A stretch of 63,603 nt of DNA, counting the filler, from Octopus bimaculoides (taxonomy: Eukaryota): NCBI RefSeq assembly GCF_001194135.2. It is 5 parts of 4 records of this genome, joined end to end, with 100 filler letters (N's around TTAATTAATTAA, not from the genome) between each part and the next. Parts side by side here need not be neighbours in the genome. Positions count along the whole stretch, not along the records: positions 1 to 13,886 come from NC_068998.1; positions 13,987 to 41,927 come from NC_068981.1; positions 42,028 to 56,966 come from NC_068983.1; 2 more parts are not named here. One strand, given 5' to 3'. A program made the translations under genes and the position numbers. Shown in pieces: positions 1-63,603 of the stretch. Position 1 is the stretch's first letter. Each line of letters starts with the position of its first letter. The notes under the pieces were generated by a model, which worked only from the letters and a program-made list of their open reading frames with translations, made no database searches and was not told the DNA's origin.

Positions 1-402
1 GATACCCTTAAAACCAGGATCTGTTCAGCACCCACTACTACACCTCTACTGTCTCTCATTAATTTATCTCTTTTCATTTTCTTCCTGAAAAAAAACCATC
101 CAAAATGTTAGATTTTTTTCTCCATTCCCCACAGCAAGTTCACTGTACTGTTTTTATAAAAAAAAATTATTAACTAATATAAGTCTTGCTAATGCAGACC
201 AACACCAGCCTCTTTGAGTCTGTTTGAGCACATTATATACAATTATATTATTTCTGCATTTACAGGTAATTTCAGGAGTTTCAATATTTCGTAATAAATT
301 TCCATAGACTAAGAATCCACAGCCTTGCACCATATATTTCCTGCACCACTACAAGGACACTAGATATTCAGAGGCCGAGGAGGAGGATTCAACAGTTTAT
401 TA

Positions 403-811
403 CACTGTGTCTCATGGTTTTTGTCCTTGGGTAGCAACTGTTATTTCCTATTTGCTTACCCTTAGAAAGTATGAAAAATGGCTATTTCCTTTGAATTTTG
501 CTTTCCTCAAATTTGTCTTCATTTGGACTGCTAGAAGTATACTGAATTATTGAGATTATGATCCCTGTATTCATACTGCCATTGATGTTAGTAGAACATT
601 CTAGAAATTCTTGAAACTTTTAGAAAGTTATCAAAACTTCTAGAAAGTTCTAGAAAATTCTACTTCAGCAACTTAGCACTGAATCTGTCTGAAATGTAAT
701 GGAAAATAGGCCAGTTTCAAAACATTGATGTTCAGGTCACAAAAGCAAAGTTTGAAGGGAAACACTTAATGTCCAAAGACCAAAAAAAATTTTTTAACTT
801 TGTTACACAGT
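403..811. mobile_element. MITE with long imperfect TIRs
   Basis: Shares both arms with 7436-7901; CACTGTGT...ACACAG termini; internal (TCTAGAAAGT)-like 10-mers. Confidence 0.6.
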
Positions 812-3090
812 AGTGTGACTTGAAAAGAAAACTTGTTTAAAAAGGAACAACCTTCTGTACAATTGTAATTTTCAAATGATAATTTTACTTCTTTGTTTTA
901 AAAAAGTATATATATATATATATATATATATATGACCAGTTGGTTCATTAATTGCATGTTAAAAAATACATATATATTCAGAAAAAAAAAATCTGTTAAA
1001 ATTGTGTTTGAAATTTGTTTCAGGAATTATGAATGTATGAAATTTTATTTCTCTTTTAATTTCACATATTTTATGTATATTTTAAAACTTTCAACAGTTT
1101 TCTCGCTAGAATGTTTCAAATTTAAAATGAAACAAAAAAAATGAATAAAATGAAGAACTATAAAATGTATGACCCAAACCCCTAAAAAATGTAGCAAAAA
1201 AATATGAAAAAATGTGATAATAGAAGAAAAAATACAAAGCAAACATTTTAAAATTATGACTGTGGATGGTCAATGGAAACAGCTAGACACACCATCTGCA
1301 TGGAACCTGAACAGTAAAGTAAGTGCTAGCATACTCGATGTAGATATAATTAATTAATTAAAATTGTAACCATCAGGGATAAGAACAATCATTTTTGGAA
1401 TGATTAAATCTGGTCAGAAAAGGAAGGGGAGACAACCCTGAAATGAATTTTTAATTAATTGTGGTTAATTAAAAGAAGTATAACACCATGGCAGGGAGCA
1501 GGTGTGATTTTTAGTCGTATGGTGAAAATTCTGGAGGATTGGTGTTAAAAATGTTTCACTGATTCAGACTCAACTGTAATTATAATTTTGGAAATGTTCT
1601 TGTGTAACAAGTGATTTGATTTGCAATCGTGTTTTGAAATTAAAACAATAGCAGCATGGAAGGCAAATGTTAGCCATTCAAAGCAGACTGTTAACTTCAC
1701 TTAAACATTTACTATTTATTTTTTAACAATAATTAAGTCTTTACCTGTCACTATGCTGCAGGAACAAATATTTGTTAATCATGCATGTACCTTCATAAAT
1801 TGTTCAAAGAGGAAGTATCTTTTTAAAGTCAGTGTTGCATTGTCTATATGCTGAAAAACATACAGAAACATACACACACACAACCAAAAGAAATAATTAT
1901 ATGTATTATATATATATAAATATAGTCTTTTTTGAAGTCTGTGTTGTGTTGTGTTGACAGACTTGCACTTAAAATTCCCTCATTTTTTATCAAAATTTGT
2001 TAGTTAAAAAGGTGACAATACTACCTATGTATCTAACTTTCACGCATACACTCTCTCTCTCTCTCTCACTGTATTTCTCTCTCAACACAACTTTTCTCCT
2101 CCCCTTCTTCCCCCTCTCCACACAGATGATGTTATGGACAGACAGATGGAGATCAGCTTCTCTTTTTTAATATAAGATTATCAATGATTTCCTTCGATTA
2201 ATAGGAAGGAGGAAAAAAATGATGCAATGTTCATGTCATTTTCAGGAGCATTGGTGAGGTAAGTGATGTAAAGAGGAAAAATCTATCTTCAGCCAGATAT
2301 AAATACTAAACCTGTTACATGATCTCTTCACATGGTATTCAGCTATTAATTCTTAACTATTGTTTTATTTTCTGACTAGCTACAAGAGTCCAATGAAGGC
2401 GCATGACCTGGTGGCTAGAATATCGTAGCTTTGATCCCCAGATAGGGAAGAAAATTGTTGTGTGATAAGCTCTGGCATCAAGGTAGAATTTGAACCCAGA
2501 TTTGTTAGCACACTGGGTGAAATGCTTAGCAGTATTACATCTGCCGCTATATTCTGAGTTCAAATTCCACCAAGATCGACTTTGCCTTTCATTTTTTTGG
2601 GGTCGATTAAATAAGTACCAGTCATGCACTGGGGTTAATATAATTGACTAAATCCCCTTCCCCAAGCTGCACTTGTGGCAAAAATTTGAAATTATCATTA
2701 AGGCACCAATCTTACAGAATTGTTAGCATGCAGGGTAAAATGCCTTAGCGAAGGTAGAGGTATTGTTTTCAGTTGTGTTTGTTTGTCCGTGGACAAGATA
2801 TCTCAAGAACTGCTGGATAGAATTTAATGAAACTTTCAGGGATGTTTGGCCTCATAACTGGCAGAAACTGATTAGATTCTGGGATCGATCAAGTACTAGA
2901 CAAAGATTCTGGATTATTTTTCCGCTGTTTTACTTAATTTTTGAAAGTGGTCAGGTTCAATTCTATTATTCTCGTTTTGTGAGAGCAGTTGAGTTTATTT
3001 CAGAAATTCACATTTTAAAAATCATCTCCAGCTAATCATTGAGAAGACGTTGATGTTGACTTGGCAGAGGTTTGTGCTCCCTGAGTGCTC

Positions 3091-3142
<52 letters not shown>

Positions 3143-3350
3143 AAATTATTTAAAAAAAAAACAGAATTAATTATTATTATTATTATTAAAGCAGCAAGCT
3201 GGCAGAACTATTAGCATGCCAGGCAAAATGCTTAGTCACATTTCAACAATCTTCAAGTTCCGAGTTCAAATTTCACCAAGGATGTAATCAACTAGTCCCA
3301 TCCCCCAAATTTCAGGCCTTGTGCTTTAGTAGAAAGCATTATTATTACTA

Positions 3351-3500
3351 TTTGATGAAAACTCTCAGCTTATTTTGCTGGGTATGGTGGAAAGCATCAG
3401 CTGTCCACAGCCAGCAGACTAAGGTGACACTTGTTTACTGGTTATGCTTCAAGAACCCGGCAAAGAATTTTTGCAGTTCCAAGCAATGTTGAGTTTTGTA
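3351..3500 (-). mobile_element. 3' end of a second R4/Dong-like element
   Basis: ALLGTAKILCRVLEA* followed by a short 3' UTR ending in TAA repeats. Confidence 0.65.
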
Positions 3501-3623
3501 GGTGTTCTACTTTTACATTTGGTAGTTGAGTGCTGATACTTCCAAGTGTATCAATTATTATTGGTATCACATCTACTCGCCTCATTGACCACAACCTTCA
3601 TTATTATTATTATTATTATTATT

Positions 3624-5260
3624 TAAGACATCACACAGTATCCAATATTGTGATGTTGATTGAAGATATTGCATACCAGGTGTTTGTACTGTCTGCCAAG
3701 TCACAGCAAGGACCTTAGACAGACAGTACTTTACACAATATGCATGCAGTTCCAAATCATGCTGATTTTTGCAATACACATAGATTGTAGGGTACTTCTA
3801 AAGTTTCCAGATGTTTTTTTCAGGTTGGGTAGTATTGAACCCACTGCTCCAATGACAATAGGGACAACTTTTATACTTGACTCTCGTAGCTGCCACATCT
3901 TAGCAATCTCAATTCTCAGGTTTCCATATCTATCAATCTTTTCTCTTTCTTTCGTGATATGTTGATCTCCTGGCACTGCCACATCAATTATTAGGCACTC
4001 GTTTGTCCCTCCCAAAGGTTACTATATTTGGTCTTTGGTGCTCTAACACGTTGTCTGTCTGAAAGTCAAACTGCCAGAGGATTTTTGCCTTCTCCTTTTC
4101 GTCCATTGCTTTCCGGTGTATGTTGGTACAAAGTACCAATTAACTCGTGTCCATACATCTGGCACAGTAGCCAGTGAAGGTTTTGGGCTACCTTGTCGTG
4201 TCTGCACTTGTACTCTTTCTGCACAAGACTTTCACAAGCACTAACAATGTGAGTCATGCCTTGGACCCTCTTCCCACACATTCTGTAGAGGTTTGTTGCA
4301 CTTGTGTGGTATATATATCCCTTTTCACTGAGTTGGTATTCAATGCCTGATCCTGAGCAGCGATGATTAGGCTTTCAATATTCTTTTTTAGGTCACCCTT
4401 ACTGAACCACCTCCATGATTCTTCTTGGTCTTTTAATTTGTTAGCTTCGTGGTGGAACTGACCATGTAATTCCATGCAGAGTAGGGTTTCTTCTCTCTCA
4501 TTGGCTATTTATGATCAGAATTCAGGAGTACTCTCAAGTCCATTTTTGGTAAATCCTTCTGCATTAGCAGCATACTGTAGCAGGTCTTGTTTGCTGTTAA
4601 CCAAATATTCTGTCCTGTTTCTTCTTTCATTGTTGATGCACTCCCTCACGCTAATCAGCCCCTCTTCATGTGGAGCCTGTGTACATTCGCTTTAAGGTGG
4701 AGGGCACCATGCATTGTCATTGTCTTTCAGGTAGTGCAACTGAGTTGGTTAATCTCCACTTGTGTCCATTTCAGGATGGGTGCACTATAGCAGACTAAAG
4801 CAACAGCCAATATGTTGATGGCAGTCACAAGGTTCCTTGAGTTGAGTTTTGATTTCAAGAGAAATTTGAGACGCTTGAATTATGCAGTGATGACCTTGTC
4901 TTTCATTTCTCTGTGTGAGATATAGTCCACCTCCTGGATCCCAAGGTACTTGTACCCATCATCATCTGGGTCTTCCATTCTCACTCTGTTTGGCAATTCT
5001 ATGCTCCTACCTTCTGCTCTTTTCCCCCATTTCAAAGTAAGCACAGCACACTTTGAGATACCAAATTCCATCCCTAAATCCTCACTGCATATCTGCACAG
5101 TCTCAACCAGCCTCTTCATTTCAGGCTTTGTGGCACAAACAGTTTCAAATCATGCATGAAGAGGTGGTTGAGACGAGGTCCATTCTTTCTCAGCTCATAG
5201 TGCACATTGTCTTTACACAGGACTACAGAAAGTGGGATTAAGGCTATAACAAATAACAAA
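3624..5260 (-). mobile_element. 5'-truncated R4/Dong-like non-LTR retrotransposon (RT C-terminus, CCHC knuckle, REL endonuclease), frameshifted
   Basis: LFMHDLKLF (YADD-like), YKYLG, CGKRVQGMTHIVSAC, RHDKVA, IIDVAVP...EKIDRY, VVPIVIGAVG; (TAA)n directly abuts both ends (3601-3623, 5261-5283). Confidence 0.9.
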
Positions 5261-7067
5261 TTATTATTATTATTATTATTATTAAGGTGGTGGATTAGCA
5301 GACTCATTGAAGTCTTAGACAAAATATCCATCTCACATTATTTGTTCCAGCTCTTCACATTCTGAGACCAAATTCCACTAAGTTCAGCTTTGTCTTTCAT
5401 CCTCTCAGAATCAATAAGATAAAATCTTAGTATAGTACTGGGGTTGATATAATTGATTACCCCTCATCGAAAGTTTTTGGCCTTGTACCTTTCTTAAAAA
5501 CAATTATCACTATGAAAATTATTATCATAATTAAACATTCTGTTAAGAGATATTGTTGTTGTTCTTCTTTAGCCTCAGGTCAGCCTTCACCAAGCAGACC
5601 TGTGTTCAAAAGCATTTCATCTTTTTTCATATATCTTTTTTTATGCAGGCATAGTACAACTAGAATTACATGTCATTCTCTTTTTTAAGATGGTAGAGTG
5701 TGCTAAGAAGGAGATTTGGCTGCTACTTCTAGGAGGTTCAACAAGATCTTATTGTCCTATTAGCTTACATTGCAAGGAGTTCATAGAAATGGTAGAATTT
5801 TATAACAAACATTCTTCATATTTTTGGCTGTATGAGAACAGTGAGCAAGCAGAATTCTTAGCACACCAGGCAGAATGCTTGCTGTCCATCCTTATGTTCT
5901 GAAGTTGACTTTACCTTTCATTCTTTTATGGGTTTGATAAAATAAGTACCAGTTGAACACTGGAGTCGATTGTATCGACCCCAGTGTGATATAATCGACT
6001 TAATGCCTTCCCCAAAATTGCTGGCCTTGTGCCAAAATTTGAAATCAGTATTTAGAAACAGACAAGGCAGTGAGCTGGCAGAATGGTAGGTACACCAAGG
6101 AAAAGGCTTAGAGGCGTTTCATCCACCTTTATGTTCTGTGTTCAACTTTGCCTTTCATCCTTTTGGGGGGTTAATAAAATAAGTACTAGTTGAGCACTGG
6201 GGTCGATGTAATCGGTTTACCCCCTTCCCTCAAAGCTGCTGGCCTTGTGCCAAAATTTGAAATCAATCATATTGGCTGTATGTACACTTTGCATCTTTTA
6301 GCTTCTATCATTGCTTCAGTTATTGGACAGTGGCCATGCTGGGGCACCACTTTGTAGGGTTTAGTTGAACAAATCAATCCCAGTACTTAATTTTTTAAGT
6401 CTAGCACTTATTTTATCAGTCTCTTTTGCCAAACTGCTAAGTTACTGGATATAAACAAACACCGGCTGTCAAGTGATAGAGGAGAGACGCACACACACAT
6501 ATATATACATATATGTGCACATGCAACATACTTACAACACATGCACACACATATACATACACACAAACATACATGCATACACACATACATACATACACAC
6601 ATACATACATATACATACATGCATATACATACACACACATATATCATCATTATCATCATCAATATTTAACATCTGCTTTCCATGCTGGCATGGGTTGGAT
6701 GGTTTGACAGGAGCTGGCAAGCCAGAGAGCTGTACCAGGTCCATTGTCTACTTTAGCATGGTTCTTATGGCTAGATGGCTTCCTAATGCCAACCACTTTA
6801 CAGACTGGACTGCCTGCTTTTTATGTGGCACCAACATTGGTGCTTTTTACATGGCACTAACAAGAGAGGTCACCAAGGTGGCTGAGAGGTTAATTTTGAC
6901 ATGCTTCTACATAGTTTCTGTTTACCAAATTCACTCACAGAGCATTGAACGATCCAGAAGCTATTGTAGAAAACACTTGCCAAGGTGCTATGTAGTGGCA
7001 TTGAACCTGAAAACATGGTTGCAAAGTGGGTTTCTTAATTACATGGCCATGCCTATTTATGAAAATT

Positions 7068-7105
<38 letters not shown>

Positions 7106-7435
7106 GAAATGAAAGATATTTAAAAATATATGAAAATCCAGTTTACCTGGTTTCATTAATCACTACTGTGGGCTCACAAGGTTATATAGGCTGAAACAAC
7201 AGACCCCAAAGTGTCAGCCCCATAAAAGTGTTGCTTGGAGTAAACTGCCCCTCAGTCCTACAGTTATTTTTATTGATATTTAACAGAACAACAGAGTGAC
7301 TCAAGGGCCAACACATGAAACCTTGAGTCACTCTGTTACTTCTGCTAAATATTAATAAAAACATGCATGTACTCATATTTTGAGTTCTATTTTTCCTGTT
7401 TGCCTCACAAATACTTAAATCCTAGAGTTGATAAC

Positions 7436-7901
7436 AACTTGGGTAGCAAATGTTATTTCCTATTTGCTTATCCCTAGAAAGTATGAACAATGGCAGATAT
7501 TTCCTTCAAACTTTGTTTTTCTTACATTTATTCAACCCCCAAAGAGTCTCTCTCAACACATTGCTATGATGCTTCCCCACAACTCCTGCTCATGATCAGA
7601 GATGCCCATATTGCTGCTATTAAGGGACATGCTCAAGTGATTAAGGTCAAGCAACTGACAAGCAAATCTGTGTTATTGAGCAGAATATTTGCTATAACGA
7701 TATTTCTGCTTCAGCAACTCAGCATTGAATTAGTCTGAAATGTAATGGGAAATAGGTCAATTTCAAAACATTGATATCCAGGTCACAAAAGCAAAGTTTG
7801 AAGGGAATAGTAGTCATTTCCTTTGATTTCTAGATAAAAGCAAATAAGAAATAACACTTACTGACCAAAGACAAAAAAAATTCTAATTTTGTCGCACAGT
7901 G
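7436..7901. mobile_element. Second copy of the same MITE family
   Basis: 7441-7515 is an imperfect inverted repeat of 7792-7872; both arms homologous to 421-500 and 665-810. Confidence 0.6.
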
Positions 7902-8089
7902 TTATCTAAATACACACAATTGACACTCTTCAGTTAATTTAAATATCTTCTCTTAACTACTTTTAATTACACAAATTACATTTAACCAAAAACATACCTA
8001 ACTCTCTTTTGAGATGCTGATGAAAGGATGAAAGGCAAAGTTGAGCTTGGTGGAATTTGAAGTCAGAACAAAAAGACAGACGAAATACC

Positions 8090-8348
8090 TTATTTACATT
8101 ATTTACAATTGACGGATATTTGTCCTCATCTTGTTTGTTGCTAACACAACGTTTTGGTTGATATACACTCCAGCCTTCATCAGGTGTCTTGGGGAAATTT
8201 CAAATCTGGGTCCTCATTCCTAAGGTATTTTTCGATGTTATTATTATTATTCAGGTTACTGCCTAGAATCGAACTCGGAATCTTAGGGTTAAGAGCACGG
8301 GCTATTAACCCCAAGATGCCGAGTTTGATTCCAGGCAGTGGCCTTAAA

Positions 8349-8379
<31 letters not shown>

Positions 8380-8561
8380 TCGAAAAATACCTTAGGAATG
8401 AAAACCCAGGTTCAAAATTTCCCCAAGACACCTGATGAAGGCTGGAGGATATATCAGCCGAAACATTGTGTTAACAACAAGATGAGGACAAATATCCGTC
8501 AATTGTAAATAATGTAAATAATGTACATAATTCCTCATCTCTTAAATATAGAATTGTAAGG
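8090..8561. mobile_element. Palindromic dimer of tRNA-headed, hammerhead-bearing element (copy 1), inserted into a SINE
   Basis: Inverted arms meeting at 8287-8310; 9-bp TSD CGAAATACC at 8081-8089 and 8562-8570 splits a family-2 SINE. Confidence 0.85.
8427..8472 (+). ncRNA. Hammerhead motif copy (ACGT mutated to ACAT); further degenerate copies at 8143-8188(-), 12374-12410(+), 14956-15001(+), 53761-53804(-), 54090-54135(+)
   Basis: GACAC-CTGATGA-A-GGCTG-gaggatatat-CAGCC-GAAA-CATT-GTGTT. Confidence 0.55.
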
Positions 8562-8714
8562 CGAAATACCACTAAGCATTTTGCCCGGCATGCTAACAAT
8601 TCTGCCAGTACCCTGCCTTAACAACAACAATAATAATGAAGTAGAATATTACATTAAAAACATATCATTTCAGTTAATTAACACAAAGATTTAATTACAA
8701 AGGAAAATATAAAG

Positions 8715-8720
8715 TTTATT
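8715..8720 (-). promoter_or_regulatory. Candidate polyadenylation signal (AATAAA) of CFAP298
   Basis: TTTATT on + strand about 40 nt downstream of the CFAP298 stop codon. Confidence 0.5.
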
Positions 8721-8760
8721 CAGTGAAATAATTTACATCTTTACAACTTCTTCCCACAGC

Positions 8761-8862
8761 CTAATACTTGATGTTGGTCAGACCCTGAAATTTCTTCTTC
8801 AGCATTTGATTGTCAGCCCATTCAGAATTTAAATAAGAATCTTCATCATCTGTTGCTAATTT
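8761..8862 (-). CDS. CFAP298: CFAP298 terminal coding exon (KLATDDEDSYLNSEWADNQMLKKKFQGLTNIKY*)
   Basis: Acceptor tttctcattcaacag|, 34 codons ending in TAG; matches recalled human DDDAYLNSPWADNTALKRHFHGVKDIKW. Confidence 0.95.
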   Translation of the reverse strand, partial: KLATDDEDSYLNSEWADNQMLKKKFQGLTNIKY

Positions 8863-9657
8863 CTGTTGAATGAGAAACAAAGAATGGTCAGTATTAAAAA
8901 ATAGTTACATCAGAATAGCTTCTTGTACAGACATGACAGTTTCCAAATTTCTGGCAGAGTGAATTGTGTCATGGTGCTGATTTTCTCACAGGCGGTGCCC
9001 AACTGACTCTACTATACTGTGTAGTTGACAAAATCAAAAACAAACAATGCGCATGCGTGAAATAAAAAATATAAAACGGCGACAATTTACCCATCGCACC
9101 CTGTATATGCACATTTACATTTGTGCGTGTGTGTGTGTGCGTGCGTGTGTGTGCGGATAAGTATGCAGTCATGTGTGTGTGTGTGTGTGTGTGTGTGCAT
9201 GTATGTGCACATTTGTTTTTTGTGTGTGCATATATATAAGCGCATTTGTTTGTGCATGTGTGTGTATATATATGTGTGCATTTATATTTGTGTGTGGATA
9301 TATGTGCATATTTAAGTGTGCACGTACGTGTGTGTGTGTGTGTGTGTGTTGTCAAGAGGGAGGTAACTTATAAATTGTTATGTCAAAAAAAGGAACACGA
9401 ATTATGTCCCTTGGTGCTTAAGAGTGTTTCTTTGGTAAAGACTCCTTCATTAATAGAAATATAAGAATATAAAGTTTTACTAGCTCCAGCTAAAGGGCTA
9501 TGGATAGGTTGCTTGTTTGCCAACCATGTGATCTCAGGTTCAATCCCACTGTGTGGCACGTTAAGCAAATATTTTGTACTACAGCACTGAGCTGACCAAA
9601 GCCTTCTAAGAGGATTTGGTAGATAAAACCTAAAAGAAGCCTATTGCGTATACATAC

Positions 9658-9688
<31 letters not shown>

Positions 9689-9933
9689 CATGCCTGTATC
9701 TCTGTGTACTCGTGTCTTAATGCCACATGATGGATGTAAATGAACATCCCTGTCATACGAGCGGTGCTGTTCATTTCCAGTCTTTTGACCATGGGAAATA
9801 TTGTCTTATTTGGAGACTGCTGAGTATGGGCAGCAGGAAGAGTATACAGGCATTGGAAACATTTGTCACACAAATTCTATCTGAGCCATGCAAGCATTGA
9901 AGATTCAATGTTAAACGACAATGACAACATATA

Positions 9934-9976
<43 letters not shown>

Positions 9977-10468
9977 TATTCTTTTATTCGATTGTCATTT
10001 GACTGTGGCCATGATGGAGCACTGCCTTTAGTTGAGCAAATNNNNNNNNNNCTTTTATTCGATTGTCATTTGACTGTGGCCATGATGGAGCACTGCCTTT
10101 AGTTGAGCAAATCGACCCCAGGACTTATTCTTTGTAAGCCTAGTACTTATTCTATCAGTTTCTTTTGCCAAACCACTGTTACGGGGATGTAAACATACCA
10201 GCATCAGTTGTCAAGTGATGTTGGGGGGGACAAACACAGACACACAAACACACACACAAACACACACACACACACACATATATATACGACAGGCTTCATT
10301 CAGTTTCCATCTACCAAATCCACTCACAGGCTGTAGTAGTGGCTGTAGTAGAAGATACTTGTCCAAGGTGCCACACAGTGGAACTGAACCCGGAACCATG
10401 TGGTTGGTAAGTAATACACTTACCACGCAGCCACTCCTGCACCTGTATATATATATATATATATATAT

Positions 10469-10540
10469 ATAAACAATCATAACAGCCCCACAGAGGATGT
10501 CCAGAGCATCTTTCACTGTTTTCTGATCAACATAATGCCC
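10469..10540 (-). pseudogene. CFAP298: Displaced fragment of a CFAP298 exon (GHYVDQKTVKDALDILCGAVMIVY) inside a downstream intron
   Basis: Matches recalled human VTMEMVKDALDQLRGAVMIVY, but lies 3' of exons it should precede; bounded by a maT remnant and (TA)n; no donor site. Confidence 0.8.
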
Positions 10541-10995
10541 TGGAGGAGGTAGTGCTGCTGGAAGACCCTCTGTCTGGCAACTAGACTCTGCACCATGCCA
10601 CACAAGCAGGAGAACCCAATCATGGCTGTCAGACAATTTCTGCAATCACATCATCCCTAACATCTGGCCACCTAACTCCCCAGACTGCGGATCCCTTCAT
10701 TATTATGTGTGGGGCGCAGTTGAGCAAGAAACCAACAAAACTCTTTTTAACACCAAAGATGAACTGAAGGCAAAGATTATGGCAGTATTCACCAACTTAA
10801 ACAAGGAGACTGTCCAGAAGAGTCTGGAGGCCATAGTTGAAGGCAATGGTGATTTAATTGAATAAATTTACTCTTTAGTATTTCAAGGTATTTTAATTTA
10901 ATTTTGGTAAATATATCTGTTAAAATAAGACGCCAGTGTTATTTTCATTTTTGCGAAATTTAGACGACAGTTTGTTCACCACAGCACCCTCTGTC
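10541..10995 (+). mobile_element. maT/DD37D transposon 3' fragment
   Basis: Open frame 10560-10865: GRPSVWQLDSAPCHTSRRTQSWLSDNF...WPPNSPDCGSLHYYVWGAVE, with 37 residues between D and the degenerate last D. Confidence 0.8.
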
Positions 10996-11029
10996 TGCCC
11001 CTCTCTCTCTCTCTCTCTCTGATGTAGTG

Positions 11030-11452
11030 TAAAAGAAAGAAGACTGTGCTGGTTTGGTAATGGGATGTGTATGGATGTAGACAGATGCACACAGAAATGC
11101 TGGTCACTCAAAATGGATGGAACTTGTGGGAGAGGGAGACCCAGCAAGACATGGAATGAAGCATTGAAGGTTGATCTCAAGACACTGAGCCTTATGAAGG
11201 AAATGACTAAAAACTGAGATATTGGTACCTTGCTGAACTCAAGAATCCTGTCTGTTACAGCAGAATTGGTACCAGTGCTGGTGCCACATTAAAAGCACTG
11301 GTTGGCATTACGAAAGGGCATCTAATCATGGAAGCTATGCCAGAACAGACACTGAATGGAACCTGGTACAGCCCCTGGTCTTACCAGCTCTAGTCAAACA
11401 ATCCAATGCCAGCATGGAAAATGGACATATGATGATGATGATGATGATGATA
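11030..11452 (+). mobile_element. RTE-clade LINE 3' end with (GAT)n tail
   Basis: RRLCWFGN...GTCGRGRPSKTWNEALKVDL, then UTR and (GAT)n at 11430-11450. Confidence 0.75.
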
Positions 11453-11540
11453 TATGAAGCTTGTGTGGATGGGTGGGTTGGACACAAAAATGAAAAGAAG
11501 AAATAAAACAATAAAGAAAAGTGTTTCTGGTTTAATTTAC

Positions 11541-11636
11541 CTTTGCGGTTTCTTGCTTTCTGTAATAATAGGCCATCATCTCCTTTTGGTCCTGCTCACT
11601 GATCACAGGTTCACGACCTGGGGCACCTTGTCCAAG
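11541..11636 (-). CDS. CFAP298: CFAP298 coding exon (LGQGAPGREPVISEQDQKEMMAYYYRKQETAK)
   Basis: 96 nt, phase 0-0, acceptor after pyrimidine tract ...ccactag|, donor AAG|gtaaat; matches recalled human RGQGAPAREPIISSEEQKQLMLYYHRRQEELK. Confidence 0.95.
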
Positions 11637-12015
11637 CTAGTGGGTTACAAGATGAAAGAAAGAAACCAACTTACAAATATTTTCAATATGGGACCAGTCG
11701 ATTTCATGGACCCCAATGCTTAACTGATATTTAATTCATCAACTTTCAAAGGATGAAAGGCAAAACAGACCTCAGAAGAATTTGAACTTGGAACATGAAG
11801 ATGAATAAGATGCCATTAAGCACTTTGTCAATGTGCTAAAGATTCTGCCGGCTCACTATAATAATAATAATAATCCTTTCTATAGTACTGGGGAACAAAT
11901 CTCAATATTTTGTCTATTGAATAAGATTTGATAGTTCAAAGAAACATGGGGGTGCTGAGCACAAATCTTTACAGTTTTGCTCTATTAAGTCCTGATTTTG
12001 AAGTTCCAATGGTAA

Positions 12016-12189
12016 TACAGTTCTATATTTAAGAGATGAGGAATTATGTGCATTATTTACATTTGACGGATATTTGTCCTCATCTTGTTTGTTGTTAACA
12101 CAATGTTTCGGCTGATATACCCTCCAGCCTTCTTCAGGTATCTTGGGGAAATTTCGAACCTGGGTTCTCATTCCTAAGGTATTCTTCAA

Positions 12190-12226
<37 letters not shown>

Positions 12227-12447
12227 GTTGTTGTTCAGGTCACTGCTTGGAATCGAACTCGGAATCTTGGGGTTAGTAGCCCACACTCTTAACCACTACG
12301 CCATAACTAACTATTGCAATACCACAACACAATGGCCCCTATCACACTGCAGCAAGTTCGAAATTTCCCCCAAGACACCTGAAGAAGGCTGGAGAGTATA
12401 TCAGCCGAAATGACAAGTATCCATTGAATGTAAATAATGTAAATAAT
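12016..12447. mobile_element. Palindromic dimer (copy 2): full monomer with A/B boxes plus inverted partial arm, in a CFAP298 intron
   Basis: Minus-strand A box TGGCGTAGTGG (12293-12303) and B box GAGTTCGATTCC (12249-12260); TSD GTTCCAATGGT at 12003-12013 and 12448-12458. Confidence 0.85.
12097..12142 (-). ncRNA. Hammerhead motif copy (core CTGAAGA; ACGT mutated to ACAT)
   Basis: GATAC-CTGAAGA-A-GGCTG...CAGCC-GAAA-CATT-GTGTT. Confidence 0.55.
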
Positions 12448-12825
12448 GTTCCAATGGTTTATGATTATAATAAGCAGAAGGCTCGATTTTGTAAGGAAGG
12501 AATAAGTTGATTACATTGACCCCAGTGTACCGCTGGTACTTATTTTATCAACCCCAAAAGGGATGAAAGGCAATGTCGCCCTCAGTAGAATATGAACTCG
12601 GCAACGGACAAAATACAGTCTGAACAGAAATTCCTTTTACATCTGAGTCACACCATTCAACAACCAACAAACTATTGCAAAACCACAATACAATGGGCTC
12701 TATCACACCACAGCAAGTACCAACACACCACCGCAGCAACCATCATCACCACTACAAAACAACAAGTCACCTCATCATTACAACCACCAACAAATTAGCA
12801 AAGTGATGAAAAACAAAACATTTAC

Positions 12826-12957
12826 CTTTTGTAATTTGGCAATAATTTTCGTCTTCTCATTATTGCCGATATAATCCTTCAGCTTTTTACCACGTAGCAA
12901 CTGTTTACCTGCCCACCAGAGGTCAGCATTATCAACTGGTATGACTTCCAGAGAAGC
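12826..12957 (-). CDS. CFAP298: CFAP298 coding exon (ASLEVIPVDNADLWWAGKQLLRGKKLKDYIGNNEKTKIIAKLQK)
   Basis: 132 nt, phase 0-0, acceptor tgtttcag|, donor AAG|gtaaat; matches recalled human AQLWWAAKELRRTKKLSDYVGKNEKTKIIAKIQ. Confidence 0.95.
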
Positions 12958-13059
12958 CTGAAACAGACAGTGGGAATGATACAGTAAACTATAATAAATA
13001 GAAACAAAACATGGAAAAACTTGTGGAAGTCTGTGCCAGCAAAAGTCTTTAGTAATGTT

Positions 13060-13185
13060 CACAATTACACTAGCGAATACTAGGAACCACAATTACACTA
13101 GGGAATACTAGGAACCACAATTACACTAGCGAATACTAGGAACCACAATTACACTAGCGAATACTAGGAACCACAATTACACTAG
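13060..13185. repeat. 28-bp minisatellite x4.5 (CACAATTACACTAGCGAATACTAGGAAC)
   Basis: Near-identical units, one substitution. Confidence 0.9.
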
Positions 13186-13257
13186 ATACCATAATCAGGA
13201 TAATGCCCTGCATTATTAGACACATTAACAAAATTAACTAAATTTAACAGATGGAAG

Positions 13258-13288
<31 letters not shown>

Positions 13289-13680
13289 GTTTAATGTCCA
13301 CTTTCCATGCTAGCATGGGTTGGATGATTTGACTGAGGACTGGCGAACCAGATGGCTGCACCAGGCTCCAATCTGATTTGGCAGAGTTTCTACAGCTGGA
13401 TGCCCTTCCTAACGCCAACCACTCAGAGAGTGTAGTGGGTGCTTTTACGTGTCACCGGCACGAGGGCCAGTCAGGTGGTACTGGCAACGGCCACGCTCAA
13501 AATGGTGCTTTTTACGTGCTGCCTGCACAGGAGGTCAGTCCAGCAGCACTGGCAAATGACCTCGCTCGAATATTTTCTCACGTGCCACCAGCACAAGTGC
13601 CAGTAAGGCAACGCTGGTAACGATCACGCTCAAATGGTGCTATTTACATGCTACCGGCACGGAAACCAGACAGCTGGTCA
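13258..13680 (-). mobile_element. RTE-type 3' UTR with (GAT)n tail and internal ~60-bp duplications; related copy at 6650-6880
   Basis: Same tail as 11030 element in reverse (catcatcat...ctttccatgctagcatgggttgg...gatgcccttcctaacgccaacc). Confidence 0.65.
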
Positions 13681-13822
13681 TGATCAGAAAATCTAACAAA
13701 CAGAACATGCTAGCATAAACAACAAGATGGTGACGTAAGAGGACGACGACGTGACGACAAGGCAGCAAAGTTAACAAATGTATAAATTACACAGAAATAT
13801 TGGTAAACCCATGTGATCCTAC

Positions 13823-13886
13823 CTGGGTGCCTTCAAGTTGTTCTTTATTTTCCAGTTCCATTCTGATAGGGTCATGCGGCGGTAAC
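13823..13886 (-). CDS. CFAP298: CFAP298 internal coding exon, 3' part only (LPPHDPIRMELENKEQLEGTQ); 5' part lost in the assembly gap
   Basis: Translation matches recalled human C21orf59 LPPYDPIRMEFENKEDLSGTQ; ends at phase-0 donor CAG|GTAGGA; runs directly into N-gap at 13887. Confidence 0.9.
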
Positions 13887-13930
13887 NNNNNNNNNNNNNN
13901 NNNNNNNNNNNNNNNNNNNNNNNNNNNNNN

Positions 13931-13942
13931 TTAATTAATTAA
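13931..13942. other. Assembly gap spacer TTAATTAATTAA (also 41972-41983, 57011-57022, 61721-61732)
   Basis: Identical 12-mer centred in 100-nt N blocks four times. Confidence 0.95.
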
Positions 13943-14531
13943 NNNNNNNNNNNNNNNNNNNNNNNNNNNNNNNNNNNNNNNNNNNNCAGACACGTGTACC
14001 CTTAACGTAGTTCTCGGGGATATTCAGCGTGACACAGTGTGACAAGGCTGACCCTTTGAATTACAGGCACAACAGAAACAGGAAGTAAGAATGAGAGAAA
14101 GTTGTGGTGAAAGAGTACAGCAGGGTTCGCCAACATCCCCTGCCGGAGCCTCGTGGAGCTTTTAGGTGTTTTCGCTCAATAAACACTCACAACGTCCGGT
14201 CTGGGAATCGATCCTATGACCGCGAGTCCGCTGCCCTAACCACTGGGCCATTGCGCCTCCACCCACTCGTATATACGTATATGATAATGAGCTAAGAGAA
14301 ATTATTAAGAACGAAATGGTATTTGAGAACAACTCCATTTAATAGGAGGATATTATCTCAAGAATCAAGCAAATCTCTATAGATGACATGCAATTAAGGA
14401 CGTAAAAGGCTTATTGTTTGGGGATAAGAGGTCAGCCGTGGATACGTGTTTCTGCCTCAGTAGGCATCTTCAGTGCGATAATTGTCCTACTCTGTCTCGA
14501 GCAGTCAAGTAATTTAAACATATTCATAAGT

Positions 14532-14712
14532 ACAGTTCTATATTTAAGAGATGAAGAATTATGTACATTAGTTACATTAGACGGATATTTGTCCTTATCT
14601 TGTTTGTTGTTAACACAACGTTTCGACTGATATACCCTCCAGCCTTCATCAGGTGTCTTGCGGAAATTTCGAACCTGGGTTCTCATTCCTAAGGTATTTT
14701 TCGATGTTGTTG

Positions 14713-14760
<48 letters not shown>

Positions 14761-14857
14761 CCTGGAATCGAACTCGGAATCTTGGGGTTAGTAACCCGCG
14801 CTCTTAACCAAAAGATTCCGAGTTCGATTCCAGGCAGTGACCTGAATAATAATAATG

Positions 14858-14888
<31 letters not shown>

Positions 14889-15057
14889 TAATAACAACAA
14901 CAACAACATCGAAAAATACCTTAAGAATGAGAACCCAGGTTTGGAATTTCCCCAAGACACCCAATGAAGGCTAGAGGGTATATCAGCCGAAACGTTGTGT
15001 TAACAACAAACAAGATAAGGACAAATATCCGTGAAATGTAAATAATGTAAATAATGT
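14532..15057. mobile_element. Palindromic dimer (copy 3)
   Basis: Inverted arms meeting at 14786-14809; TSD ATATTCA(T/A)AAGT at 14520-14531 and 15058-15069. Confidence 0.85.
14612..14657 (-). ncRNA. Minimal type I hammerhead ribozyme motif (Penelope-type), best-preserved copy
   Basis: GACAC-CTGATGA-A-GGCTG-loop-CAGTC-GAAA-CG-TT-GTGTT: stem I, core, stem II, palindromic ACGT stem III, GUU site. One extra A after the core; activity untested. Confidence 0.7.
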
Positions 15058-16764
15058 ATATTCAAAAGTGATTAAAAATAAGCAAAGAACATGTAGAACA
15101 CATCTATGTCCAAGGTCATTTGCTTAAATTAAATAAAAATGAACTAAGTGAAATAACTCAGAGTGGCCAATAAGAACAAAATAGAGAAATATAAATATAT
15201 CAAACATATTAAATTCTTGATTTATTAAAACTATTTCTGTCTCTAGCTGATTTGTCACCATTACCAAATAACAACTGAAAACATCTCCGTAAGAGAAAAA
15301 ATACAGTTGTTTATTCTCTTTAATCTTTTACCTTTTATTTGTTTGAGTCATTGGACTGCGGCCGCGCTAGGGTAACTTTTTGAAGGGTTTTGCCAAGCAA
15401 TTTAATCCCTAGGCTTAATTTAAAGTTTGGTACCTATTCTATCAGACTCTTTTGTCAAATTCACTTACAAGGCTTTTGTTATTTCGTAGCTATAGTTGAA
15501 GACACTTGCCCAAAGTGCCGCTTTGTGGGAGTGAACCCCAAACCACGATGTTCAAAAACAAAAATCTTCTTCGTCTCGAATTTCCTAATAACTTATTAAA
15601 ACCAATTCATTGAAAATATCCCAATGGCTTTTAAATGAAAAGTAATAAAATGTGTTTTGTTATTCCTTCTGGCTCTCTACTTTGAATTGAAATCACGTTG
15701 AGATCAATTTTGCCTTTTATTCTTTCAGGTCGATAAATAAAGTTCTAGTTAAGCATTAGGATCGATTCAAACGTCCACCCTTGTCACAAAGTGTCAAGCA
15801 GACTCGAACTGATAGTTACGTTAAAATGTTCACATGTCTGTGGGAACACTCACTCATTTACATATAAATTTTACGAACAGGAACTCGTTGGATCGAACAA
15901 CTCAATGTTCATCATGACAACTGACTGAGAATCCACCCACCATACGAAAATATAAGGATAATTACATTTTTAAAAATCGATTTTAATTTGAAAGTATTTG
16001 AAACAAAAAATCAGTTCGTAGAGGTTAGGTCTGTTATAGTCATAATTAGGTGCCATGGAACTGTACCTACATCTGAATCTGAGCAATAATTTACAGATTT
16101 TAACTTAATGTAATTCTAAATTACCGTTAATTATTGAACTAACTTTTTATTTCGAAATATCTAAAATGTATTTTATACATAATTAATTTCATATATCATT
16201 TATATGTTCAACTGTTAATTTGTATAAGAAATAGATCTTCACCTTAAATAATTGTTTGCATTATGGTTGTCAAAGCATGTATGAGTTACTTCCCTTGCAA
16301 GAAATATCTCATAGAAGTAATGTCCCTTGAAATTCAAAACTCGCTGATTCTTTTTAATTTAAAATTTTTATTAAAAACATGTTTACATGACAAAATGTTC
16401 ATCCGCTGATCAGTAAATAGGAACATTTCTAGAATCACAGATGAAATAACTCCGAAATGGAATGTGCTATCATTGTTTTCATTATGTTTAAGAGCTTAAC
16501 TTCTGCTCCATCTGACTTTAAAATAATAGTTTAAAATTTTGGCAGAATGCCAGAAATCTTGCGGGAGAGATATAAGTCGATTATATCGACTCCAGTACTA
16601 AACTGGTACTTATTTCATCGACCCCAGAAGGATAAAAGCCAAAGTTAACTTAGGTGGAATTTGAACTCAGAACATGAAGACGAGCAAAATACTACTAGGC
16701 CACTTAATCCGGCGTACTAAGGACTCTGCCAGCCCGTTGCTTTACTATTACTACTACCACCACC

Positions 16765-16831
<67 letters not shown>

Positions 16832-18317
16832 TAGGCACAAAGCCTAAAATTTTTAGGGAGGAGGCTAGTTGATTACACCGACTCCAGTGCGTAACACAAC
16901 CCCGAAATGATAAAAGGCAAATTCGACTTCGGCGGAACCTGAACTCAGAACGTAAGGGACAAAATGCTGCTAAGCATTTTGCCCGTAATCCGACAAATAT
17001 TAAGAGGGCTGTATACAGCTAGTTTTATCAGTCGTATTCCTTCATTCCGCAGCTGCTGAAAGTAATTGGTAATGAAACAATGGCTGTCTATTTGCCTCGG
17101 GGCCATTCTCGTGTGACGAACGTGAAAATTGGAGACAAATTATGAAACATTGAAGTTGTAATATGGCGGCAAGCTGGCAGAAACGTTAGCACACAAAGTG
17201 AAATGCTTAGCGGTATGTTCTGAGTTCAAATTCCGCCGAGGTCGACTTTGCCTTTCATCCTTTCGGTGTCGATACATTCAGTACCAGTTGCGTACTGGGT
17301 CGATCTAATCAACTGGTCCCCTCCCCAAACATTTCGGGCCTTGTGTCTAGAGTAGAAAAAATATTTAAATTGTAATACTTGAACATTTACAAGAATTTTA
17401 TTTATCCATCTTTTACATTAAAATTTTGTTTACCTTGGGAAGAATTAAACAAATTTTTTTCTTTTTTTTTACCTGGGATTTATCTTGAAGAAGATCCGAG
17501 AAACATTTTCCCCCCTGAAAATATTAACTGCTAATTCATCTGGATTTCTCCAGAGCTGCATAAAAGGTCTCATGCTGTTTATGTGCATGGAGCTTGAAAT
17601 TTCAAAAAGTGTTATGTTAATGAGTTTGCTGGACAACAATGTCTGGTCACAATTCTCAATTACCAGGTGTGACGTGCGTTACAAAACAATAAATATGATA
17701 TACGCGAGAAAAAGTTTCATGTTCACGTCAACACTGAATAGATTTAGAAGAAATTGTCCCAATGTCAATATCGAAAATGTAACATTTCAACATACATTTA
17801 CATGTATACAGTGTCATTTCTGGTTATTCTAAAACATTTTCAAAGCTATTTTGGTTCAACTTTCATGACAACGGCCGTCAACAAGACGCTTTTTGCGGAT
17901 ATACCATATGTAACTATAGTTTGGAATACGATTTATTGAAACTCTTTGCACGTCCTTGTTTGGTCATGCTTGATGATGAACTGTAACGCTCACTTGATTT
18001 TCCGTTGTAGAATATTTTAGATATACCCAAATGTTTATTCCCTTAAACAACTTACTGTTGACTGTCGTACTGCAAGGCGCAAACACAGCGACCCAACCCC
18101 CATGCAATGCTTTTTAACTTCATTAACGTTCCTGATGTATTGGTAAAGTCCTATCAATTAGTTTTCTTCAAATTTACAAGTCTAGCCCCGATCAAGCAGA
18201 CCTATGGTGAAATATGTATTACTCGTATCTGTATTGACAAGAGGGCATATATATGATTGACCGTTGACTGAACACTATTCAATTTTTTTTCTCCGTGTTT
18301 TTTCCTTGTCTCCGTAT

Positions 18318-18354
18318 TCTTTCTGTTGAAGAGCGTAGCTCGAAACGTCAAAGA
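18318..18354 (+). ncRNA. Second, unrelated minimal hammerhead-like motif in a Penelope-like tail
   Basis: TCTTT-CTGTTGA-A-GAGC-gta-GCTC-GAAA-CG-TC-AAAGA: stems I and II pair perfectly, GUC site; core deviates (CUGUUGA). Confidence 0.5.
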
Positions 18355-19840
18355 CTTTCCGTATTCCCGAGCGTCATACTAATATATACTTTTGTTATTT
18401 ACACCACCTGTCCTCGTCTGTTGTTATTTTTTGTATATTCTCCCACATATATATATATATATATATATANNNNNNNNNNNNNNNNNNNNNNNNNNNNNNN
18501 NNNNNNNNNNNNNNNNNNNNNNNNNNNNNNNNNNNNNNNNNNNNNNNNNNNNNNNNNNNNNNNNNNNNNNNNNNNNNNNNNNNNNNNNNNNNNNNNNNNN
18601 NNNNNNNNNNNNNNNNNNNNNNNNNNNNNNNNNNNNNNNNNNNNNNNNNNNNNNNNNNNNNNNNNNNNNNNNNNNNNNNNNNNNNNNNNNNNNNNNNNNN
18701 NNNNNNNNNNNNNNNNNNNNNNNNNNNNNNNNNNNNNNNNNNNNNNNNNNNNNNNNNNNNNNNNNNNNNNNNNNNNNNNNNNNNNNNNNNNNNNNNNNNN
18801 NNNNNNNNNNNNNNNNNNNNNNNNNNNNNNNNNNNNNNNNNNNNNNNNNNNNNNNNNNNNNNNNNNNNNNNNNNNNNNNNNNNNNNNNNNNNNNNNNNNN
18901 NNNNNNNNNNNNNNNNNNNNNNNNNNNNNNNNNNNNNNNNNNNNNNNNNNNNNNNNNNNNNNNNNNNNNNNNNNNNNNNNNNNNNNNNNNNNNNNNNNNN
19001 NNNNNNNNNNNNNNNNNNNNNNNNNNNNNNNNNNNNNNNNNNNNNNNNNNNNNCTAATATATCTTATTTTAACAGCAAAGGGAAATAACCTATTCATTTT
19101 CCTATATTATTTGGTATAAATCAAATTGACTATGCTTATTTCTTAGTATTTGAACTATTAGAGTTATTTTCGCAATTTATCCAGTACAAACGTTAAACAA
19201 GTAAATAGTATTTTCTTAAACAATAGATCCACTTATTTCGGTTAGTGACTTATTCACAAATATACCATGAATGACGATGCCTTTCATGTCACTTCAGCCA
19301 ATTGACAAGCGCTTCAGGAAGAACTCTTTTGCTTTTAGACAAATGCACTGTCAACACAAAGGTCACAGCCTGTTTACATGTAGGAACACCTTCTTAAAAT
19401 CTATCTGTACATCTTGAAAATGGCCAGCGTGTATATTTCACAGAAGACAATGCTCGAAACGTAGTTCTGAATCTATGAGAGACCACTTTGACAGCTTTCT
19501 TCAAATTATGCTCGAACACTGTTGTATGTAGAGTTCCCCGTGTACCATGACCTAGGCACACAATAGATGGAACAGACGCAAGCAAGGAACACGCATTCAG
19601 GGCTGGGAAGAAGATGCTGTCTTCAGAAGTGGGGCAATAGGGCGGGTGTACAGTGTGCACCCTAATCAGCAGGAGTGCTTCTTTCTGCATCTACTACTAC
19701 ACACTGTCAGAGGTCCTACATCATTCACAGACTTTCGAAGACACAATGGGGAGCCTGTACAATCTATAGAGAAGCCTGCGCCAAACATGGACTACTTAAG
19801 GACGATGCCCACTGGGACCAGACACTGGAGGAGGCAGCTG

Positions 19841-20507
19841 GGATCTATTTCAAAACGGGGGCACCAGTTTTCATTTATGTTTTATGTAGTGTTTTTGGTA
19901 CCGAAAGACTTTCAAACTTCGTATACTTATCTATCTTGTGTTATAGAACAGAAAGCAATTTTTGTATTCGAATTTATTTCATGTAAAAAATTGTCTTATT
20001 TCAATAATTTCTACTAATCACTGACGTCTATTCAGTTGAAAACAGTTAGCGCTGTAACGGTGTATATTGTATTAATCCCCTAACCCTAACCCTAACCCTA
20101 ACTAGACTGTTAACCCTAACCCTAACCCTAACCCTAAAACTAACCCTAACTCTAGAATCCGAACTCTAAAATTGTTACACACATAGATACGCACAGCGTA
20201 ATTTATTATATAAACAATATATGCGTATAAATTACGATTAAACCGGATGAAATATGTCACAGGGAATAACATTTTTATGACCGCCCAGCAGTAACTCTAT
20301 TCAGCTGAATAGACGTCAGTGATTGGTTGAAATTACAGAAATACGACAACTTTAACATGAAATAACTTGCGATGTACGTTTTTTTGTTAAGAAGACTAAG
20401 AGTAAAAGATGTTTTATATGACACATTCTACCAGTGTCCCAAGTTTCAAAGTGTTTCGTTAGTGTTTCGTTAAGAAAATACTGGTGCCCCCGTTTTGAAA
20501 TAGATCC
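19841..20507. mobile_element. Merlin-like MITE carrying (CCCTAA)n
   Basis: Perfect 27-bp TIR GGATCTATTTCAAAACGGGGGCACCAG; 8-bp TSD GGCAGCTG at 19833-19840 and 20508-20515; inner IR near 20016-20040 and 20300-20325. Confidence 0.85.
20078..20149 (+). repeat. Interstitial telomere-type (CCCTAA)n, about 9 perfect hexamers in two runs
   Basis: Direct reading of the sequence. Confidence 0.9.
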
Positions 20508-20979
20508 GGCAGCTGTTAGTACAGCACTAAGTCAACTGCGCCAGCTATTTCCTATCATGTTGATGATATGTGGCTTGCGTGAACCTCAGAAACTTTAGGT
20601 GATCCACAAAACCAGTATAGCAGAAGACATCTAGAAAGGATTCAAAGGTAAGCCTCAGCGGAAATTTCCACATTCAATAACGCTATTTACAATGCGGCAT
20701 TACTTGACCTGGACACTCGAGTGCAAGCTATGGCAGGTCAAAGCAATTCCACATTTGGTTATTACATAACTGAATTCACAATTTGCGTATTCATAATTTA
20801 TTGGGAATTTCTAAAAACAAGATCCTGTTTAAGACAGTTCGGTATTCTCTGTAAATGGACAAAATCCGTTTTAAGGACCACATACTTTGTATTGTTGTTA
20901 TTGGATTAGTAAAACAGTTATGAGAACGGAACCAAGGGATAAGCCCTGCTATTCCGGGAATCACCGGGCACGTCAGCTA

Positions 20980-21036
<57 letters not shown>

Positions 21037-22329
21037 TAAACACATACAATCATACTTATATGTACGCACACACACATATATACTCATACGCATACATATG
21101 TACATATACATATTTGTATATCATGTATATACGTATATCATACATATATCATCTATATATACTCGCATATATACATACATACATACATAAATTTATATAC
21201 ATGCATAGATACATATATATATATATATAGATAAATACACACACACTCACACATACACATATGTAAGAGAAAAACGAGAAACTTGATCGCCATACCTTTT
21301 CAAGCAACGTTAAAAATAAAGTAAAACATTCAATTCTGTGTCTTTTGACCAGAATGTAGCAGTACTTCCTCTTCTCAATGTGTATATTTTATCATATGAA
21401 AATCTATATTGGGGTGAACGTATTGCTGGGTTAAATCATATTTAACTTAGTTCGTAATCCACTTTCAATTTTGAGCTAAAACATCTTTCTTCTGACGCCA
21501 CTAATAATTTTAAGACAAGCAGTAATGTCACATTATATTATTAATCATTTAATATAAATACAAATTTTCTTAAGTTATGTCAATAAAACTCGTAACACTA
21601 TAGTCCAGAAAAATCTGTTGAGCGTATAGTCATTTGCAATAATTATTAATGACTTGTATAATAAAATGGTTTCCAATAACAAAGTAAATACTAATGTATC
21701 GGATTTGATAAGTGCTTTAATTATTGGTATGACATTAATGGCCCTGCCTCTGTTTCTTTTAGATTAGATTATTAAGATGGTGGCACCGAAACAACTTGTA
21801 TCTTCTCTAATAATAGTCATTAAGCACACACACACACACACACACACACTGAGCCTATCTGTCTGTCTTTTTGTCCCTCCGTCACACATTCGTACACACT
21901 ATACATACATAAAGGTATGTATGTATGTATGTATTTATCTAGCGATCTATACATACATACATACATACATACACGCACTCATGCAGCACGTATACCACTC
22001 CCCCCACACAAGCCCATAATGGAAGCTGATGTCGCTAAAGATTCTCACAGTATTACCTACACAGCGAGGCGCCACCAACATCCTTCCAACCATGCAAATC
22101 GAGAAATACAGATTGAGATTTCTATGTGATGTCGCTGATGTTTCAATACCATTATCAACAGCGCCATATGACTCGACTTGACCAATAGTAGCCCAATCTC
22201 CAGTAACAAATCTTGAACTTCCTCTATGTCTGCATTCGGTTGCCTAAACCAACGAGATAAGATCGTTTGGTGAGGCTACGAAACTTCATGTTGCATTGGG
22301 ACGTATCAAACTGATATTAAGTAATCATA

Positions 22330-23015
22330 TTAACAACAACAACAGTAACAATAATAATGATTTCCTTTATTTGCCACCAGCACGGAGGATGAGGGGAACA
22401 ATACAAAGACAGACACAAAGCGTTGGGGTTTACATATAATGAAATGAATAAATAAATAACAAAAGAAAAAGTAAGTATACACAGTATACAATGAAAAGGA
22501 AGGGAAATATACATAATATACAAAAGTAAAAAAAAAATGTTGGTGGGGAATGATAGTGATGTAATCCTCCTGATACAGGATGACCTCTAAGGGTAATTGA
22601 GAAACCCCACCGTCCAAGATCTCCCTGAACACCCAGGGCAAGTGCTCTCTCCTATTCCCTTAGAGAGGTACCATCCACTCTTGCCATTTTCGCAATTTTC
22701 ACCCACCTTTCAGTAAACTCACTCGAGGACAGCATTCCCCTCTCGACCCTCAATTTCGTTTTTAAGTGTTACTTAAGAATGTCCATGAGACCTCTACCTC
22801 AGGGGAATGTATCTGTCCTCATGCCTTTCACCTTCGTCCACCAGACAACGGCTTTCGCTAGTCACTAAGCAAAGGAAAACTGCCTTGCTTGCCAGATTAA
22901 AGGAGGGCAGCGGGACAGTCATTACTATGGACTCGGCCGATAGACAGATCCGTATTTATGCAATACCTAATGAACCAAGGGGACAGTGAAGCGCTTAAGC
23001 TCTCAAAATGCACCG
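22330..23015 (-). mobile_element. Tx1/L1-like LINE 3' fragment
   Basis: AVFLCLV..AKAVVWWTKVKG...HLKTKLRVER...FTERWVKIAKMARV, AATAAA and (ATT/GTT)n tail. Confidence 0.65.
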
Positions 23016-23044
23016 CAAATTTCATTTAGTATCTCTTCAATGGG

Positions 23045-23590
23045 AAACATGTCACATGTAATCAGCATGTGTCCAAAAATATCTCCGACGTACTATCTTC
23101 TACTACGACATGGTGTTGTGGCTAAACAATAAACAGTATTATCCTCTGAAAGGGTTGTCTTGGGATAAATATAAACAATATCTCTGTTATTGAATACATA
23201 TCATCAACACAAGGAATATTGGGAGAATATTTTCCTCAGATCATTTTTCCAGGAGGAAACATAACAGGACTGATATAGGTATTCGGGAGAAGGGAAAGAA
23301 AAATCATGTATGACTACATAGGTTAGCTGCCCGGCAGATGTGAACATGTCTTTCAATATTAGTCAGAAGGAGAATATTTATGGACAGCTGTTTCTAAACC
23401 TCTATCTTGATATTAAATTCACTTTTGCATCTATAATCATTAGTGCAATTAACAATGTAAGTAAATGTAAATGTCTAAAAAACAATCTGGAAAAGAATGG
23501 TTTTTCGGGTTTGGAAAGAGACCGGTTAACACGAACTTTACAATCTGTAAGTGGAAAAGCAAAAATTTGCAAAACTTTCTAAAGTTAGAT
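23045..23590 (+). mobile_element. Degenerate REL-clade retrotransposon 3' fragment
   Basis: MSHVISMCPKISPTYYLLLRHGVVAK (CCHC/RH), SCPADVN...EKENIYG-like and IIISAI...KICKTF motifs. Confidence 0.75.
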
Positions 23591-23595
23591 AATTG

Positions 23596-23998
23596 CAGGA
23601 GTGGCTGTGTGGTAAGTAGCTTTCTTACCAACCACATGGTTCCGGGTTCAGTCCCACTGAGTGGCACCTTGGGCAAGTGTCTTCTACTATAGCTTCGGGC
23701 CGACCAAAGCCTTGTGAGTGGATATGGTAGACGGAAACTGAAAGAAGCTCGTCGTATATATGTATATGTATATATATATACGTGTGTGTGTGTGATTGTG
23801 TGTCTGTGTTTGTCCCCCCAACATCGCTTGACAACCGATGCTGGTGCGCTTACGTCCCCGTAACTTAGCGGTTAGGCAAAAGAGACTGATAGAATAAGTA
23901 CTAAGCTTACAAAGCATAAGTGCTGGGGCCGATTTGCTTGACTAAAACGGCGGTGCTCCAGCATGGCCGCAGTCAAATGACTGAAACAAGTAAAAGAG
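23596..23998 (+). mobile_element. tRNA-derived SINE family 1, full length; other copies at 10052-10443(-), 39690-40023(-), 50398-50766(-), 56545-56935(-), 32200-32365(+), 9490-9850(+), 6290-6530 and 6920-7035(-), 15330-15570(-)
   Basis: Head GGAGTGGCTGTGTGG (A box) ...GGTTCAGTCCC (B box), shared body, internal AT/GT microsatellite, common tail. Confidence 0.85.
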
Positions 23999-25211
23999 TA
24001 AAAAAGTAATTAACGCTACTGTTATCCAAATTCCAGAGCTTTTTTCCCTTTGTTAGAAACCAGCTCTCATTCAAGGAAAAAAATTAATAGAAGTAGTCAT
24101 GCAACATAAGTAACTATTTCTGTTTTTGCTTTATCGGAATTTGTCGATTGTCTCTGTGTTTGCATCATTTTGATGCGTGTTCTCAGGCCCTTTTTTGAAT
24201 AATTTGATGATAGGAACCCCAGTCCTGTCAAACCATATATTCTAATCGTCAGAAAGAATCAGCCAAGCCATAGACGGTAATGTGGTGAGTCACTTTATTC
24301 TAGCATGCCGTAGAATATCTACTTAGACAGAAACTAAGGTCACTAGTAGCTGCCGGATTCTGGAGCAGATTGCAAGTCTTCCCCTCTCCCTGCTGCCTAT
24401 GTTTATCTGAAAGAAAGACCATCAAATTGAGCCAATACAGCTTAGGACAAGTATCGTCATAGGTGTTGCTATCAGAGCGCAAAGAGCCGGAATAGATATT
24501 GCAATATATCTGATCCGATATTCTCACTGTTCCGCCAGTCTGCAGCTCTAGATTGATGCAGTTTATCGACTTCGAATGGATGAAACACGTAAGATTGACT
24601 TGAGCAGTATTTGAACTCAGAGCATAAAGAATCGGAACAAATACTGCAAGGCATTCTATCCTGTGACTTAACGACTCCTACAGTTCGCTGCGTTTTTATA
24701 CATGTGAATGTATATACAAAGTTTTCTGTATATGTACGTGTGTCTATACAAGTGAGTTTGGTTTTTAATAATATCTATAACCCTTACGCTGTTACTTTGT
24801 AGAAGTTCTCTATTTGTATCAAACCACGTCTTCTCTATGTATTATCTATATCTGCTTAAAGCGATTGCTTCGGAAAGCTGTTACTATTTCCTTAGTTGCA
24901 TTTTCCATCTAAGCTTTCAACTCACTTAACTTCCAGTTTATTATGTCGAAACAGTTGTTTAGTGTATTTATATTTCCTATATCTGGAATCGAACTTACTT
25001 TTTAATACTACTCATTTAGCTCTTCTGTAGCAATGTTTTCTAATTTCTCCTTGTTAGGTATACTCTATCTGAAGAAAATATAGGAATGTTACAGCTGGAA
25101 TGTTTTTGGCCACATGTCTCATGGGATTAGGTTTAGCATGAGACTAAGCACATGCAACATTCAGCTGGCAGAATAAAAAGACTTTCACCACAAAGACTAT
25201 TGAGAGTAATA

Positions 25212-25463
25212 CAGTAATCCCTCTCCATATCGCGGTTCACCTATCGCGGTTCACCTATCGCGGTTCACCTATCGCGGTTTATTATTTAAACTTATGTCGA
25301 TTCCTCCGTGGTATTGTTTTGCATTTATAATAAAATAAATATATACAAATTATAAAACTAACAAAAATATATACAGTACAGTACTGTTTCTACTTCGCGG
25401 ATTTTCACCTATCGCGGGGCGTTTTTGGAACGTAACACCCCCACGATAGTCGAGAGATTACTG
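25212..25463. mobile_element. pogo/Tigger-like MITE
   Basis: TIR CAGTAATCCCTC / GAGAGATTACTG, TA on both sides, internal 14-bp tandem TATCGCGGTTCACC x3.5. Confidence 0.8.
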
Positions 25464-28400
25464 TATCTATAATTCTCATGACATAGATGACACATACCAC
25501 CTTAGTGGTTAGAGGTAGTGAGTTCGATTCGCGGACCGGGTTGTATGTTGTGTTCTTGAGCAAGAAACTTTATTTCACGTTGCTCCAGTTCACTCAGCTG
25601 TAGAAATCAGTTGCGACTCACTGGTGCCAAGCTGTATTGGCCTTTGCCTTTCCCTTGGATAACATCGGTAGCGTGAAGAAGGGAAGAGGCTGGTACGCAT
25701 GGGCGACTGCTGGTTTTCTATAAACAACCTTGCTGGACTTGTGCTTCGGAGGGTAACTTTCTAGGTGCAATCCCATGGTCTTTCATGACTGAAGAGGGTA
25801 GTTACCTTTTACTACCTATGTAGTATATCATTTTTAGAACCACCATACAATATCATATCAGTATGTCAAACATTAGAGACGGTCAAAATATATTTGAGAA
25901 AACAATAAAGTTATACGGTTCTGAAGACACATAACCACTTTGCTTAAACTCTCTCCACGTGTCTTAGAAGAAGACAAAGGAAAAAATTCCATGGAACTTT
26001 AGCTCACAGACAGATCACAAGAGAGAAAATAAAATAACAGGTTTGACATAATTCTTGATGACAGAACTGAAAATGGCGTTTTAATAATAGGTGTAGCAAT
26101 GCCAAATTACAGCAAAGTTGTAGAAAAGAGCGTCGAACAGCTAGGGAATTAACTAATTTACGAAATGTATCAATCATTTCATTTGTAATTGGAATGTGAT
26201 AATCACTCCTTGTTAAAACCAATGTTTCATTACAAACTACGTTACATTGTGATTTTGGTTGCGCCAAATTTAATTGGACGAGTTAATTGAGTTTTAAACA
26301 CCAACGTATGAGCGATTAACGTTACTTTAGCATTTAAGAAGAAGAGCCACTAAAAAAAAATCCAGCTTGAAAAATTGAAAACGCGTAAATAAGTGGATCG
26401 TCACATTGTGTGTGTATGCTCATATGTATAGACACGAAAATATATAGACAATTTTGTATACACATCCACGTGTATATATATTTGTGTACTCGTATATACA
26501 CATATGTATGTATACACGTAATAACATTCGTACATACACGTCTAGTAACCAGTAAAAGCCCATTATTTCCAGGGTGCTTTACACACACACACTCATACAC
26601 ACACACCACACACCACATCAGATACACAGACACTCACACAAACATACACATATACACCACACACACACACGCACACACGTACTTATGTATTCCATTTTAA
26701 TATTTTTGTGAAAGTGTTAGTGTACATGTGTGTGTATAAGTGCGTGTGTGTGTGTGTGTGTGCGTGTGTGTGTGTGTGTGTATGTGTGTGTGTATGTATG
26801 TGTGTGCATGCGCGCACATAAACTTCTCAAGTCACATTTCTTTTAACAACGCATTCCGTTAAGCACTTGAAGAAGATGACCACCGAGCACACCAACAGAT
26901 GCTATTAGTCGCTCACGAACATTGAGCCGTCTTCTCTAATCTAAATACTTGCTTTGACAGAGTTACCATTTAGGCAGAATTAAGACTTCATAATACTGAT
27001 TTCAATTTTGGCACAAGGCCAGCAATTTTGGAGGAGTATGTAAGTTGATTATATCAATCTCAGTGCTCAACGCACCCATTTTATCGGCTCCAAGAGGATG
27101 AAAGGCAAAGTCGACCTCAGTGGCATTTGAACTCAGAACGTGAAGACGGACGAAATGTCGTTAAGCATTTCACCCGGGGTGGTAACGATTTGTGCCAGCT
27201 CGCTGCCTTAAGACTTTATAATATTCTTTTCTACTCTAAGCACAAGGCCCGACATTTATGGGGTGTGGGGACAGTCGATTAGATCTACCCCATTACGCAA
27301 CTAGTACTTAATTTATTGACCCTGAAAGGATGAAAGGCAGAGTCGACCTCGGCGGAAGACTTGATAATATAGCGTTATTTTTGTCACCCAAACTAGTTGC
27401 ACTCGACGACTAGTGAAACAGAAAATGTATTCCATTCGAAGTTTTCTACAGGATAAAATCTTTCTATTAATCCATAGTCTGTAATTTTCTACATTACTAC
27501 AAATATCTATTTTCGACATTGGTAACCTTGATGTGATGATTACTTTACTGACACTTGTATATTTAACTTGATTTTATATTAACTATTTAGACGCAAGCTT
27601 CGTTATTAACTGTTATATAATTTGCTTGCGTTCGTACTAACTGGGCAGTTGAAAAGGAGTTGTAATCAGCTACCAATGAGCGATTAGCGTTCTTTTACTT
27701 TGCCTGGCTACATAACCAGAGGAACTATTGCTTCATTTTGCAGTTGTCCCTTAAGCATTATCATGAATATAGCTGGATTTTCACATCATATATGCATAGA
27801 AAAGGTGTGTGCACGCACACCTCGGCGGAATTTGAATTCCGAATGTAGAGATGGGCGAAATACTGCTAAGAATTTTTCCCGGCGTGTTTACGATTCTGCC
27901 TGCTCGCCACTAATAGTTTTGCTTCCGCTGGTGATATTGGTGAAGACGATGATGACTAGCGCTTGCAAGGTTAGCGTCTTTGCTCCACAATAGGACTTGA
28001 ACGTCTAACTTCGCTATTATTTTGTCTAAGAACAATTCCGTATTTACACACCCGTACCAGCTGTTTATAACTTCATGGCCAAGAAGGATAAACTGTCATT
28101 GACTAAATCAGACACAATCGTTGTTTACAATATACCAGAATAACAGAATAACAAAACAGCACATTTTCGAACGATAGCTTGATACAAACAAGTCAAAACG
28201 TTGCTGGTTTACACGTTGCTGATAACGACGACGATGATGTTGCTGATGATGATAATAATGATAATGGTGGTGGTTAGGTGGTAAGATGGTACTGACGGTC
28301 ACAAACAGCGATGATTATGAGAGTTGTTACTTTAATCAGGAAGACTTATTTATAAGTTAAGTGCTGCCAAGGGACATTACCGTAAACGGTTTATAAATTC

Positions 28401-28584
28401 ATGCTTCATTAACTGCAGTATTCCTGTTCAATCATTCTTTCGTTCGTCAATGATAAATTCTTTTTCAATAGGAAGAAAACAAATACAATACGGGGAGGAT
28501 ATATAGTTGATAGGATCTATTCCGGTGTTGCCAGCCCATGCACTGGTACTGTGATGTGGCAGGGTGTGTTATGTGTGTGAACGC

Positions 28585-28618
<34 letters not shown>

Positions 28619-29134
28619 NNNNNNNNNNNNNNNNNNNNNNNNNNNNNNNNNNNNNNNNNNNNNNNNNNNNNNNNNNNNNNNNNNNNNNNNNNNNNNNNNN
28701 NNNNNNNNNNNNNNNNNNNNNNNNNNNNNNNNNNNNNNNNNNNNNNNNNNNNNNNNNNNNNNNNNNNNNNNNNNNNNNNNNNNNNNNNNNNNNNNNNNNN
28801 NNNNNNNNNNNNNNNNNNNNNNNNNNNNNNNNNNNNNNNNNNNNNNNNNNNNNNNNNNNNNNNNNNNNNNNNNNNNNNNNNNNNNNNNNNNNNNNNNNNN
28901 NNNNNNNNNNNNNNNNNNNNNNNNNNNNNNNNNNNNNNNNNNNNNNNNNNNNNNNNNNNNNNNNNNNNNNNNNNNNNNNNNNNNNNNNNNNNNNNNNNNN
29001 NNNNNNNNNNNNNNNNNNNNNNTATATATATATATATATATATATATCTGTATACATATATATACATACTTCTCCGTCGTCGGTTTCAATGACGAAGTTT
29101 TAGTTGTTCAATCAACCGAGTTACCTGCCTATTG

Positions 29135-29470
29135 AACTATTGAATTAGATTGGGAAACGGGAAAATTGATCAAGAACTATCAGCAGATATGCATTAGTTG
29201 ACGTCAAAGATAACGGTTCCTTAAAACCAATACTTGTACGGTCAAAAGGGCACAAAGATATGATGAGATGATGTGGTTCTGGATGACAGTATTTTGGCGT
29301 TAACATTTGACAAAGATGTTGCTCCCTAAAATGACTCATTAAAAATCGTTCACCGAATACGGAAGATTTCCCACTCGAATAAAATACATCAACATTGCAA
29401 TGCAAGAGTTCGCAGAATACTTTTTTTTGTGTTCTAAGAGGTTACTCTACAAATTCTTGCTGCAACAAAT
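29135..29470 (-). mobile_element. Gypsy-type LTR retrotransposon integrase remnant
   Basis: FIRVGNLPYSVNDF and HHLIISLCPFDRTSIGFKEPLSLTSTNAYLLIVLDQFSRFP resemble the integrase Zn-finger/first-D region. Confidence 0.7.
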
Positions 29471-30729
29471 ATTTCTGGTAGTGCATCATAGAACCAGTAT
29501 TAAAATCTTCAGAACGATGTAAGATTTCGAAACAGCTCTTTTCTGGCTTTCAATTGCACTTTTGATTTTTAAGGCAATCATATCAGCTAATAATGTTAAG
29601 AGTACACGTCTGTATAGAGTGCTCAGCCATTTGCACACGTTAATTTCACAAGGAAGCTGTTCCGTTGATTGGATCAACTGGAACCCTCGTCGTCGTAACC
29701 GACGGAGTTAATTTGCTTGGATAAATGTTTCTTAAGTTTAATTTTGGTAGGAGTGATCAAGGAATACCTATTGAAAGTGTGATAACTCCCTTAAATGGAA
29801 GAATTTTGTGTTTGGACTCACTAGAATATCTTAATGGATTACTGTTATTGTGAGAATTACCGTTCTACTAATTTTGTTGACCACCCTTACTTATAATGTC
29901 AAAATGCGTTTGATAAATAAACTTTATTCACAGATTGATACTACCATGGTGGATCTCCGTCATTTGGCGCCGGGAATCCAGTTGCTCTATAGACACGTGC
30001 ACCCGTAACATAATTTTCAGACAGAGTCAAGTTCACGCAGTGTGTGACAAGGCGGTGCTTTTTTAATTATCGGTACAATTAACCTGACAGGCTTCTATAC
30101 CGTTTCCGTCCACTCTGTTTGATTCACAAGGTATGAATCGTCACGGAGCTATAGAAAATAGTAATGGGATTAAACTCGGAACCTTGTGGTTGCGAACCGA
30201 ACTTCTTAACCGTTCGGTCACACTATTATAAAGTAATACTGAAGGGATATTGGTTCGATTGCAATCCCAAAATCACGACCTACAGATTTCATCCCGTCAT
30301 CTATGTATTTAAACTTGTTCCCACATTTTCTGAAAATATAAAGCTTATTAATAAATTGATGGCTATTAAAATAATAGTTTCAAGTATAGACAGAGGGCCA
30401 CGCATTTTCATGGCAAGAGTATATATCATTGTGATCAATTCCGGGATTTCAGTGATTTAAAAAAACAAATATCGAACGTGGAAGAGAAAGGTGGAAGACA
30501 AAGCCGTTTTTGGTAGGATTTGAATTTAGTAGTTAAAAAAGGCGTAGCAATAATGCATATCATTTTGTATGACACTCTGCTACTTCTACTATCAACCAGA
30601 CTTTGGAGTAATGATATGATAAAAACAATACATTTCATATTTTATCTTTCTGCTCAGAGGAAGAATGTTTTCACTCTGAAGTTGAAAAACTTAGCGAACG
30701 CATGACTCAGCTGAAACACTGTTTTCAAA

Positions 30730-31120
30730 ATCATCATCATCATCATCATCATCATTATCATGAGCGTCGTTGTCATCGTCGTCGTCGTCGTTGTTCTCTC
30801 GTCCATATCATCAGCATTAGGTAAGGACTCCAACACGTAGTTGTTTTCTCGACAATGATGGACATGCCTCATTTCCTGTGCCTTCACTAGCCTCTTGCGC
30901 TCATCATCAGTCACAGCACCACTGTTCTCCCGGAAGTCTTCTACATGGTTTTAGAGGGGCACTCGGGTAACATTTTCCCATGGGTTGGTTCTCAGATGAT
31001 GATTTGGCCGGCGGAAACGCTGGATGTCGAAGACAACACACAGAAATCTTCAACAATTTCTCTGACGGTCATCTTGGAGACGATGTGGAATTTTGCTGAA
31101 TGCCACCCAGGGCACCTGAA
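30730..31120 (-). mobile_element. Degenerate RTE-like LINE 3' fragment
   Basis: Frameshifted CLRHP...QIII*EPTHGK...VEDFRENSG, followed by (GAC/GAT)n tail. Confidence 0.5.
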
Positions 31121-31610
31121 TAGCAAAAAAAAAAACGGGGTAAAAATCCAATTGCCTGATGTAAATTAACAAATTTATAATGAACTGTCTACGATATATC
31201 TCTTTATCTCTTTATAATCCTTTTATTACAGCCAAAACACAGGACTGTGTTACTGCGAAAACGGTGTGGTGCTGGTCTGGAGCTTTATTTTCTCTTCACA
31301 TCATAGCACATAAAAATGAAACCAATCTTCTTTTTACTCTTCAAAATTCCATCTCGTCCATCACGTACATCTGACGAAAACAAAAGAAGAAAGGAAAAAA
31401 GACAGAAGAAAAGAAAGAAGTCAAACAAGAATAAGACAAGGTAAAACAAGAAAAGCAGGATGAATTGACATGTGAAAGTTTCATCTGCGATCTTTATTGA
31501 CCTTGTGAAATCGATACAAAGAAGGCTATGTTAAAATCGTGACAAGATTAATTATCGGCTGTAATTAAGTAAATCGCACACGCATGCACCCACCCACAGA
31601 TTTATACGCA

Positions 31611-31652
<42 letters not shown>

Positions 31653-33061
31653 TTGTATACGAACTCACAATTTTGTTTTATACTTTTCTGTTTTGGCTAT
31701 AGTTTCTTCTTTCTGCATTGAAGCTAATCTTTCCACAGCGACTGGAGACTGTTTATCTTATTTGCTTTCTCAACAACAACTCCTCACAAATGCTTTTTGC
31801 TTTATTGTAAATATATCGGGTTTGATGATCTGAAATTCAGATTTGAAGGATCCTATATCACATTTCAACTCGGTTATTTCATTCCAATCGAGGATTCCAT
31901 GTAGTCGCCCAATTATCAACAAAAGGCAAATAAATGGCTTATATTTCCTCTACTGTGTTTCACAAAATTCATAGCCAACGCATTTAAAACTCGTTGGTTT
32001 GAATATAGAACAACAGACCACAGCTTATTAGCCGCATTTCAACAAGCCGCAATCTAATTCGCAACAGGTATATAGAATGGGTGTGATTTAGGGAAAATGT
32101 TTTTAATTCAAATTGTGCCTAATAAATAAAGTTTTATAAAATATTTTATTGGCGTAAACAAGGAAACAGACAAAAATAAGTTTAAAAATACAAATAGGCG
32201 CATGTGTAGCTGTGTGATTGGGAAGCTTCCCAACCATTCGGTCTTGAGTTTAGTCCCACAATGCGGCACCTTGGGCAAGTGCCTTCTACTATAGCTCCGA
32301 GCTGACCAAGGCCTTGTGGGTAGATTTGGTAGATAGAAGCTGAACGAAACTATCGTATACACGTGCGCGCGTGCACACACACAGATATATGTATGTATGT
32401 ATATATATATATANNNNNNNNNNNNNNNNNNNNNNNNNNNNNNNNNNNNNNNNNNNNNNNNNNNNNNNNNNNNNNNNNNNNNNNNNNNNNNNNNNNNNNN
32501 NNNNNNNNNNNNNNNNNNNNNNNNNNNNNNNNNNNNNNNNNNNNNNNNNNNNNNNNNNNNNNNNNNNNNNNNNNNNNNNNNNNNNNNNNNNNNNNNNNNN
32601 NNNNNNNNNNNNNNNNNNNNNNNNNNNNNNNNNNNNNNNNNNNNNNNNNNNNNNNNNNNNNNNNNNNNNNNNNNNNNNNNNNNNNNNNNNNNNNNNNNNN
32701 NNNNNCTCTTTTTTTTTAAAATTTTTTTCTCAATTTATAGGATCGTGCTCAAAGAGGTATCGTCACTCGCACGCACCATCTTTGCTACATTCACCCACCT
32801 TTTAATGAAACTTTCACGAGACAAAAACTGTCTCTCTATTCTCACCTTCCTTTTCAAGTGATACTTGAAAAAGTTGATGAGCGATTGGCCAGAGAGGTAA
32901 GTTTTCGTCTCTAATTATTTCGCTCGGGTCCATCATACATGATAGAAGTAAATAGACACCCCATTAAACATCATTTTATGCTTATTTAAACTTGAAAAGG
33001 TTTATATTTTTTTTATCAATTGACATTGTTATGTTCACGTTCTATATGTGATTGTTTAATC

Positions 33062-33415
33062 ATGCCACACACAAAAGAAGCCTTAGAACTGTTCGAATTT
33101 CAAAGAAACCGTTTTGTGGGTCAATCTGAAGGTGAACTTAGCATAAAATCGCAGAAAACCTTGGGATATCGCTTTCTACAGTTAATTAAGCGATTTGCAC
33201 AATTAACCAGAGAGGAGTAGTCAACATCACTTCGCCCAGGTCGACTAGGACCTTCTGATAGGTTTCTTCGCTTTGTTAAGAGAAGTGTGGAGGATAATCC
33301 TCGTTGCATGGTCTCTGTCATAGCAGAACGAATTGTCAGGTATCTCCACAAACTTGGCTACTATGGCAGAGCAGCAAGAAGGAAGCCATTTTTCTGCAGT
33401 CCTAACATGCATAAG
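33062..33415 (+). mobile_element. Tc1 transposase N-terminal remnant
   Basis: MPHTKEAL.FEFQR...GQ...RPGR...YLHKLGYYGRAARRKP. Confidence 0.7.
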
Positions 33416-33429
33416 TAAAGGTTAAGCAA

Positions 33430-33800
33430 GGGTCAGCTTCCAGAACCTGTCGCCAAACATGGGCGTTTCGAACACAAGGTGATACTCTGCTATTGGTGGA
33501 ATTATTGCATGAGCGGAGATAAATCACATCGAGTTCGTTCTGGACGGTCAAACCATCGACGTTAATCTGTACTCCGAACAGCTGGAAGAAATGTCATTGT
33601 GCTGCAAAAATACCCGGCGTTGGTAACAGAAAGTAGCGAGTTCTTCAACAAGACAACACAAGATCTCACGCCACTCGAACGATCCGCAATGAACTCCAGG
33701 AACTTGAGGGACTCGAATTGATGCCAAACCAAGCATGTATTCGGAACCTAACTCACTCAGATTATTATTTGTTACCAAAATATTGCAAAATTTTTGACTC
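33430..33800 (+). mobile_element. mariner (DD34D-type) transposase C-terminal remnant
   Basis: KVILC.WWN, GQTIDVNLYSEQL, KYPALV, LQQDNTRSHA, LQELEGLELMP across frameshifts. Confidence 0.7.
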
Positions 33801-36800
33801 AACGTAATAAAATAACTCCGTGGATAACGAAATTCTAAATGCTCTATGTCTAATAAAAAAAATCAAGATGGCAACGGTTAGGGCGCATTTGATTATGCCA
33901 TGCTTGATCAGACTTCACTTGAGGTTAAAGAGTAAGACGCATCAAAGTAAAGTATGAAACCCACTACTCTGCCCGTTCTATAAATTGCAGTAATGTGAGC
34001 AGATTAAGAGAAAAAGCAATAGATTTCTAAGCTTAAGAAGCCTACTAGCAATACACATTCTTTTAGCCATTAAATAGGAGATTGTCTACAAACTGCTTGT
34101 ATGGAAACCGAACATTATGAGGATGCATTATAATTTTACGCAGTCAATCTAGGATTTACAACTTCAACATCCAAACAAATAATATCTTAATCAATGTAGA
34201 TGAATTTATTTAGATTTCGTTTCTTTTATCAGACTTATAATTTATTGACTGCTCCCTATTTTTGTATTCCTAAATCTATTTTAAAAAATCATTGAATTGG
34301 GAGAGACTCCAAGAGAGGAAAAAAAAGACAAATTTGTTACCTACATTTAATTTTTTTTTATCTGTTTGAGAATTATTTAAAGTAGTTTTAGATGAGAAAT
34401 TAAATAGAATCGAAATTGGTTTCCACTCACTGCAAAACACAGCAAAGTGGTGCATAAAGTGCCAGTCACTTCCTTTCAGTAAAACGCAAGATCTCAGATT
34501 TTATTGTGATGTTCGTACCCCTTTGTAACACCATTAGAAAAATAATTGTGAAATGATTTCATCAGAAATCCCAAAACTGGATTTACTTCAAACTCACGTA
34601 TTCATAACTGATAATATTACATGTGACTAGAAGCAAGTCCAACGTAAATTGAGAGAAAAGAGCTGTATAGTATTTGGTGAAATTGAAGAGAATGTAAATT
34701 CAACTTTAGCACGATTTGAACGGGAGACTAAATGGAATTAATATATATTACAAGGAATTTAATTCAATTCTCAAGTGTCTCGGTCATCATTTCAGTTATT
34801 TTTATGGATAAAATAAAAATAATTATACAAACAATTGAAATATAAAAAAAAGAAAAAAGAAAGAAACTGAATCAATGAAGGAAACATTCGATCAGTGGCA
34901 TCATGTTGGCAACGAACCATGAAAGTTTCTAAAATGTTATAAATTCATTAGTAATAAAAATAGATTGGAAATTAGAATTATTGATCTATGACAATTCTTC
35001 AACACTTAATGAAATAAATGTCGATCGAAGATTTCTGTCTTCTTTTTATTTAATATTCCTTCGAACTTCAGACGAGAAGCTCAGAAGTTAAGACTAAAGT
35101 CTATATTTATACGCATGATAAGCTGCTTTATCAATTGCCGCAACACAAGTTCGATTCTTGTCGATTACGATTTCCAATCGCAGTTAAAAACATGGAAAGA
35201 AAAGGCTCCACTATTTTAAAAACAATGTGACTGTAAAGAAACATATTAGATATACTTCTTGTTCTATTTTATAGGAGATTAATACTATTTGCTTTCAATG
35301 GATCTAGATACGCACGTTTATAAACATAATAGTGACATAAAAAAACCCCCCACCAATAATTGTACGCTCCAATGCGAACTTGTAATTCGTGGTATTCTAA
35401 CTGTAGATTTTAAATCAATTAGTAGTTAATTGGTAATGTATTCATATACTTTGCTGAATTAAATTCAGTGTATCATTCGTTATGTAAGACATTAGATGTA
35501 AGAAATAATAAATCTTTTATAAACGCAGTAGGTTATGTATATAGCACGAATTGGATCAATGTTGTAGCAATTGTACATCTGTATGCTTTCCTTCGAAGGA
35601 TGCTTTGTATGGTGAATACCATTCTCTGGTATAAGAGAGATGCAGGATTTGGTTCTTGTCAGCCGGGTCCTTGTAAGATTCTGCGGTCAACCATTGTTTA
35701 CGAATATAAAGGTGAACGTTATTTGTACAAAGATGTTGGAAAATAGTATAATCGGTATAAGAGTAAAGGCTTCCTTTGTCCATGAATGACCATGAGATTG
35801 CGCCTAGAAAGTTACCCTCCGAAGCACAAGCCCGGGCAAAGTTGTTTATGGAAGACTAGCAGTCACCCATGCATACCAGCCTCCTCTCTCCACACCCCCC
35901 ACGATGTTATCCAAGGGAAAGGCAAAGGCCGATACAGCTTGGCACCAGTGATGTCGCAACTGATTCCTACAGCTGAGTGAACTGGGGCAACGTGAGATAA
36001 AGTGTCTTGCTCAAGAATACAACACGCAACCCAGTCTGGGAATCGAAGTCACCGTCCCATGATTGTGAGCCCGACGTTCTAACCATTGAGCCATGCGCCT
36101 TCACAGGTGGTAACTATATGTCACTTTAAAATCTGCGTTCAATTCAGGTCGAGGTTAACTTTTACAGTATCTTCTCCACGGTCGATAAAATAAGGATCAG
36201 AAGAGTACTAAGTTCAGTACGTCTGATAATTTTTACTTTTTTCTTGAGACCGAGGATTCATAAAGCCTGTTACTAGATTTCCACGGGGTATAAGCTCTGA
36301 ACGTGAAACCGGTCCGTTACAAGGCTCACGGCCAGCAATATTGAGGGGAAGAGGGCCCACTGACTACGTCTACCCGAGTACTTGACACGTACTTTATTTT
36401 CTCTTCCCCGAGGGGATTAAAGGTGAAGTTGACCTTAGTAAGATTTGAATTACGAACGTAAAGAGTCAGAAGAAATACCAAGTGCTTTGTGATGCCTGCT
36501 AACATCTCTGTGCCTGTCCACCGCCTTAATATCTGATAGCCTCCTCAATTTATGTGGCATTTTGCCTGGGTTAGAAATCAATATTATTTATATCAAGAAA
36601 AAAGCGGCGAGCTGACAATTGCTAGCGTGTCGAGCAAAATGCTTATCAGCATTTCTTCTGGTTTTACGTTCTGAATTCAATTTCCGCCGAGGTAGTCTTT
36701 CATCATTCGGGGCCGATAAAATAAGCACCATTTGAGCTCTGGAGTCGATGTCCTGCCCGGAGTTACTGGTGTTGCACTAAAATTTGAAATTATCATTTAT

Positions 36801-37405
36801 ATAAAGAGAAAGGCGGCGAGATGGCAGAATTGTTAGCCTTTCGGACAAAACGCTTAGCGGCATTTCTTCCGGCTTTACGTTCTGAGATTGAATTCCGTCG
36901 AGGTTGATAAAATAAGTACCAGCTAAGCACTGGGGTCAATGAAATTGATTTACTCTTACCGCCAAAATTTCAGGCATTATGCCCTATATATTCGATCCTC
37001 TCCACTGCGCATTCCATTCCCTTCTTCAACAGCACTTAGTATCATGAGTATTCACTCGGATCCCGAACGATAATATAACTTATACTCTTTTTTATAGTTG
37101 TTTACACATACATAGATATCTCCTTATTAAATTCGCTAGAAAAGCATGTCGTTTTAATGAGGCTGATAGTGAGTAAAAATGGTAAACTAGCCAACCGACA
37201 AAATACACAACCTTGAAAATAAGGACCAGACTGAAATAAGTATTGAGATTAGTATGAATCGATCAAACAAACCCAAAAGTGATGCCTCCGAATGACCAAT
37301 GGCAGTATAAATAACAAAAGGAAGAATATATAATAATAAGTGTATATATAAATACACTCATATATGCATGCATACACTATGTGTATGTGCGTGTGTGTAT
37401 GAGTG

Positions 37406-37448
<43 letters not shown>

Positions 37449-37670
37449 NNNNNNNNNNNNNNNNNNNNNNNNNNNNNNNNNNNNNNNNNNNNNNNNNNNN
37501 NNNNNNNNNNNNNNNNNNNNNNNNNNNNNNNNNNNNNNNNNNNNNNNNNNNNNNNNNNNNNNNNNNNNNNNNNNNNNNNNNNNNNNNNNNNNNNNNNNNN
37601 NNNNNNNNNNNNNNNNNNNNNNNNNNNNNNNNNNNNNNNNNNNNNNNNNNNNNNNNNNNNNNNNNNNNNN

Positions 37671-38833
37671 TATTAGTGTTGCTTAATACGTTTTGCTAAA
37701 ATTGCTGTTTCTTTCCAGATATCATCAGGAAAGGTAATTAAAATGCATTAAAGTGATAGATCTATTGGAATTTCAAAAAGGTCAAATTGTCGGTGCTCGT
37801 TTGGCTTGCGCTAGTGTAACGAAAACAACCGAAGTGTTTGGTGGATCAAGAAGTACCGTCTCGAAAGTAATGACAGCTTTTGAGAAAGAGGGAAAAACCT
37901 CCTCGTCGAAACAAAACACCGGAACAAAACCAAAACTTTCAGATAGGGACCGTCGGACTCTAATGCGAATTGTTAGAAAGGATCACAAAAGTTCAACTCA
38001 CAAAATTACTGCAGAGCTTAACGACCACCTCGAGAACCTAGTTTCCACAAAAACTGTTCGCTGTGAGCTGCACAAAGTCGAATTTTACGGGAGGGCTGCA
38101 ATGAGAAAACCACTACTTTCAAGAACAAACGTTGCAAAGTGTTTAGAATGGAGTAAACACCTACAGAATTGATCCCTAGAGCAGTGGAAGAATGTTATTT
38201 TCTCGGACGAGTCATCCTTTACCTTATTTCCGACTACAGGCTGAGTATACATGTGAAGACAGCCAAAAGCAGCATTTGACCCAGACTACTTTCTTCCAAC
38301 TGTTAAACATGGAGGAGGATCTGTGATGATCTGGAGGGCTATATCTTGGAAATCCGCCGGCCCAATGATTTCTCTTCATGGCGGAATTAATAGTCAAGAC
38401 TATTTAAGTATTTTATCTGATCAAATTCATCCTATGGTTGCGGAACTGTTTCCGGAGAGAAACGCAATCTTTCAGGATGATAATGCACAAATTCCCACAG
38501 CTAAAGTTGTTACTGAATGGCACAAGGAACATTCTAGTGAAGTTGAACATCTTATCTGGCCACCAGTCTTCAGATCTCAATATTATCGAAAATTTATGGT
38601 GCATTTTAGAAAAACAAGTAAGGAGTCGATATCCTCCACCATCATCATTACAAGAACTGGAGACTGTTTTAGCTGAAGAATGGACAAAAATTCCTTTGGA
38701 AACAATTCAAACTTTGTACGAGTTCATTCTCGTAGAATTCAACCTGTAATTACTGCCAAAAGTAGTCTTATCCCATATTAAAATAAATTTGTTTGAAATT
38801 TTAAGGTGTTTCCATTATTTTGTCCAACCCCTG
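37671..38833 (+). mobile_element. Tc1 transposon with near-complete pseudogenised transposase (37753-38780), DD36E-like; left TIR lost in gap
   Basis: HTH, GxKPKL, FSDES, VKHGGGSVMIW, FQDDNA, WP-QSSDLNIIENLW; right TIR (rc CAGGGGTTGGACAAAATAATGGAAACAC) followed by TA. Confidence 0.92.
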
Positions 38834-40445
38834 TATATATGGTAGAGGCACATAGCCTAGTGGTTAGAGCAGCGGACCCGTGGTCGAGGGATCGCAGGCT
38901 CGAATCTCAGACCGGGTGATGCGTGTGTTTATGAGCGAAAACACCCAAGTTCCACGGCGGCTCCAGCAGAAGGTAATAGCGAACTTCTGTTGACTCTTTC
39001 GCCACAACTTTCTCTCACTCTTTCCTCCTCCTGCATCTAGCGGCTCACTTGTGACGGATCGGTGGGGAACCTATATGCCAATGAAACCGGGAAACCAGCC
39101 TTTATAAGCCAGGGATGACTCGTGAAGGAACAAGCAACATTATATATATATGTATGTACTTGTATTTTTGAAAAAGGAAAAGAATGACTTCACAAATGGA
39201 ACCAGCAGAAGATCACTTTCACAAGCCCTTCATAAAACACGGCTTAAACACCTCACCACCTCTCAACTCCACCCTCAATCAATTATCTTGTTTTTACCAT
39301 TCACTCTTTTCTTTCAGCACTTGTTCATTAACATTCTTTCTCTCTCACACTCATTAACAAAACCCCACACACCACCCCAGACACACCCAAATCTTTTATA
39401 TATAGAATCACACAGCACAATACAACCTGAGGTAAGTTTCACAATCTCCACTGACGAATGCGAGAAATTTCTCCAGAAAAGTTAAGGAATCTTTAAAAAA
39501 TCTCGCCACCGAAGTTGACAATGAACTTACTAGATCATAAAACCAAACTGTAAAATTATATTATTAGAAAATTAAATTGATTAGAACATCCAGTGAAGTA
39601 ATTCTTTTCTTTTTTCAAATTTAACTAGCTGTACCAAAGATTTCACACATTTTCCACACACATATACTCTTTACTCTTTCCTCTTTTACTTGTTTCAGTC
39701 ATTTGACTGCGGGCATGCTGGAGCACCGCCTTTAGTCGAGCAAATCGACCCCAGGACTTATTCTTTGTAAGCCTAGTACTTATTCTATCGGTTTCTTTTG
39801 CCAAACCGCTAAGTTACGGGGGCGTAAACACACCAGCATCGGTTGTAAAGCGATGTTGGGGGTGGACAAACACAGACACACAAACATATACACACACATA
39901 CATATATATACATATATACGACAGGCTTCTTTCAGTTTCCGTCTACCAAATCCACTCACAAGGCTTTGGTCGGCCCGATGCTATAGTAGAAGACACTTTT
40001 CCAAGGTGCTACGCAGTGGGAATNNNNNNNNNNNNNNNNNNNNNNNNNNNNNNNNNNNNNNNNNNNNNNNNNNNNNNNNNNNNNNNNNNNNNNNNNNNNN
40101 NNNNNNNNNNNNNNNNNNNNNNNNNNNNNNNNNNNNNNNNNNNNNNNNNNNNNNNNNNNNNNNNNNNNNNNNNNNNNNNNNNNNNNNNNNNNNNNNNNNN
40201 NNNNNNNNNNNNNNNNNNNNNNNNNNNNNNNNNNNNNNNNNNNNNNNNNNNNNNNNNNNNNNNNNNNNNNNNNNNNNNNNNNNNNNNNNNNNNNNNNNNN
40301 NNNNNNNNNNNNNNNNNNNNNNNNNNNNNNNNNNNNNNNNNNNNNNNNNNNNNNNNNNNNNNNNNNNNNNNNNNNNNNNNNNNCGGCAACTGCTATGTAT
40401 ATATATAGAGCTTTTGCCGGTTAATAGCACTCTGAAGAAGCGGCA

Positions 40446-40490
<45 letters not shown>

Positions 40491-41872
40491 ACGTACGTAT
40501 ATATATATTCACACATATGTGTGTGTGTGTGTGTGTGTGTGTTTGTGTGTGTGTTGTATAGAGAATACGATTATATTAACAGTTTAAAACTTTTAAAATT
40601 ATTGTCTATATCATTCGAATCCTTTATGCTTCGTTTGAATCAATAAAGTTTAAAAAAATTATCATCTACAATATTTCTTTGCTCCTCTGTCTCATCAGAA
40701 TAAGAAGTGTTCTTATCGTTTGTAACTACTACTTTTTATGTGAAGTAACAGTAATTTCTGTAGTCTTCATCACCTGATGTTGCTTAGATTAGACAGTATT
40801 GTTGGAAATTGAAATTTTATGGTTTGGTTTATATCTTATTTGTCACCTGTGCTTGGCTATAAAGTTTATATGTTGCCTCTGTGTACAGTGTAGCAATCTG
40901 TTGTTTTATGAGTAATGCCTTCATCATTAAAGCTTTATTATTGTGGAGATTTCCTTAAAACGTGGTTGTGATGTCCACTAACATCTTTCCATTTAGATTT
41001 GCTCACACACGCTTGCAATAAGAAGCAATTTCAACACACAACGCTATACAAGTCTCTTGGGTATGACTTTAAATGGAATCCATTGTGTGATTCTGGTTCT
41101 GGAGTATGAGGGTTTTGAGGAATGTGGAACCACCTCTTAGCTACTATTGTTCTCGGGTCTACTCTGATCCGGAGTAGTTGCACCTGTCAGGGTCGCATCA
41201 ATAGCTTGATAGTAGTGTCTCTCAGTTCGGGAAAGACGGTTCTGAAATTTGTTGCTGAACGACTTGCATCAAATGATTTGTCTTTAATAAAATATTTGTA
41301 CTGTGCAGTAGCCCACTCCCACCATCAAATAGACGTTGCCCGAACAAGCGGTGACCTGATGTTTGTTAGTTTGAGAAGTAATTGAAAGATAGATAGATAG
41401 ATAAAGAGAGAGAGATAATTCATTATAAAATATACGTAAAGAATCTCTTTGGAGGATGCAGTGTATCGGAAGTTTATATGAAACTCCCTCTACGTGACGG
41501 CTTCAAATAATAAAACCTTATTGAGAAGATAGTCACTAGAGACAGTGTTTGGAATGATGCAATAATGAACATCTTCAATACGCGAATTTTACAGCTTCAG
41601 GAAATTAGATAACACTTCAACTAGCTTTAATTAATATTTTCCATTTGCTTCAGTTGCTTTCTTGTTTATAAACAGGGTGTATGAGTAAAACTCGTACTTA
41701 TAAGGAAAACATACCGGAATCTTTACAGAAACGGCGTACAACGTCAAGTGTCGACGTGATTGTTGAGCAACGTGAGATGAAGTGTTTTGCTTAAGGGCAC
41801 AATACACCACTCTGTCCAGGAATTGAAACTACGATCTCGTGATCATGTGTGCAACACCCTAACACTAGGTCA

Positions 41873-41927
<55 letters not shown>

Positions 41928-42027
41928 NNNNNNNNNNNNNNNNNNNNNNNNNNNNNNNNNNNNNNNNNNNNTTAATTAATTAANNNNNNNNNNNNNNNNN
42001 NNNNNNNNNNNNNNNNNNNNNNNNNNN

Positions 42028-42067
<40 letters not shown>

Positions 42068-42387
42068 ATCAATGTATGAGTCGTTTGATGTGATGTGGTG
42101 TTGTGGATACATACATGTGTGTAACAATGCATTGATAGCATTGGATGAAAAGATAGACTTTACAGAGCCAAAGTGAATATATACGCAACTACTGTAGTTG
42201 ATTTGATGGCGTCTTTATTAAATTTCTTGTCGGAAATGTATAAAAATAGCCTGAAATTATGTATATCGATGTAAGCAGAGAAGCAAAGGTATTTTGTGCA
42301 TAGAAATTCTGAATAAAGTCTTAAGTTGAATTTTTGTATGCAAAATCAATAGAATTAAGAAAATAGGAACCGTCAGCACCTGTGTCA

Positions 42388-42686
42388 TCATATTACTGAA
42401 GTGGAAAATATAGCTGTGGAAGTGGATAGGCATAGGAGTGAGGAGGAGGAAGAGGAGGAAAAGAGGGAAATATGGAGGAGGTGAGAGAGATGAAGAAAAA
42501 GAAGGTGAAGAATGTGAAGATAATGAAGAAGACGACGAGGAGGAGGAGCAGGAGGAGCAGGAGGAGAAGAAGAAAAAGGTAGAGAAGGAGTAGGAAAAGA
42601 AGAAGCAGCAGGAAAAGGAGGAGGAGAAGAAGAAGAAAAAGGAGAAATGGAATAAGAAAAAGAAGAAGAAGAAGAATCACGAAGAA

Positions 42687-42723
<37 letters not shown>

Positions 42724-42959
42724 GAGAAGTAGAAGAAGAAGAAGAAGGAAAAGAATAAGAATAATAATAATAAGAAGAATCAAGAAGAAGAAGAAGAAGA
42801 AAGAGAAGGAGAAGAAGAAGAAGAAGACGAAGAAGAAGAAGAAGAAGAAGAAGAATCAAGAAGAAGAAAAATCAAGAAGACGACGACGAAGAAGAAGAAG
42901 AAGAANNNNNNNNNNAGAAGAGGAAGAAGAAAAAGAAGAAGAAGAAGAAGAATCACGAA

Positions 42960-42996
<37 letters not shown>

Positions 42997-43262
42997 GAGA
43001 AGGAGAAGTAGAAGAAGAAGAAGAAGGAAAAGAATAAGAATAATAATAAGAAGAAGAATCAAGAAGAAGAAGAAGAAGAAAGAGAAGAAGAAGAAGAAGA
43101 AGAAGAAGAAGAAGAAGAAGAATCAAAAAGAAGAAGAAAAATCAAGAAGACGACGACGAAGAAGAAGAAGAAGAAGAAGAAGAAGAAGAAAAAGAAAAGA
43201 GAAGAAGAAGGAGGAGAAGAATCAAGAAGAAGAAGAAGAAAAAGAAGAAGAAGAAGAAGAAG
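42388..43262. repeat. Long purine-rich (GAA/GAG)n tract with higher-order duplication
   Basis: Direct reading; motif GAATAAGAATAATAATAA(TAA)GAAG appears twice around a 10-N gap. Confidence 0.9.
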
Positions 43263-44259
43263 AATGGAATTAAATGTAATGACTTTGGGCTATGTAGTGC
43301 ATTTCTTTCGGAAAAGAGACATTGATCTGTATTAAACTTTCTACGATAACGTGGAGCAAGATGTCTGATTCGCTTGTGTCGGAGTAAGAGTTTATCAAAG
43401 CATAAGAGAACGATAGAGAGTGGTGTGTGCGGTAGAATAACAACAGTGGCTCAGTGTAACTTATTGAAAACAGGGTAACGAATCAGAGAACATTGATGTT
43501 GAAAGAAGCAATGGAAGGAGGAAAGACGGAAGAAAATAAAGGGAAAAGGCGGAAGAAAAAATATATAAAGAGAAGACATTGAATTATAAGAAATAGATGA
43601 AAGAATAGAGAATAATTGGACAAAAGAATATAAAGTCGATTGAAATGAGATATGGGTGTGGTTTGGAGACAATAGAGAATCATGGGAAATCTTGAAGAAA
43701 TGGCAGTCTTTAAATTCGACAGTGAAACCTTGAAACCTTGGAACCTTGATCTGTGCGGAACAAGGAAAAGCATTCCGATCATCAAATAATGTCAGCTTTT
43801 AAATAGAGGTGTGTGTGTGTGTGTAAGTGTGTGTGTGTGTGTAAGTGTGTGTGTGTGTGTGTGTGTAAGNNNNNNNNNNNNNNNNNNNNNNNNNNNNNNN
43901 NNNNNNNNNNNNNNNNNNNNNNNNNNNNNNNNNNNNNNNNNNNNNNNNNNNNNNNNNNNNNNNNNNTTCCGATCATCAAATAATGTCAGCTTTTAAATAG
44001 AGGTGTGTGTGTGTGTGTAAGTGTGTGTGTGTGTGTAAGTGTGTGTGTGTGTGTGTAAGTGTGTGTGTGTGGGTACGTACATAGATACATAAAGAATCAC
44101 ATACTATCACCCACACGTCAGCAAACATGCATACAGACACAGACATAAACACAAGCATACTCACACACACAGAGACACACACTCACGTACTCATGCGTAC
44201 TCAAACATGTACATACATACATACATTCATATGCGTGTGTGTGTGCCTGTGTTTGTGCG

Positions 44260-44290
<31 letters not shown>

Positions 44291-44643
44291 NNNNNNNNNN
44301 NNNNNNNNNNNNNNNNNNNNNNNNNNNNNNNNNNNNNNNNNNNNNNNNNNNNNNNNNNNNNNNNNNNNNNNNNNNNNNNNNNNNNNNNNNNNNNNNNNNN
44401 NNNNNNNNNNNNNNNNNNNNNNNNNNNNNNNNNNNNNNNNNNNNNNNNNNNNNNNNNNNNNNNNNNNNNNNNNNNNNNNNNNNNNNNNNNNNNNNNNNNN
44501 NNNNNNNNNNNNNNNNNNNNNNNNNNNNNNNNNNNNNNNNNNNNNNNNNNNNNNNNNNNNNNNNNNNNNNNNNNNNNNNNNNNNNNNNNNNNNNNNNTAT
44601 ATATACATATATTTATATATATATATATATATTATATATATAC

Positions 44644-44674
<31 letters not shown>

Positions 44675-44899
44675 CATATATATATATGTGTGAATATATA
44701 TATACATACACGTATATTTGTATATGTATGTACGGTGATGAATGTGAAATAATTTCGTATATTATGAGTGAATGCCAGAAGCGTATAGAGAATAAAGACG
44801 AAAATAAAATAAAATGAAATAAACTAAAATAAAATGAAAAGCGGAATAGTATTATTGGTCGAGTCGTTCATTTAAAGATGAATAGACTCCACCAATTGG

Positions 44900-45370
44900 A
44901 TGAAAGAACAAAACCCAGAAATGATATTGGGAATAAGAACGTAAATCTCGCGGGATTTGAACATCCAAAGCGATTATGTAGCGGAACACAAATATACTGA
45001 CATTATAGGGATAAATAAAGAAGAGAGAGAGAGAAAGAAATACTTGGCTATAGACATAGCTATCCCAGAAGACAACAGAGTGGAACAGAAAGAAGGCGAA
45101 AAATTGCGAAACAGAAAATAACAAAGAAAAACAAACAAAGATAAAATAAGATATATTGAATTGAAAAAAGAGAAAAGGACAGGGAAAGAAACGTATCTGG
45201 TCATTGAAAAAAAAGGGGATGAAAAAATTGCGAAATCGTTCCAGCGATAATTGGTGCAGTATGAGTGCTTAGCAAACATTTGAAAGTATTTAGAAAACGT
45301 CTATAAGTCGAAATGTATTTGGAACACGTCCAAAATAAGGTTTTGCTTGGAATGGCTTGAATATTGGAGG
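44900..45370 (+). mobile_element. Degenerate R4/Dong-like REL domain
   Basis: DLNIQSDYVAEHKYTDII...LAIDIAIPEDNRVEQKEGEK...IVPAIIGAV...NKVLLGMA with frameshifts. Confidence 0.75.
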
Positions 45371-45844
45371 GGGAAAAAAATGAAAAATACAGGAAACAAC
45401 AATATATATATATATATGTATAAAAAAATGAAGTATTAGCCAATGACATTTTAGGTCAGTGGTTGTGATCAGTTTTAAAGCAAAACTAACCAATGAAATT
45501 ATTTGATTCGTGAGTAAAATAATATATTCCTCTTTTGGCACGTGTTTACGAACTCTGATTAATGGATTAGTGGATTATATTGATCTCAGTAGATTAATGG
45601 TACTGCTGTCTTATTGACCCCCACCGAAATGAAAAAAAAACAAAAAAAACAAGAACGGAAGGAAAAGATAACTTCGCTGGGACTTGAACTCCGAATGGCG
45701 TGATTTAATACTGCCAATCATTTTGTCTGTCACGCTAACTTCTAAAATTGTTTTGCTAGAAATGGCAGCACAATTGCCTTCAAACCTAACCCTGGTATCT
45801 TTAAAATAGCTGAATTAACCCCAGGTTAATCTTGTTTAACCCGA

Positions 45845-46110
45845 TCTATGACAACAGATGTTCCAACTGAGCCCATCGCAAATCTATACAGGTATGTAAC
45901 CACTAGAGATCGCTGATCATAGCGTTCCAAATACGACCATCCTGTATTTCGACGGTTGTACAAGCTACAGAACTATGGTCACAGGTATTCCAACTGTGAC
46001 CATCCTGTAGTTTTACAGATCTATGATCGTAAGCTTTCCAAATGTGACCATCCAGTATTTTTGCAGCTATGTATGACAACTGCAACACCTGTGGTCATAG
46101 ATCTGTAGTT
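45845..46110 (+). repeat. Degenerate array of ~40-bp hairpin units (...TTCCAA-TGTGACCATCC...)
   Basis: 4-5 related units; best unit forms ATGGTCACAG/CTGTGACCAT stem. Confidence 0.55.
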
Positions 46111-46161
46111 TTACAAGCACCACAAATCTAAAGTTATATGTGTTCTATCTGGGTCATCAGC

Positions 46162-46502
46162 AGAGGCGCAATGGCTCAGTGGTTAGGGCAGCGGACTCGC
46201 GGTCATAAGATCGCGGCTTCGATTCTCAGACCGGGCGTTGTGAGCGTTTATTGAGCGAAAACACCTAAAGCTCCACGAGGCTCCGACAGGGGATGGTGGC
46301 GAGCCCTGCTGTACTCTTTCACCACAACTTTCTCTCACCCTTACTTCCTGTTTCTGTTGTGCCTGTAATTCAAAGGGTCAGCCTTGTCACACTGTGTCAC
46401 GCTGAATATCCCCGAGAACTACGTTAAGGGTACATGTGTCTGTGGAGTGCTCAGCCACTTGCACGTTAATTTCACAAGCAGGCTATTCCGTTGATCGGAT
46501 CA
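46162..46502 (+). mobile_element. tRNA-derived SINE family 3; reverse copy at 13987-14260, variant at 38845-39135
   Basis: TGGCTCAGTGG A box, TTCGATTC B box, shared body GAGCGAAAACACCTAAAGCTCCACGAGG. Confidence 0.85.
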
Positions 46503-47269
46503 NNNNNNNNNNNNNNNNNNNNNNNNNNNNNNNNNNNNNNNNNNNNNNNNNNNNNNNNNNNNNNNNNNNNNNNNNNNNNNNNNNNNNNNNNNNNNNNNNN
46601 NNNNNNNNNNNNNNNNNNNNNNNNNNNNNNNNNNNNNNNNNNNNNNNNNNNNNNNNNNNNNNNNNNNNNNNNNNNNNNNNNNNNNNNNNNNNNNNNNNNN
46701 NNNNNNNNNNNNNNNNNNNNNNNNNNNNNNNNNNNNNNNNNNNNNNNNNNNNNNNNNNNNNNNNNNNNNNNNNNNNNNNNNNNNNNNNNNNNNNNNNNNN
46801 NNNNNNNNNNNNNNNNNNNNNNNNNNNNNNNNNNNNNNNNNNNNNNNNNNNNNNNNNNNNNNNNNNNNNNNNNNNNNNNNNNNNNNNNNNNNNNNNNNNN
46901 NNNNNNNNNNNNNNNNNNNNNNNNNNNNNNNNNNNNNNNNNNNNNNNNNNNNNNNNNNNNNNNNNNNNNNNNNNNNNNNNNNNNNNNNNNNNNNNNNNNN
47001 NNNNNNNNNNNNNNNNNNNNNNNNNNNNNNNNNNNNNNNNNNNNNNNNNNNNNNNNNNNNNNNNNNNNNNNNNNNNNNNNNNNNNNNNNNNNNNNNNNNN
47101 NNNNNATACCAAAAAGATTTTCTAACATTTTTCTAACATTTTTCTTACATTTTTCTGACATAATTTAAATATATACTTTAACCATGTAACACAAGCCTTC
47201 TGTAGTTTTTTCACTCTTATTATCTTTTATATATCCAACCACGTGCTTTCACATACCAACTTTCTCAAC

Positions 47270-47301
<32 letters not shown>

Positions 47302-47344
47302 TACAAACGTTTTTATATGACTATATGAATATATATACATATGT

Positions 47345-47652
47345 CTGAAAGCGCGTGGTTTAGTGGTTAGGGCATTCGGCTCACGATCGTAAGATCGTGA
47401 GTTCAATTTCCAGCAATGCGTTGTTTCCTTGAGCAAGACACTTTTCTTCACGTTGCTCCAGTCCACTCAGCTGGCAAAAATGAGTAGTACCTGTATTTCA
47501 AAGGGCCAGCCTTATCACACACAATGTCACGCTGAGTCTCCCCGAAATACACGTGTCTGTGGAGTGCTCACCCACTTGCACCTTAATTTCACGAGCAAGC
47601 TGTTCCGTTGATCGTATCAGCTGGGACCCTCGTCATCGTAACCGACGGAGTA
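47345..47652 (+). mobile_element. tRNA-derived SINE family 4; relatives at 25500-25800(+), 35775-36105(-), 41740-41870(-), 47920-48120(+)
   Basis: TGGTTTAGTGG A box, GAGTTCAATTT B box, core TTGAGCAAGACACT...CACGTTGCTCCAGTCCACTCAGCTG. Confidence 0.8.
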
Positions 47653-47710
47653 CTCTTTGTACATATGTACATCTATATTTGTGTGCGTACACACACAAGC
47701 GCGCATACAC

Positions 47711-47749
<39 letters not shown>

Positions 47750-49905
47750 TACACACACACACACAGAAATATAACATCAAATTCAGATTAGCTGCTTCTT
47801 TTGGTATCCATAGTCCGATGTAGTTTACACGTAATCTAGAATTTACAACTTCTCTGTAAATATAATGCATGAAGCCTCCCTCTTACTGTTATTTTAAAAC
47901 TGCATCTACGCAACACAAAGGCGCTTGGCCTATTGGTTATGGTGCTACACTCAGGATTGTATGATAGTAGTTTCGATTCCCGATTGGGACGGTGCGTTCT
48001 GTTCTTGAAAATACTGCATTTCACGTTGCTCCGGTCGATTCGACTTAAAATGAAGTTACCCTGTGACGGACTGGTGTATCATTTTCGGAGTTCTATCATT
48101 ATCTCGGCCATGTATATGCTATGGCCTTGTCTGACTGACTAGTGGTTTATCATCATTTAAAAGATACAGCAATGCGAAGAAGTGCATTGTAACCTGTGGT
48201 GTATAACAACATTCGAGAACTTTGTCGTGGCTGTAATCTTCATTGCAAATAAAAAGCTTAGAGATTCATAAACAATTGATGCTATGGTAAAAAAATTCCG
48301 GGTCTATAGGTTGTGGGTCTGGTTTGTGGTGGTGACTGGTTGTGATGATAAATGAAAATATTTTTCTTGGGCTGCGTGAACATTTAACAGAAGATCTTAT
48401 TACTGCACATAAAGACAAACTGCGTTAGCCTTTTACAGACTGCAGCAGCAATAATTATATACCGGGAGAGAGATTCTGCTTGGAGTTATGGCAAGCTATT
48501 GATGCAGCATCGTGCAGCTTGCCCAGCATAACTGGAAACAACTGTGCAGTATTCGTGTCGACGGAGGATCCTGTCATCTGTCTGTGTCATCTGTCTGTGT
48601 CATCTGTCTTAGCCGCCTTCTTGTGTCACCTGGCAGGTAAAAATGCGCACTGAACAGGTTTTATAAGGGGACAGGAAATCAGATTCTAGAATATTCGAGA
48701 AAACCTGTCCATACCATCTCTTCATGCTGATTCTTCATTAAAAGACCGATTACGTGAAACTCTGGTGGTTTGCCTGTGATGTATGACCTCGTATCCATGG
48801 ATTTGGTTTCGAATCATCACTACACTATAATGGTCCTGATACAACTGTACAACTTCCCCAAACTTATATAAGCAACCTACAAACCTGGTTTCAAAACGAC
48901 ATACTTGCAATCGCACCTGTTTGAATTCCACCATTTCTCTCTCCTTCCCTCCCTCTCTCTTTCTTCCCCTCACTCCCACTCTCCCTCTCTTTCTTCCCTC
49001 CATCTTTCTATTTCTCTCTCCCTCTTTCTTATCACCTCTTGCCTCTTTCCTTGGCAATAAGATCAGAGAGAATTAATTACAACCAAACAGAGAACTCAAC
49101 AACATAAACACACTACACCACTCGTAGATCCAGACAACATTTACAGATGACGAAAAATAACAAGACATACATAGCACACAACATCAACAGCATTCACAGC
49201 ACATGTGGAAGACATAGAAAACAAAAACAAACAACATGAAAGACTATCTTACATGTAGGATATACTGTTGGTTATTGCTCTCTCTCTCTCTCTTCCCCTC
49301 CCTCCCTCTCCCTCTCTCTCCCTCTCACTCCCTCTACCTTCTCTCTCTCTCTCTCTCTCTCTCTGCACACTGAATCTAAAACAAACAGGTCCGCCTATTT
49401 ACAATCTTAACGCTTCATAATATTAACGTCACCGCTACTACTACGACTACGACTACTACTACTACTACTACTACTACTATTGCTACTGCTACTACCACCA
49501 CCACNNNNNNNNNNNNNNNNNNNNNNNNNNNNNNNNNNNNNNNNNNNNNNNNNNNNNNNNNNNNNNNNNNNNNNNNNNNNNNNNNNNNNNNNNNNNNNNN
49601 NNNNNNNNNNNNNNNNNNNNNNNNNNNNNNNNNNNNNNNNNNNNNNNNNNNNNNNNNNNNNNNNNNNNNNNNNNNNNNNNNNNNNNNNNNNNNNNNNNNN
49701 NNNNNNNNNNNNNNNNNNNNNNNNNNNNNNNNNNNNNNNNNNNNNNNNNNNNNNNNNNNNNNNNNNNNNNNNNNNNNNNNNNNNNNNNNNNNNNNNNNNN
49801 NNNNNNNNNNNNNNNNNNNNNNNNNNNNNNNNNNNNNNNNNNNNNNNNNNNNNNNNNNNNNNNNNNNNNNNNNNNNNNNNNNNNNNNNNNNACCACCACC
49901 ACAAT

Positions 49906-49956
<51 letters not shown>

Positions 49957-50802
49957 CATCACCAATACTATCACCACCAACAACGATACTACTTCTACTA
50001 CCACCGCCACCACCACCATCAATCGGGGGAAATGAGCAGAAATTCTAAGCCCCGTACCAAAAACGAAAAGAATCGTAAATTGAAAAGCCAGACATAATCG
50101 TATCGTCACGATTTCAAACTTTGTGAAAATGTCACTTAGTTATCCTCAGCGAGTCTTACTGACCCAAGGGTCATAGAATATATCCATCTCAAGAACGTGT
50201 GCAATGAATGCGTATCAGTGGAAATTCCTGGTTGTAGTCGTCTTCTGACTGACTATTTTTAGCGTGTTGGTGCTACTTGCAGCATCCTTAATTATTAATT
50301 AATAATTTTTTTTTACCTTTATAGTATTACTTTTATGTTTTTTTTCATGCATGCTATGCCAATGGATATTATTGCAAACCATAATATTCCTTTCTTTTAG
50401 TTGTTTCAGTCATTTGACTGCGGCCATGCTGGAACACAGCCTTTAGTCGAACAAATCGACACCCAGACTTATTCTTTGTAAGTCTAGTACTTATTCTATC
50501 ATTGGTTTCTTTTGCTGAACCTCTAAGTTACGGGAACGTAAACACACCAACATCTGTTGTCAAGCGATGGTGCGGGGGACGAAAACAGATACACACACAC
50601 ATACATACGACGGGCCCCTTTCAGTTCCCGTCTACTAAATCCACTCACAAGGCTTTGGTCAGCCCGAGGCTATAGTGGAAGACACTTGCTCAAGGTGCCA
50701 GGCAGTGGGACTGAACCCGGAAACATGTGATTAGTAAGCAAGCTACTTATAACACAGCTACTCCTATGAAGAGATAGATGTTGATAGGGAGATGGATTGA
50801 TG

Positions 50803-50846
<44 letters not shown>

Positions 50847-51859
50847 CATAGATAGAGAGATAGATAGATAAATAGATAGATAAATAGATAGATAGACTAG
50901 ATAGATAGATAGATATAAGAGAGGAAGGGAAAGAGAGAAAGAGATATCTGTAACAGAATGCAATGTGGTGTTCTGATGGTCTACTCAATGCAAGTCCACT
51001 TGGAACATTCGATGCTGAGTTCCAAATAGCTGCTATGGCGAAACGTATGTAAGAATTTATCTTTATTTTCCCTTAAATACATACTTACATGTACATGTAT
51101 ATGTGTTTGTGTACATGTGCGTTTATGAATGTATGAAAAGGTATAAATATATATATATATGCGTGTGTGTTTGTCCGTATACGCGTAGCATTGTTCGAGC
51201 GAATGTATGAAAAGGTATATATGTATATATATCTATATGGGTGTGTGTTTGTGTGTATACGCGTAGCATTGCTCGAGCGAAAATGATGAATGCTTACCCA
51301 GCAGAGTAGATAATATTCACATCAAGGAACTAAAGACAGCAAAATCTAAGCTCGACAAATGATAAAACATTTCTCTATTCTTCACCCACCTCTCAAAAGG
51401 AAAGACCTGGCTGCTGTAAACTAGACACGCAAGACTGCTTTTGATCCTTCCATGTATTTCTTAATGGAAACACGACAGTCATCAATCTGTGATGCCTCAT
51501 TTAGACTCTAACACCTGTGCAGGCTTTTAGGCAGCAGCACAGAAGCACCGGATGTCGAACTTACATATATCTCAAAGATGGCGTTTGCAATTTAGACGTT
51601 TTATTTTCTCTTAACAGTTATCATCTATCATATGACGTGCTCACAAGCAAATATCTGATGTATTTATCTATGTTTGGTTTTGTATTCTTGTTTAATTGTA
51701 TTGTTTCTAGAAACACTCAAGAAACGTGAGCTGATAGATTAAAACACATTTATCGAAACATACAGGTATGTATCGTATGGATGCAGATATATATATTTAT
51801 ATATGTCATACTGGGTTCAGCCAGAGGGTGAGACCATGCTGGCGCAACGCCTTTCACTC

Positions 51860-52025
51860 TGTTTTGGTTTCTTTTCTGCATTGTTTCTGGTGAGATTGTG
51901 AGTTGGATGGAGCTATTCTTTATGCCTTCTGCCTCGATGTGAGTTCATCTGGTATCTCAGATGAAAATTTGTCCCCGACGCTTTTTGAAAATCTCCACAT
52001 TGACTCTCGCAAATTCTGGCGCGAT
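51860..52025 (-). mobile_element. CR1-like LINE 3' fragment
   Basis: QLFSIAP...VEIFKK...SEIPDELTSRQKA...APSNS, across frameshifts. Confidence 0.55.
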
Positions 52026-52060
52026 GCTGAATAGTTGAATATATATATATATATAAGTGT

Positions 52061-52111
<51 letters not shown>

Positions 52112-52114
<3 letters not shown>

Positions 52115-53273
52115 ATATAATATATTATTTACATCAAGAAATCAATATTAGAAAATTCTTCAGAAACATATATACGTGTGTAAAATAATAGTTGTATTAA
52201 AAATATAGATATATATAAATATATGTAAATATGTATAATTATAAATATATAATAATAAATATGATAGTTTAAAAGTTTCGAATTAAGTTTTTAAAGCATG
52301 TTAAGATCATTTCGCGAAGGGTTGTCCCTATAATGGAGTCCTATATTGATAAGCATTTATAGACAACACTTCTGCTCTTCTGAAATATAAAATATAAATT
52401 TTTTATAATTTATAGAATGGTAGTTTTTTAAAAATATGAAGTAATATGGGAAAATGGTGTTTGTTTGAAATACAAATTAAAAATTAAAAATTAAAAAATT
52501 ACTGCTTTTGATTTTGGTAAGTACACTTTTGGTATTTCTGAGGAGCAGAAGAGTTATCTATAAATACTTATCAATATAGGATACCATTATTCTATATTAT
52601 CTAAGTCTATGAACTATATTTGGAATACAGGACAATATAATGGATTTTACACATAACTATTATGGATTATTACAGAAGACTTACCAAGGAAGCATATATG
52701 GATTTAAAGACTCTCATACTAAAGTGTACTTACCAAAATCAAAAGCAGTAATTTTTAAATTTTTAATTTTTAATTTCAAGCAAACACAATTTTCCCATAT
52801 TACTTCATATTGTAAAAAAACTACCATTCGATACATTATACAAATTTCATATTTTATATCTATATAAAATATGAAATTTGTATAATTTATCGAATGGTAG
52901 TTTATATCTATAAGTGTTGTCTATAAATGTTTATCAATATAGGATTCCATTATAGGGATAGCACTTCTGCGAAACGATCGTAAGATGCTTTAAAAACTTA
53001 ATTCGAAATTTTTAAACTATTACATTTATTATTATATATTTATACTTATACATATTTACATATATATTTATACTTATACATATTTACATATATATTTATA
53101 CATATTTATATTTTTGATACAACTATTATTTTACACACGTATATATCTTTCTGAAGAATTTTCTAATATTGGTTTCCTGATNNNNNNNNNNCTATTATTT
53201 TACACACGTATATATCTTTCTGAAGAATTTTCTAATATTGGTTTCCTGATGTTAATAATAATATATTATATAA
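52112..53273. mobile_element. AT-rich foldback-type element with ~420-bp inverted arms and nested palindromes
   Basis: 52112-52530 is the reverse complement of about 52720-53273; extra inverted copies at 52540-52590 and a hairpin at 52820-52900. Confidence 0.7.
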
Positions 53274-53434
53274 AATATATATAATCGCTCGTATTAAATG
53301 TATAAATACTTTAATAGTATTAATATTTTGATACAATAGAGCACTCAATATAAATTCAGTATATAACATTCTCATTGAATATATTTAACTAAAGATTTAT
53401 ATATATATATTTATACATACACACACACATATAT

Positions 53435-53508
<74 letters not shown>

Positions 53509-53668
53509 GCACACACACATAACACATATTTATATATCCTTTAATGTACACAGTATAAGATATGAGTCACTAATAGTTTCTTGCTTTGGAGGCACGGGTT
53601 CAGGTAAGTTTTTATAACAGGCCTTGTTCCTCTAAGCTATCTTCAAGTTCCGATGACATGGTCTATTT

Positions 53669-53995
53669 TACTGTTCTATAATTTAGAGATGAGGAATTCT
53701 GTATATTATTTGCATTATTTACATTGGAAAGATATGTCTCCTCATCTTGTTTGTTGTTACTACAACGTTTCGGTTGATTTACTCTCCAGCCTTCATCAGG
53801 TGTTCTGGTAGGATTTTGAACTCGACCCTGGGTTCTCATTCCTAAGGTATTTTTTGCTGATGCTATTATTATTGTTTATTCAAGGCACTGGTTAAGTGCG
53901 CCGGCTACTAACCTCAAGACTGCGAGTTCAATTTCCAGGCAGTGCCTTGAATAAACAACAACAACAATAACAACAGCAACAACAACAACAACAGC

Positions 53996-54028
<33 letters not shown>

Positions 54029-54187
54029 AATAATAATAATAATAACATCAGCAAAAAATACCTTAGGGTTGGGTTCAAAATTCCACCAGGACACCTGATA
54101 AAGGCTGGAGAGTAAATCAGCCGAAACGTTGTGGTAACAACAAACAAGATGAGGACGGATATCTGTCCCAATGTAAATGATGTAAAC
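53669..54187. mobile_element. Palindromic dimer (copy 4, more diverged)
   Basis: Inverted arms meeting near 53890; TSD GGTCTATTT at 53660-53668 and 54188-54196. Confidence 0.8.
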
Positions 54188-54786
54188 GGTCTATTTATTT
54201 GCAAATCAGGACGCTGGTAAAGAAGAAATCAAGAGAAAAAGCGAGAAAAATGTAGATGCAAAAAGTGAAATCTACCTTCTCGTCATTTCTCTTGTACCGA
54301 CGTCTTGAACAAGAAAGTATTAGGTGCTCATATTTAATAGGAACCTGGCAAACTTAACCACTTAAAAATAAATGATGATCAGGCTAAGTCAATTTTTGAT
54401 CCTTAATGGGGGTTTCCTCAAAGGCGCCTAGATCATTTGACCGAAACCACAGAAAGCAACCAGTCTTTTTATATATACAACAAATCTAGGAGCCGCAAAT
54501 TATTGGAGCAACTAATTTGCATACCATAAATGTTTTAGACTTTCTTTAATATCAATCTCTAATTTTGGCACAAGGCCAGCAATTTTTGGGGAGGAGGTAA
54601 GTCAGTTACATCGACCCCAGTGCTCGATTGGTATTTATTTTACCAACCCCGGAAAATAAAGTAGACCTCAGCGGTATTTGAACTTAGAACATAAAGATGG
54701 TTGAAATACCGCTAAGCATTTTTTCCGGCGCGATAACGATTCTATGAGCTTGCCGACTCAGATTTTATTTAATATAATCTGCCTTT

Positions 54787-55010
54787 AAGGCGGTGAGCTG
54801 GCAGAACCGTTAGCGCGCCGAGCGAAATGCTTATCGGTATTTCGTCTGCCGTTACGTTCTGAGTTCAAATTCCGCCGAGGTCGACTTTGCCTTTCATCCT
54901 TTCGGGGTCGATAAATTAAGTACCAGTTACGCACTGGGTCGATGTGATCCACTTAATCCCTTTGTCTGTCCTTGTTTGTCCCCTCTATGTTTAGCCCCTT
55001 GTGGGCAATA
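54787..55010 (+). mobile_element. tRNA-derived SINE family 2; about 20 other copies, e.g. 2495-2700, 6062-6270, 17165-17360, 36603-36790, 36810-36985 (+); 11680-11850, 16535-16740, 16830-16985, 27000-27210, 36330-36530, 54560-54760, 61265-61620 (-)
   Basis: GGCGGTGAGCTGGCAGAA...GAGTTCAAATTCC...GCCTTTCATCCTTTCGGGGTCGATAAA..AGTACCAG recurring through the window. Confidence 0.85.
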
Positions 55011-56933
55011 AAGAAATAAGAAACGTTAGCACGCCGGGCGAAATGCTTTGTGGTATTTCGTCTGTCTTTACGTTCTGAGTTCAAATTCCGCCGATGTTGA
55101 CTTTNNNNNNNNNNNNNNNNNNNNNNNNNNNNNNNNNNNNNNNNNNNNNNNNNNNNNNNNNNNNNNNNNNNNNNNNNNNNNNNNNNNNNNNNNNNNNNNN
55201 NNNNNNNNNNNNNNNNNNNNNNNNNNNNNNNNNNNNNNNNNNNNNNNNNNNNNNNNNNNNNNNNNNNNNNNNNNNNNNNNNNNNNNNNNNNNNNNNNNNN
55301 NNNNNNNNNNNNNNNNNNNNNNNNNNNNNNNNNNNNNNNNNNNNNNNNNNNNNNNNNNNNNNNNNNNNNNNNNNNNNNNNNNNNNNNNNNNNNNNNNNNN
55401 NNNNNNNNNNNNNNNNNNNNNNNNNNNNNNNNNNNNNNNNNNNNNNNNNNNNNNNNNNNNNNNNNNNNNNNNNNNNNNNNNNNNNNNNNNNNNNNNNNNN
55501 NNNNNNNNNNNNNNNNNNNNNNNNNNNNNNNNNNNNNNNNNNNNNNNNNNNNNNNNNNNNNNNNNNNNNNNNNNNNNNNNNNNNNNNNNNNNNNNNNNNN
55601 NNNNNNNNNNNNNNNNNNNNNNNNNNNNNNNNNNNNNNNNNNNNNNNNNNNNNNNNNNNNNNNNNNNNNNNNNNNNNNNNNNNNNNNNNNNNNNNNNNNN
55701 NNNNNNNNNNNNNNNNNNNNNNNNNNNNNNNNNNNNNNNNNNNNNNNNNNNNNNNNNNNNNNNNNNNNNNNNNNNNNNNNNNNNNNNNNNNNNNNNNNNN
55801 NNNNNNNNNNNNNNNNNNNNNNNNNNNNNNNNNNNNNNNNNNNNNNNNNNNNNNNNNNNNNNNNNNNNNNNNNNNNNNNNNNNNNNNNNNNNNNNNNNNN
55901 NNATAATATTCATTGTTTACCTTGTTGCCCTTTTTGTTTTTCTCTCACCCCTCATCCCCCACCACAACCAGCACCAGCAGCAGCAGCACCAGCAGTCCCA
56001 GCGCCACCACTAGCACCACAAACACCACCACCACCACCACCACCGCCATCATCACCCCCCCATCGCCACCGCCGCCACCACCACGTGAAATATATTAGAG
56101 GTCAAAGCATTATCATTGAAATAATAATAATTGCATACACAGTTGCAATTAGTTTGGTTGCATGAAGTGCGTATGCGTGTTCATGCCGTGCACGCAGGCG
56201 CGCCTGTGTGTCATGTGTATGTGTGTGTGTGTGTGTGTGCATGTGCATATGTGTGTGTGTGGTGTATTTGGTGGGGTATGTTAACGCCTGTATTGAAGAA
56301 TAGTCTCATGTAAATTGGTTGGAATATTGGCGAATCTAACGAGCAGGTGTTCCAATTACGAAACACTTACTTCAGGCGGTTTCTGGATTATATTTTCTTC
56401 TCTTGCCTCTGTCACTGTTAAAGGCAAATAACAACATAATTATTGTTGTTGTTATCCTTATTAGTTGTAGTATTGCTATTAGTAGACTGACTTGATGTTT
56501 TTTGTTATTTTATTTACTTGTTAATTTTTTTAATTGCTTCAGTCATTAGACTGCGGCCATGCTGGGGCACCGCTTGGAAGAATTTTTAGTCGAGCAAATC
56601 GACTCTGGTACTTTCTTTTGTTTTTTTTTAATCCTGTTTTTTATTCTATCGGTTTCTTTTGCCGGACCGATATGTTACAGGTACGTAAACACAGCAACAC
56701 CAGGTGGCGAGCGATGGAGGGGGAGAAACACAGCTACAAAAATAAACGCACACACACGCATGTTTATGTATACGATAGGCTTCTTTCAGTTTCCGCCAAC
56801 CAAATCCATTCACAAGGCTCTGGTCAGACCGCGGCTATAGTAGAATGCACTTGCTCAAGTTACCACGCAGTGGGACTGAACCCAGAACCATGTGGTTGGG
56901 AAGCAAACATATTACCACACAGCCACGCCTGCA

Positions 56934-56966
<33 letters not shown>

Positions 56967-58400
56967 NNNNNNNNNNNNNNNNNNNNNNNNNNNNNNNNNN
57001 NNNNNNNNNNTTAATTAATTAANNNNNNNNNNNNNNNNNNNNNNNNNNNNNNNNNNNNNNNNNNNNGAACTTGAAAGGGACGAAGGTTCGCGTGTTTGCT
57101 CGGCGATAGCTAAGGAAGAAAAGGATTATTGACCAGAAGCATGTGACCATGCCGGTGTAAGGGGAAGAGAGAGAGTGGTAAAGGGAGAAACAAAGGGAGG
57201 AAGTAGAAGAATAGGTGAGCAACGAGAGGAAAAGAGAAAGAGAGGAAGTACGAGGGGGAAAAAAAGAGATACGTAGTAGTAACAGAGGAAGAACGAGAGG
57301 GGTAAAGCGAGATACGTAGTAGTAAAGAGGAAGAACGAGAGGGGGAAAAAGATAGAGGAAGAGAAAGAGAAAGAGATAGAGTAGCGTCGGAAGATATAAG
57401 TTTACGAAAACTATATATATATTATATATAATGCACATACACTTGCCGATTAAAAGTACGTGACCTTTTGAAAACAGTAGGCAATGAAAACGAGTAAAAA
57501 ATATCTGTCATCTGATCAACTGACAGAAAAAGAAACAAAATGCAACTAGCCGCACATACACACACACATACACGCACACACATACATACATGCATACACG
57601 CATACATACACATGCACACACATATATGCACACACATACACACACGCATACATACATACACACATACACATGTACATATTGCTACGAGATCGGGTCTGTA
57701 CTTTTGAAAATCATGACATTTTAGTCTTAATTGAATCGCAGTGTTGATGTAATGCATATGGTGTTTCTGCTTTTTTATATTTTAATAGCATGTTCATATG
57801 TTCATTTATTTCATGGTTTACATCTAGTTCATACTATATATATATATATNNNNNNNNNNNNNNNNNNNNNNNNNNNNNNNNNNNNNNNNNNNNNNNNNNN
57901 NNNNNNNNNNNNNNNNNNNNNNNNNNNNNNNNNNNNNNNNNNNNNNNNNNNNNNNNNNNNNNNNNNNNNNNNNNNNNNNNNNNNNNNNNNNNNNNNNNNN
58001 NNNNNNNNNNNNNNNNNNNNNNNNNNNNNNNNNNNNNNNNNNNNNNNNNNNNNNNNNNNNNNNNNNNNNNNNNNNNNNNNNNNNNNNNNNNNNNNNNNNN
58101 NNNNNNNNNNNNNNNNNNNNNNNNNNNNNNNNNNNNNNNNNNNNNNNNNNNNNNNNNNNNNNNNNNNNNNNNNNNNNNNNNNNNNNNNNNNNNNNNNNNN
58201 NNNNNNNNNNNNNNNNNNNNNNNNNNNNNNNNNNNNNNNNNNNNNNNNNNNNNNNNNNNNNNNNNNNNNNNNNNNNNNNNNNNNNNNNNNNNNNNNNNNN
58301 NNNNNNNNNNNNNNNNNNNNNNNNNNNNNNNNNNNNNNNNNNNNNNNNNNNNNNNNNNNNNNNNNNNNNNNNNNNNNNNNNNNNNNNNNNNNNNNNNNNN

Positions 58401-58466
<66 letters not shown>

Positions 58467-58722
58467 GCATATGCATTGACATATACACCATATATATAGT
58501 ATATGGTCTAATCACATTCAGAATACAAGAATGTTCTCAATTTTAAAAGACACCTGAGTACGTTTTAGGCTTCTTGTACTCTTCGGCACAAGTTAGTACA
58601 ATGTTTCTATTAACAGTCACTTGAATCTAGGAAAGAATTGCACTTGAACAAGTATTATGAGGAAAAATTCGGTCTTTGTGTTGCTATTGTATTGTATATA
58701 TTATTGTTACATCTATGCATAG

Positions 58723-58846
58723 TTGCTAAAGCCAATTGAATCAGATGAACAGTGGTTTAAAGTAGATTATATAATGAGAGCTATTAAGCAAAGCAGACCG
58801 CAACGGGATTTAAAACCTGAAATGGAACCTCATCAAATTCGATTGA
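58723..58846 (+). CDS. Candidate coding exon possibly spliced to 61949 (LLKPIESDEQWFKVDYIMRAIKQSRPQRDLKPEMEPHQIRL)
   Basis: AG acceptor at 58721-22, open frame, GT(ATTT) donor at 58847 giving phase 1, compatible with the 61949 exon. Confidence 0.35.
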
Positions 58847-59495
58847 GTATTTCATCTCGATCGGTTCGCTATCTTCCTAAACTGAGACATTTTAGCATTA
58901 ATTGAATCTAAGTGTTAATATAATGTACATAGTGTTCAGTTTTACGAGATTTTAATAGCATGTCCATTTATACTATGGCCTGCATTTAGTTCATGCAAGA
59001 AGACACTTTATGCATGTTTTTTTTTTTTGCTGGGTTTCGTGTCCGTTGCATTTAGGTAAATTTGTATCTGTATTGTCATATGATTTACATTACTAAATTA
59101 TTTAAATATTGATTGGGCGCTAGTATACTGAAAGTAATTTTCCAGTTAGTTATGATATTTACTATCCAACCTGTTAAGCTGAAGCTAGTTAAATAGTGTT
59201 TTGCCTGCAGACAAATCAAAATGCTTTCAGTAGTGATTACATCACCTGATCGTGAGTTGATAGACTAATACCTTAACTATTCATTCATTTTTACATGTAC
59301 ACACACACACACACACACTCACTCACACAAACATACGCACGCACACATGTATGTATATATATAGATATGTAAATATCTATATATATATGTATAATGTATA
59401 TATATGTGTGTATATATATTTATTTATTTATTTATGTGTTTCAGCCAAGTGGCTGCGGTCATGCTGGTGCACCACCCTGAAAACGAAATTATGTA

Positions 59496-59526
<31 letters not shown>

Positions 59527-59551
59527 TAATTTTTAAATTTTTTTATTCATG

Positions 59552-59626
<75 letters not shown>

Positions 59627-61618
59627 GAATAAAAAAATAATTCATTGGTACAAAGTTTTAAGCATGCAAGGTTAGGGAAAAGGAATGCATTATATTTACG
59701 TATTTCTCCAGGATATTAAATAGGAAAATGAAATTAATGCATTTCAACAGTAAATTAATTTAAACTCAGCGACATTTGCCAAGAAATGATTGAAATATTG
59801 TTTACGACTAGCCCACAGGCACTTTATTTCAACGCTAGAAAAATTGCGATATTCAGTCTTCAAATGTAAATAAATGAATAAGTTTTCTCTGAGGATTGAA
59901 TCATCAGGCCGATTGCAACTGGTTGGATCTTACCGCATGCTCTAATAATGATCTAGATAATAATTCCGTTTCCTCGGTCGTAGGTTCAATTTCCGTAGAG
60001 TAGGTGAGTAGTCAGCACGAATCCGTTACTAATAGTGATTCTATTGTCCGTGTAAAGATAAAAGCAAGAGTCGAACCTACTTCATATGATATGAATTTGA
60101 AAATGTGATGGTCAACACAAAGTAACTCTTTTCCCTAAAGAATGTAATTTATAACTGTGATACTAGAGAACGGGTCTTGTAGAGAAGCTTGTAGTCCACT
60201 TAATAAACTGTAATATTTAACCCGAATTAATTATTTATTGGTCCAAAAAACATGCCGAATCCATTACGAAAGGAACATAAAAAAGGAATACAACTATACG
60301 ATACGGTACTCTACTGTTTCTGCTTCCTTACTGTTGTACACCAGCCGCTAAAGGATAAATAAGGGAATATATACACCGTTTTGTAAGGAACTAAAACAAA
60401 GATTGTAATGAATAGAAACATGCATCAAACTTTATTAATGATATATCAACCTTATGCTTGAGACTGTCATAAACAATAAAGCAGAAAAAATCATTGTAAA
60501 TATTGCAGTTGATATTTATTGCTCGTTTAGTAAAATACTTTGTACAGATGTATAAATAAACCAGTTGACACATTTGTCTCTTAATTGTATTCACGGTGTG
60601 TGAATTTCTTCAGCCTTGCTGAATGATGTGATTTGTTTTTGACATTATTATCTTTTCGTTATAGGAAACTATCCATCTATTAATCCAATATTTAAGAAAA
60701 GCAAAATTTTAAAACCAGTAACGGTTTTGGTTAAATGATAGATTTGTTTCATCGCTTTTCCCCTCAAAATATTTATCAAAACATTTTATTGTATGCAGTT
60801 GACAGGACTTGCTTATTGCAAAAGCTCATTATTCTTCATTATTTATCCACTTCACATTCAATAGATTCATTCTTATATTTCTTTCATTTTTCTTCAACTT
60901 TTCAGCTGAAATGTGTTTTCTTTGTACCGCAATAACAATATACTATTTACGAAATGTAAACCTGCGAAATCAATTCCAATTTTGAAGATTATTTTTTTTT
61001 TTGTTTCTTTTTTAAGTATTTGAAAAGCATTTCAATAATTCTTTTACTTCTGAACGGCAAAGAATATTTCACAAAAGGAATGAGCAAATCCATTGCCATT
61101 TATTCTATTTATTCTATTGCTATCTATAATACATGTGTGTAACCACTTTCTATATTCCTTCCATTTTGTAAATATGAAAATATTGGTTTTCATTTGCTAA
61201 GCACAAAGCACTATTTACTAAAGCAGAGGAAATATAGTCCAATGATGATAATAATAATAATAATTCTTTCTACTCTAAGCACAAAGCTTGAAATTTTGAG
61301 GGAGTGGCCAAGTCAATTAAATCGAGCCCAGTAACCAACTAGTACTTATTTTATCAACCTCGAAATGATAAACGGTTAAGTCGACCTGGAAATATTTGAA
61401 CGCAGAATATGAAGTCTGAAGAAATGCTGTTAATCAATTTATCAGGTGTGGTAACGAATCTGCCAGCTTGCTGCCTTGACTGGTATTTGTTTTATCGATG
61501 AAAGCCATGGATGAAAGACAAAGTCAACTTCCGCTGAATTTGAACTCAGAACGTAAGACAGACGGAATGCCGCTAAGCATTTTCCCCGGCGTGCTAACGA
61601 CTCTGCCCGCCCACCACC

Positions 61619-61676
<58 letters not shown>

Positions 61677-61948
61677 NNNNNNNNNNNNNNNNNNNNNNNN
61701 NNNNNNNNNNNNNNNNNNNNTTAATTAATTAANNNNNNNNNNNNNNNNNNNNNNNNNNNNNNNNNNNNNNNNNNNNCAGCAGACATTATTTTACAGACGA
61801 TTACATAAGCACTTTCAATATCAGATTTTCAGAAGTAAATAGTAGTCTAATCCATTGTAATTGACCTCTCTCAATTAGTAGTCAGAGCTATACATTGTAC
61901 AAGACTTTATTTGCATATTTCATTGAATTTTTTCTTTTTATTTACTAG

Positions 61949-62221
61949 TGAAACTTCGAAACGATAAAAATAATATGGATGCCACAGGCATGTTCAAAAA
62001 TGGCCAAGGGGAATACACGGTCAATTTGAATATATTGAAGGATGTAAAAAACTCTGCCTATCACTATAAACCAAAACTGAAGATGACAGCATTGAAAAAG
62101 GTCGTCATGGACCTCGATTCGGAAATAGTCGTTTCTCAACAGGGAAAACTATCGCTGATTCTTAAACTGCATAAAATGAGAATGAATCCATTTGTCATAA
62201 GTAAACCTGTCATTTTGAATG
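61949..62221 (+). CDS. Candidate symmetric phase-1 coding exon of an unidentified gene (beta-strand-rich; weakly reminiscent of apolipophorin/large lipid-transfer proteins)
   Basis: 273 nt open frame (KLRNDKNNMDATG...SKPVILN) in AT-rich DNA, bounded by tttttctttttatttactag| and AATG|gtaagc. Product identity is only a guess. Confidence 0.6.
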
Positions 62222-62263
62222 GTAAGCAAAACATTTCAACATTTTAATGCAAATTTCAATGGT

Positions 62264-62303
<40 letters not shown>

Positions 62304-63058
62304 NNNNNNNNNNNNNNNNNNNNNNNNNNNNNNNNNNNNNNNNNNNNNNNNNNNNNNNNNNNNNNNNNNNNNNNNNNNNNNNNNNNNNNNNNNNNNNNNN
62401 NNNNNNNNNNNNNNNNNNNNNNNNNNNNNNNNNNNNNNNNNNNNNNNNNNNNNNNNNNNNNNNNNNNNNNNNNNNNNNNNNNNNNNNNNNNNNNNNNNNN
62501 NNNNNNNNNNNNNNNNNNNNNNNNNNNNNNNNNNNNNNNNNNNNNNNNNNNNNNNNNNNNNNNNNNNNNNNNNNNNNNNNNNNNNNNNNNNNNNNNNNNN
62601 NNNNNNNNNNNNNNNNNNNNNNNNNNNNNNNNNNNNNNNNNNNNNNNNNNNNNNNNNNNNNNNNNNNNNNNNNNNNNNNNNNNNNNNNNNNNNNNNNNNN
62701 NNNNNNNNNNNNNNNNNNNNNNNNNNNNNNNNNNNNNNNNNNNNNNNNNNNNNNNNNNNNNNNNNNNNNNNNNNNNNNNATATATAGTTACAAACGGAAG
62801 AAAAGAAATCCTTCAAAGGGGTTCGTTAAACATCTAGTTCACTAGTACGTCAGTTGGATACCATATATATATTGGTATAATTCAATTATAATGATAAATT
62901 AAATATAGAGATATACTATTCACAATCCAGTAATTTATTTATATCACAAAAACTACATTAAATACTTAAATACTATGAATATAATATAACATGATATTAT
63001 ATAACATAAATAATTTTTAATGATTATCTATGTTATATAATATTATGTTATGTTATAT

Positions 63059-63603
63059 TCATAATATTTCTTGTTTGTATTTGTCAGCTTCCTTAAATAC
63101 TGAAAACAGTTTTTTGTTTTGCTCGTGTTTTGTGGCTATTTGTATTAGTTTTCCTTGCTTCTGAAGTAGGTATTTTTGCAGTCCTATGGTGGTTATTTTA
63201 TAATAGTTTTCCAGCTGTATAAGACCCCTACCACCTACTGTACGTTGTATATATAGCCTTTCTATGTCAGATTTTGGGTGGTGCATCCTAGATCCTGTTA
63301 GTATTTTTCTTGCTTTCCTGTCTATTTTAGATAGTTCGTTTAGTGTCCAGTTACGGATATTGTAGCTGTAACTTATAACTGGGACGGCTAAACTGTTAAT
63401 ACCTATTATCTTGTTTTTAGTATTGAGCTCTGTTTTTAGTATTGATCTAACTTGTCTATAGTACTCTTTCTTTATTTTTTCTTTCATTTGTGTGTGTTGT
63501 ATCCTATCTAGTTCATTGATTCCTAAATATTTGTATGGCTGGCATCCGTCTAATTCTCTTATTTCATTGGCTTTATCTAGTGTGATGCTGCTACTCTTAA
63601 CTA
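63059..63603 (-). mobile_element. R4/Dong-like retrotransposon fragment (post-RT thumb region), runs off the window end
   Basis: 142-aa open frame KKEYYRQVRSILKTELNTKNKIIGINSLAVPVISYS...MHHPKSDIERLY...GGRGL, preceded by YKYLG. Confidence 0.85.

Follow-up and report, generated by a model that had tools for sequence, protein, structure and literature searches.

A tRNA-headed octopus repeat that likely borrows Penelope enzymes and is found as lopsided inverted dimers

Background

Insertions of Penelope-like elements (PLEs) carry an inverted, 5′-truncated copy and a tail of 30–40 bp at one end (PMC8557442), and have been described with target site duplications (TSDs) of 8–10 bp, a 31-bp tail, and an 18-bp 5′ palindrome (PMC3846280). 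How PLEs form these inverted structures has been called undefined (PMC8557442). In work with a purified PLE, both strands were nicked and then extended, starting from two reverse transcriptase (RT) start sites that bound the tail, and these sites lie 111–118 nt past an ATG located within a hammerhead (PMC11167929).

Here we describe a repeat family of Octopus bimaculoides that is represented by four insertions in a window of 63,603 nt, by which we mean the whole stretch of DNA analysed, filler included. The repeat is much like the Penelope/Poseidon PLEs (D. virilis Penelope, Adineta Pen2/Pen3, and Anolis Poseidon PAc; PMC8557442, PMC3846280, PMC11167929, PMC2377424). Common to both are a head-to-head inverted copy of variable length, a 30–40 bp tail at one end, a TSD near 9–10 bp, a palindrome at the 5′ end or junction, and an ATG within the hammerhead with the tail ending ~110–120 nt downstream. 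Unlike these PLEs, the octopus copies have neither an RT/GIY-YIG open reading frame (ORF) nor a direct tandem pLTR, and their 5′ part consists of a tRNA-type Pol III head plus an (AAY)n tract.

Several other short elements share some of these features. Non-autonomous PLEs, including MRC1 and other non-autonomous Chlamys (PMC8557442) and a short heliconiine Penelope (10.1101/596502), are likewise short, non-coding, and PLE-dependent in the available portions of their descriptions, which do not mention a tRNA promoter or inverted dimers. As described in part of the same source, non-autonomous Chlamys insert head-to-tail (PMC8557442), unlike the octopus dimers. The Schistosoma hammerhead retroposons Sm-alpha and Sj-alpha (PMC6765202) are also short and non-autonomous and have a Pol III promoter followed by a hammerhead; the accessible part of that account presents them as ribozyme-processed tandem repeats and mentions no PLE tail or inverted dimers. 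Metazoan non-LTR retrozymes are short non-autonomous hammerhead elements as well, with proposed use of PLE enzymes, but they have canonical hammerheads, head-to-tail arrays, and circular RNAs (PMC7229834), whereas the octopus repeat has a minimal hammerhead, a Pol III head, and head-to-head dimers.

Four inverted dimers in the window

The window contains four insertions of the repeat family, each of them an inverted dimer joined head to head, and monomers of the family were not found in it. Copy 1 consists of a short, untailed arm (8090..8310, minus strand), 5′-truncated at TAACC in the head, and a tailed arm (8287..8558, plus strand) that starts at GGTTAAG in the head and carries the tail at 8522-8558. 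Its TSD (8078..8089, plus strand, and 8559-8570) is 12 bp with one mismatch. Copy 2 contains the window's most complete monomer as its tailed arm (12014..12305, minus strand), together with a short arm (12357..12447, plus strand) that is truncated just upstream of the hammerhead and has an internal deletion of ~29 bp, between TSDs of 11 bp that match exactly (12003..12013, plus strand, and 12448-12458). In copy 3, the tailed arm (14532..14809, minus strand) starts at GGTTAAG, the short arm (14805..15057, plus strand) starts at TAACC, and the TSD (14520..14531, plus strand, and 15058-15069) is 12 bp with one mismatch. Copy 4 belongs to a divergent subfamily with nine variants private to both its arms. 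Its tailed arm (53669..53890, minus strand) is without nearly all of the head and starts at CAGTG, its untailed arm (53889..54187, plus strand) has the head from TGGTTAAG, and its TSD (53660..53668, plus strand, and 54188-54196) is an exact 9 bp.

The initial annotation had described four inverted dimers, each with its own TSD of 9–12 bp, and this description was confirmed for all four. By comparison, 5 of 5000 random flank pairs matched as well under either TSD criterion (exact over at least 9 bp, or at least 12 bp with one mismatch). The accompanying claim that one arm is ~35 bp longer agrees with the extra 3′ sequence found on one arm of copies 1, 2, 3, and 4 (37, 29, 26, and 40 nt, respectively), where tail length is blurred by a 9-bp unit present two or three times, and with the spacing of read ends given below. 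Because the arms inside one copy differ by 8–17%, they are not mirror images made in assembly, and an assembly artefact is ruled out by this divergence together with the TSDs.

Two of the copies lie in or near the 3′ exons of the host gene CFAP298 (8764..13885, minus strand; exons 13820-13885, 12823-12960, 11541-11636, and 8764-8961). Copy 2 sits within an intron of this gene and copy 1 ~200 bp beyond its stop codon. CFAP298 proteins were found in O. vulgaris, O. sinensis, and Argonauta. Among the listed holders of the unique intron stretch, none is recorded as RNA, which is neutral either way.

Anatomy of the monomer

In the non-coding monomer of ~280 nt, a Pol III promoter of tRNA type is combined with an (AAY)n tract, a minimal hammerhead motif, and a tail of 35 nt. 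The Pol III type-2 promoter pattern (12249..12303, minus strand), for which we used the A and B box consensus of PMC8969392, comprises an A box, a 33-nt spacer that fits the 30–35 nt range of tRNA-derived SINEs, and a B box in a tRNA-like head. It matched once, against none in 100 shuffles, and the family 5′ end lies ~14 nt upstream of it. ARAGORN returned no tRNA and Rfam no tRNA match. The microsatellite is internal rather than at the 3′ end, which instead has a two-site tail of PLE type.

An intact motif for a minimal type I hammerhead is present in copy 3 (14611..14658, minus strand) and is the sole descriptor match in the window, with none in 60 shuffles. Its parts are a helix I of 5 bp, CUGAUGA, a bulged A, a helix II of 6 bp, GAAA, a palindromic CG, and UU. 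Judged by sequence, this putative ribozyme is of the PLE minimal type (PMC4209133). The full descriptor is passed by one of eight arms and a relaxed core test by three of eight; position 12133, the sole free core position of the hammerhead, varies family-wide (69–87% T). Rfam gave no hammerhead match, with microsatellite or hairpin noise alone. An ATG sits inside the hammerhead core of copy 3, where the tail ends 118 nt past it and the ORF that it opens meets a stop after 25 codons. A stable tail hairpin is unsupported (0 to −1.9 kcal/mol), and pieces of the monomer fold no better than shuffles.

Protein searches found no autonomous PLE that shares this pLTR, and the matches obtained are gene models with this repeat or a sister repeat. 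With the 40-codon translation from the hammerhead ATG as query, one protein search gave no matches and another gave three. In P0011, a gene model of O. bimaculoides, the first 24 residues derive from the repeat, whereas P0012 and P0013 are ENA models with a tandem sister repeat for which no loci were found; P0012 as query led to five further ENA models. P0014, the one of these five with an RT domain, was rejected as a partner, being an apparently chimeric model with a short RVT_1 stretch whose motif looks LINE-type. Pfam detected no RT, GIY-YIG, or other PLE domain in 130 ORF translations, a selection drawn partly from 439 stop-free frames of at least 48 aa. Exact-pattern scans of viral, metagenome, and GTDB collections revealed no copies.

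Junctions between the arms

Three junction types occur among the four copies. The loops of copies 1 and 3 had initially been reported to lie in opposite orientations. Read along the tailed arm, the two copies have the same GGTTA/TAACC junction with a loop of ~14 nt on the tailed arm, and they are merely inserted in opposite directions. Likewise, the insert at the junction of copy 2 (12305..12357, plus strand), once considered foreign, proved to be a copy in the same orientation of nearby host DNA (12666..12718, plus strand; 46 of 53 positions identical, 87%, E 1e-13). Read depth at 12321-12339 is zero in all four runs, and therefore the insert is not a high-copy repeat. Because it copies host DNA ~210 bp past the right TSD, the junction was formed at its own locus, although the insert could stem from repair at a later time. 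The short arm of this copy also has a second deletion, and thus later damage occurred at that site.

In copy 4, either arm has sequence that is absent from the other. This copy is therefore not a simple fold-back product, which favors priming from both target ends, with a later flip of the spacer as a possible alternative.

Private variants are common to both arms in three of three pairs from copies 1–3, versus 3 of 12 cross pairs (p 0.044). These variants, together with the nine in copy 4, point to one template per insertion. Arm distances between copies 1–3 are 6–10%, and 18–22% for pairs that include the degraded short arm of copy 2. The divergence within copies is no lower than that between copies 1–3, an observation that counts against the model of formation set out below.

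Genome-wide read evidence

In all four runs, loose 3′ ends in the reads show two peaks, one at 12013-16 and one at 12051, with a spacing of 35 nt. Among the listed loose-end rows, short and long 3′ ends are present at ~1:1 (1592 versus 1400 in run X21, 1027 versus 1197 in X22, 285 versus 369 in X5, and 300 versus 362 in X9). Edge effects included, read depth in the core exceeds that in the tail by ratios of 1.98 and 1.75, which is what a tailed arm paired with an untailed one should give. Among the 15 of 177 joints listed, the head end at 12300-12305 joins inverted arms that start at 12132, 12356, 12368/9, and 12427, and there is a further joint at 12140-12286. Head breakpoints also occur at 12293 and 12303, and the palindromic cap TGCCC(A/G)TGGGCA terminates most heads. 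Because the two 3′ ends are about equally frequent and the reads contain many junction types, a fixed MITE is rejected, and the original contention that junctions differ withstood this read-level check.

Many heads pass into unrelated DNA. Heterogeneous sequence follows the head in 719 of 1386 reads examined, and run X9 has 318 loose contigs at 12305 versus ~20 among its listed joints. For this reason dimers are not universal, and perhaps are a minority genome-wide. The initial annotation, which held that the element inserts as palindromes, is accurate for the four copies in the window but has partial support across the genome.

Formation of the dimers

We consider it reasonably probable that the repeat is a PLE-mobilized SINE, dependent on an RT plus GIY-YIG nuclease, whose ~280-nt monomer gives lopsided head-to-head dimers likely built at each insertion by priming from both ends. 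The observations behind this model are the anatomy, the TSDs, the two classes of 3′ end, the varied junctions, and the locus-derived insert. Pol III would make a monomer RNA whose 3′ part mimics the PLE pLTR, and a PLE protein, predicted to be a dimer, would nick the target in a staggered fashion, 9–12 nt apart. Each target 3′-OH would then prime a cDNA, one from the outer start site, which includes the tail, and the other from the inner site 35 nt upstream. These cDNAs would end at variable points, the furthest being the palindromic 5′ cap, and would be joined via microhomologies of 2–5 nt, at times with a templated patch of flanking DNA, before gap filling creates the TSD. A second cDNA that is very short or absent would leave a monomer-like product. 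In L1 twin priming, both target ends also prime cDNA, and joining by microhomology yields an inversion whose inverted piece comes from farther upstream and does not overlap the other. In the octopus repeat, the two arms instead represent a single 3′ region, copied from two fixed start sites.

Of the models considered, priming from both target ends fits best, because the arms of copy 4 each carry unique sequence and because a PLE extends both strands (PMC11167929). That part of the initial proposal stands, but the junction argument it drew from copies 1 and 3 was wrong. Against the model, the single junction type of these two copies is explained equally well by fold-back or by a dimeric source. 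Also weighing against it are the failure of the searches to find an autonomous PLE with this pLTR, the full hammerhead descriptor in just one of eight arms, the negative Rfam and ARAGORN results, the unstable tail fold, and the many heads followed by heterogeneous sequence. In a fold-back process, the same PLE-mobilized SINE would be copied into a single target-primed cDNA whose 3′ end folds over at the palindromic 5′ cap or at GGTTA/TAACC and is extended with the cDNA itself as template. The nuclease would then resolve this hairpin at a point 35 nt short of the tail. Exactly this geometry is seen in copies 1 and 3, with their loop on the tailed arm, most heads terminate in a palindromic cap, private variants are common to both arms, and self-priming and EN-mediated resolution have been proposed for PLEs (PMC3846280, PMC8557442). 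Yet the head of copy 4 is on the untailed arm, which would call for a later inversion of the spacer by recombination between arms; flank DNA bridges the arms of copy 2; and a purified PLE uses both start sites, with extension of each strand (PMC11167929). We regard fold-back as unlikely, if far from negligible.

Alternatively, a few dimeric copies might be transcribed whole and retrotransposed as ready palindromes, with variety coming from several sources and from repair at the hairpin center. The common junction of copies 1 and 3 and the nine variants common to both arms of copy 4 are consistent with such sources, as is the later damage implied by the second deletion in copy 2. Many junction types in reads and heads that often end without a mirror arm make this explanation improbable, and a Pol III promoter at the center of a dimer would presumably transcribe one arm only. 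Long inverted arms and TSDs of ~9–12 bp could also suggest that a SINE was captured by the long terminal inverted repeats of a MITE or foldback DNA transposon. Mutator-like transposons, for example, have TSDs of 9–11 bp. A MITE has symmetric termini, a fixed TSD length, and a fixed interior, whereas in the octopus repeat one end is longer by a fixed 35 nt, TSD length and centers vary, Pol III and hammerhead motifs are present, and monomer-like copies exist. This origin is largely refuted and can be considered very improbable. The initial view that these are Penelope-type retro-insertions rather than products of an amplified MITE master is upheld by the variable TSDs, the asymmetric ends, and the three junction types in four copies, with more in the reads.

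Class membership

The lopsided palindrome is a published signature of PLEs and was already known, which makes the original wording mostly a rediscovery. This signature is evident here as an inverted 5′-truncated copy adjoining the 5′ end in four of four copies and at further read junctions, a tail of 26–40 nt on one end only (30–40 bp in PLEs), and short direct repeats of varying length (9–12 bp). The ORF of an autonomous PLE, encoding a telomerase-like RT and GIY-YIG, is absent from the four copies, and the 3′ end is neither the simple repeat nor the LINE-like sequence of a tRNA-derived SINE. The repeat can likely be classed as a SINE that makes use of Penelope enzymes. What is new is that a single monomer, likely of a PLE-mobilized SINE, unites Pol III A and B boxes with a minimal hammerhead and a tail of PLE type. 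We did not find a SINE–PLE partnership described in the literature searched, with Repbase and Dfam outside that search, and the octopus genome paper, its supplements, or repeat libraries may have named the repeat family.

Implications

SINEs are defined as parasites of LINEs (PMC8969392). An element that combines a tRNA head with the hammerhead and tail of a PLE would represent a SINE–PLE partnership. Because the family is short and abundant and its insertions can be read whole, cases of priming from both ends and of fold-back can be counted directly, and copies 2 and 4 are already informative on this choice.

Octopus is known for exceptional hyper-editing and double-stranded RNA (dsRNA) potential (PMC5625713). 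If a dimer were transcribed in full, its RNA would form a hairpin of ~200 bp that could be edited by ADAR, and these hairpins possibly serve as RNA-editing substrates. Transcripts of the repeat show an excess of A>G/T>C in multi-locus RNA pileups that do not distinguish Pol III transcripts from read-through, and RNA reads hint at editing. As an element that can insert in perfect hairpin form, the repeat is a concrete candidate for a source of dsRNA for editing. The broadest reading, which we offer tentatively as conceivable but short of probable, is that a very abundant tRNA-derived Pol III SINE parasitizes the enzymes of PLEs instead of those of a LINE, and that priming from both ends at two PLE start sites can write hairpins of this size. 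Such a family would contribute a major share of the dsRNA behind hyper-editing, and its many independent PLE integrations would offer a natural data set.

Inverted dimers in the window

All four insertions of the repeat (copies 1–4, at positions 8090, 12016, 14532, and 53669) are head-to-head inverted dimers, and a sensitive search found no monomer of this family in the window. Each is flanked by its own direct repeat, of 12 (1 mismatch), 11, 12 (1 mismatch), and 9 bp for copies 1–4, respectively; among 5000 random pairs of flanks, only 5 match equally well. As the initial annotation had claimed, one arm is longer at its 3′ end. This tailed arm exceeds its partner by 37, 29, 26, and 40 nt in copies 1–4, a spread that arises because a 9-bp unit occurs two or three times. 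The computed fold of copy 1 is a single long hairpin (−301 kcal/mol, z −34). Mirror images created by assembly were ruled out as the source of the dimers because the arms within a copy differ by 8–17%.

Monomer anatomy

The monomer consists of a tRNA-like head, an (AAY)n tract, and a minimal type I hammerhead motif, in that order. The head fits the SINE Pol III consensus as quoted in an excerpt of PMC8969392, with an A box, 33 nt, and a B box (0 matches in 100 shuffles), and neither ARAGORN nor Rfam recognized a tRNA. Two other intervals, 30165–30211 and 47356–47418, match weakly (65–72%) to the head only, and are probably other tRNA-derived SINEs.

The hammerhead motif comprises a helix I of 5 bp, CUGAUGA, a bulged A, a helix II of 6 bp whose first pair is G-C, GAAA, a palindromic CG, and UU, traits that an excerpt of PMC4209133 gives for hammerheads of Penelope-like elements (PLEs). 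Only one of the eight arms fits the full descriptor (0 matches in 60 shuffles) and three fit a relaxed core test. Family-wide, GAAACG is intact in 79–87% of DNA depth. The variable site is 12133, which falls on the free seventh core position; T accounts for 69% and 74% of DNA depth there and for 86% and 87% of RNA reads. An ATG within the core opens 25 codons, and in copy 3 the tail ends 118 nt after this ATG.

We infer a PLE partner for the repeat. Protein searches for this partner returned only gene models holding the repeat or a sister repeat. In one Octopus bimaculoides isoform (P0011, LOC128249831 X2) the first 24 residues are read from the hammerhead ATG, suggesting either that the first exon derives from the element or that the model is spurious. 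Seven ENA gene models (P0012–P0018) hold the sister repeat, which resembles this one in translation across the hammerhead. It is tandemly repeated in P0012 and P0013, and is possibly a related family of PLE terminal repeats (pLTRs) in head-to-tail arrays.

Genomic setting

Copies 1 and 2 lie around the minus-strand CFAP298 gene, identified by a Pfam match and protein searches, whose 3′ exons map to 13820–13885, 12823–12960, 11541–11636, and 8764–8961; the exon at 12826–12957 shows 100% identity to an O. bimaculoides record. Copy 2 occupies an intron. Copy 1 begins ∼200 bp beyond the stop codon and, because two poly(A)-like hexamers (8720 and 8695) precede it, may or may not lie inside the 3′ UTR. 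Within the last intron, 10478–10531 (minus strand) matches CFAP298 residues 134–151 out of exon order, and is either an exon duplicate or a misassembly.

Elsewhere, an AT-rich element of ∼1.05 kb (52133–53181) with arms of 400–470 bp that are 77% complementary is unrelated to this family and is MITE- or foldback-like. Tc1-type transposase remnants, with Pfam matches at 33221–33415 and 37738–38169, and LINE RT-like remnant frames, seen by eye and without Pfam matches, are found among 33221–33415, 37738–38746, 3734–5337, and 63062–63601.

Evidence from sequencing reads

Two DNA and two RNA runs were aligned to copy 2 at 80% likeness, which recruited 22,043 and 33,980 contigs (DNA) and 9665 and 7904 reads (RNA). 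The family is abundant, with recruited counts not equating to copy numbers. Loose ends peak at 12013–12016 and 12051 in all four runs, matching the two arm ends, and these two classes are about equally frequent among the 24 of 1230 loose-end rows listed. Core-to-tail depth ratios are 1.98 and 1.75, edge loss still included.

Most heads finish in a palindromic cap, TGCCC(A/G)TGGGCA, followed by heterogeneous sequence. This continuation is seen in 719/1386 reads, where RNA counts may be dominated by few loci, and in 342 contigs, where breakage at repeats biases DNA counts toward monomers. In one run (X21), 862 reads continue past the cap even against a whole-element reference. Many family members must therefore be monomers, or have a very short second arm or a long spacer. 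The earlier proposal that the element inserts as palindromes thus describes all four window copies but finds only partial support in the family at large.

The RNA runs also hint at possible A-to-I editing of family transcripts. They carry 21–24 A>G and 30–32 T>C places, versus 6 and 7–8 in DNA contigs, a comparison that pools many loci, draws on different animals, and contrasts reads with contigs; C>T and G>A places together increase only from 20 in DNA to 33 in RNA (Fisher p 0.04). At 12151, A>G is present in ∼25% of RNA reads versus <0.2% of DNA depth (family-wide, 12016–12447). Exceptional hyper-editing and dsRNA potential are described for octopus in an excerpt of PMC5625713.

Junctions

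Once each copy is oriented along its tailed arm, copies 1 and 3 share one junction, at which the tailed arm begins GGTTAAG and the short arm TAACC. The opposite loops once assigned to them merely reflect opposite insertion directions, and the window therefore holds three junction types rather than four. Nor is the copy 2 insert (12305–12357) foreign, as first thought. It is a same-orientation copy of nearby host DNA at 12666–12718 (46/53 identical, E 1e-13), flanked at both ends by short microhomologies, and it is not a common repeat because no outside reads or contigs cover 12321–12339 in any of the four runs. The copy 2 junction was formed at its own locus. The insert is reminiscent of templated insertion by polymerase theta and may have arisen at integration or in later repair; its divergence from the donor (13%) is similar to that between arms. 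In copy 4, the head is on the untailed arm and the tailed arm has none.

Among the 15 of 177 joints listed, together with inserted-letter rows, head ends are joined to inverted arms starting at 12132, 12356, 12368/9, and 12427, and further head breaks occur at 12293 and 12303.

How the dimers may form

This variety of joints excludes a single fixed MITE junction, and upholds the initial view that the family is not one amplified master MITE; the MITE reading fits poorly and is highly improbable. Copying from masters that were already dimeric is also a poor fit, and we consider it doubtful. The best model, which we judge reasonably probable, is PLE priming from both target ends followed by microhomology joining. 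A PLE protein would nick both strands at points 9–12 nt apart, and each 3′-OH would serve as a primer for cDNA, with the SINE RNA as template and synthesis beginning at one of two sites. Microhomology would then join the two cDNAs.

Copy 4 discriminates between such two-end priming and the idea that fold-back self-priming makes the dimers. Fold-back fits copies 1 and 3 as well as the palindromic cap. However, a fold-back copy cannot hold sequence absent from its template, and the untailed arm of copy 4 has a head that the tailed arm lacks. Copy 4 therefore needs two syntheses, unless its spacer was inverted later by recombination between the arms. We thus regard fold-back as the less likely route, albeit one to be taken seriously, and the earlier proposal that both target ends are primed gains from copy 4 what copies 1 and 3 leave to either route. 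Private variants are common to both arms in 3/3 within-copy pairs versus 3/12 cross pairs among copies 1–3 (p 0.044), and the copy 4 arms have nine in common, which weakly suggests that each insertion came from a single RNA or a single source.

Comparison with known systems

This geometry recurs in published excerpts on PLEs. These describe an inverted 5′-truncated copy adjoining the 5′ end and a 30–40-bp tail, often at one end only, with the underlying mechanism termed undefined (PMC8557442); inverted pLTRs with 8–10-bp target site duplications, a 31-bp tail, and an 18-bp 5′ palindrome, for which self-priming was proposed (PMC3846280); and inverted repeats that differ in size between copies (PMC2377424). 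A purified PLE protein, predicted to be a dimer, cuts and extends both strands from two start sites bounding the tail, 111–118 nt into an ORF that begins within the hammerhead (PMC11167929). The inverted dimers are genuine, and the geometry of their insertion is already known.

Elements combining Pol III and hammerhead features are known from schistosomes (reviewed in an excerpt of PMC6765202), and the excerpted accounts of retrozymes (PMC7229834) and short non-autonomous Penelopes (10.1101/596502) provide further precedents. For Octopus vulgaris, an excerpt of PMC13282606 lists 893 SINE families that are recently active yet unclassified and puts Penelope-like DNA at 6.8%, and in that excerpt no tRNA-headed, PLE-tailed inverted dimer is described; excerpts of PMC6962438 and PMC10294476 add nothing further. 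No element that unites a tRNA head, a PLE tail, and inverted dimers was found in the literature covered, which took in neither repeat databases nor the initial genome paper. The new part is likely to be a tRNA-headed SINE that uses Penelope-like machinery.

What the first reader, a model, noticed from the sequence alone, without database searches (positions are those of the whole stretch)
12016..12304. tRNA-headed non-autonomous element carrying a Penelope-type hammerhead ribozyme
Seen: the monomer has Pol III A and B boxes, then (AAT/AAC)n, then GACAC-CTGA(T/A)GA-A-GGCTG-loop-CAGCC-GAAA-CG-TT-GTGTT, then a short tail. Eight motif copies lie in four insertions. Known: minimal type I hammerheads with a palindromic stem III (AACGTT) occur in Penelope-like elements and cleave as dimers; Schistosoma SM-alpha repeats combine a Pol III promoter with a hammerhead. 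Inferred: this is a SINE/retrozyme hybrid transcribed by Pol III, processed by self-cleavage and mobilised by a Penelope-like RT/GIY-YIG enzyme rather than a LINE. I do not know whether this family is already catalogued.
Basis: partly seen in the sequence, partly recalled or inferred. Interest (0 to 1): 0.9.

Follow-up and report, generated by a model that had tools for sequence, protein, structure and literature searches.

The report
Octopus SINE carrying a Penelope-type hammerhead
This is a real short mobile element of octopus genomes with a tRNA-type RNA polymerase III promoter in front of a minimal hammerhead-ribozyme module of the kind carried by Penelope-like retrotransposons, and its insertions look Penelope-made rather than LINE-made, which if confirmed would be the first such SINE.

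Summary
12016-12311 (-) is a full copy of a roughly 300-bp octopus repeat. It has a tRNA-type head with A and B boxes 44 nt apart, then (AAC)n(AAT)n, then a body containing GACAC-CUGANGA-A-GGCUGG-loop-UCAGCC-GAAA-CG-U-U-GUGUU. This piece holds four copies in two insertions, not eight in four.

The motif has every defining feature of the minimal hammerheads of Penelope-like elements (PLEs). It never arose in 1500 random windows. Every genomic copy is decayed, mostly at the CpG of the ACGU palindrome, so only the consensus is intact. No Rfam hammerhead model detects it.

Both window insertions are head-to-head pairs of 5'-truncated copies inside a single 11-12-bp target duplication. One arm of each pair carries a 35-nt tail. 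This is PLE-like architecture and is absent from about 13 insertions of the co-resident CORE-type SINE.

A library scan found 131 spurious ORFs translating the same module. Sixteen show tandem arrays, mostly of 129 nt, and seven show inverted junctions. Helix II differs between groups by a compensatory U-A/C-G change.

Not shown: an autonomous PLE sharing the 3' end, Pol III transcription, or cleavage. All copies span the cleavage site, so the transposed RNAs were uncleaved. Verdict: a new variant of a known kind. PLE mobilisation is likely (about 0.6).

The parts
12016..12311 (-). Copy c: the only full-length copy in the window (head, microsatellite, body, tail). This is the finding.
   Evidence: It is 95% identical to the O. 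bimaculoides copy in L001.
12236..12311 (-). tRNA-type head with A box 12303-12293 (TGGCGTAGTGG) and B box 12259-12249 (AGTTCGATTCC).
   Evidence: one match in the window, none in 200 shuffles. The 44-nt spacing equals that of tRNA genes. ARAGORN and the Rfam tRNA model do not recognise it.
12192..12235 (-). Internal microsatellite (AAC)3(AAT)n between head and body.
   Evidence: It is present in a, b, c and L001 with the same junction, AACATYGAARAATACC.
12097..12142 (-). Minimal type I hammerhead motif of copy c. Layout: helix I 12142-12138 with 12101-12097; CUGAAGA 12137-12131; extra A 12130; helix II 12129-12124 with 12115-12110; GAAA 12109-12106. The predicted cleavage site lies between 12102 and 12101. 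In this copy the CpG of the ACGU palindrome has decayed to CA.
   Evidence: The defining features are listed in PMC4209133.
12016..12050 (-). 35-nt 3' tail, CACATAATTCCTCATCTCTTAAATATAGAACTGTA. It is present in c and b and in the peptides P0001, P0129 and P0139. It is absent from a, d and the L001 copy.
12353..12447 (+). Copy d: a 5'-truncated inverted partner of c. It carries a partial hammerhead (12374-12410), a 26-nt internal deletion after GAAA, and ends at (GTAAATAAT)2.
12312..12352 (+). Filler between arms c and d. It copies nearby DNA: 12305-12357 is 84-87% identical to 12666-12718.
12003..12013 (.). Left target-site duplication of insertion c+d, GTTCCAATGGT. The right copy lies at 12448-12458.
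   Evidence: the two copies are identical.
12448..12458 (.). Right target-site duplication of insertion c+d.
8090..8299 (-). Copy a: 5'-truncated in the head and without the tail. Its hammerhead (8188-8143) keeps ACGTT but has G12>A and a helix II G>A change.
8287..8558 (+). Copy b: 5'-truncated at head position 21. Hammerhead at 8427-8472, tail at 8524-8558. It is joined head-to-head to a through the 7-nt palindromic microhomology GGGTTAA.
8078..8089 (.). Left target-site duplication of insertion a+b, AGACGAAATACC. The right copy, AGGCGAAATACC, lies at 8559-8570. Joining the flanks restores an uninterrupted CORE-type SINE.
8559..8570 (.). Right target-site duplication of insertion a+b.

Best explanation
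The element is a composite non-autonomous retrotransposon (a SINE) of octopus genomes.

**Structure**
- A tRNA-derived head supplies an internal Pol III promoter.
- An (AAC)n(AAT)n tract links the head to a body of about 180 nt.
- The body is slightly more than one unit of an old, widespread repeat bearing a minimal hammerhead. That is the kind of repeat found in PLE pseudo-LTRs and in animal non-LTR retrozymes.

**Proposed mechanism**
1. Pol III starts in the head and reads through the body, which has no T4 terminator on the sense strand. This step is inferred.
2. The uncleaved linear transcript is reverse-transcribed at a staggered chromosomal break by a PLE-type RT with GIY-YIG endonuclease that recognises the PLE-like 3' module. 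This is inferred from the module's identity and from the insertion architecture.
3. Often both nicked strands prime cDNA. The result is two 5'-truncated copies joined head-to-head, by microhomology or by templated filler, inside one 11-12-bp target duplication. Priming occurs either at the true 3' end (35-nt tail present) or about 35 nt upstream at (GTAAATAAT)n. The geometry is shown; the mechanism behind it is inferred.
4. The hammerhead is intact in the family consensus and needs a partner molecule, through the ACGU palindrome, to be active. For this SINE it is probably inherited baggage or part of the fold the RT recognises, not an obligatory processing step. Cleavage would separate the promoter from the 3' end, and all copies span the cleavage site.
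For: **Source organism.** An ORF across the element hits O. bimaculoides proteins. A fifth copy lies on O. bimaculoides chromosome CM046617.1.

**Head and body move as one unit.** Both arms of pair a/b contain part of the head, the microsatellite and the body. In L001 one perfect 12-bp TSD encloses the head, a nested LINE and the body.

**Promoter.** Box pattern and spacing are canonical. The consensus has no TTTT on the sense strand.

**Hammerhead.** All core nucleotides and all four PLE min-HHR hallmarks of PMC4209133 are present. The motif gave 0 hits in 1500 random windows. Helices I and II form in the MFE of the isolated domain.

**Superfamily.**
- 131 cluster representatives translate the same module.
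- 16 have 2 or more units, mostly 43 aa (129 nt) apart.
- 7, plus P0129, cross antisense-to-sense head-to-head junctions.
- When units are anchored on the 3' block only, core-encoded residues are 82-92% kept. R, H and C at the 15.2/16.2 codon number 59, 23 and 15, as expected from CpG decay of an ancestral CG.
- Octopus-type members have U10.4-A11.4 (W...Q), where most others have C-G (R...R).

**PLE-like architecture.** Two of three insertions are inverted pairs, against 0 of about 13 for the CORE-type SINE in the same 55 kb (Fisher p=0.025). PMC8557442 states that such tandem/inverted structures and the 30-40-bp tail are not seen in LINE TPRT.

**Context.** O. vulgaris has 31 recently active PLE families (PMC13282606). 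In Xenopus, retrozymes derive from PLE pLTRs (bioRxiv 10.64898/2026.07.22.740005).
Against: - No autonomous PLE, or any RT gene, with this 3' end was seen. Only 55 kb of octopus DNA was available. A tblastn search with a PLE consensus recalled from memory found nothing in it.
- The L001 copy is a plain single insertion with a TSD, as a LINE-mobilised SINE would be.
- The tail-less 3' end is a 9-nt tandem repeat, which recalls CR1/L2-type LINE tails.
- P0129 shows a pair in which both arms have the tail, so "tail at one end only" is not a rule.
- The targets are not microsatellites, unlike the bias reported for some PLEs.
- Shared private variants between the arms of a pair are few and could be coincidence.
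- No Rfam hammerhead hit. There are no compensatory changes within the octopus family. Folding z-score is -0.75.
- The taxa of the 131 relatives are unknown.
- The between-group covariation is a single event read from amino acids. The within-group association is weak and the units are not independent (odds ratio 2.7, p=0.04).
Confidence: 0.6

Rival explanations
1. It is an ordinary LINE-dependent tRNA SINE whose body happens to derive from a PLE or retrozyme fragment. A LINE with a (GTAAATAAT)n-type 3' end mobilises it. The hammerhead is a passenger.
For: - The 3' end of three copies is a 9-nt tandem repeat.
- TSDs of 11-12 bp are also typical of LINE TPRT.
- The L001 copy is a simple full-length insertion.
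- Octopus genomes have many active LINE families (PMC13282606).
Against: - Two of three insertions are head-to-head pairs in which both arms include the 3' end. L1-type twin priming does not produce this, and none of about 13 CORE-type SINE insertions nearby shows it.
- The same inverted junctions and tandem arrays recur in distant relatives.
- No LINE fragment in the 55 kb shares the 3' region.
Confidence: 0.25
2. It is a true retrozyme life cycle. The transcript self-cleaves as a dimer, is circularised, and the circle is the template for reverse transcription.
For: - The consensus hammerhead is intact and has the dimer-type ACGU palindrome.
- Relatives occur as tandem arrays, mostly of 129 nt, with one hammerhead per unit.
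- Animal retrozymes make circRNAs (PMC7229834).
Against: - All five octopus DNA copies are collinear, starting in the head or truncated from the 5' side, and running through the cleavage site. None is permuted or tandem, and none begins at GTGTT.
- There is only one hammerhead per element. Cleavage would therefore split the promoter from the 3' end.
- In inverted pairs the two ribozymes lie on opposite strands.
Confidence: 0.1
3. Two unrelated elements merely sit side by side. One is a tRNA SINE ending in (AAT)n. The other is a separate hammerhead element that prefers to insert into (AAT)n tracts.
For: - Some PLEs have a microsatellite insertion bias (PMC8557442).
- In L001 the body follows the (AAT)n tail of a LINE.
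- Relatives have other microsatellites, such as (ATG)n and (ATA)n-like tracts, in front of the body.
Against: - All four heads seen are attached to bodies through the same junction.
- Both arms of pair a/b carry head, microsatellite and body within one TSD, so one template held all three.
- Six other (AAT)n-type tracts in the window carry no body.
Confidence: 0.04
4. The hammerhead resemblance is a chance motif in a SINE master copy that was amplified with it.
For: - No Rfam hammerhead hit.
- Unexceptional folding energy.
- No within-family covariation.
Against: - 0 hits in about 41 Mb of random sequence, even with the relaxed descriptor.
- Features not required by the descriptor also fit PLE min-HHRs: the extra nucleotide, the 6-bp helix II and AACGUU.
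- Core-encoded residues are kept across diverged groups of relatives.
Confidence: 0.02

Closest known systems
Minimal type I hammerheads of Penelope-like elements (Cervera & de la Pena 2014, PMC4209133; Lunse, Weinberg & Breaker 2017)
   Same: - Core CUGANGA...GAAA.
- Short helix I (5 bp) and long helix II (6 bp).
- An unpaired nucleotide between A9 and G10.1, and a G10.1-C11.1 pair.
- No loop III, and a palindromic 15.2-16.2, so helix III can form only between two molecules.
- Thousands of such motifs are dispersed in animal genomes, mostly outside full PLEs.
   Different: - Here the motif is not in a pseudo-LTR flanking an RT/GIY-YIG ORF. It lies behind a tRNA-type Pol III promoter in a 300-bp element.
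- Activity was not tested.
Animal non-LTR retrozymes (Cervera & de la Pena 2020, PMC7229834; Li, Clavereau & Pollet 2026 preprint)
   Same: - Non-coding hammerhead repeats thought to be non-autonomous derivatives of PLE pLTRs.
- Relatives of this module form tandem arrays, mostly of 129 nt.
   Different: - Retrozymes are tandem, are reported to lack promoters (PMC7761336) and give circRNAs.
- The octopus copies are single or inverted, never tandem in the DNA seen. They have one hammerhead and a Pol III head.
- The unit of 129 nt is shorter than the 150-300 nt reported.
Schistosoma SM-alpha / Sj-alpha SINE-like elements (Ferbeyre et al. 1998; Laha et al. 2000; cited in PMC8490949)
   Same: A short dispersed retroposon that combines a Pol III-type promoter with a type I hammerhead. 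The Pol III promoter detail is my own recollection.
   Different: - SM-alpha has a canonical, active hammerhead with loop-loop contacts. This element has the minimal PLE type.
- No sequence similarity was tested.
- Different phylum.
tRNA-derived SINEs, including the octopus OK, OR1 and OR2 families (Ohshima & Okada 1994) and CORE-SINEs
   Same: - tRNA-type head with A and B boxes.
- About 300 bp, dispersed, with TSDs and 5' truncation.
- It sits beside a CORE-type SINE in the same window.
   Different: - Known SINEs end in a LINE-derived tail and insert singly.
- This one ends in a PLE/retrozyme-like module and often inserts as inverted pairs.
Helenus and Ajax (Kojima 2024, PMC10886601)
   Same: Small-RNA-gene-derived non-autonomous elements that depend on something other than a LINE.
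   Different: Those are LTR-retrotransposon derivatives. This element would be the PLE counterpart.

Membership tests
tRNA-derived SINE | Internal Pol III A and B boxes at tRNA-like spacing. | tested here: met
   TGGCGTAGTGG and AGTTCGATTCC lie 44 nt apart, start to start. The pattern has 1 match in the window and 0 in 200 shuffles. The L001 copy shows the same arrangement.
tRNA-derived SINE | The head is recognisable as a tRNA (cloverleaf). | tested here: not met
   ARAGORN finds none. The Rfam tRNA model gives no hit at E<=10 on a 111-nt slice. This is common for old SINE heads.
tRNA-derived SINE | Short, non-coding, dispersed copies with target-site duplications and 5' truncation. | tested here: met
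   TSDs are 11-12 bp. Copies a, b and d are truncated. The ORF has no Pfam family and is broken in other copies.
tRNA-derived SINE | The 3' end is shared with a partner LINE. | tested here: inconclusive
   No LINE fragment in the 55 kb shares the 3' region. No genome-wide search was possible.
Hammerhead ribozyme, PLE minimal type I | Conserved core C3 U4 G5 A6 N7 G8 A9 / G12 A13 A14 / A15.1-U16.1 / H17. | tested here: met
   The core is complete in the CpG-restored consensus. Copies b and c differ only at G16.2. Copies a, d and L001 each have one or more further lesions.
Hammerhead ribozyme, PLE minimal type I | Extra nucleotide between 9 and 10.1, a G10.1-C11.1 pair, a long helix II, a short helix I, and a palindromic 15.2-16.2 without loop III (PMC4209133). 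| tested here: met
   CG is retained in copy a, and R is the majority residue at that codon in 105 related units.
Hammerhead ribozyme, PLE minimal type I | Detection by curated covariance models. | tested here: not met
   No Rfam hammerhead family hits at gathering score or at E<=10. This is expected for motifs that lack helix III.
Hammerhead ribozyme, PLE minimal type I | Compensatory changes in the helices. | tested here: inconclusive
   Within the octopus family there are 0 pairs with changes on both sides. Between groups, read from peptides, 10.4-11.4 is U-A in octopus-type members and C-G in others. The within-group association is weak (p=0.04).
Hammerhead ribozyme, PLE minimal type I | Self-cleavage. 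| not testable with these tools
   This needs in-vitro transcription of monomer and dimer.
Non-LTR retrozyme | Head-to-tail tandem repeats, each with a hammerhead. | tested here: not met
   There is no tandem copy in the window or in L001. Distant relatives are tandem.
Non-LTR retrozyme | Abundant circular RNA of unit length. | not testable with these tools
   No RNA data were available.
Non-autonomous derivative of a Penelope-like element | Sequence shared with the pLTR or 3' end of an autonomous PLE of the same genome. | not testable with these tools
   No octopus PLE sequence could be fetched. A tblastn search with a recalled PLE consensus found nothing in the 55 kb, and a viral-contig scan found nothing.
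Non-autonomous derivative of a Penelope-like element | PLE insertion architecture: 5' truncation, an adjacent inverted 5'-truncated copy, a 30-40-bp tail at one end, and a variable TSD (PMC8557442). | tested here: met
   Two of three insertions show it. The same junction type occurs in P0129 and in 7 distant relatives.
Non-autonomous derivative of a Penelope-like element | Insertion bias for microsatellites (some PLE clades). | tested here: not met
   The three targets are unique or SINE sequence.

The most novel reading that the evidence does not exclude
This is the first SINE class that depends on Penelope-like RT/GIY-YIG machinery rather than on a LINE. It arose when a Pol III tRNA head captured one unit of an ancient hammerhead repeat, so it links SINEs, PLE pseudo-LTRs and animal retrozymes in a single lineage. 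Because it often inserts as head-to-head pairs, it would also seed ready-made long hairpins (dsRNA) across octopus genomes, where A-to-I editing is exceptionally active.
Probability: 0.5. Interest if true: 0.78.

Novelty: new variant of a known kind. Interest (0 to 1): 0.66.

Why it matters
- **Definition of a SINE.** SINEs are defined as LINE parasites. A Pol III-driven element riding on PLE machinery would widen that definition, as Helenus and Ajax did for LTR elements.
- **An open question.** It would give a concrete answer to what the thousands of dispersed minimal hammerheads in animal genomes are, since most lie outside full PLEs. It would also address how promoter-less retrozyme or pLTR units can acquire their own transcription.
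- **A test system.** It offers a small, abundant substrate with which to study the poorly understood PLE integration reaction: double priming, tails, snap-back junctions and templated filler.
- **Octopus annotation.** SINEs make up 11.6% of the O. vulgaris genome and are mostly unclassified (PMC13282606), so classifying one family by its partner matters for annotation. Inverted pairs are candidate dsRNA sources.

Tried and rejected
- **Rfam.** Searches at gathering score and at E<=10 on the whole piece, on a 101-nt slice and on the L001 head gave no hammerhead and no tRNA. The sub-threshold plant-miRNA hits at 8193-8422 are just the inverted pair.
- **Exact-pattern scans.** The hammerhead pattern gave 0 hits in viral and metagenome contigs. 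A 22-nt 3'-region pattern gave only three chance matches in metagenome and bacterial contigs, with no further similarity.
- **Harvesting more octopus DNA.**
  - P0002's gene range is too long, and P0001 is not on record.
  - P0052 gave 41 kb with many gaps.
  - P0015 turned out not to be octopus.
  - Window ORFs are not on record.
  - The last protein search, with a CORE-SINE peptide, found no candidate.
- **Finding a PLE.** A tblastn search with a PLE consensus recalled from memory found nothing in the window or L001. A viral-contig scan with it found nothing. These negatives are weak, because the query was recalled rather than real.
- **Literature.** The motif and head strings occur in no held paper. 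Supplements of the octopus repeat papers hold no consensus library.
- **Rejected ideas.**
  - The element's 91-aa ORF is not a gene. It has no Pfam family and is broken in other copies.
  - The long hits P0141, P0163 and P0218 are low-complexity artefacts.
  - "The arms of a pair are each other's closest relatives" does not hold overall. Pair a/b is 89.6% identical, less than c versus L001 at 95%.
Full report
**Source and observation**

The window is octopus DNA. The frame that is open across the element hits two Octopus bimaculoides proteins. A further copy lies on O. bimaculoides chromosome CM046617.1 (locus L001).

Read on the minus strand, 12016-12311 is a full copy of a repeat of about 300 bp. 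BLAST of this monomer against the piece finds four copies:
- a: 8090-8299 (-)
- b: 8287-8558 (+)
- c: 12016-12311 (-), the finding
- d: 12353-12447 (+)

**Head**

TGGCGTAGTGG (12303-12293) and AGTTCGATTCC (12259-12249) match the Pol III A and B box consensus. Their starts are 44 nt apart, as at positions 8 and 52 of a tRNA gene. The combined pattern occurs once in the window and in none of 200 shuffles.

ARAGORN and the Rfam tRNA model do not recognise the head, even on a 111-nt slice of the less decayed L001 copy. "tRNA-type promoter" is therefore shown, while "tRNA" is not.

The sense strand of the consensus has no TTTT, so Pol III could read through the element. This is weak evidence.

**Hammerhead**

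The consensus is GACAC CUGAUGA A GGCUGG AGGGUAUA UCAGCC GAAA C G U U | GUGUU. It contains:
- all core nucleotides;
- a 5-bp helix I and a 6-bp helix II;
- an unpaired A between A9 and G10.1, and a G10.1-C11.1 pair;
- no loop III;
- a palindromic ACGU, which can form helix III only between two molecules.

These are exactly the traits that Cervera and de la Pena list for the minimal hammerheads of Penelope-like elements, and that they argue make a chance origin unlikely (PMC4209133).

The sequence pattern occurs four times in the window and never in 200 shuffles. A structural descriptor finds b and c, and found nothing in 1500 Markov-1 random windows (about 41 Mb). A broader descriptor finds no other hammerhead family in the 55 kb.

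Caveats:
- No genomic copy passes the strict descriptor. The CpG in ACGU has decayed to CA in b, c and L001 and to TG in the P0002 copy. Copy a keeps CG but has two other lesions, and d has a deletion.
- No Rfam hammerhead model hits at any threshold.
- The five copies give no compensatory change.
- Folding energy is unremarkable (z = -0.75), although helices I and II do form in the MFE of the isolated domain.

**Head and body are one element**

All four heads seen are joined to bodies through the same junction. Both arms of pair a/b contain part of the head, the microsatellite and the body, so one template carried all three.

In L001 a perfect 12-bp duplication, GTTCACCATCTC, encloses the head, (AAT)n(AAC)n, a 5'-truncated LINE with an (AAT)n tail, and the body. 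This is best read as a LINE nested in the element's own microsatellite.

**Insertion architecture**

Insertion a+b interrupts a CORE-type SINE. Joining the flanks in a script and removing one duplicate restores an ungapped copy of that SINE. The duplication is AGACGAAATACC / AGGCGAAATACC.

Insertion c+d is flanked by identical GTTCCAATGGT.

In both insertions:
- the two copies lie head-to-head;
- their 3' ends abut the two duplicates, and their truncated 5' ends meet in the middle;
- the join is a 7-nt palindromic microhomology (a/b) or a 41-49-nt filler (c/d). The filler is an 84-87% copy of DNA 360 bp away;
- one arm ends with an extra 35 nt (b, c), and the other stops at (GTAAATAAT)n with 2-4 nt of microhomology to the target.

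This geometry means that both nicked strands primed cDNA on the 3' region of the element. L1-type twin priming would invert an internal segment instead.

As an internal control, about 13 insertions of the CORE-type SINE in the same 55 kb include no such pair (Fisher p=0.025). The numbers are small.

**A wider family**

A full HMMER scan of 1.8 billion representative proteins with the element's ORF returned 131 hits. All are short unnamed ORFs from ENA and Logan contigs. They are translations of the same module...TPEEG[WR]RTY[QR]PKRCGNNNKDEDNSPKTLNDKNHQASSQKFRQ....

- **Extent of homology.** Similarity covers the hammerhead, the ~90 nt downstream including the "tail" (HNSSSLKYRT against NHQASSQKFRQ), and the ~30 nt upstream.
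- **Tandem arrays.** Sixteen ORFs hold 2-4 units, mostly 43 aa (129 nt) apart. These are retrozyme-like tandem arrays with one hammerhead per unit. The octopus body thus corresponds to about 1.2 units, and its 3' terminus falls at the unit boundary.
- **Inverted junctions.** Seven ORFs, plus the octopus-like P0129, read from an antisense copy straight into a sense copy. These are head-to-head junctions, several of them centred on the helix II hairpin.
- **Core conservation.** With units anchored on the 3' block only, the residues dictated by the core are kept in 82-92% of 105 units. The codon holding C15.2-G16.2 is R 59, H 23, C 15, which is the signature of an ancestral CpG.
- **Covariation.** Octopus-type members encode W...Q (U10.4-A11.4), where most others encode R...R (C-G). 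This is one compensatory change in helix II. Within the large group, W/R and Q/R are weakly associated (odds ratio 2.7, p=0.04). CpG decay is biased towards the products that keep pairing (48:11 and 36:12). These inferences come from amino acids, from non-independent copies and from unknown taxa.

**Mechanism**

I propose four steps, of which only the geometry in step 3 is shown:
1. Pol III transcription from the head. This is inferred.
2. Reverse transcription and integration of the uncleaved linear RNA by a PLE enzyme that recognises the PLE-like 3' module. This is inferred from the module and the architecture.
3. Frequent double priming, giving the inverted pairs. The geometry is shown.
4. 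A hammerhead that is inherited, and perhaps structurally needed, but not an obligatory processing step.

The last point rests on the copies themselves. All run through the predicted GUU|G site, and none starts there, is permuted or is tandem. With a single ribozyme per element, cleavage would cut the promoter off the 3' end.

**Context**

- Octopus genomes carry active PLEs. O. vulgaris has 31 recently active families, and SINEs make up 11.6% of its genome, mostly unclassified (PMC13282606).
- Pairwise JC distances of 0.05-0.17 place these copies near the SINE/LINE wave reported there.
- Animal retrozymes were recently argued to be derivatives of PLE pLTRs and are described as lacking promoters (PMC7761336).
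- I found no paper describing a tRNA-headed PLE-type element. The sequence strings occur in no held text.
- Whether this family equals one of the octopus SINEs of Ohshima and Okada (1994), or a Repbase entry, could not be checked.

**What is missing**

The decisive test is an octopus PLE, or instead a LINE, that shares the element's 3' end. It could not be run, because only 55 kb of octopus DNA was reachable and no PLE lies in it. The other untested points are cleavage, Pol III dependence and genome-wide statistics.

**Verdict**

The SINE plus PLE-type hammerhead reading is well supported. PLE mobilisation is likely (about 0.6). Obligatory self-cleavage is unlikely. It is a new variant of a known kind.

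Noticed in passing
window 3596-5330 (-); L001 14690-16287: The window holds a LINE remnant with RT-type ORFs (4880-5119, 4254-4475, 4066-4281, 3731-4015). Its 3' end runs into (AAT)n at 3596-3623. The closest named relative is O. bimaculoides LOC106876884 (RVT_1). A related 5'-truncated LINE with an (AAT)n tail sits exactly inside the (AAT)n tract of the L001 copy of the element, which suggests a LINE that targets (TAA)n repeats. From memory this is Dong/R4-like, but that was not tested.
   Followed up: partly
window 2496-2645, 2698-2746, 3184-3282, 5282-5412, 5838-5934, 6063-6217, 7962-8089 with 8559-8625, 11746-11857, 12510-12608: A second, commoner tRNA-derived SINE with a CORE-like centre (GCCTTTCATCC..GGGGTCGATAAA). 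It is probably the octopus CORE-SINE of the literature (OR1 or OR2). All copies are single and none forms an inverted pair. It served as the internal control.
   Followed up: partly
window 12305-12357 and 12666-12718: A stretch of about 53 bp between arms c and d is an 84-87% copy of DNA 360 bp downstream. This is templated filler at the junction of the two cDNAs, as in polymerase-theta-type end joining.
   Followed up: partly
window 8086-8525: The a/b pair is a near-perfect long inverted repeat, with arms 85-98% complementary. That is why the plant miRNA models MIR7533 and MIR812 score below threshold there. If transcribed it would form a hairpin of about 200 bp, a possible dsRNA or editing substrate.
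   Followed up: no
P0002 (O. bimaculoides dystrobrevin beta isoform X1 model): The open frame of the element, including the hammerhead-encoded GEGWRVYQPKCC, is annotated as the N-terminal exon of a gene model. This is probably an exonised or mis-annotated SINE copy.
   Followed up: no
window 12156-12185 (-), body upstream of the hammerhead: CCTTAGGAATGAGAACCCAGGTTCGAAATTTCC contains a second B-box-like GGTTCGAAA on the sense strand and a T-arm-like sequence on the antisense strand. The distant relatives encode GIRTGDP at this place, which back-translates to an antisense GGTTCGAATCC. The origin is unclear.
   Followed up: no
window 13060-13101 and 13144-13185: A perfect 42-bp direct repeat with copies 84 bp apart.
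   Followed up: no
window 7265-7362: A strong hairpin with stems of about 40 bp. It gives sub-threshold hits to the plant miRNA models MIR5229 and MIR831 and is possibly a small inverted-repeat element.
   Followed up: no
window 6400-6700 and 9000-10400: Long (TG/CA)-rich and (TATG)-like microsatellite tracts give the sub-threshold mir-297, mir-466 and mir-3149 hits. A 10-N assembly gap lies near 10040.
   Followed up: no
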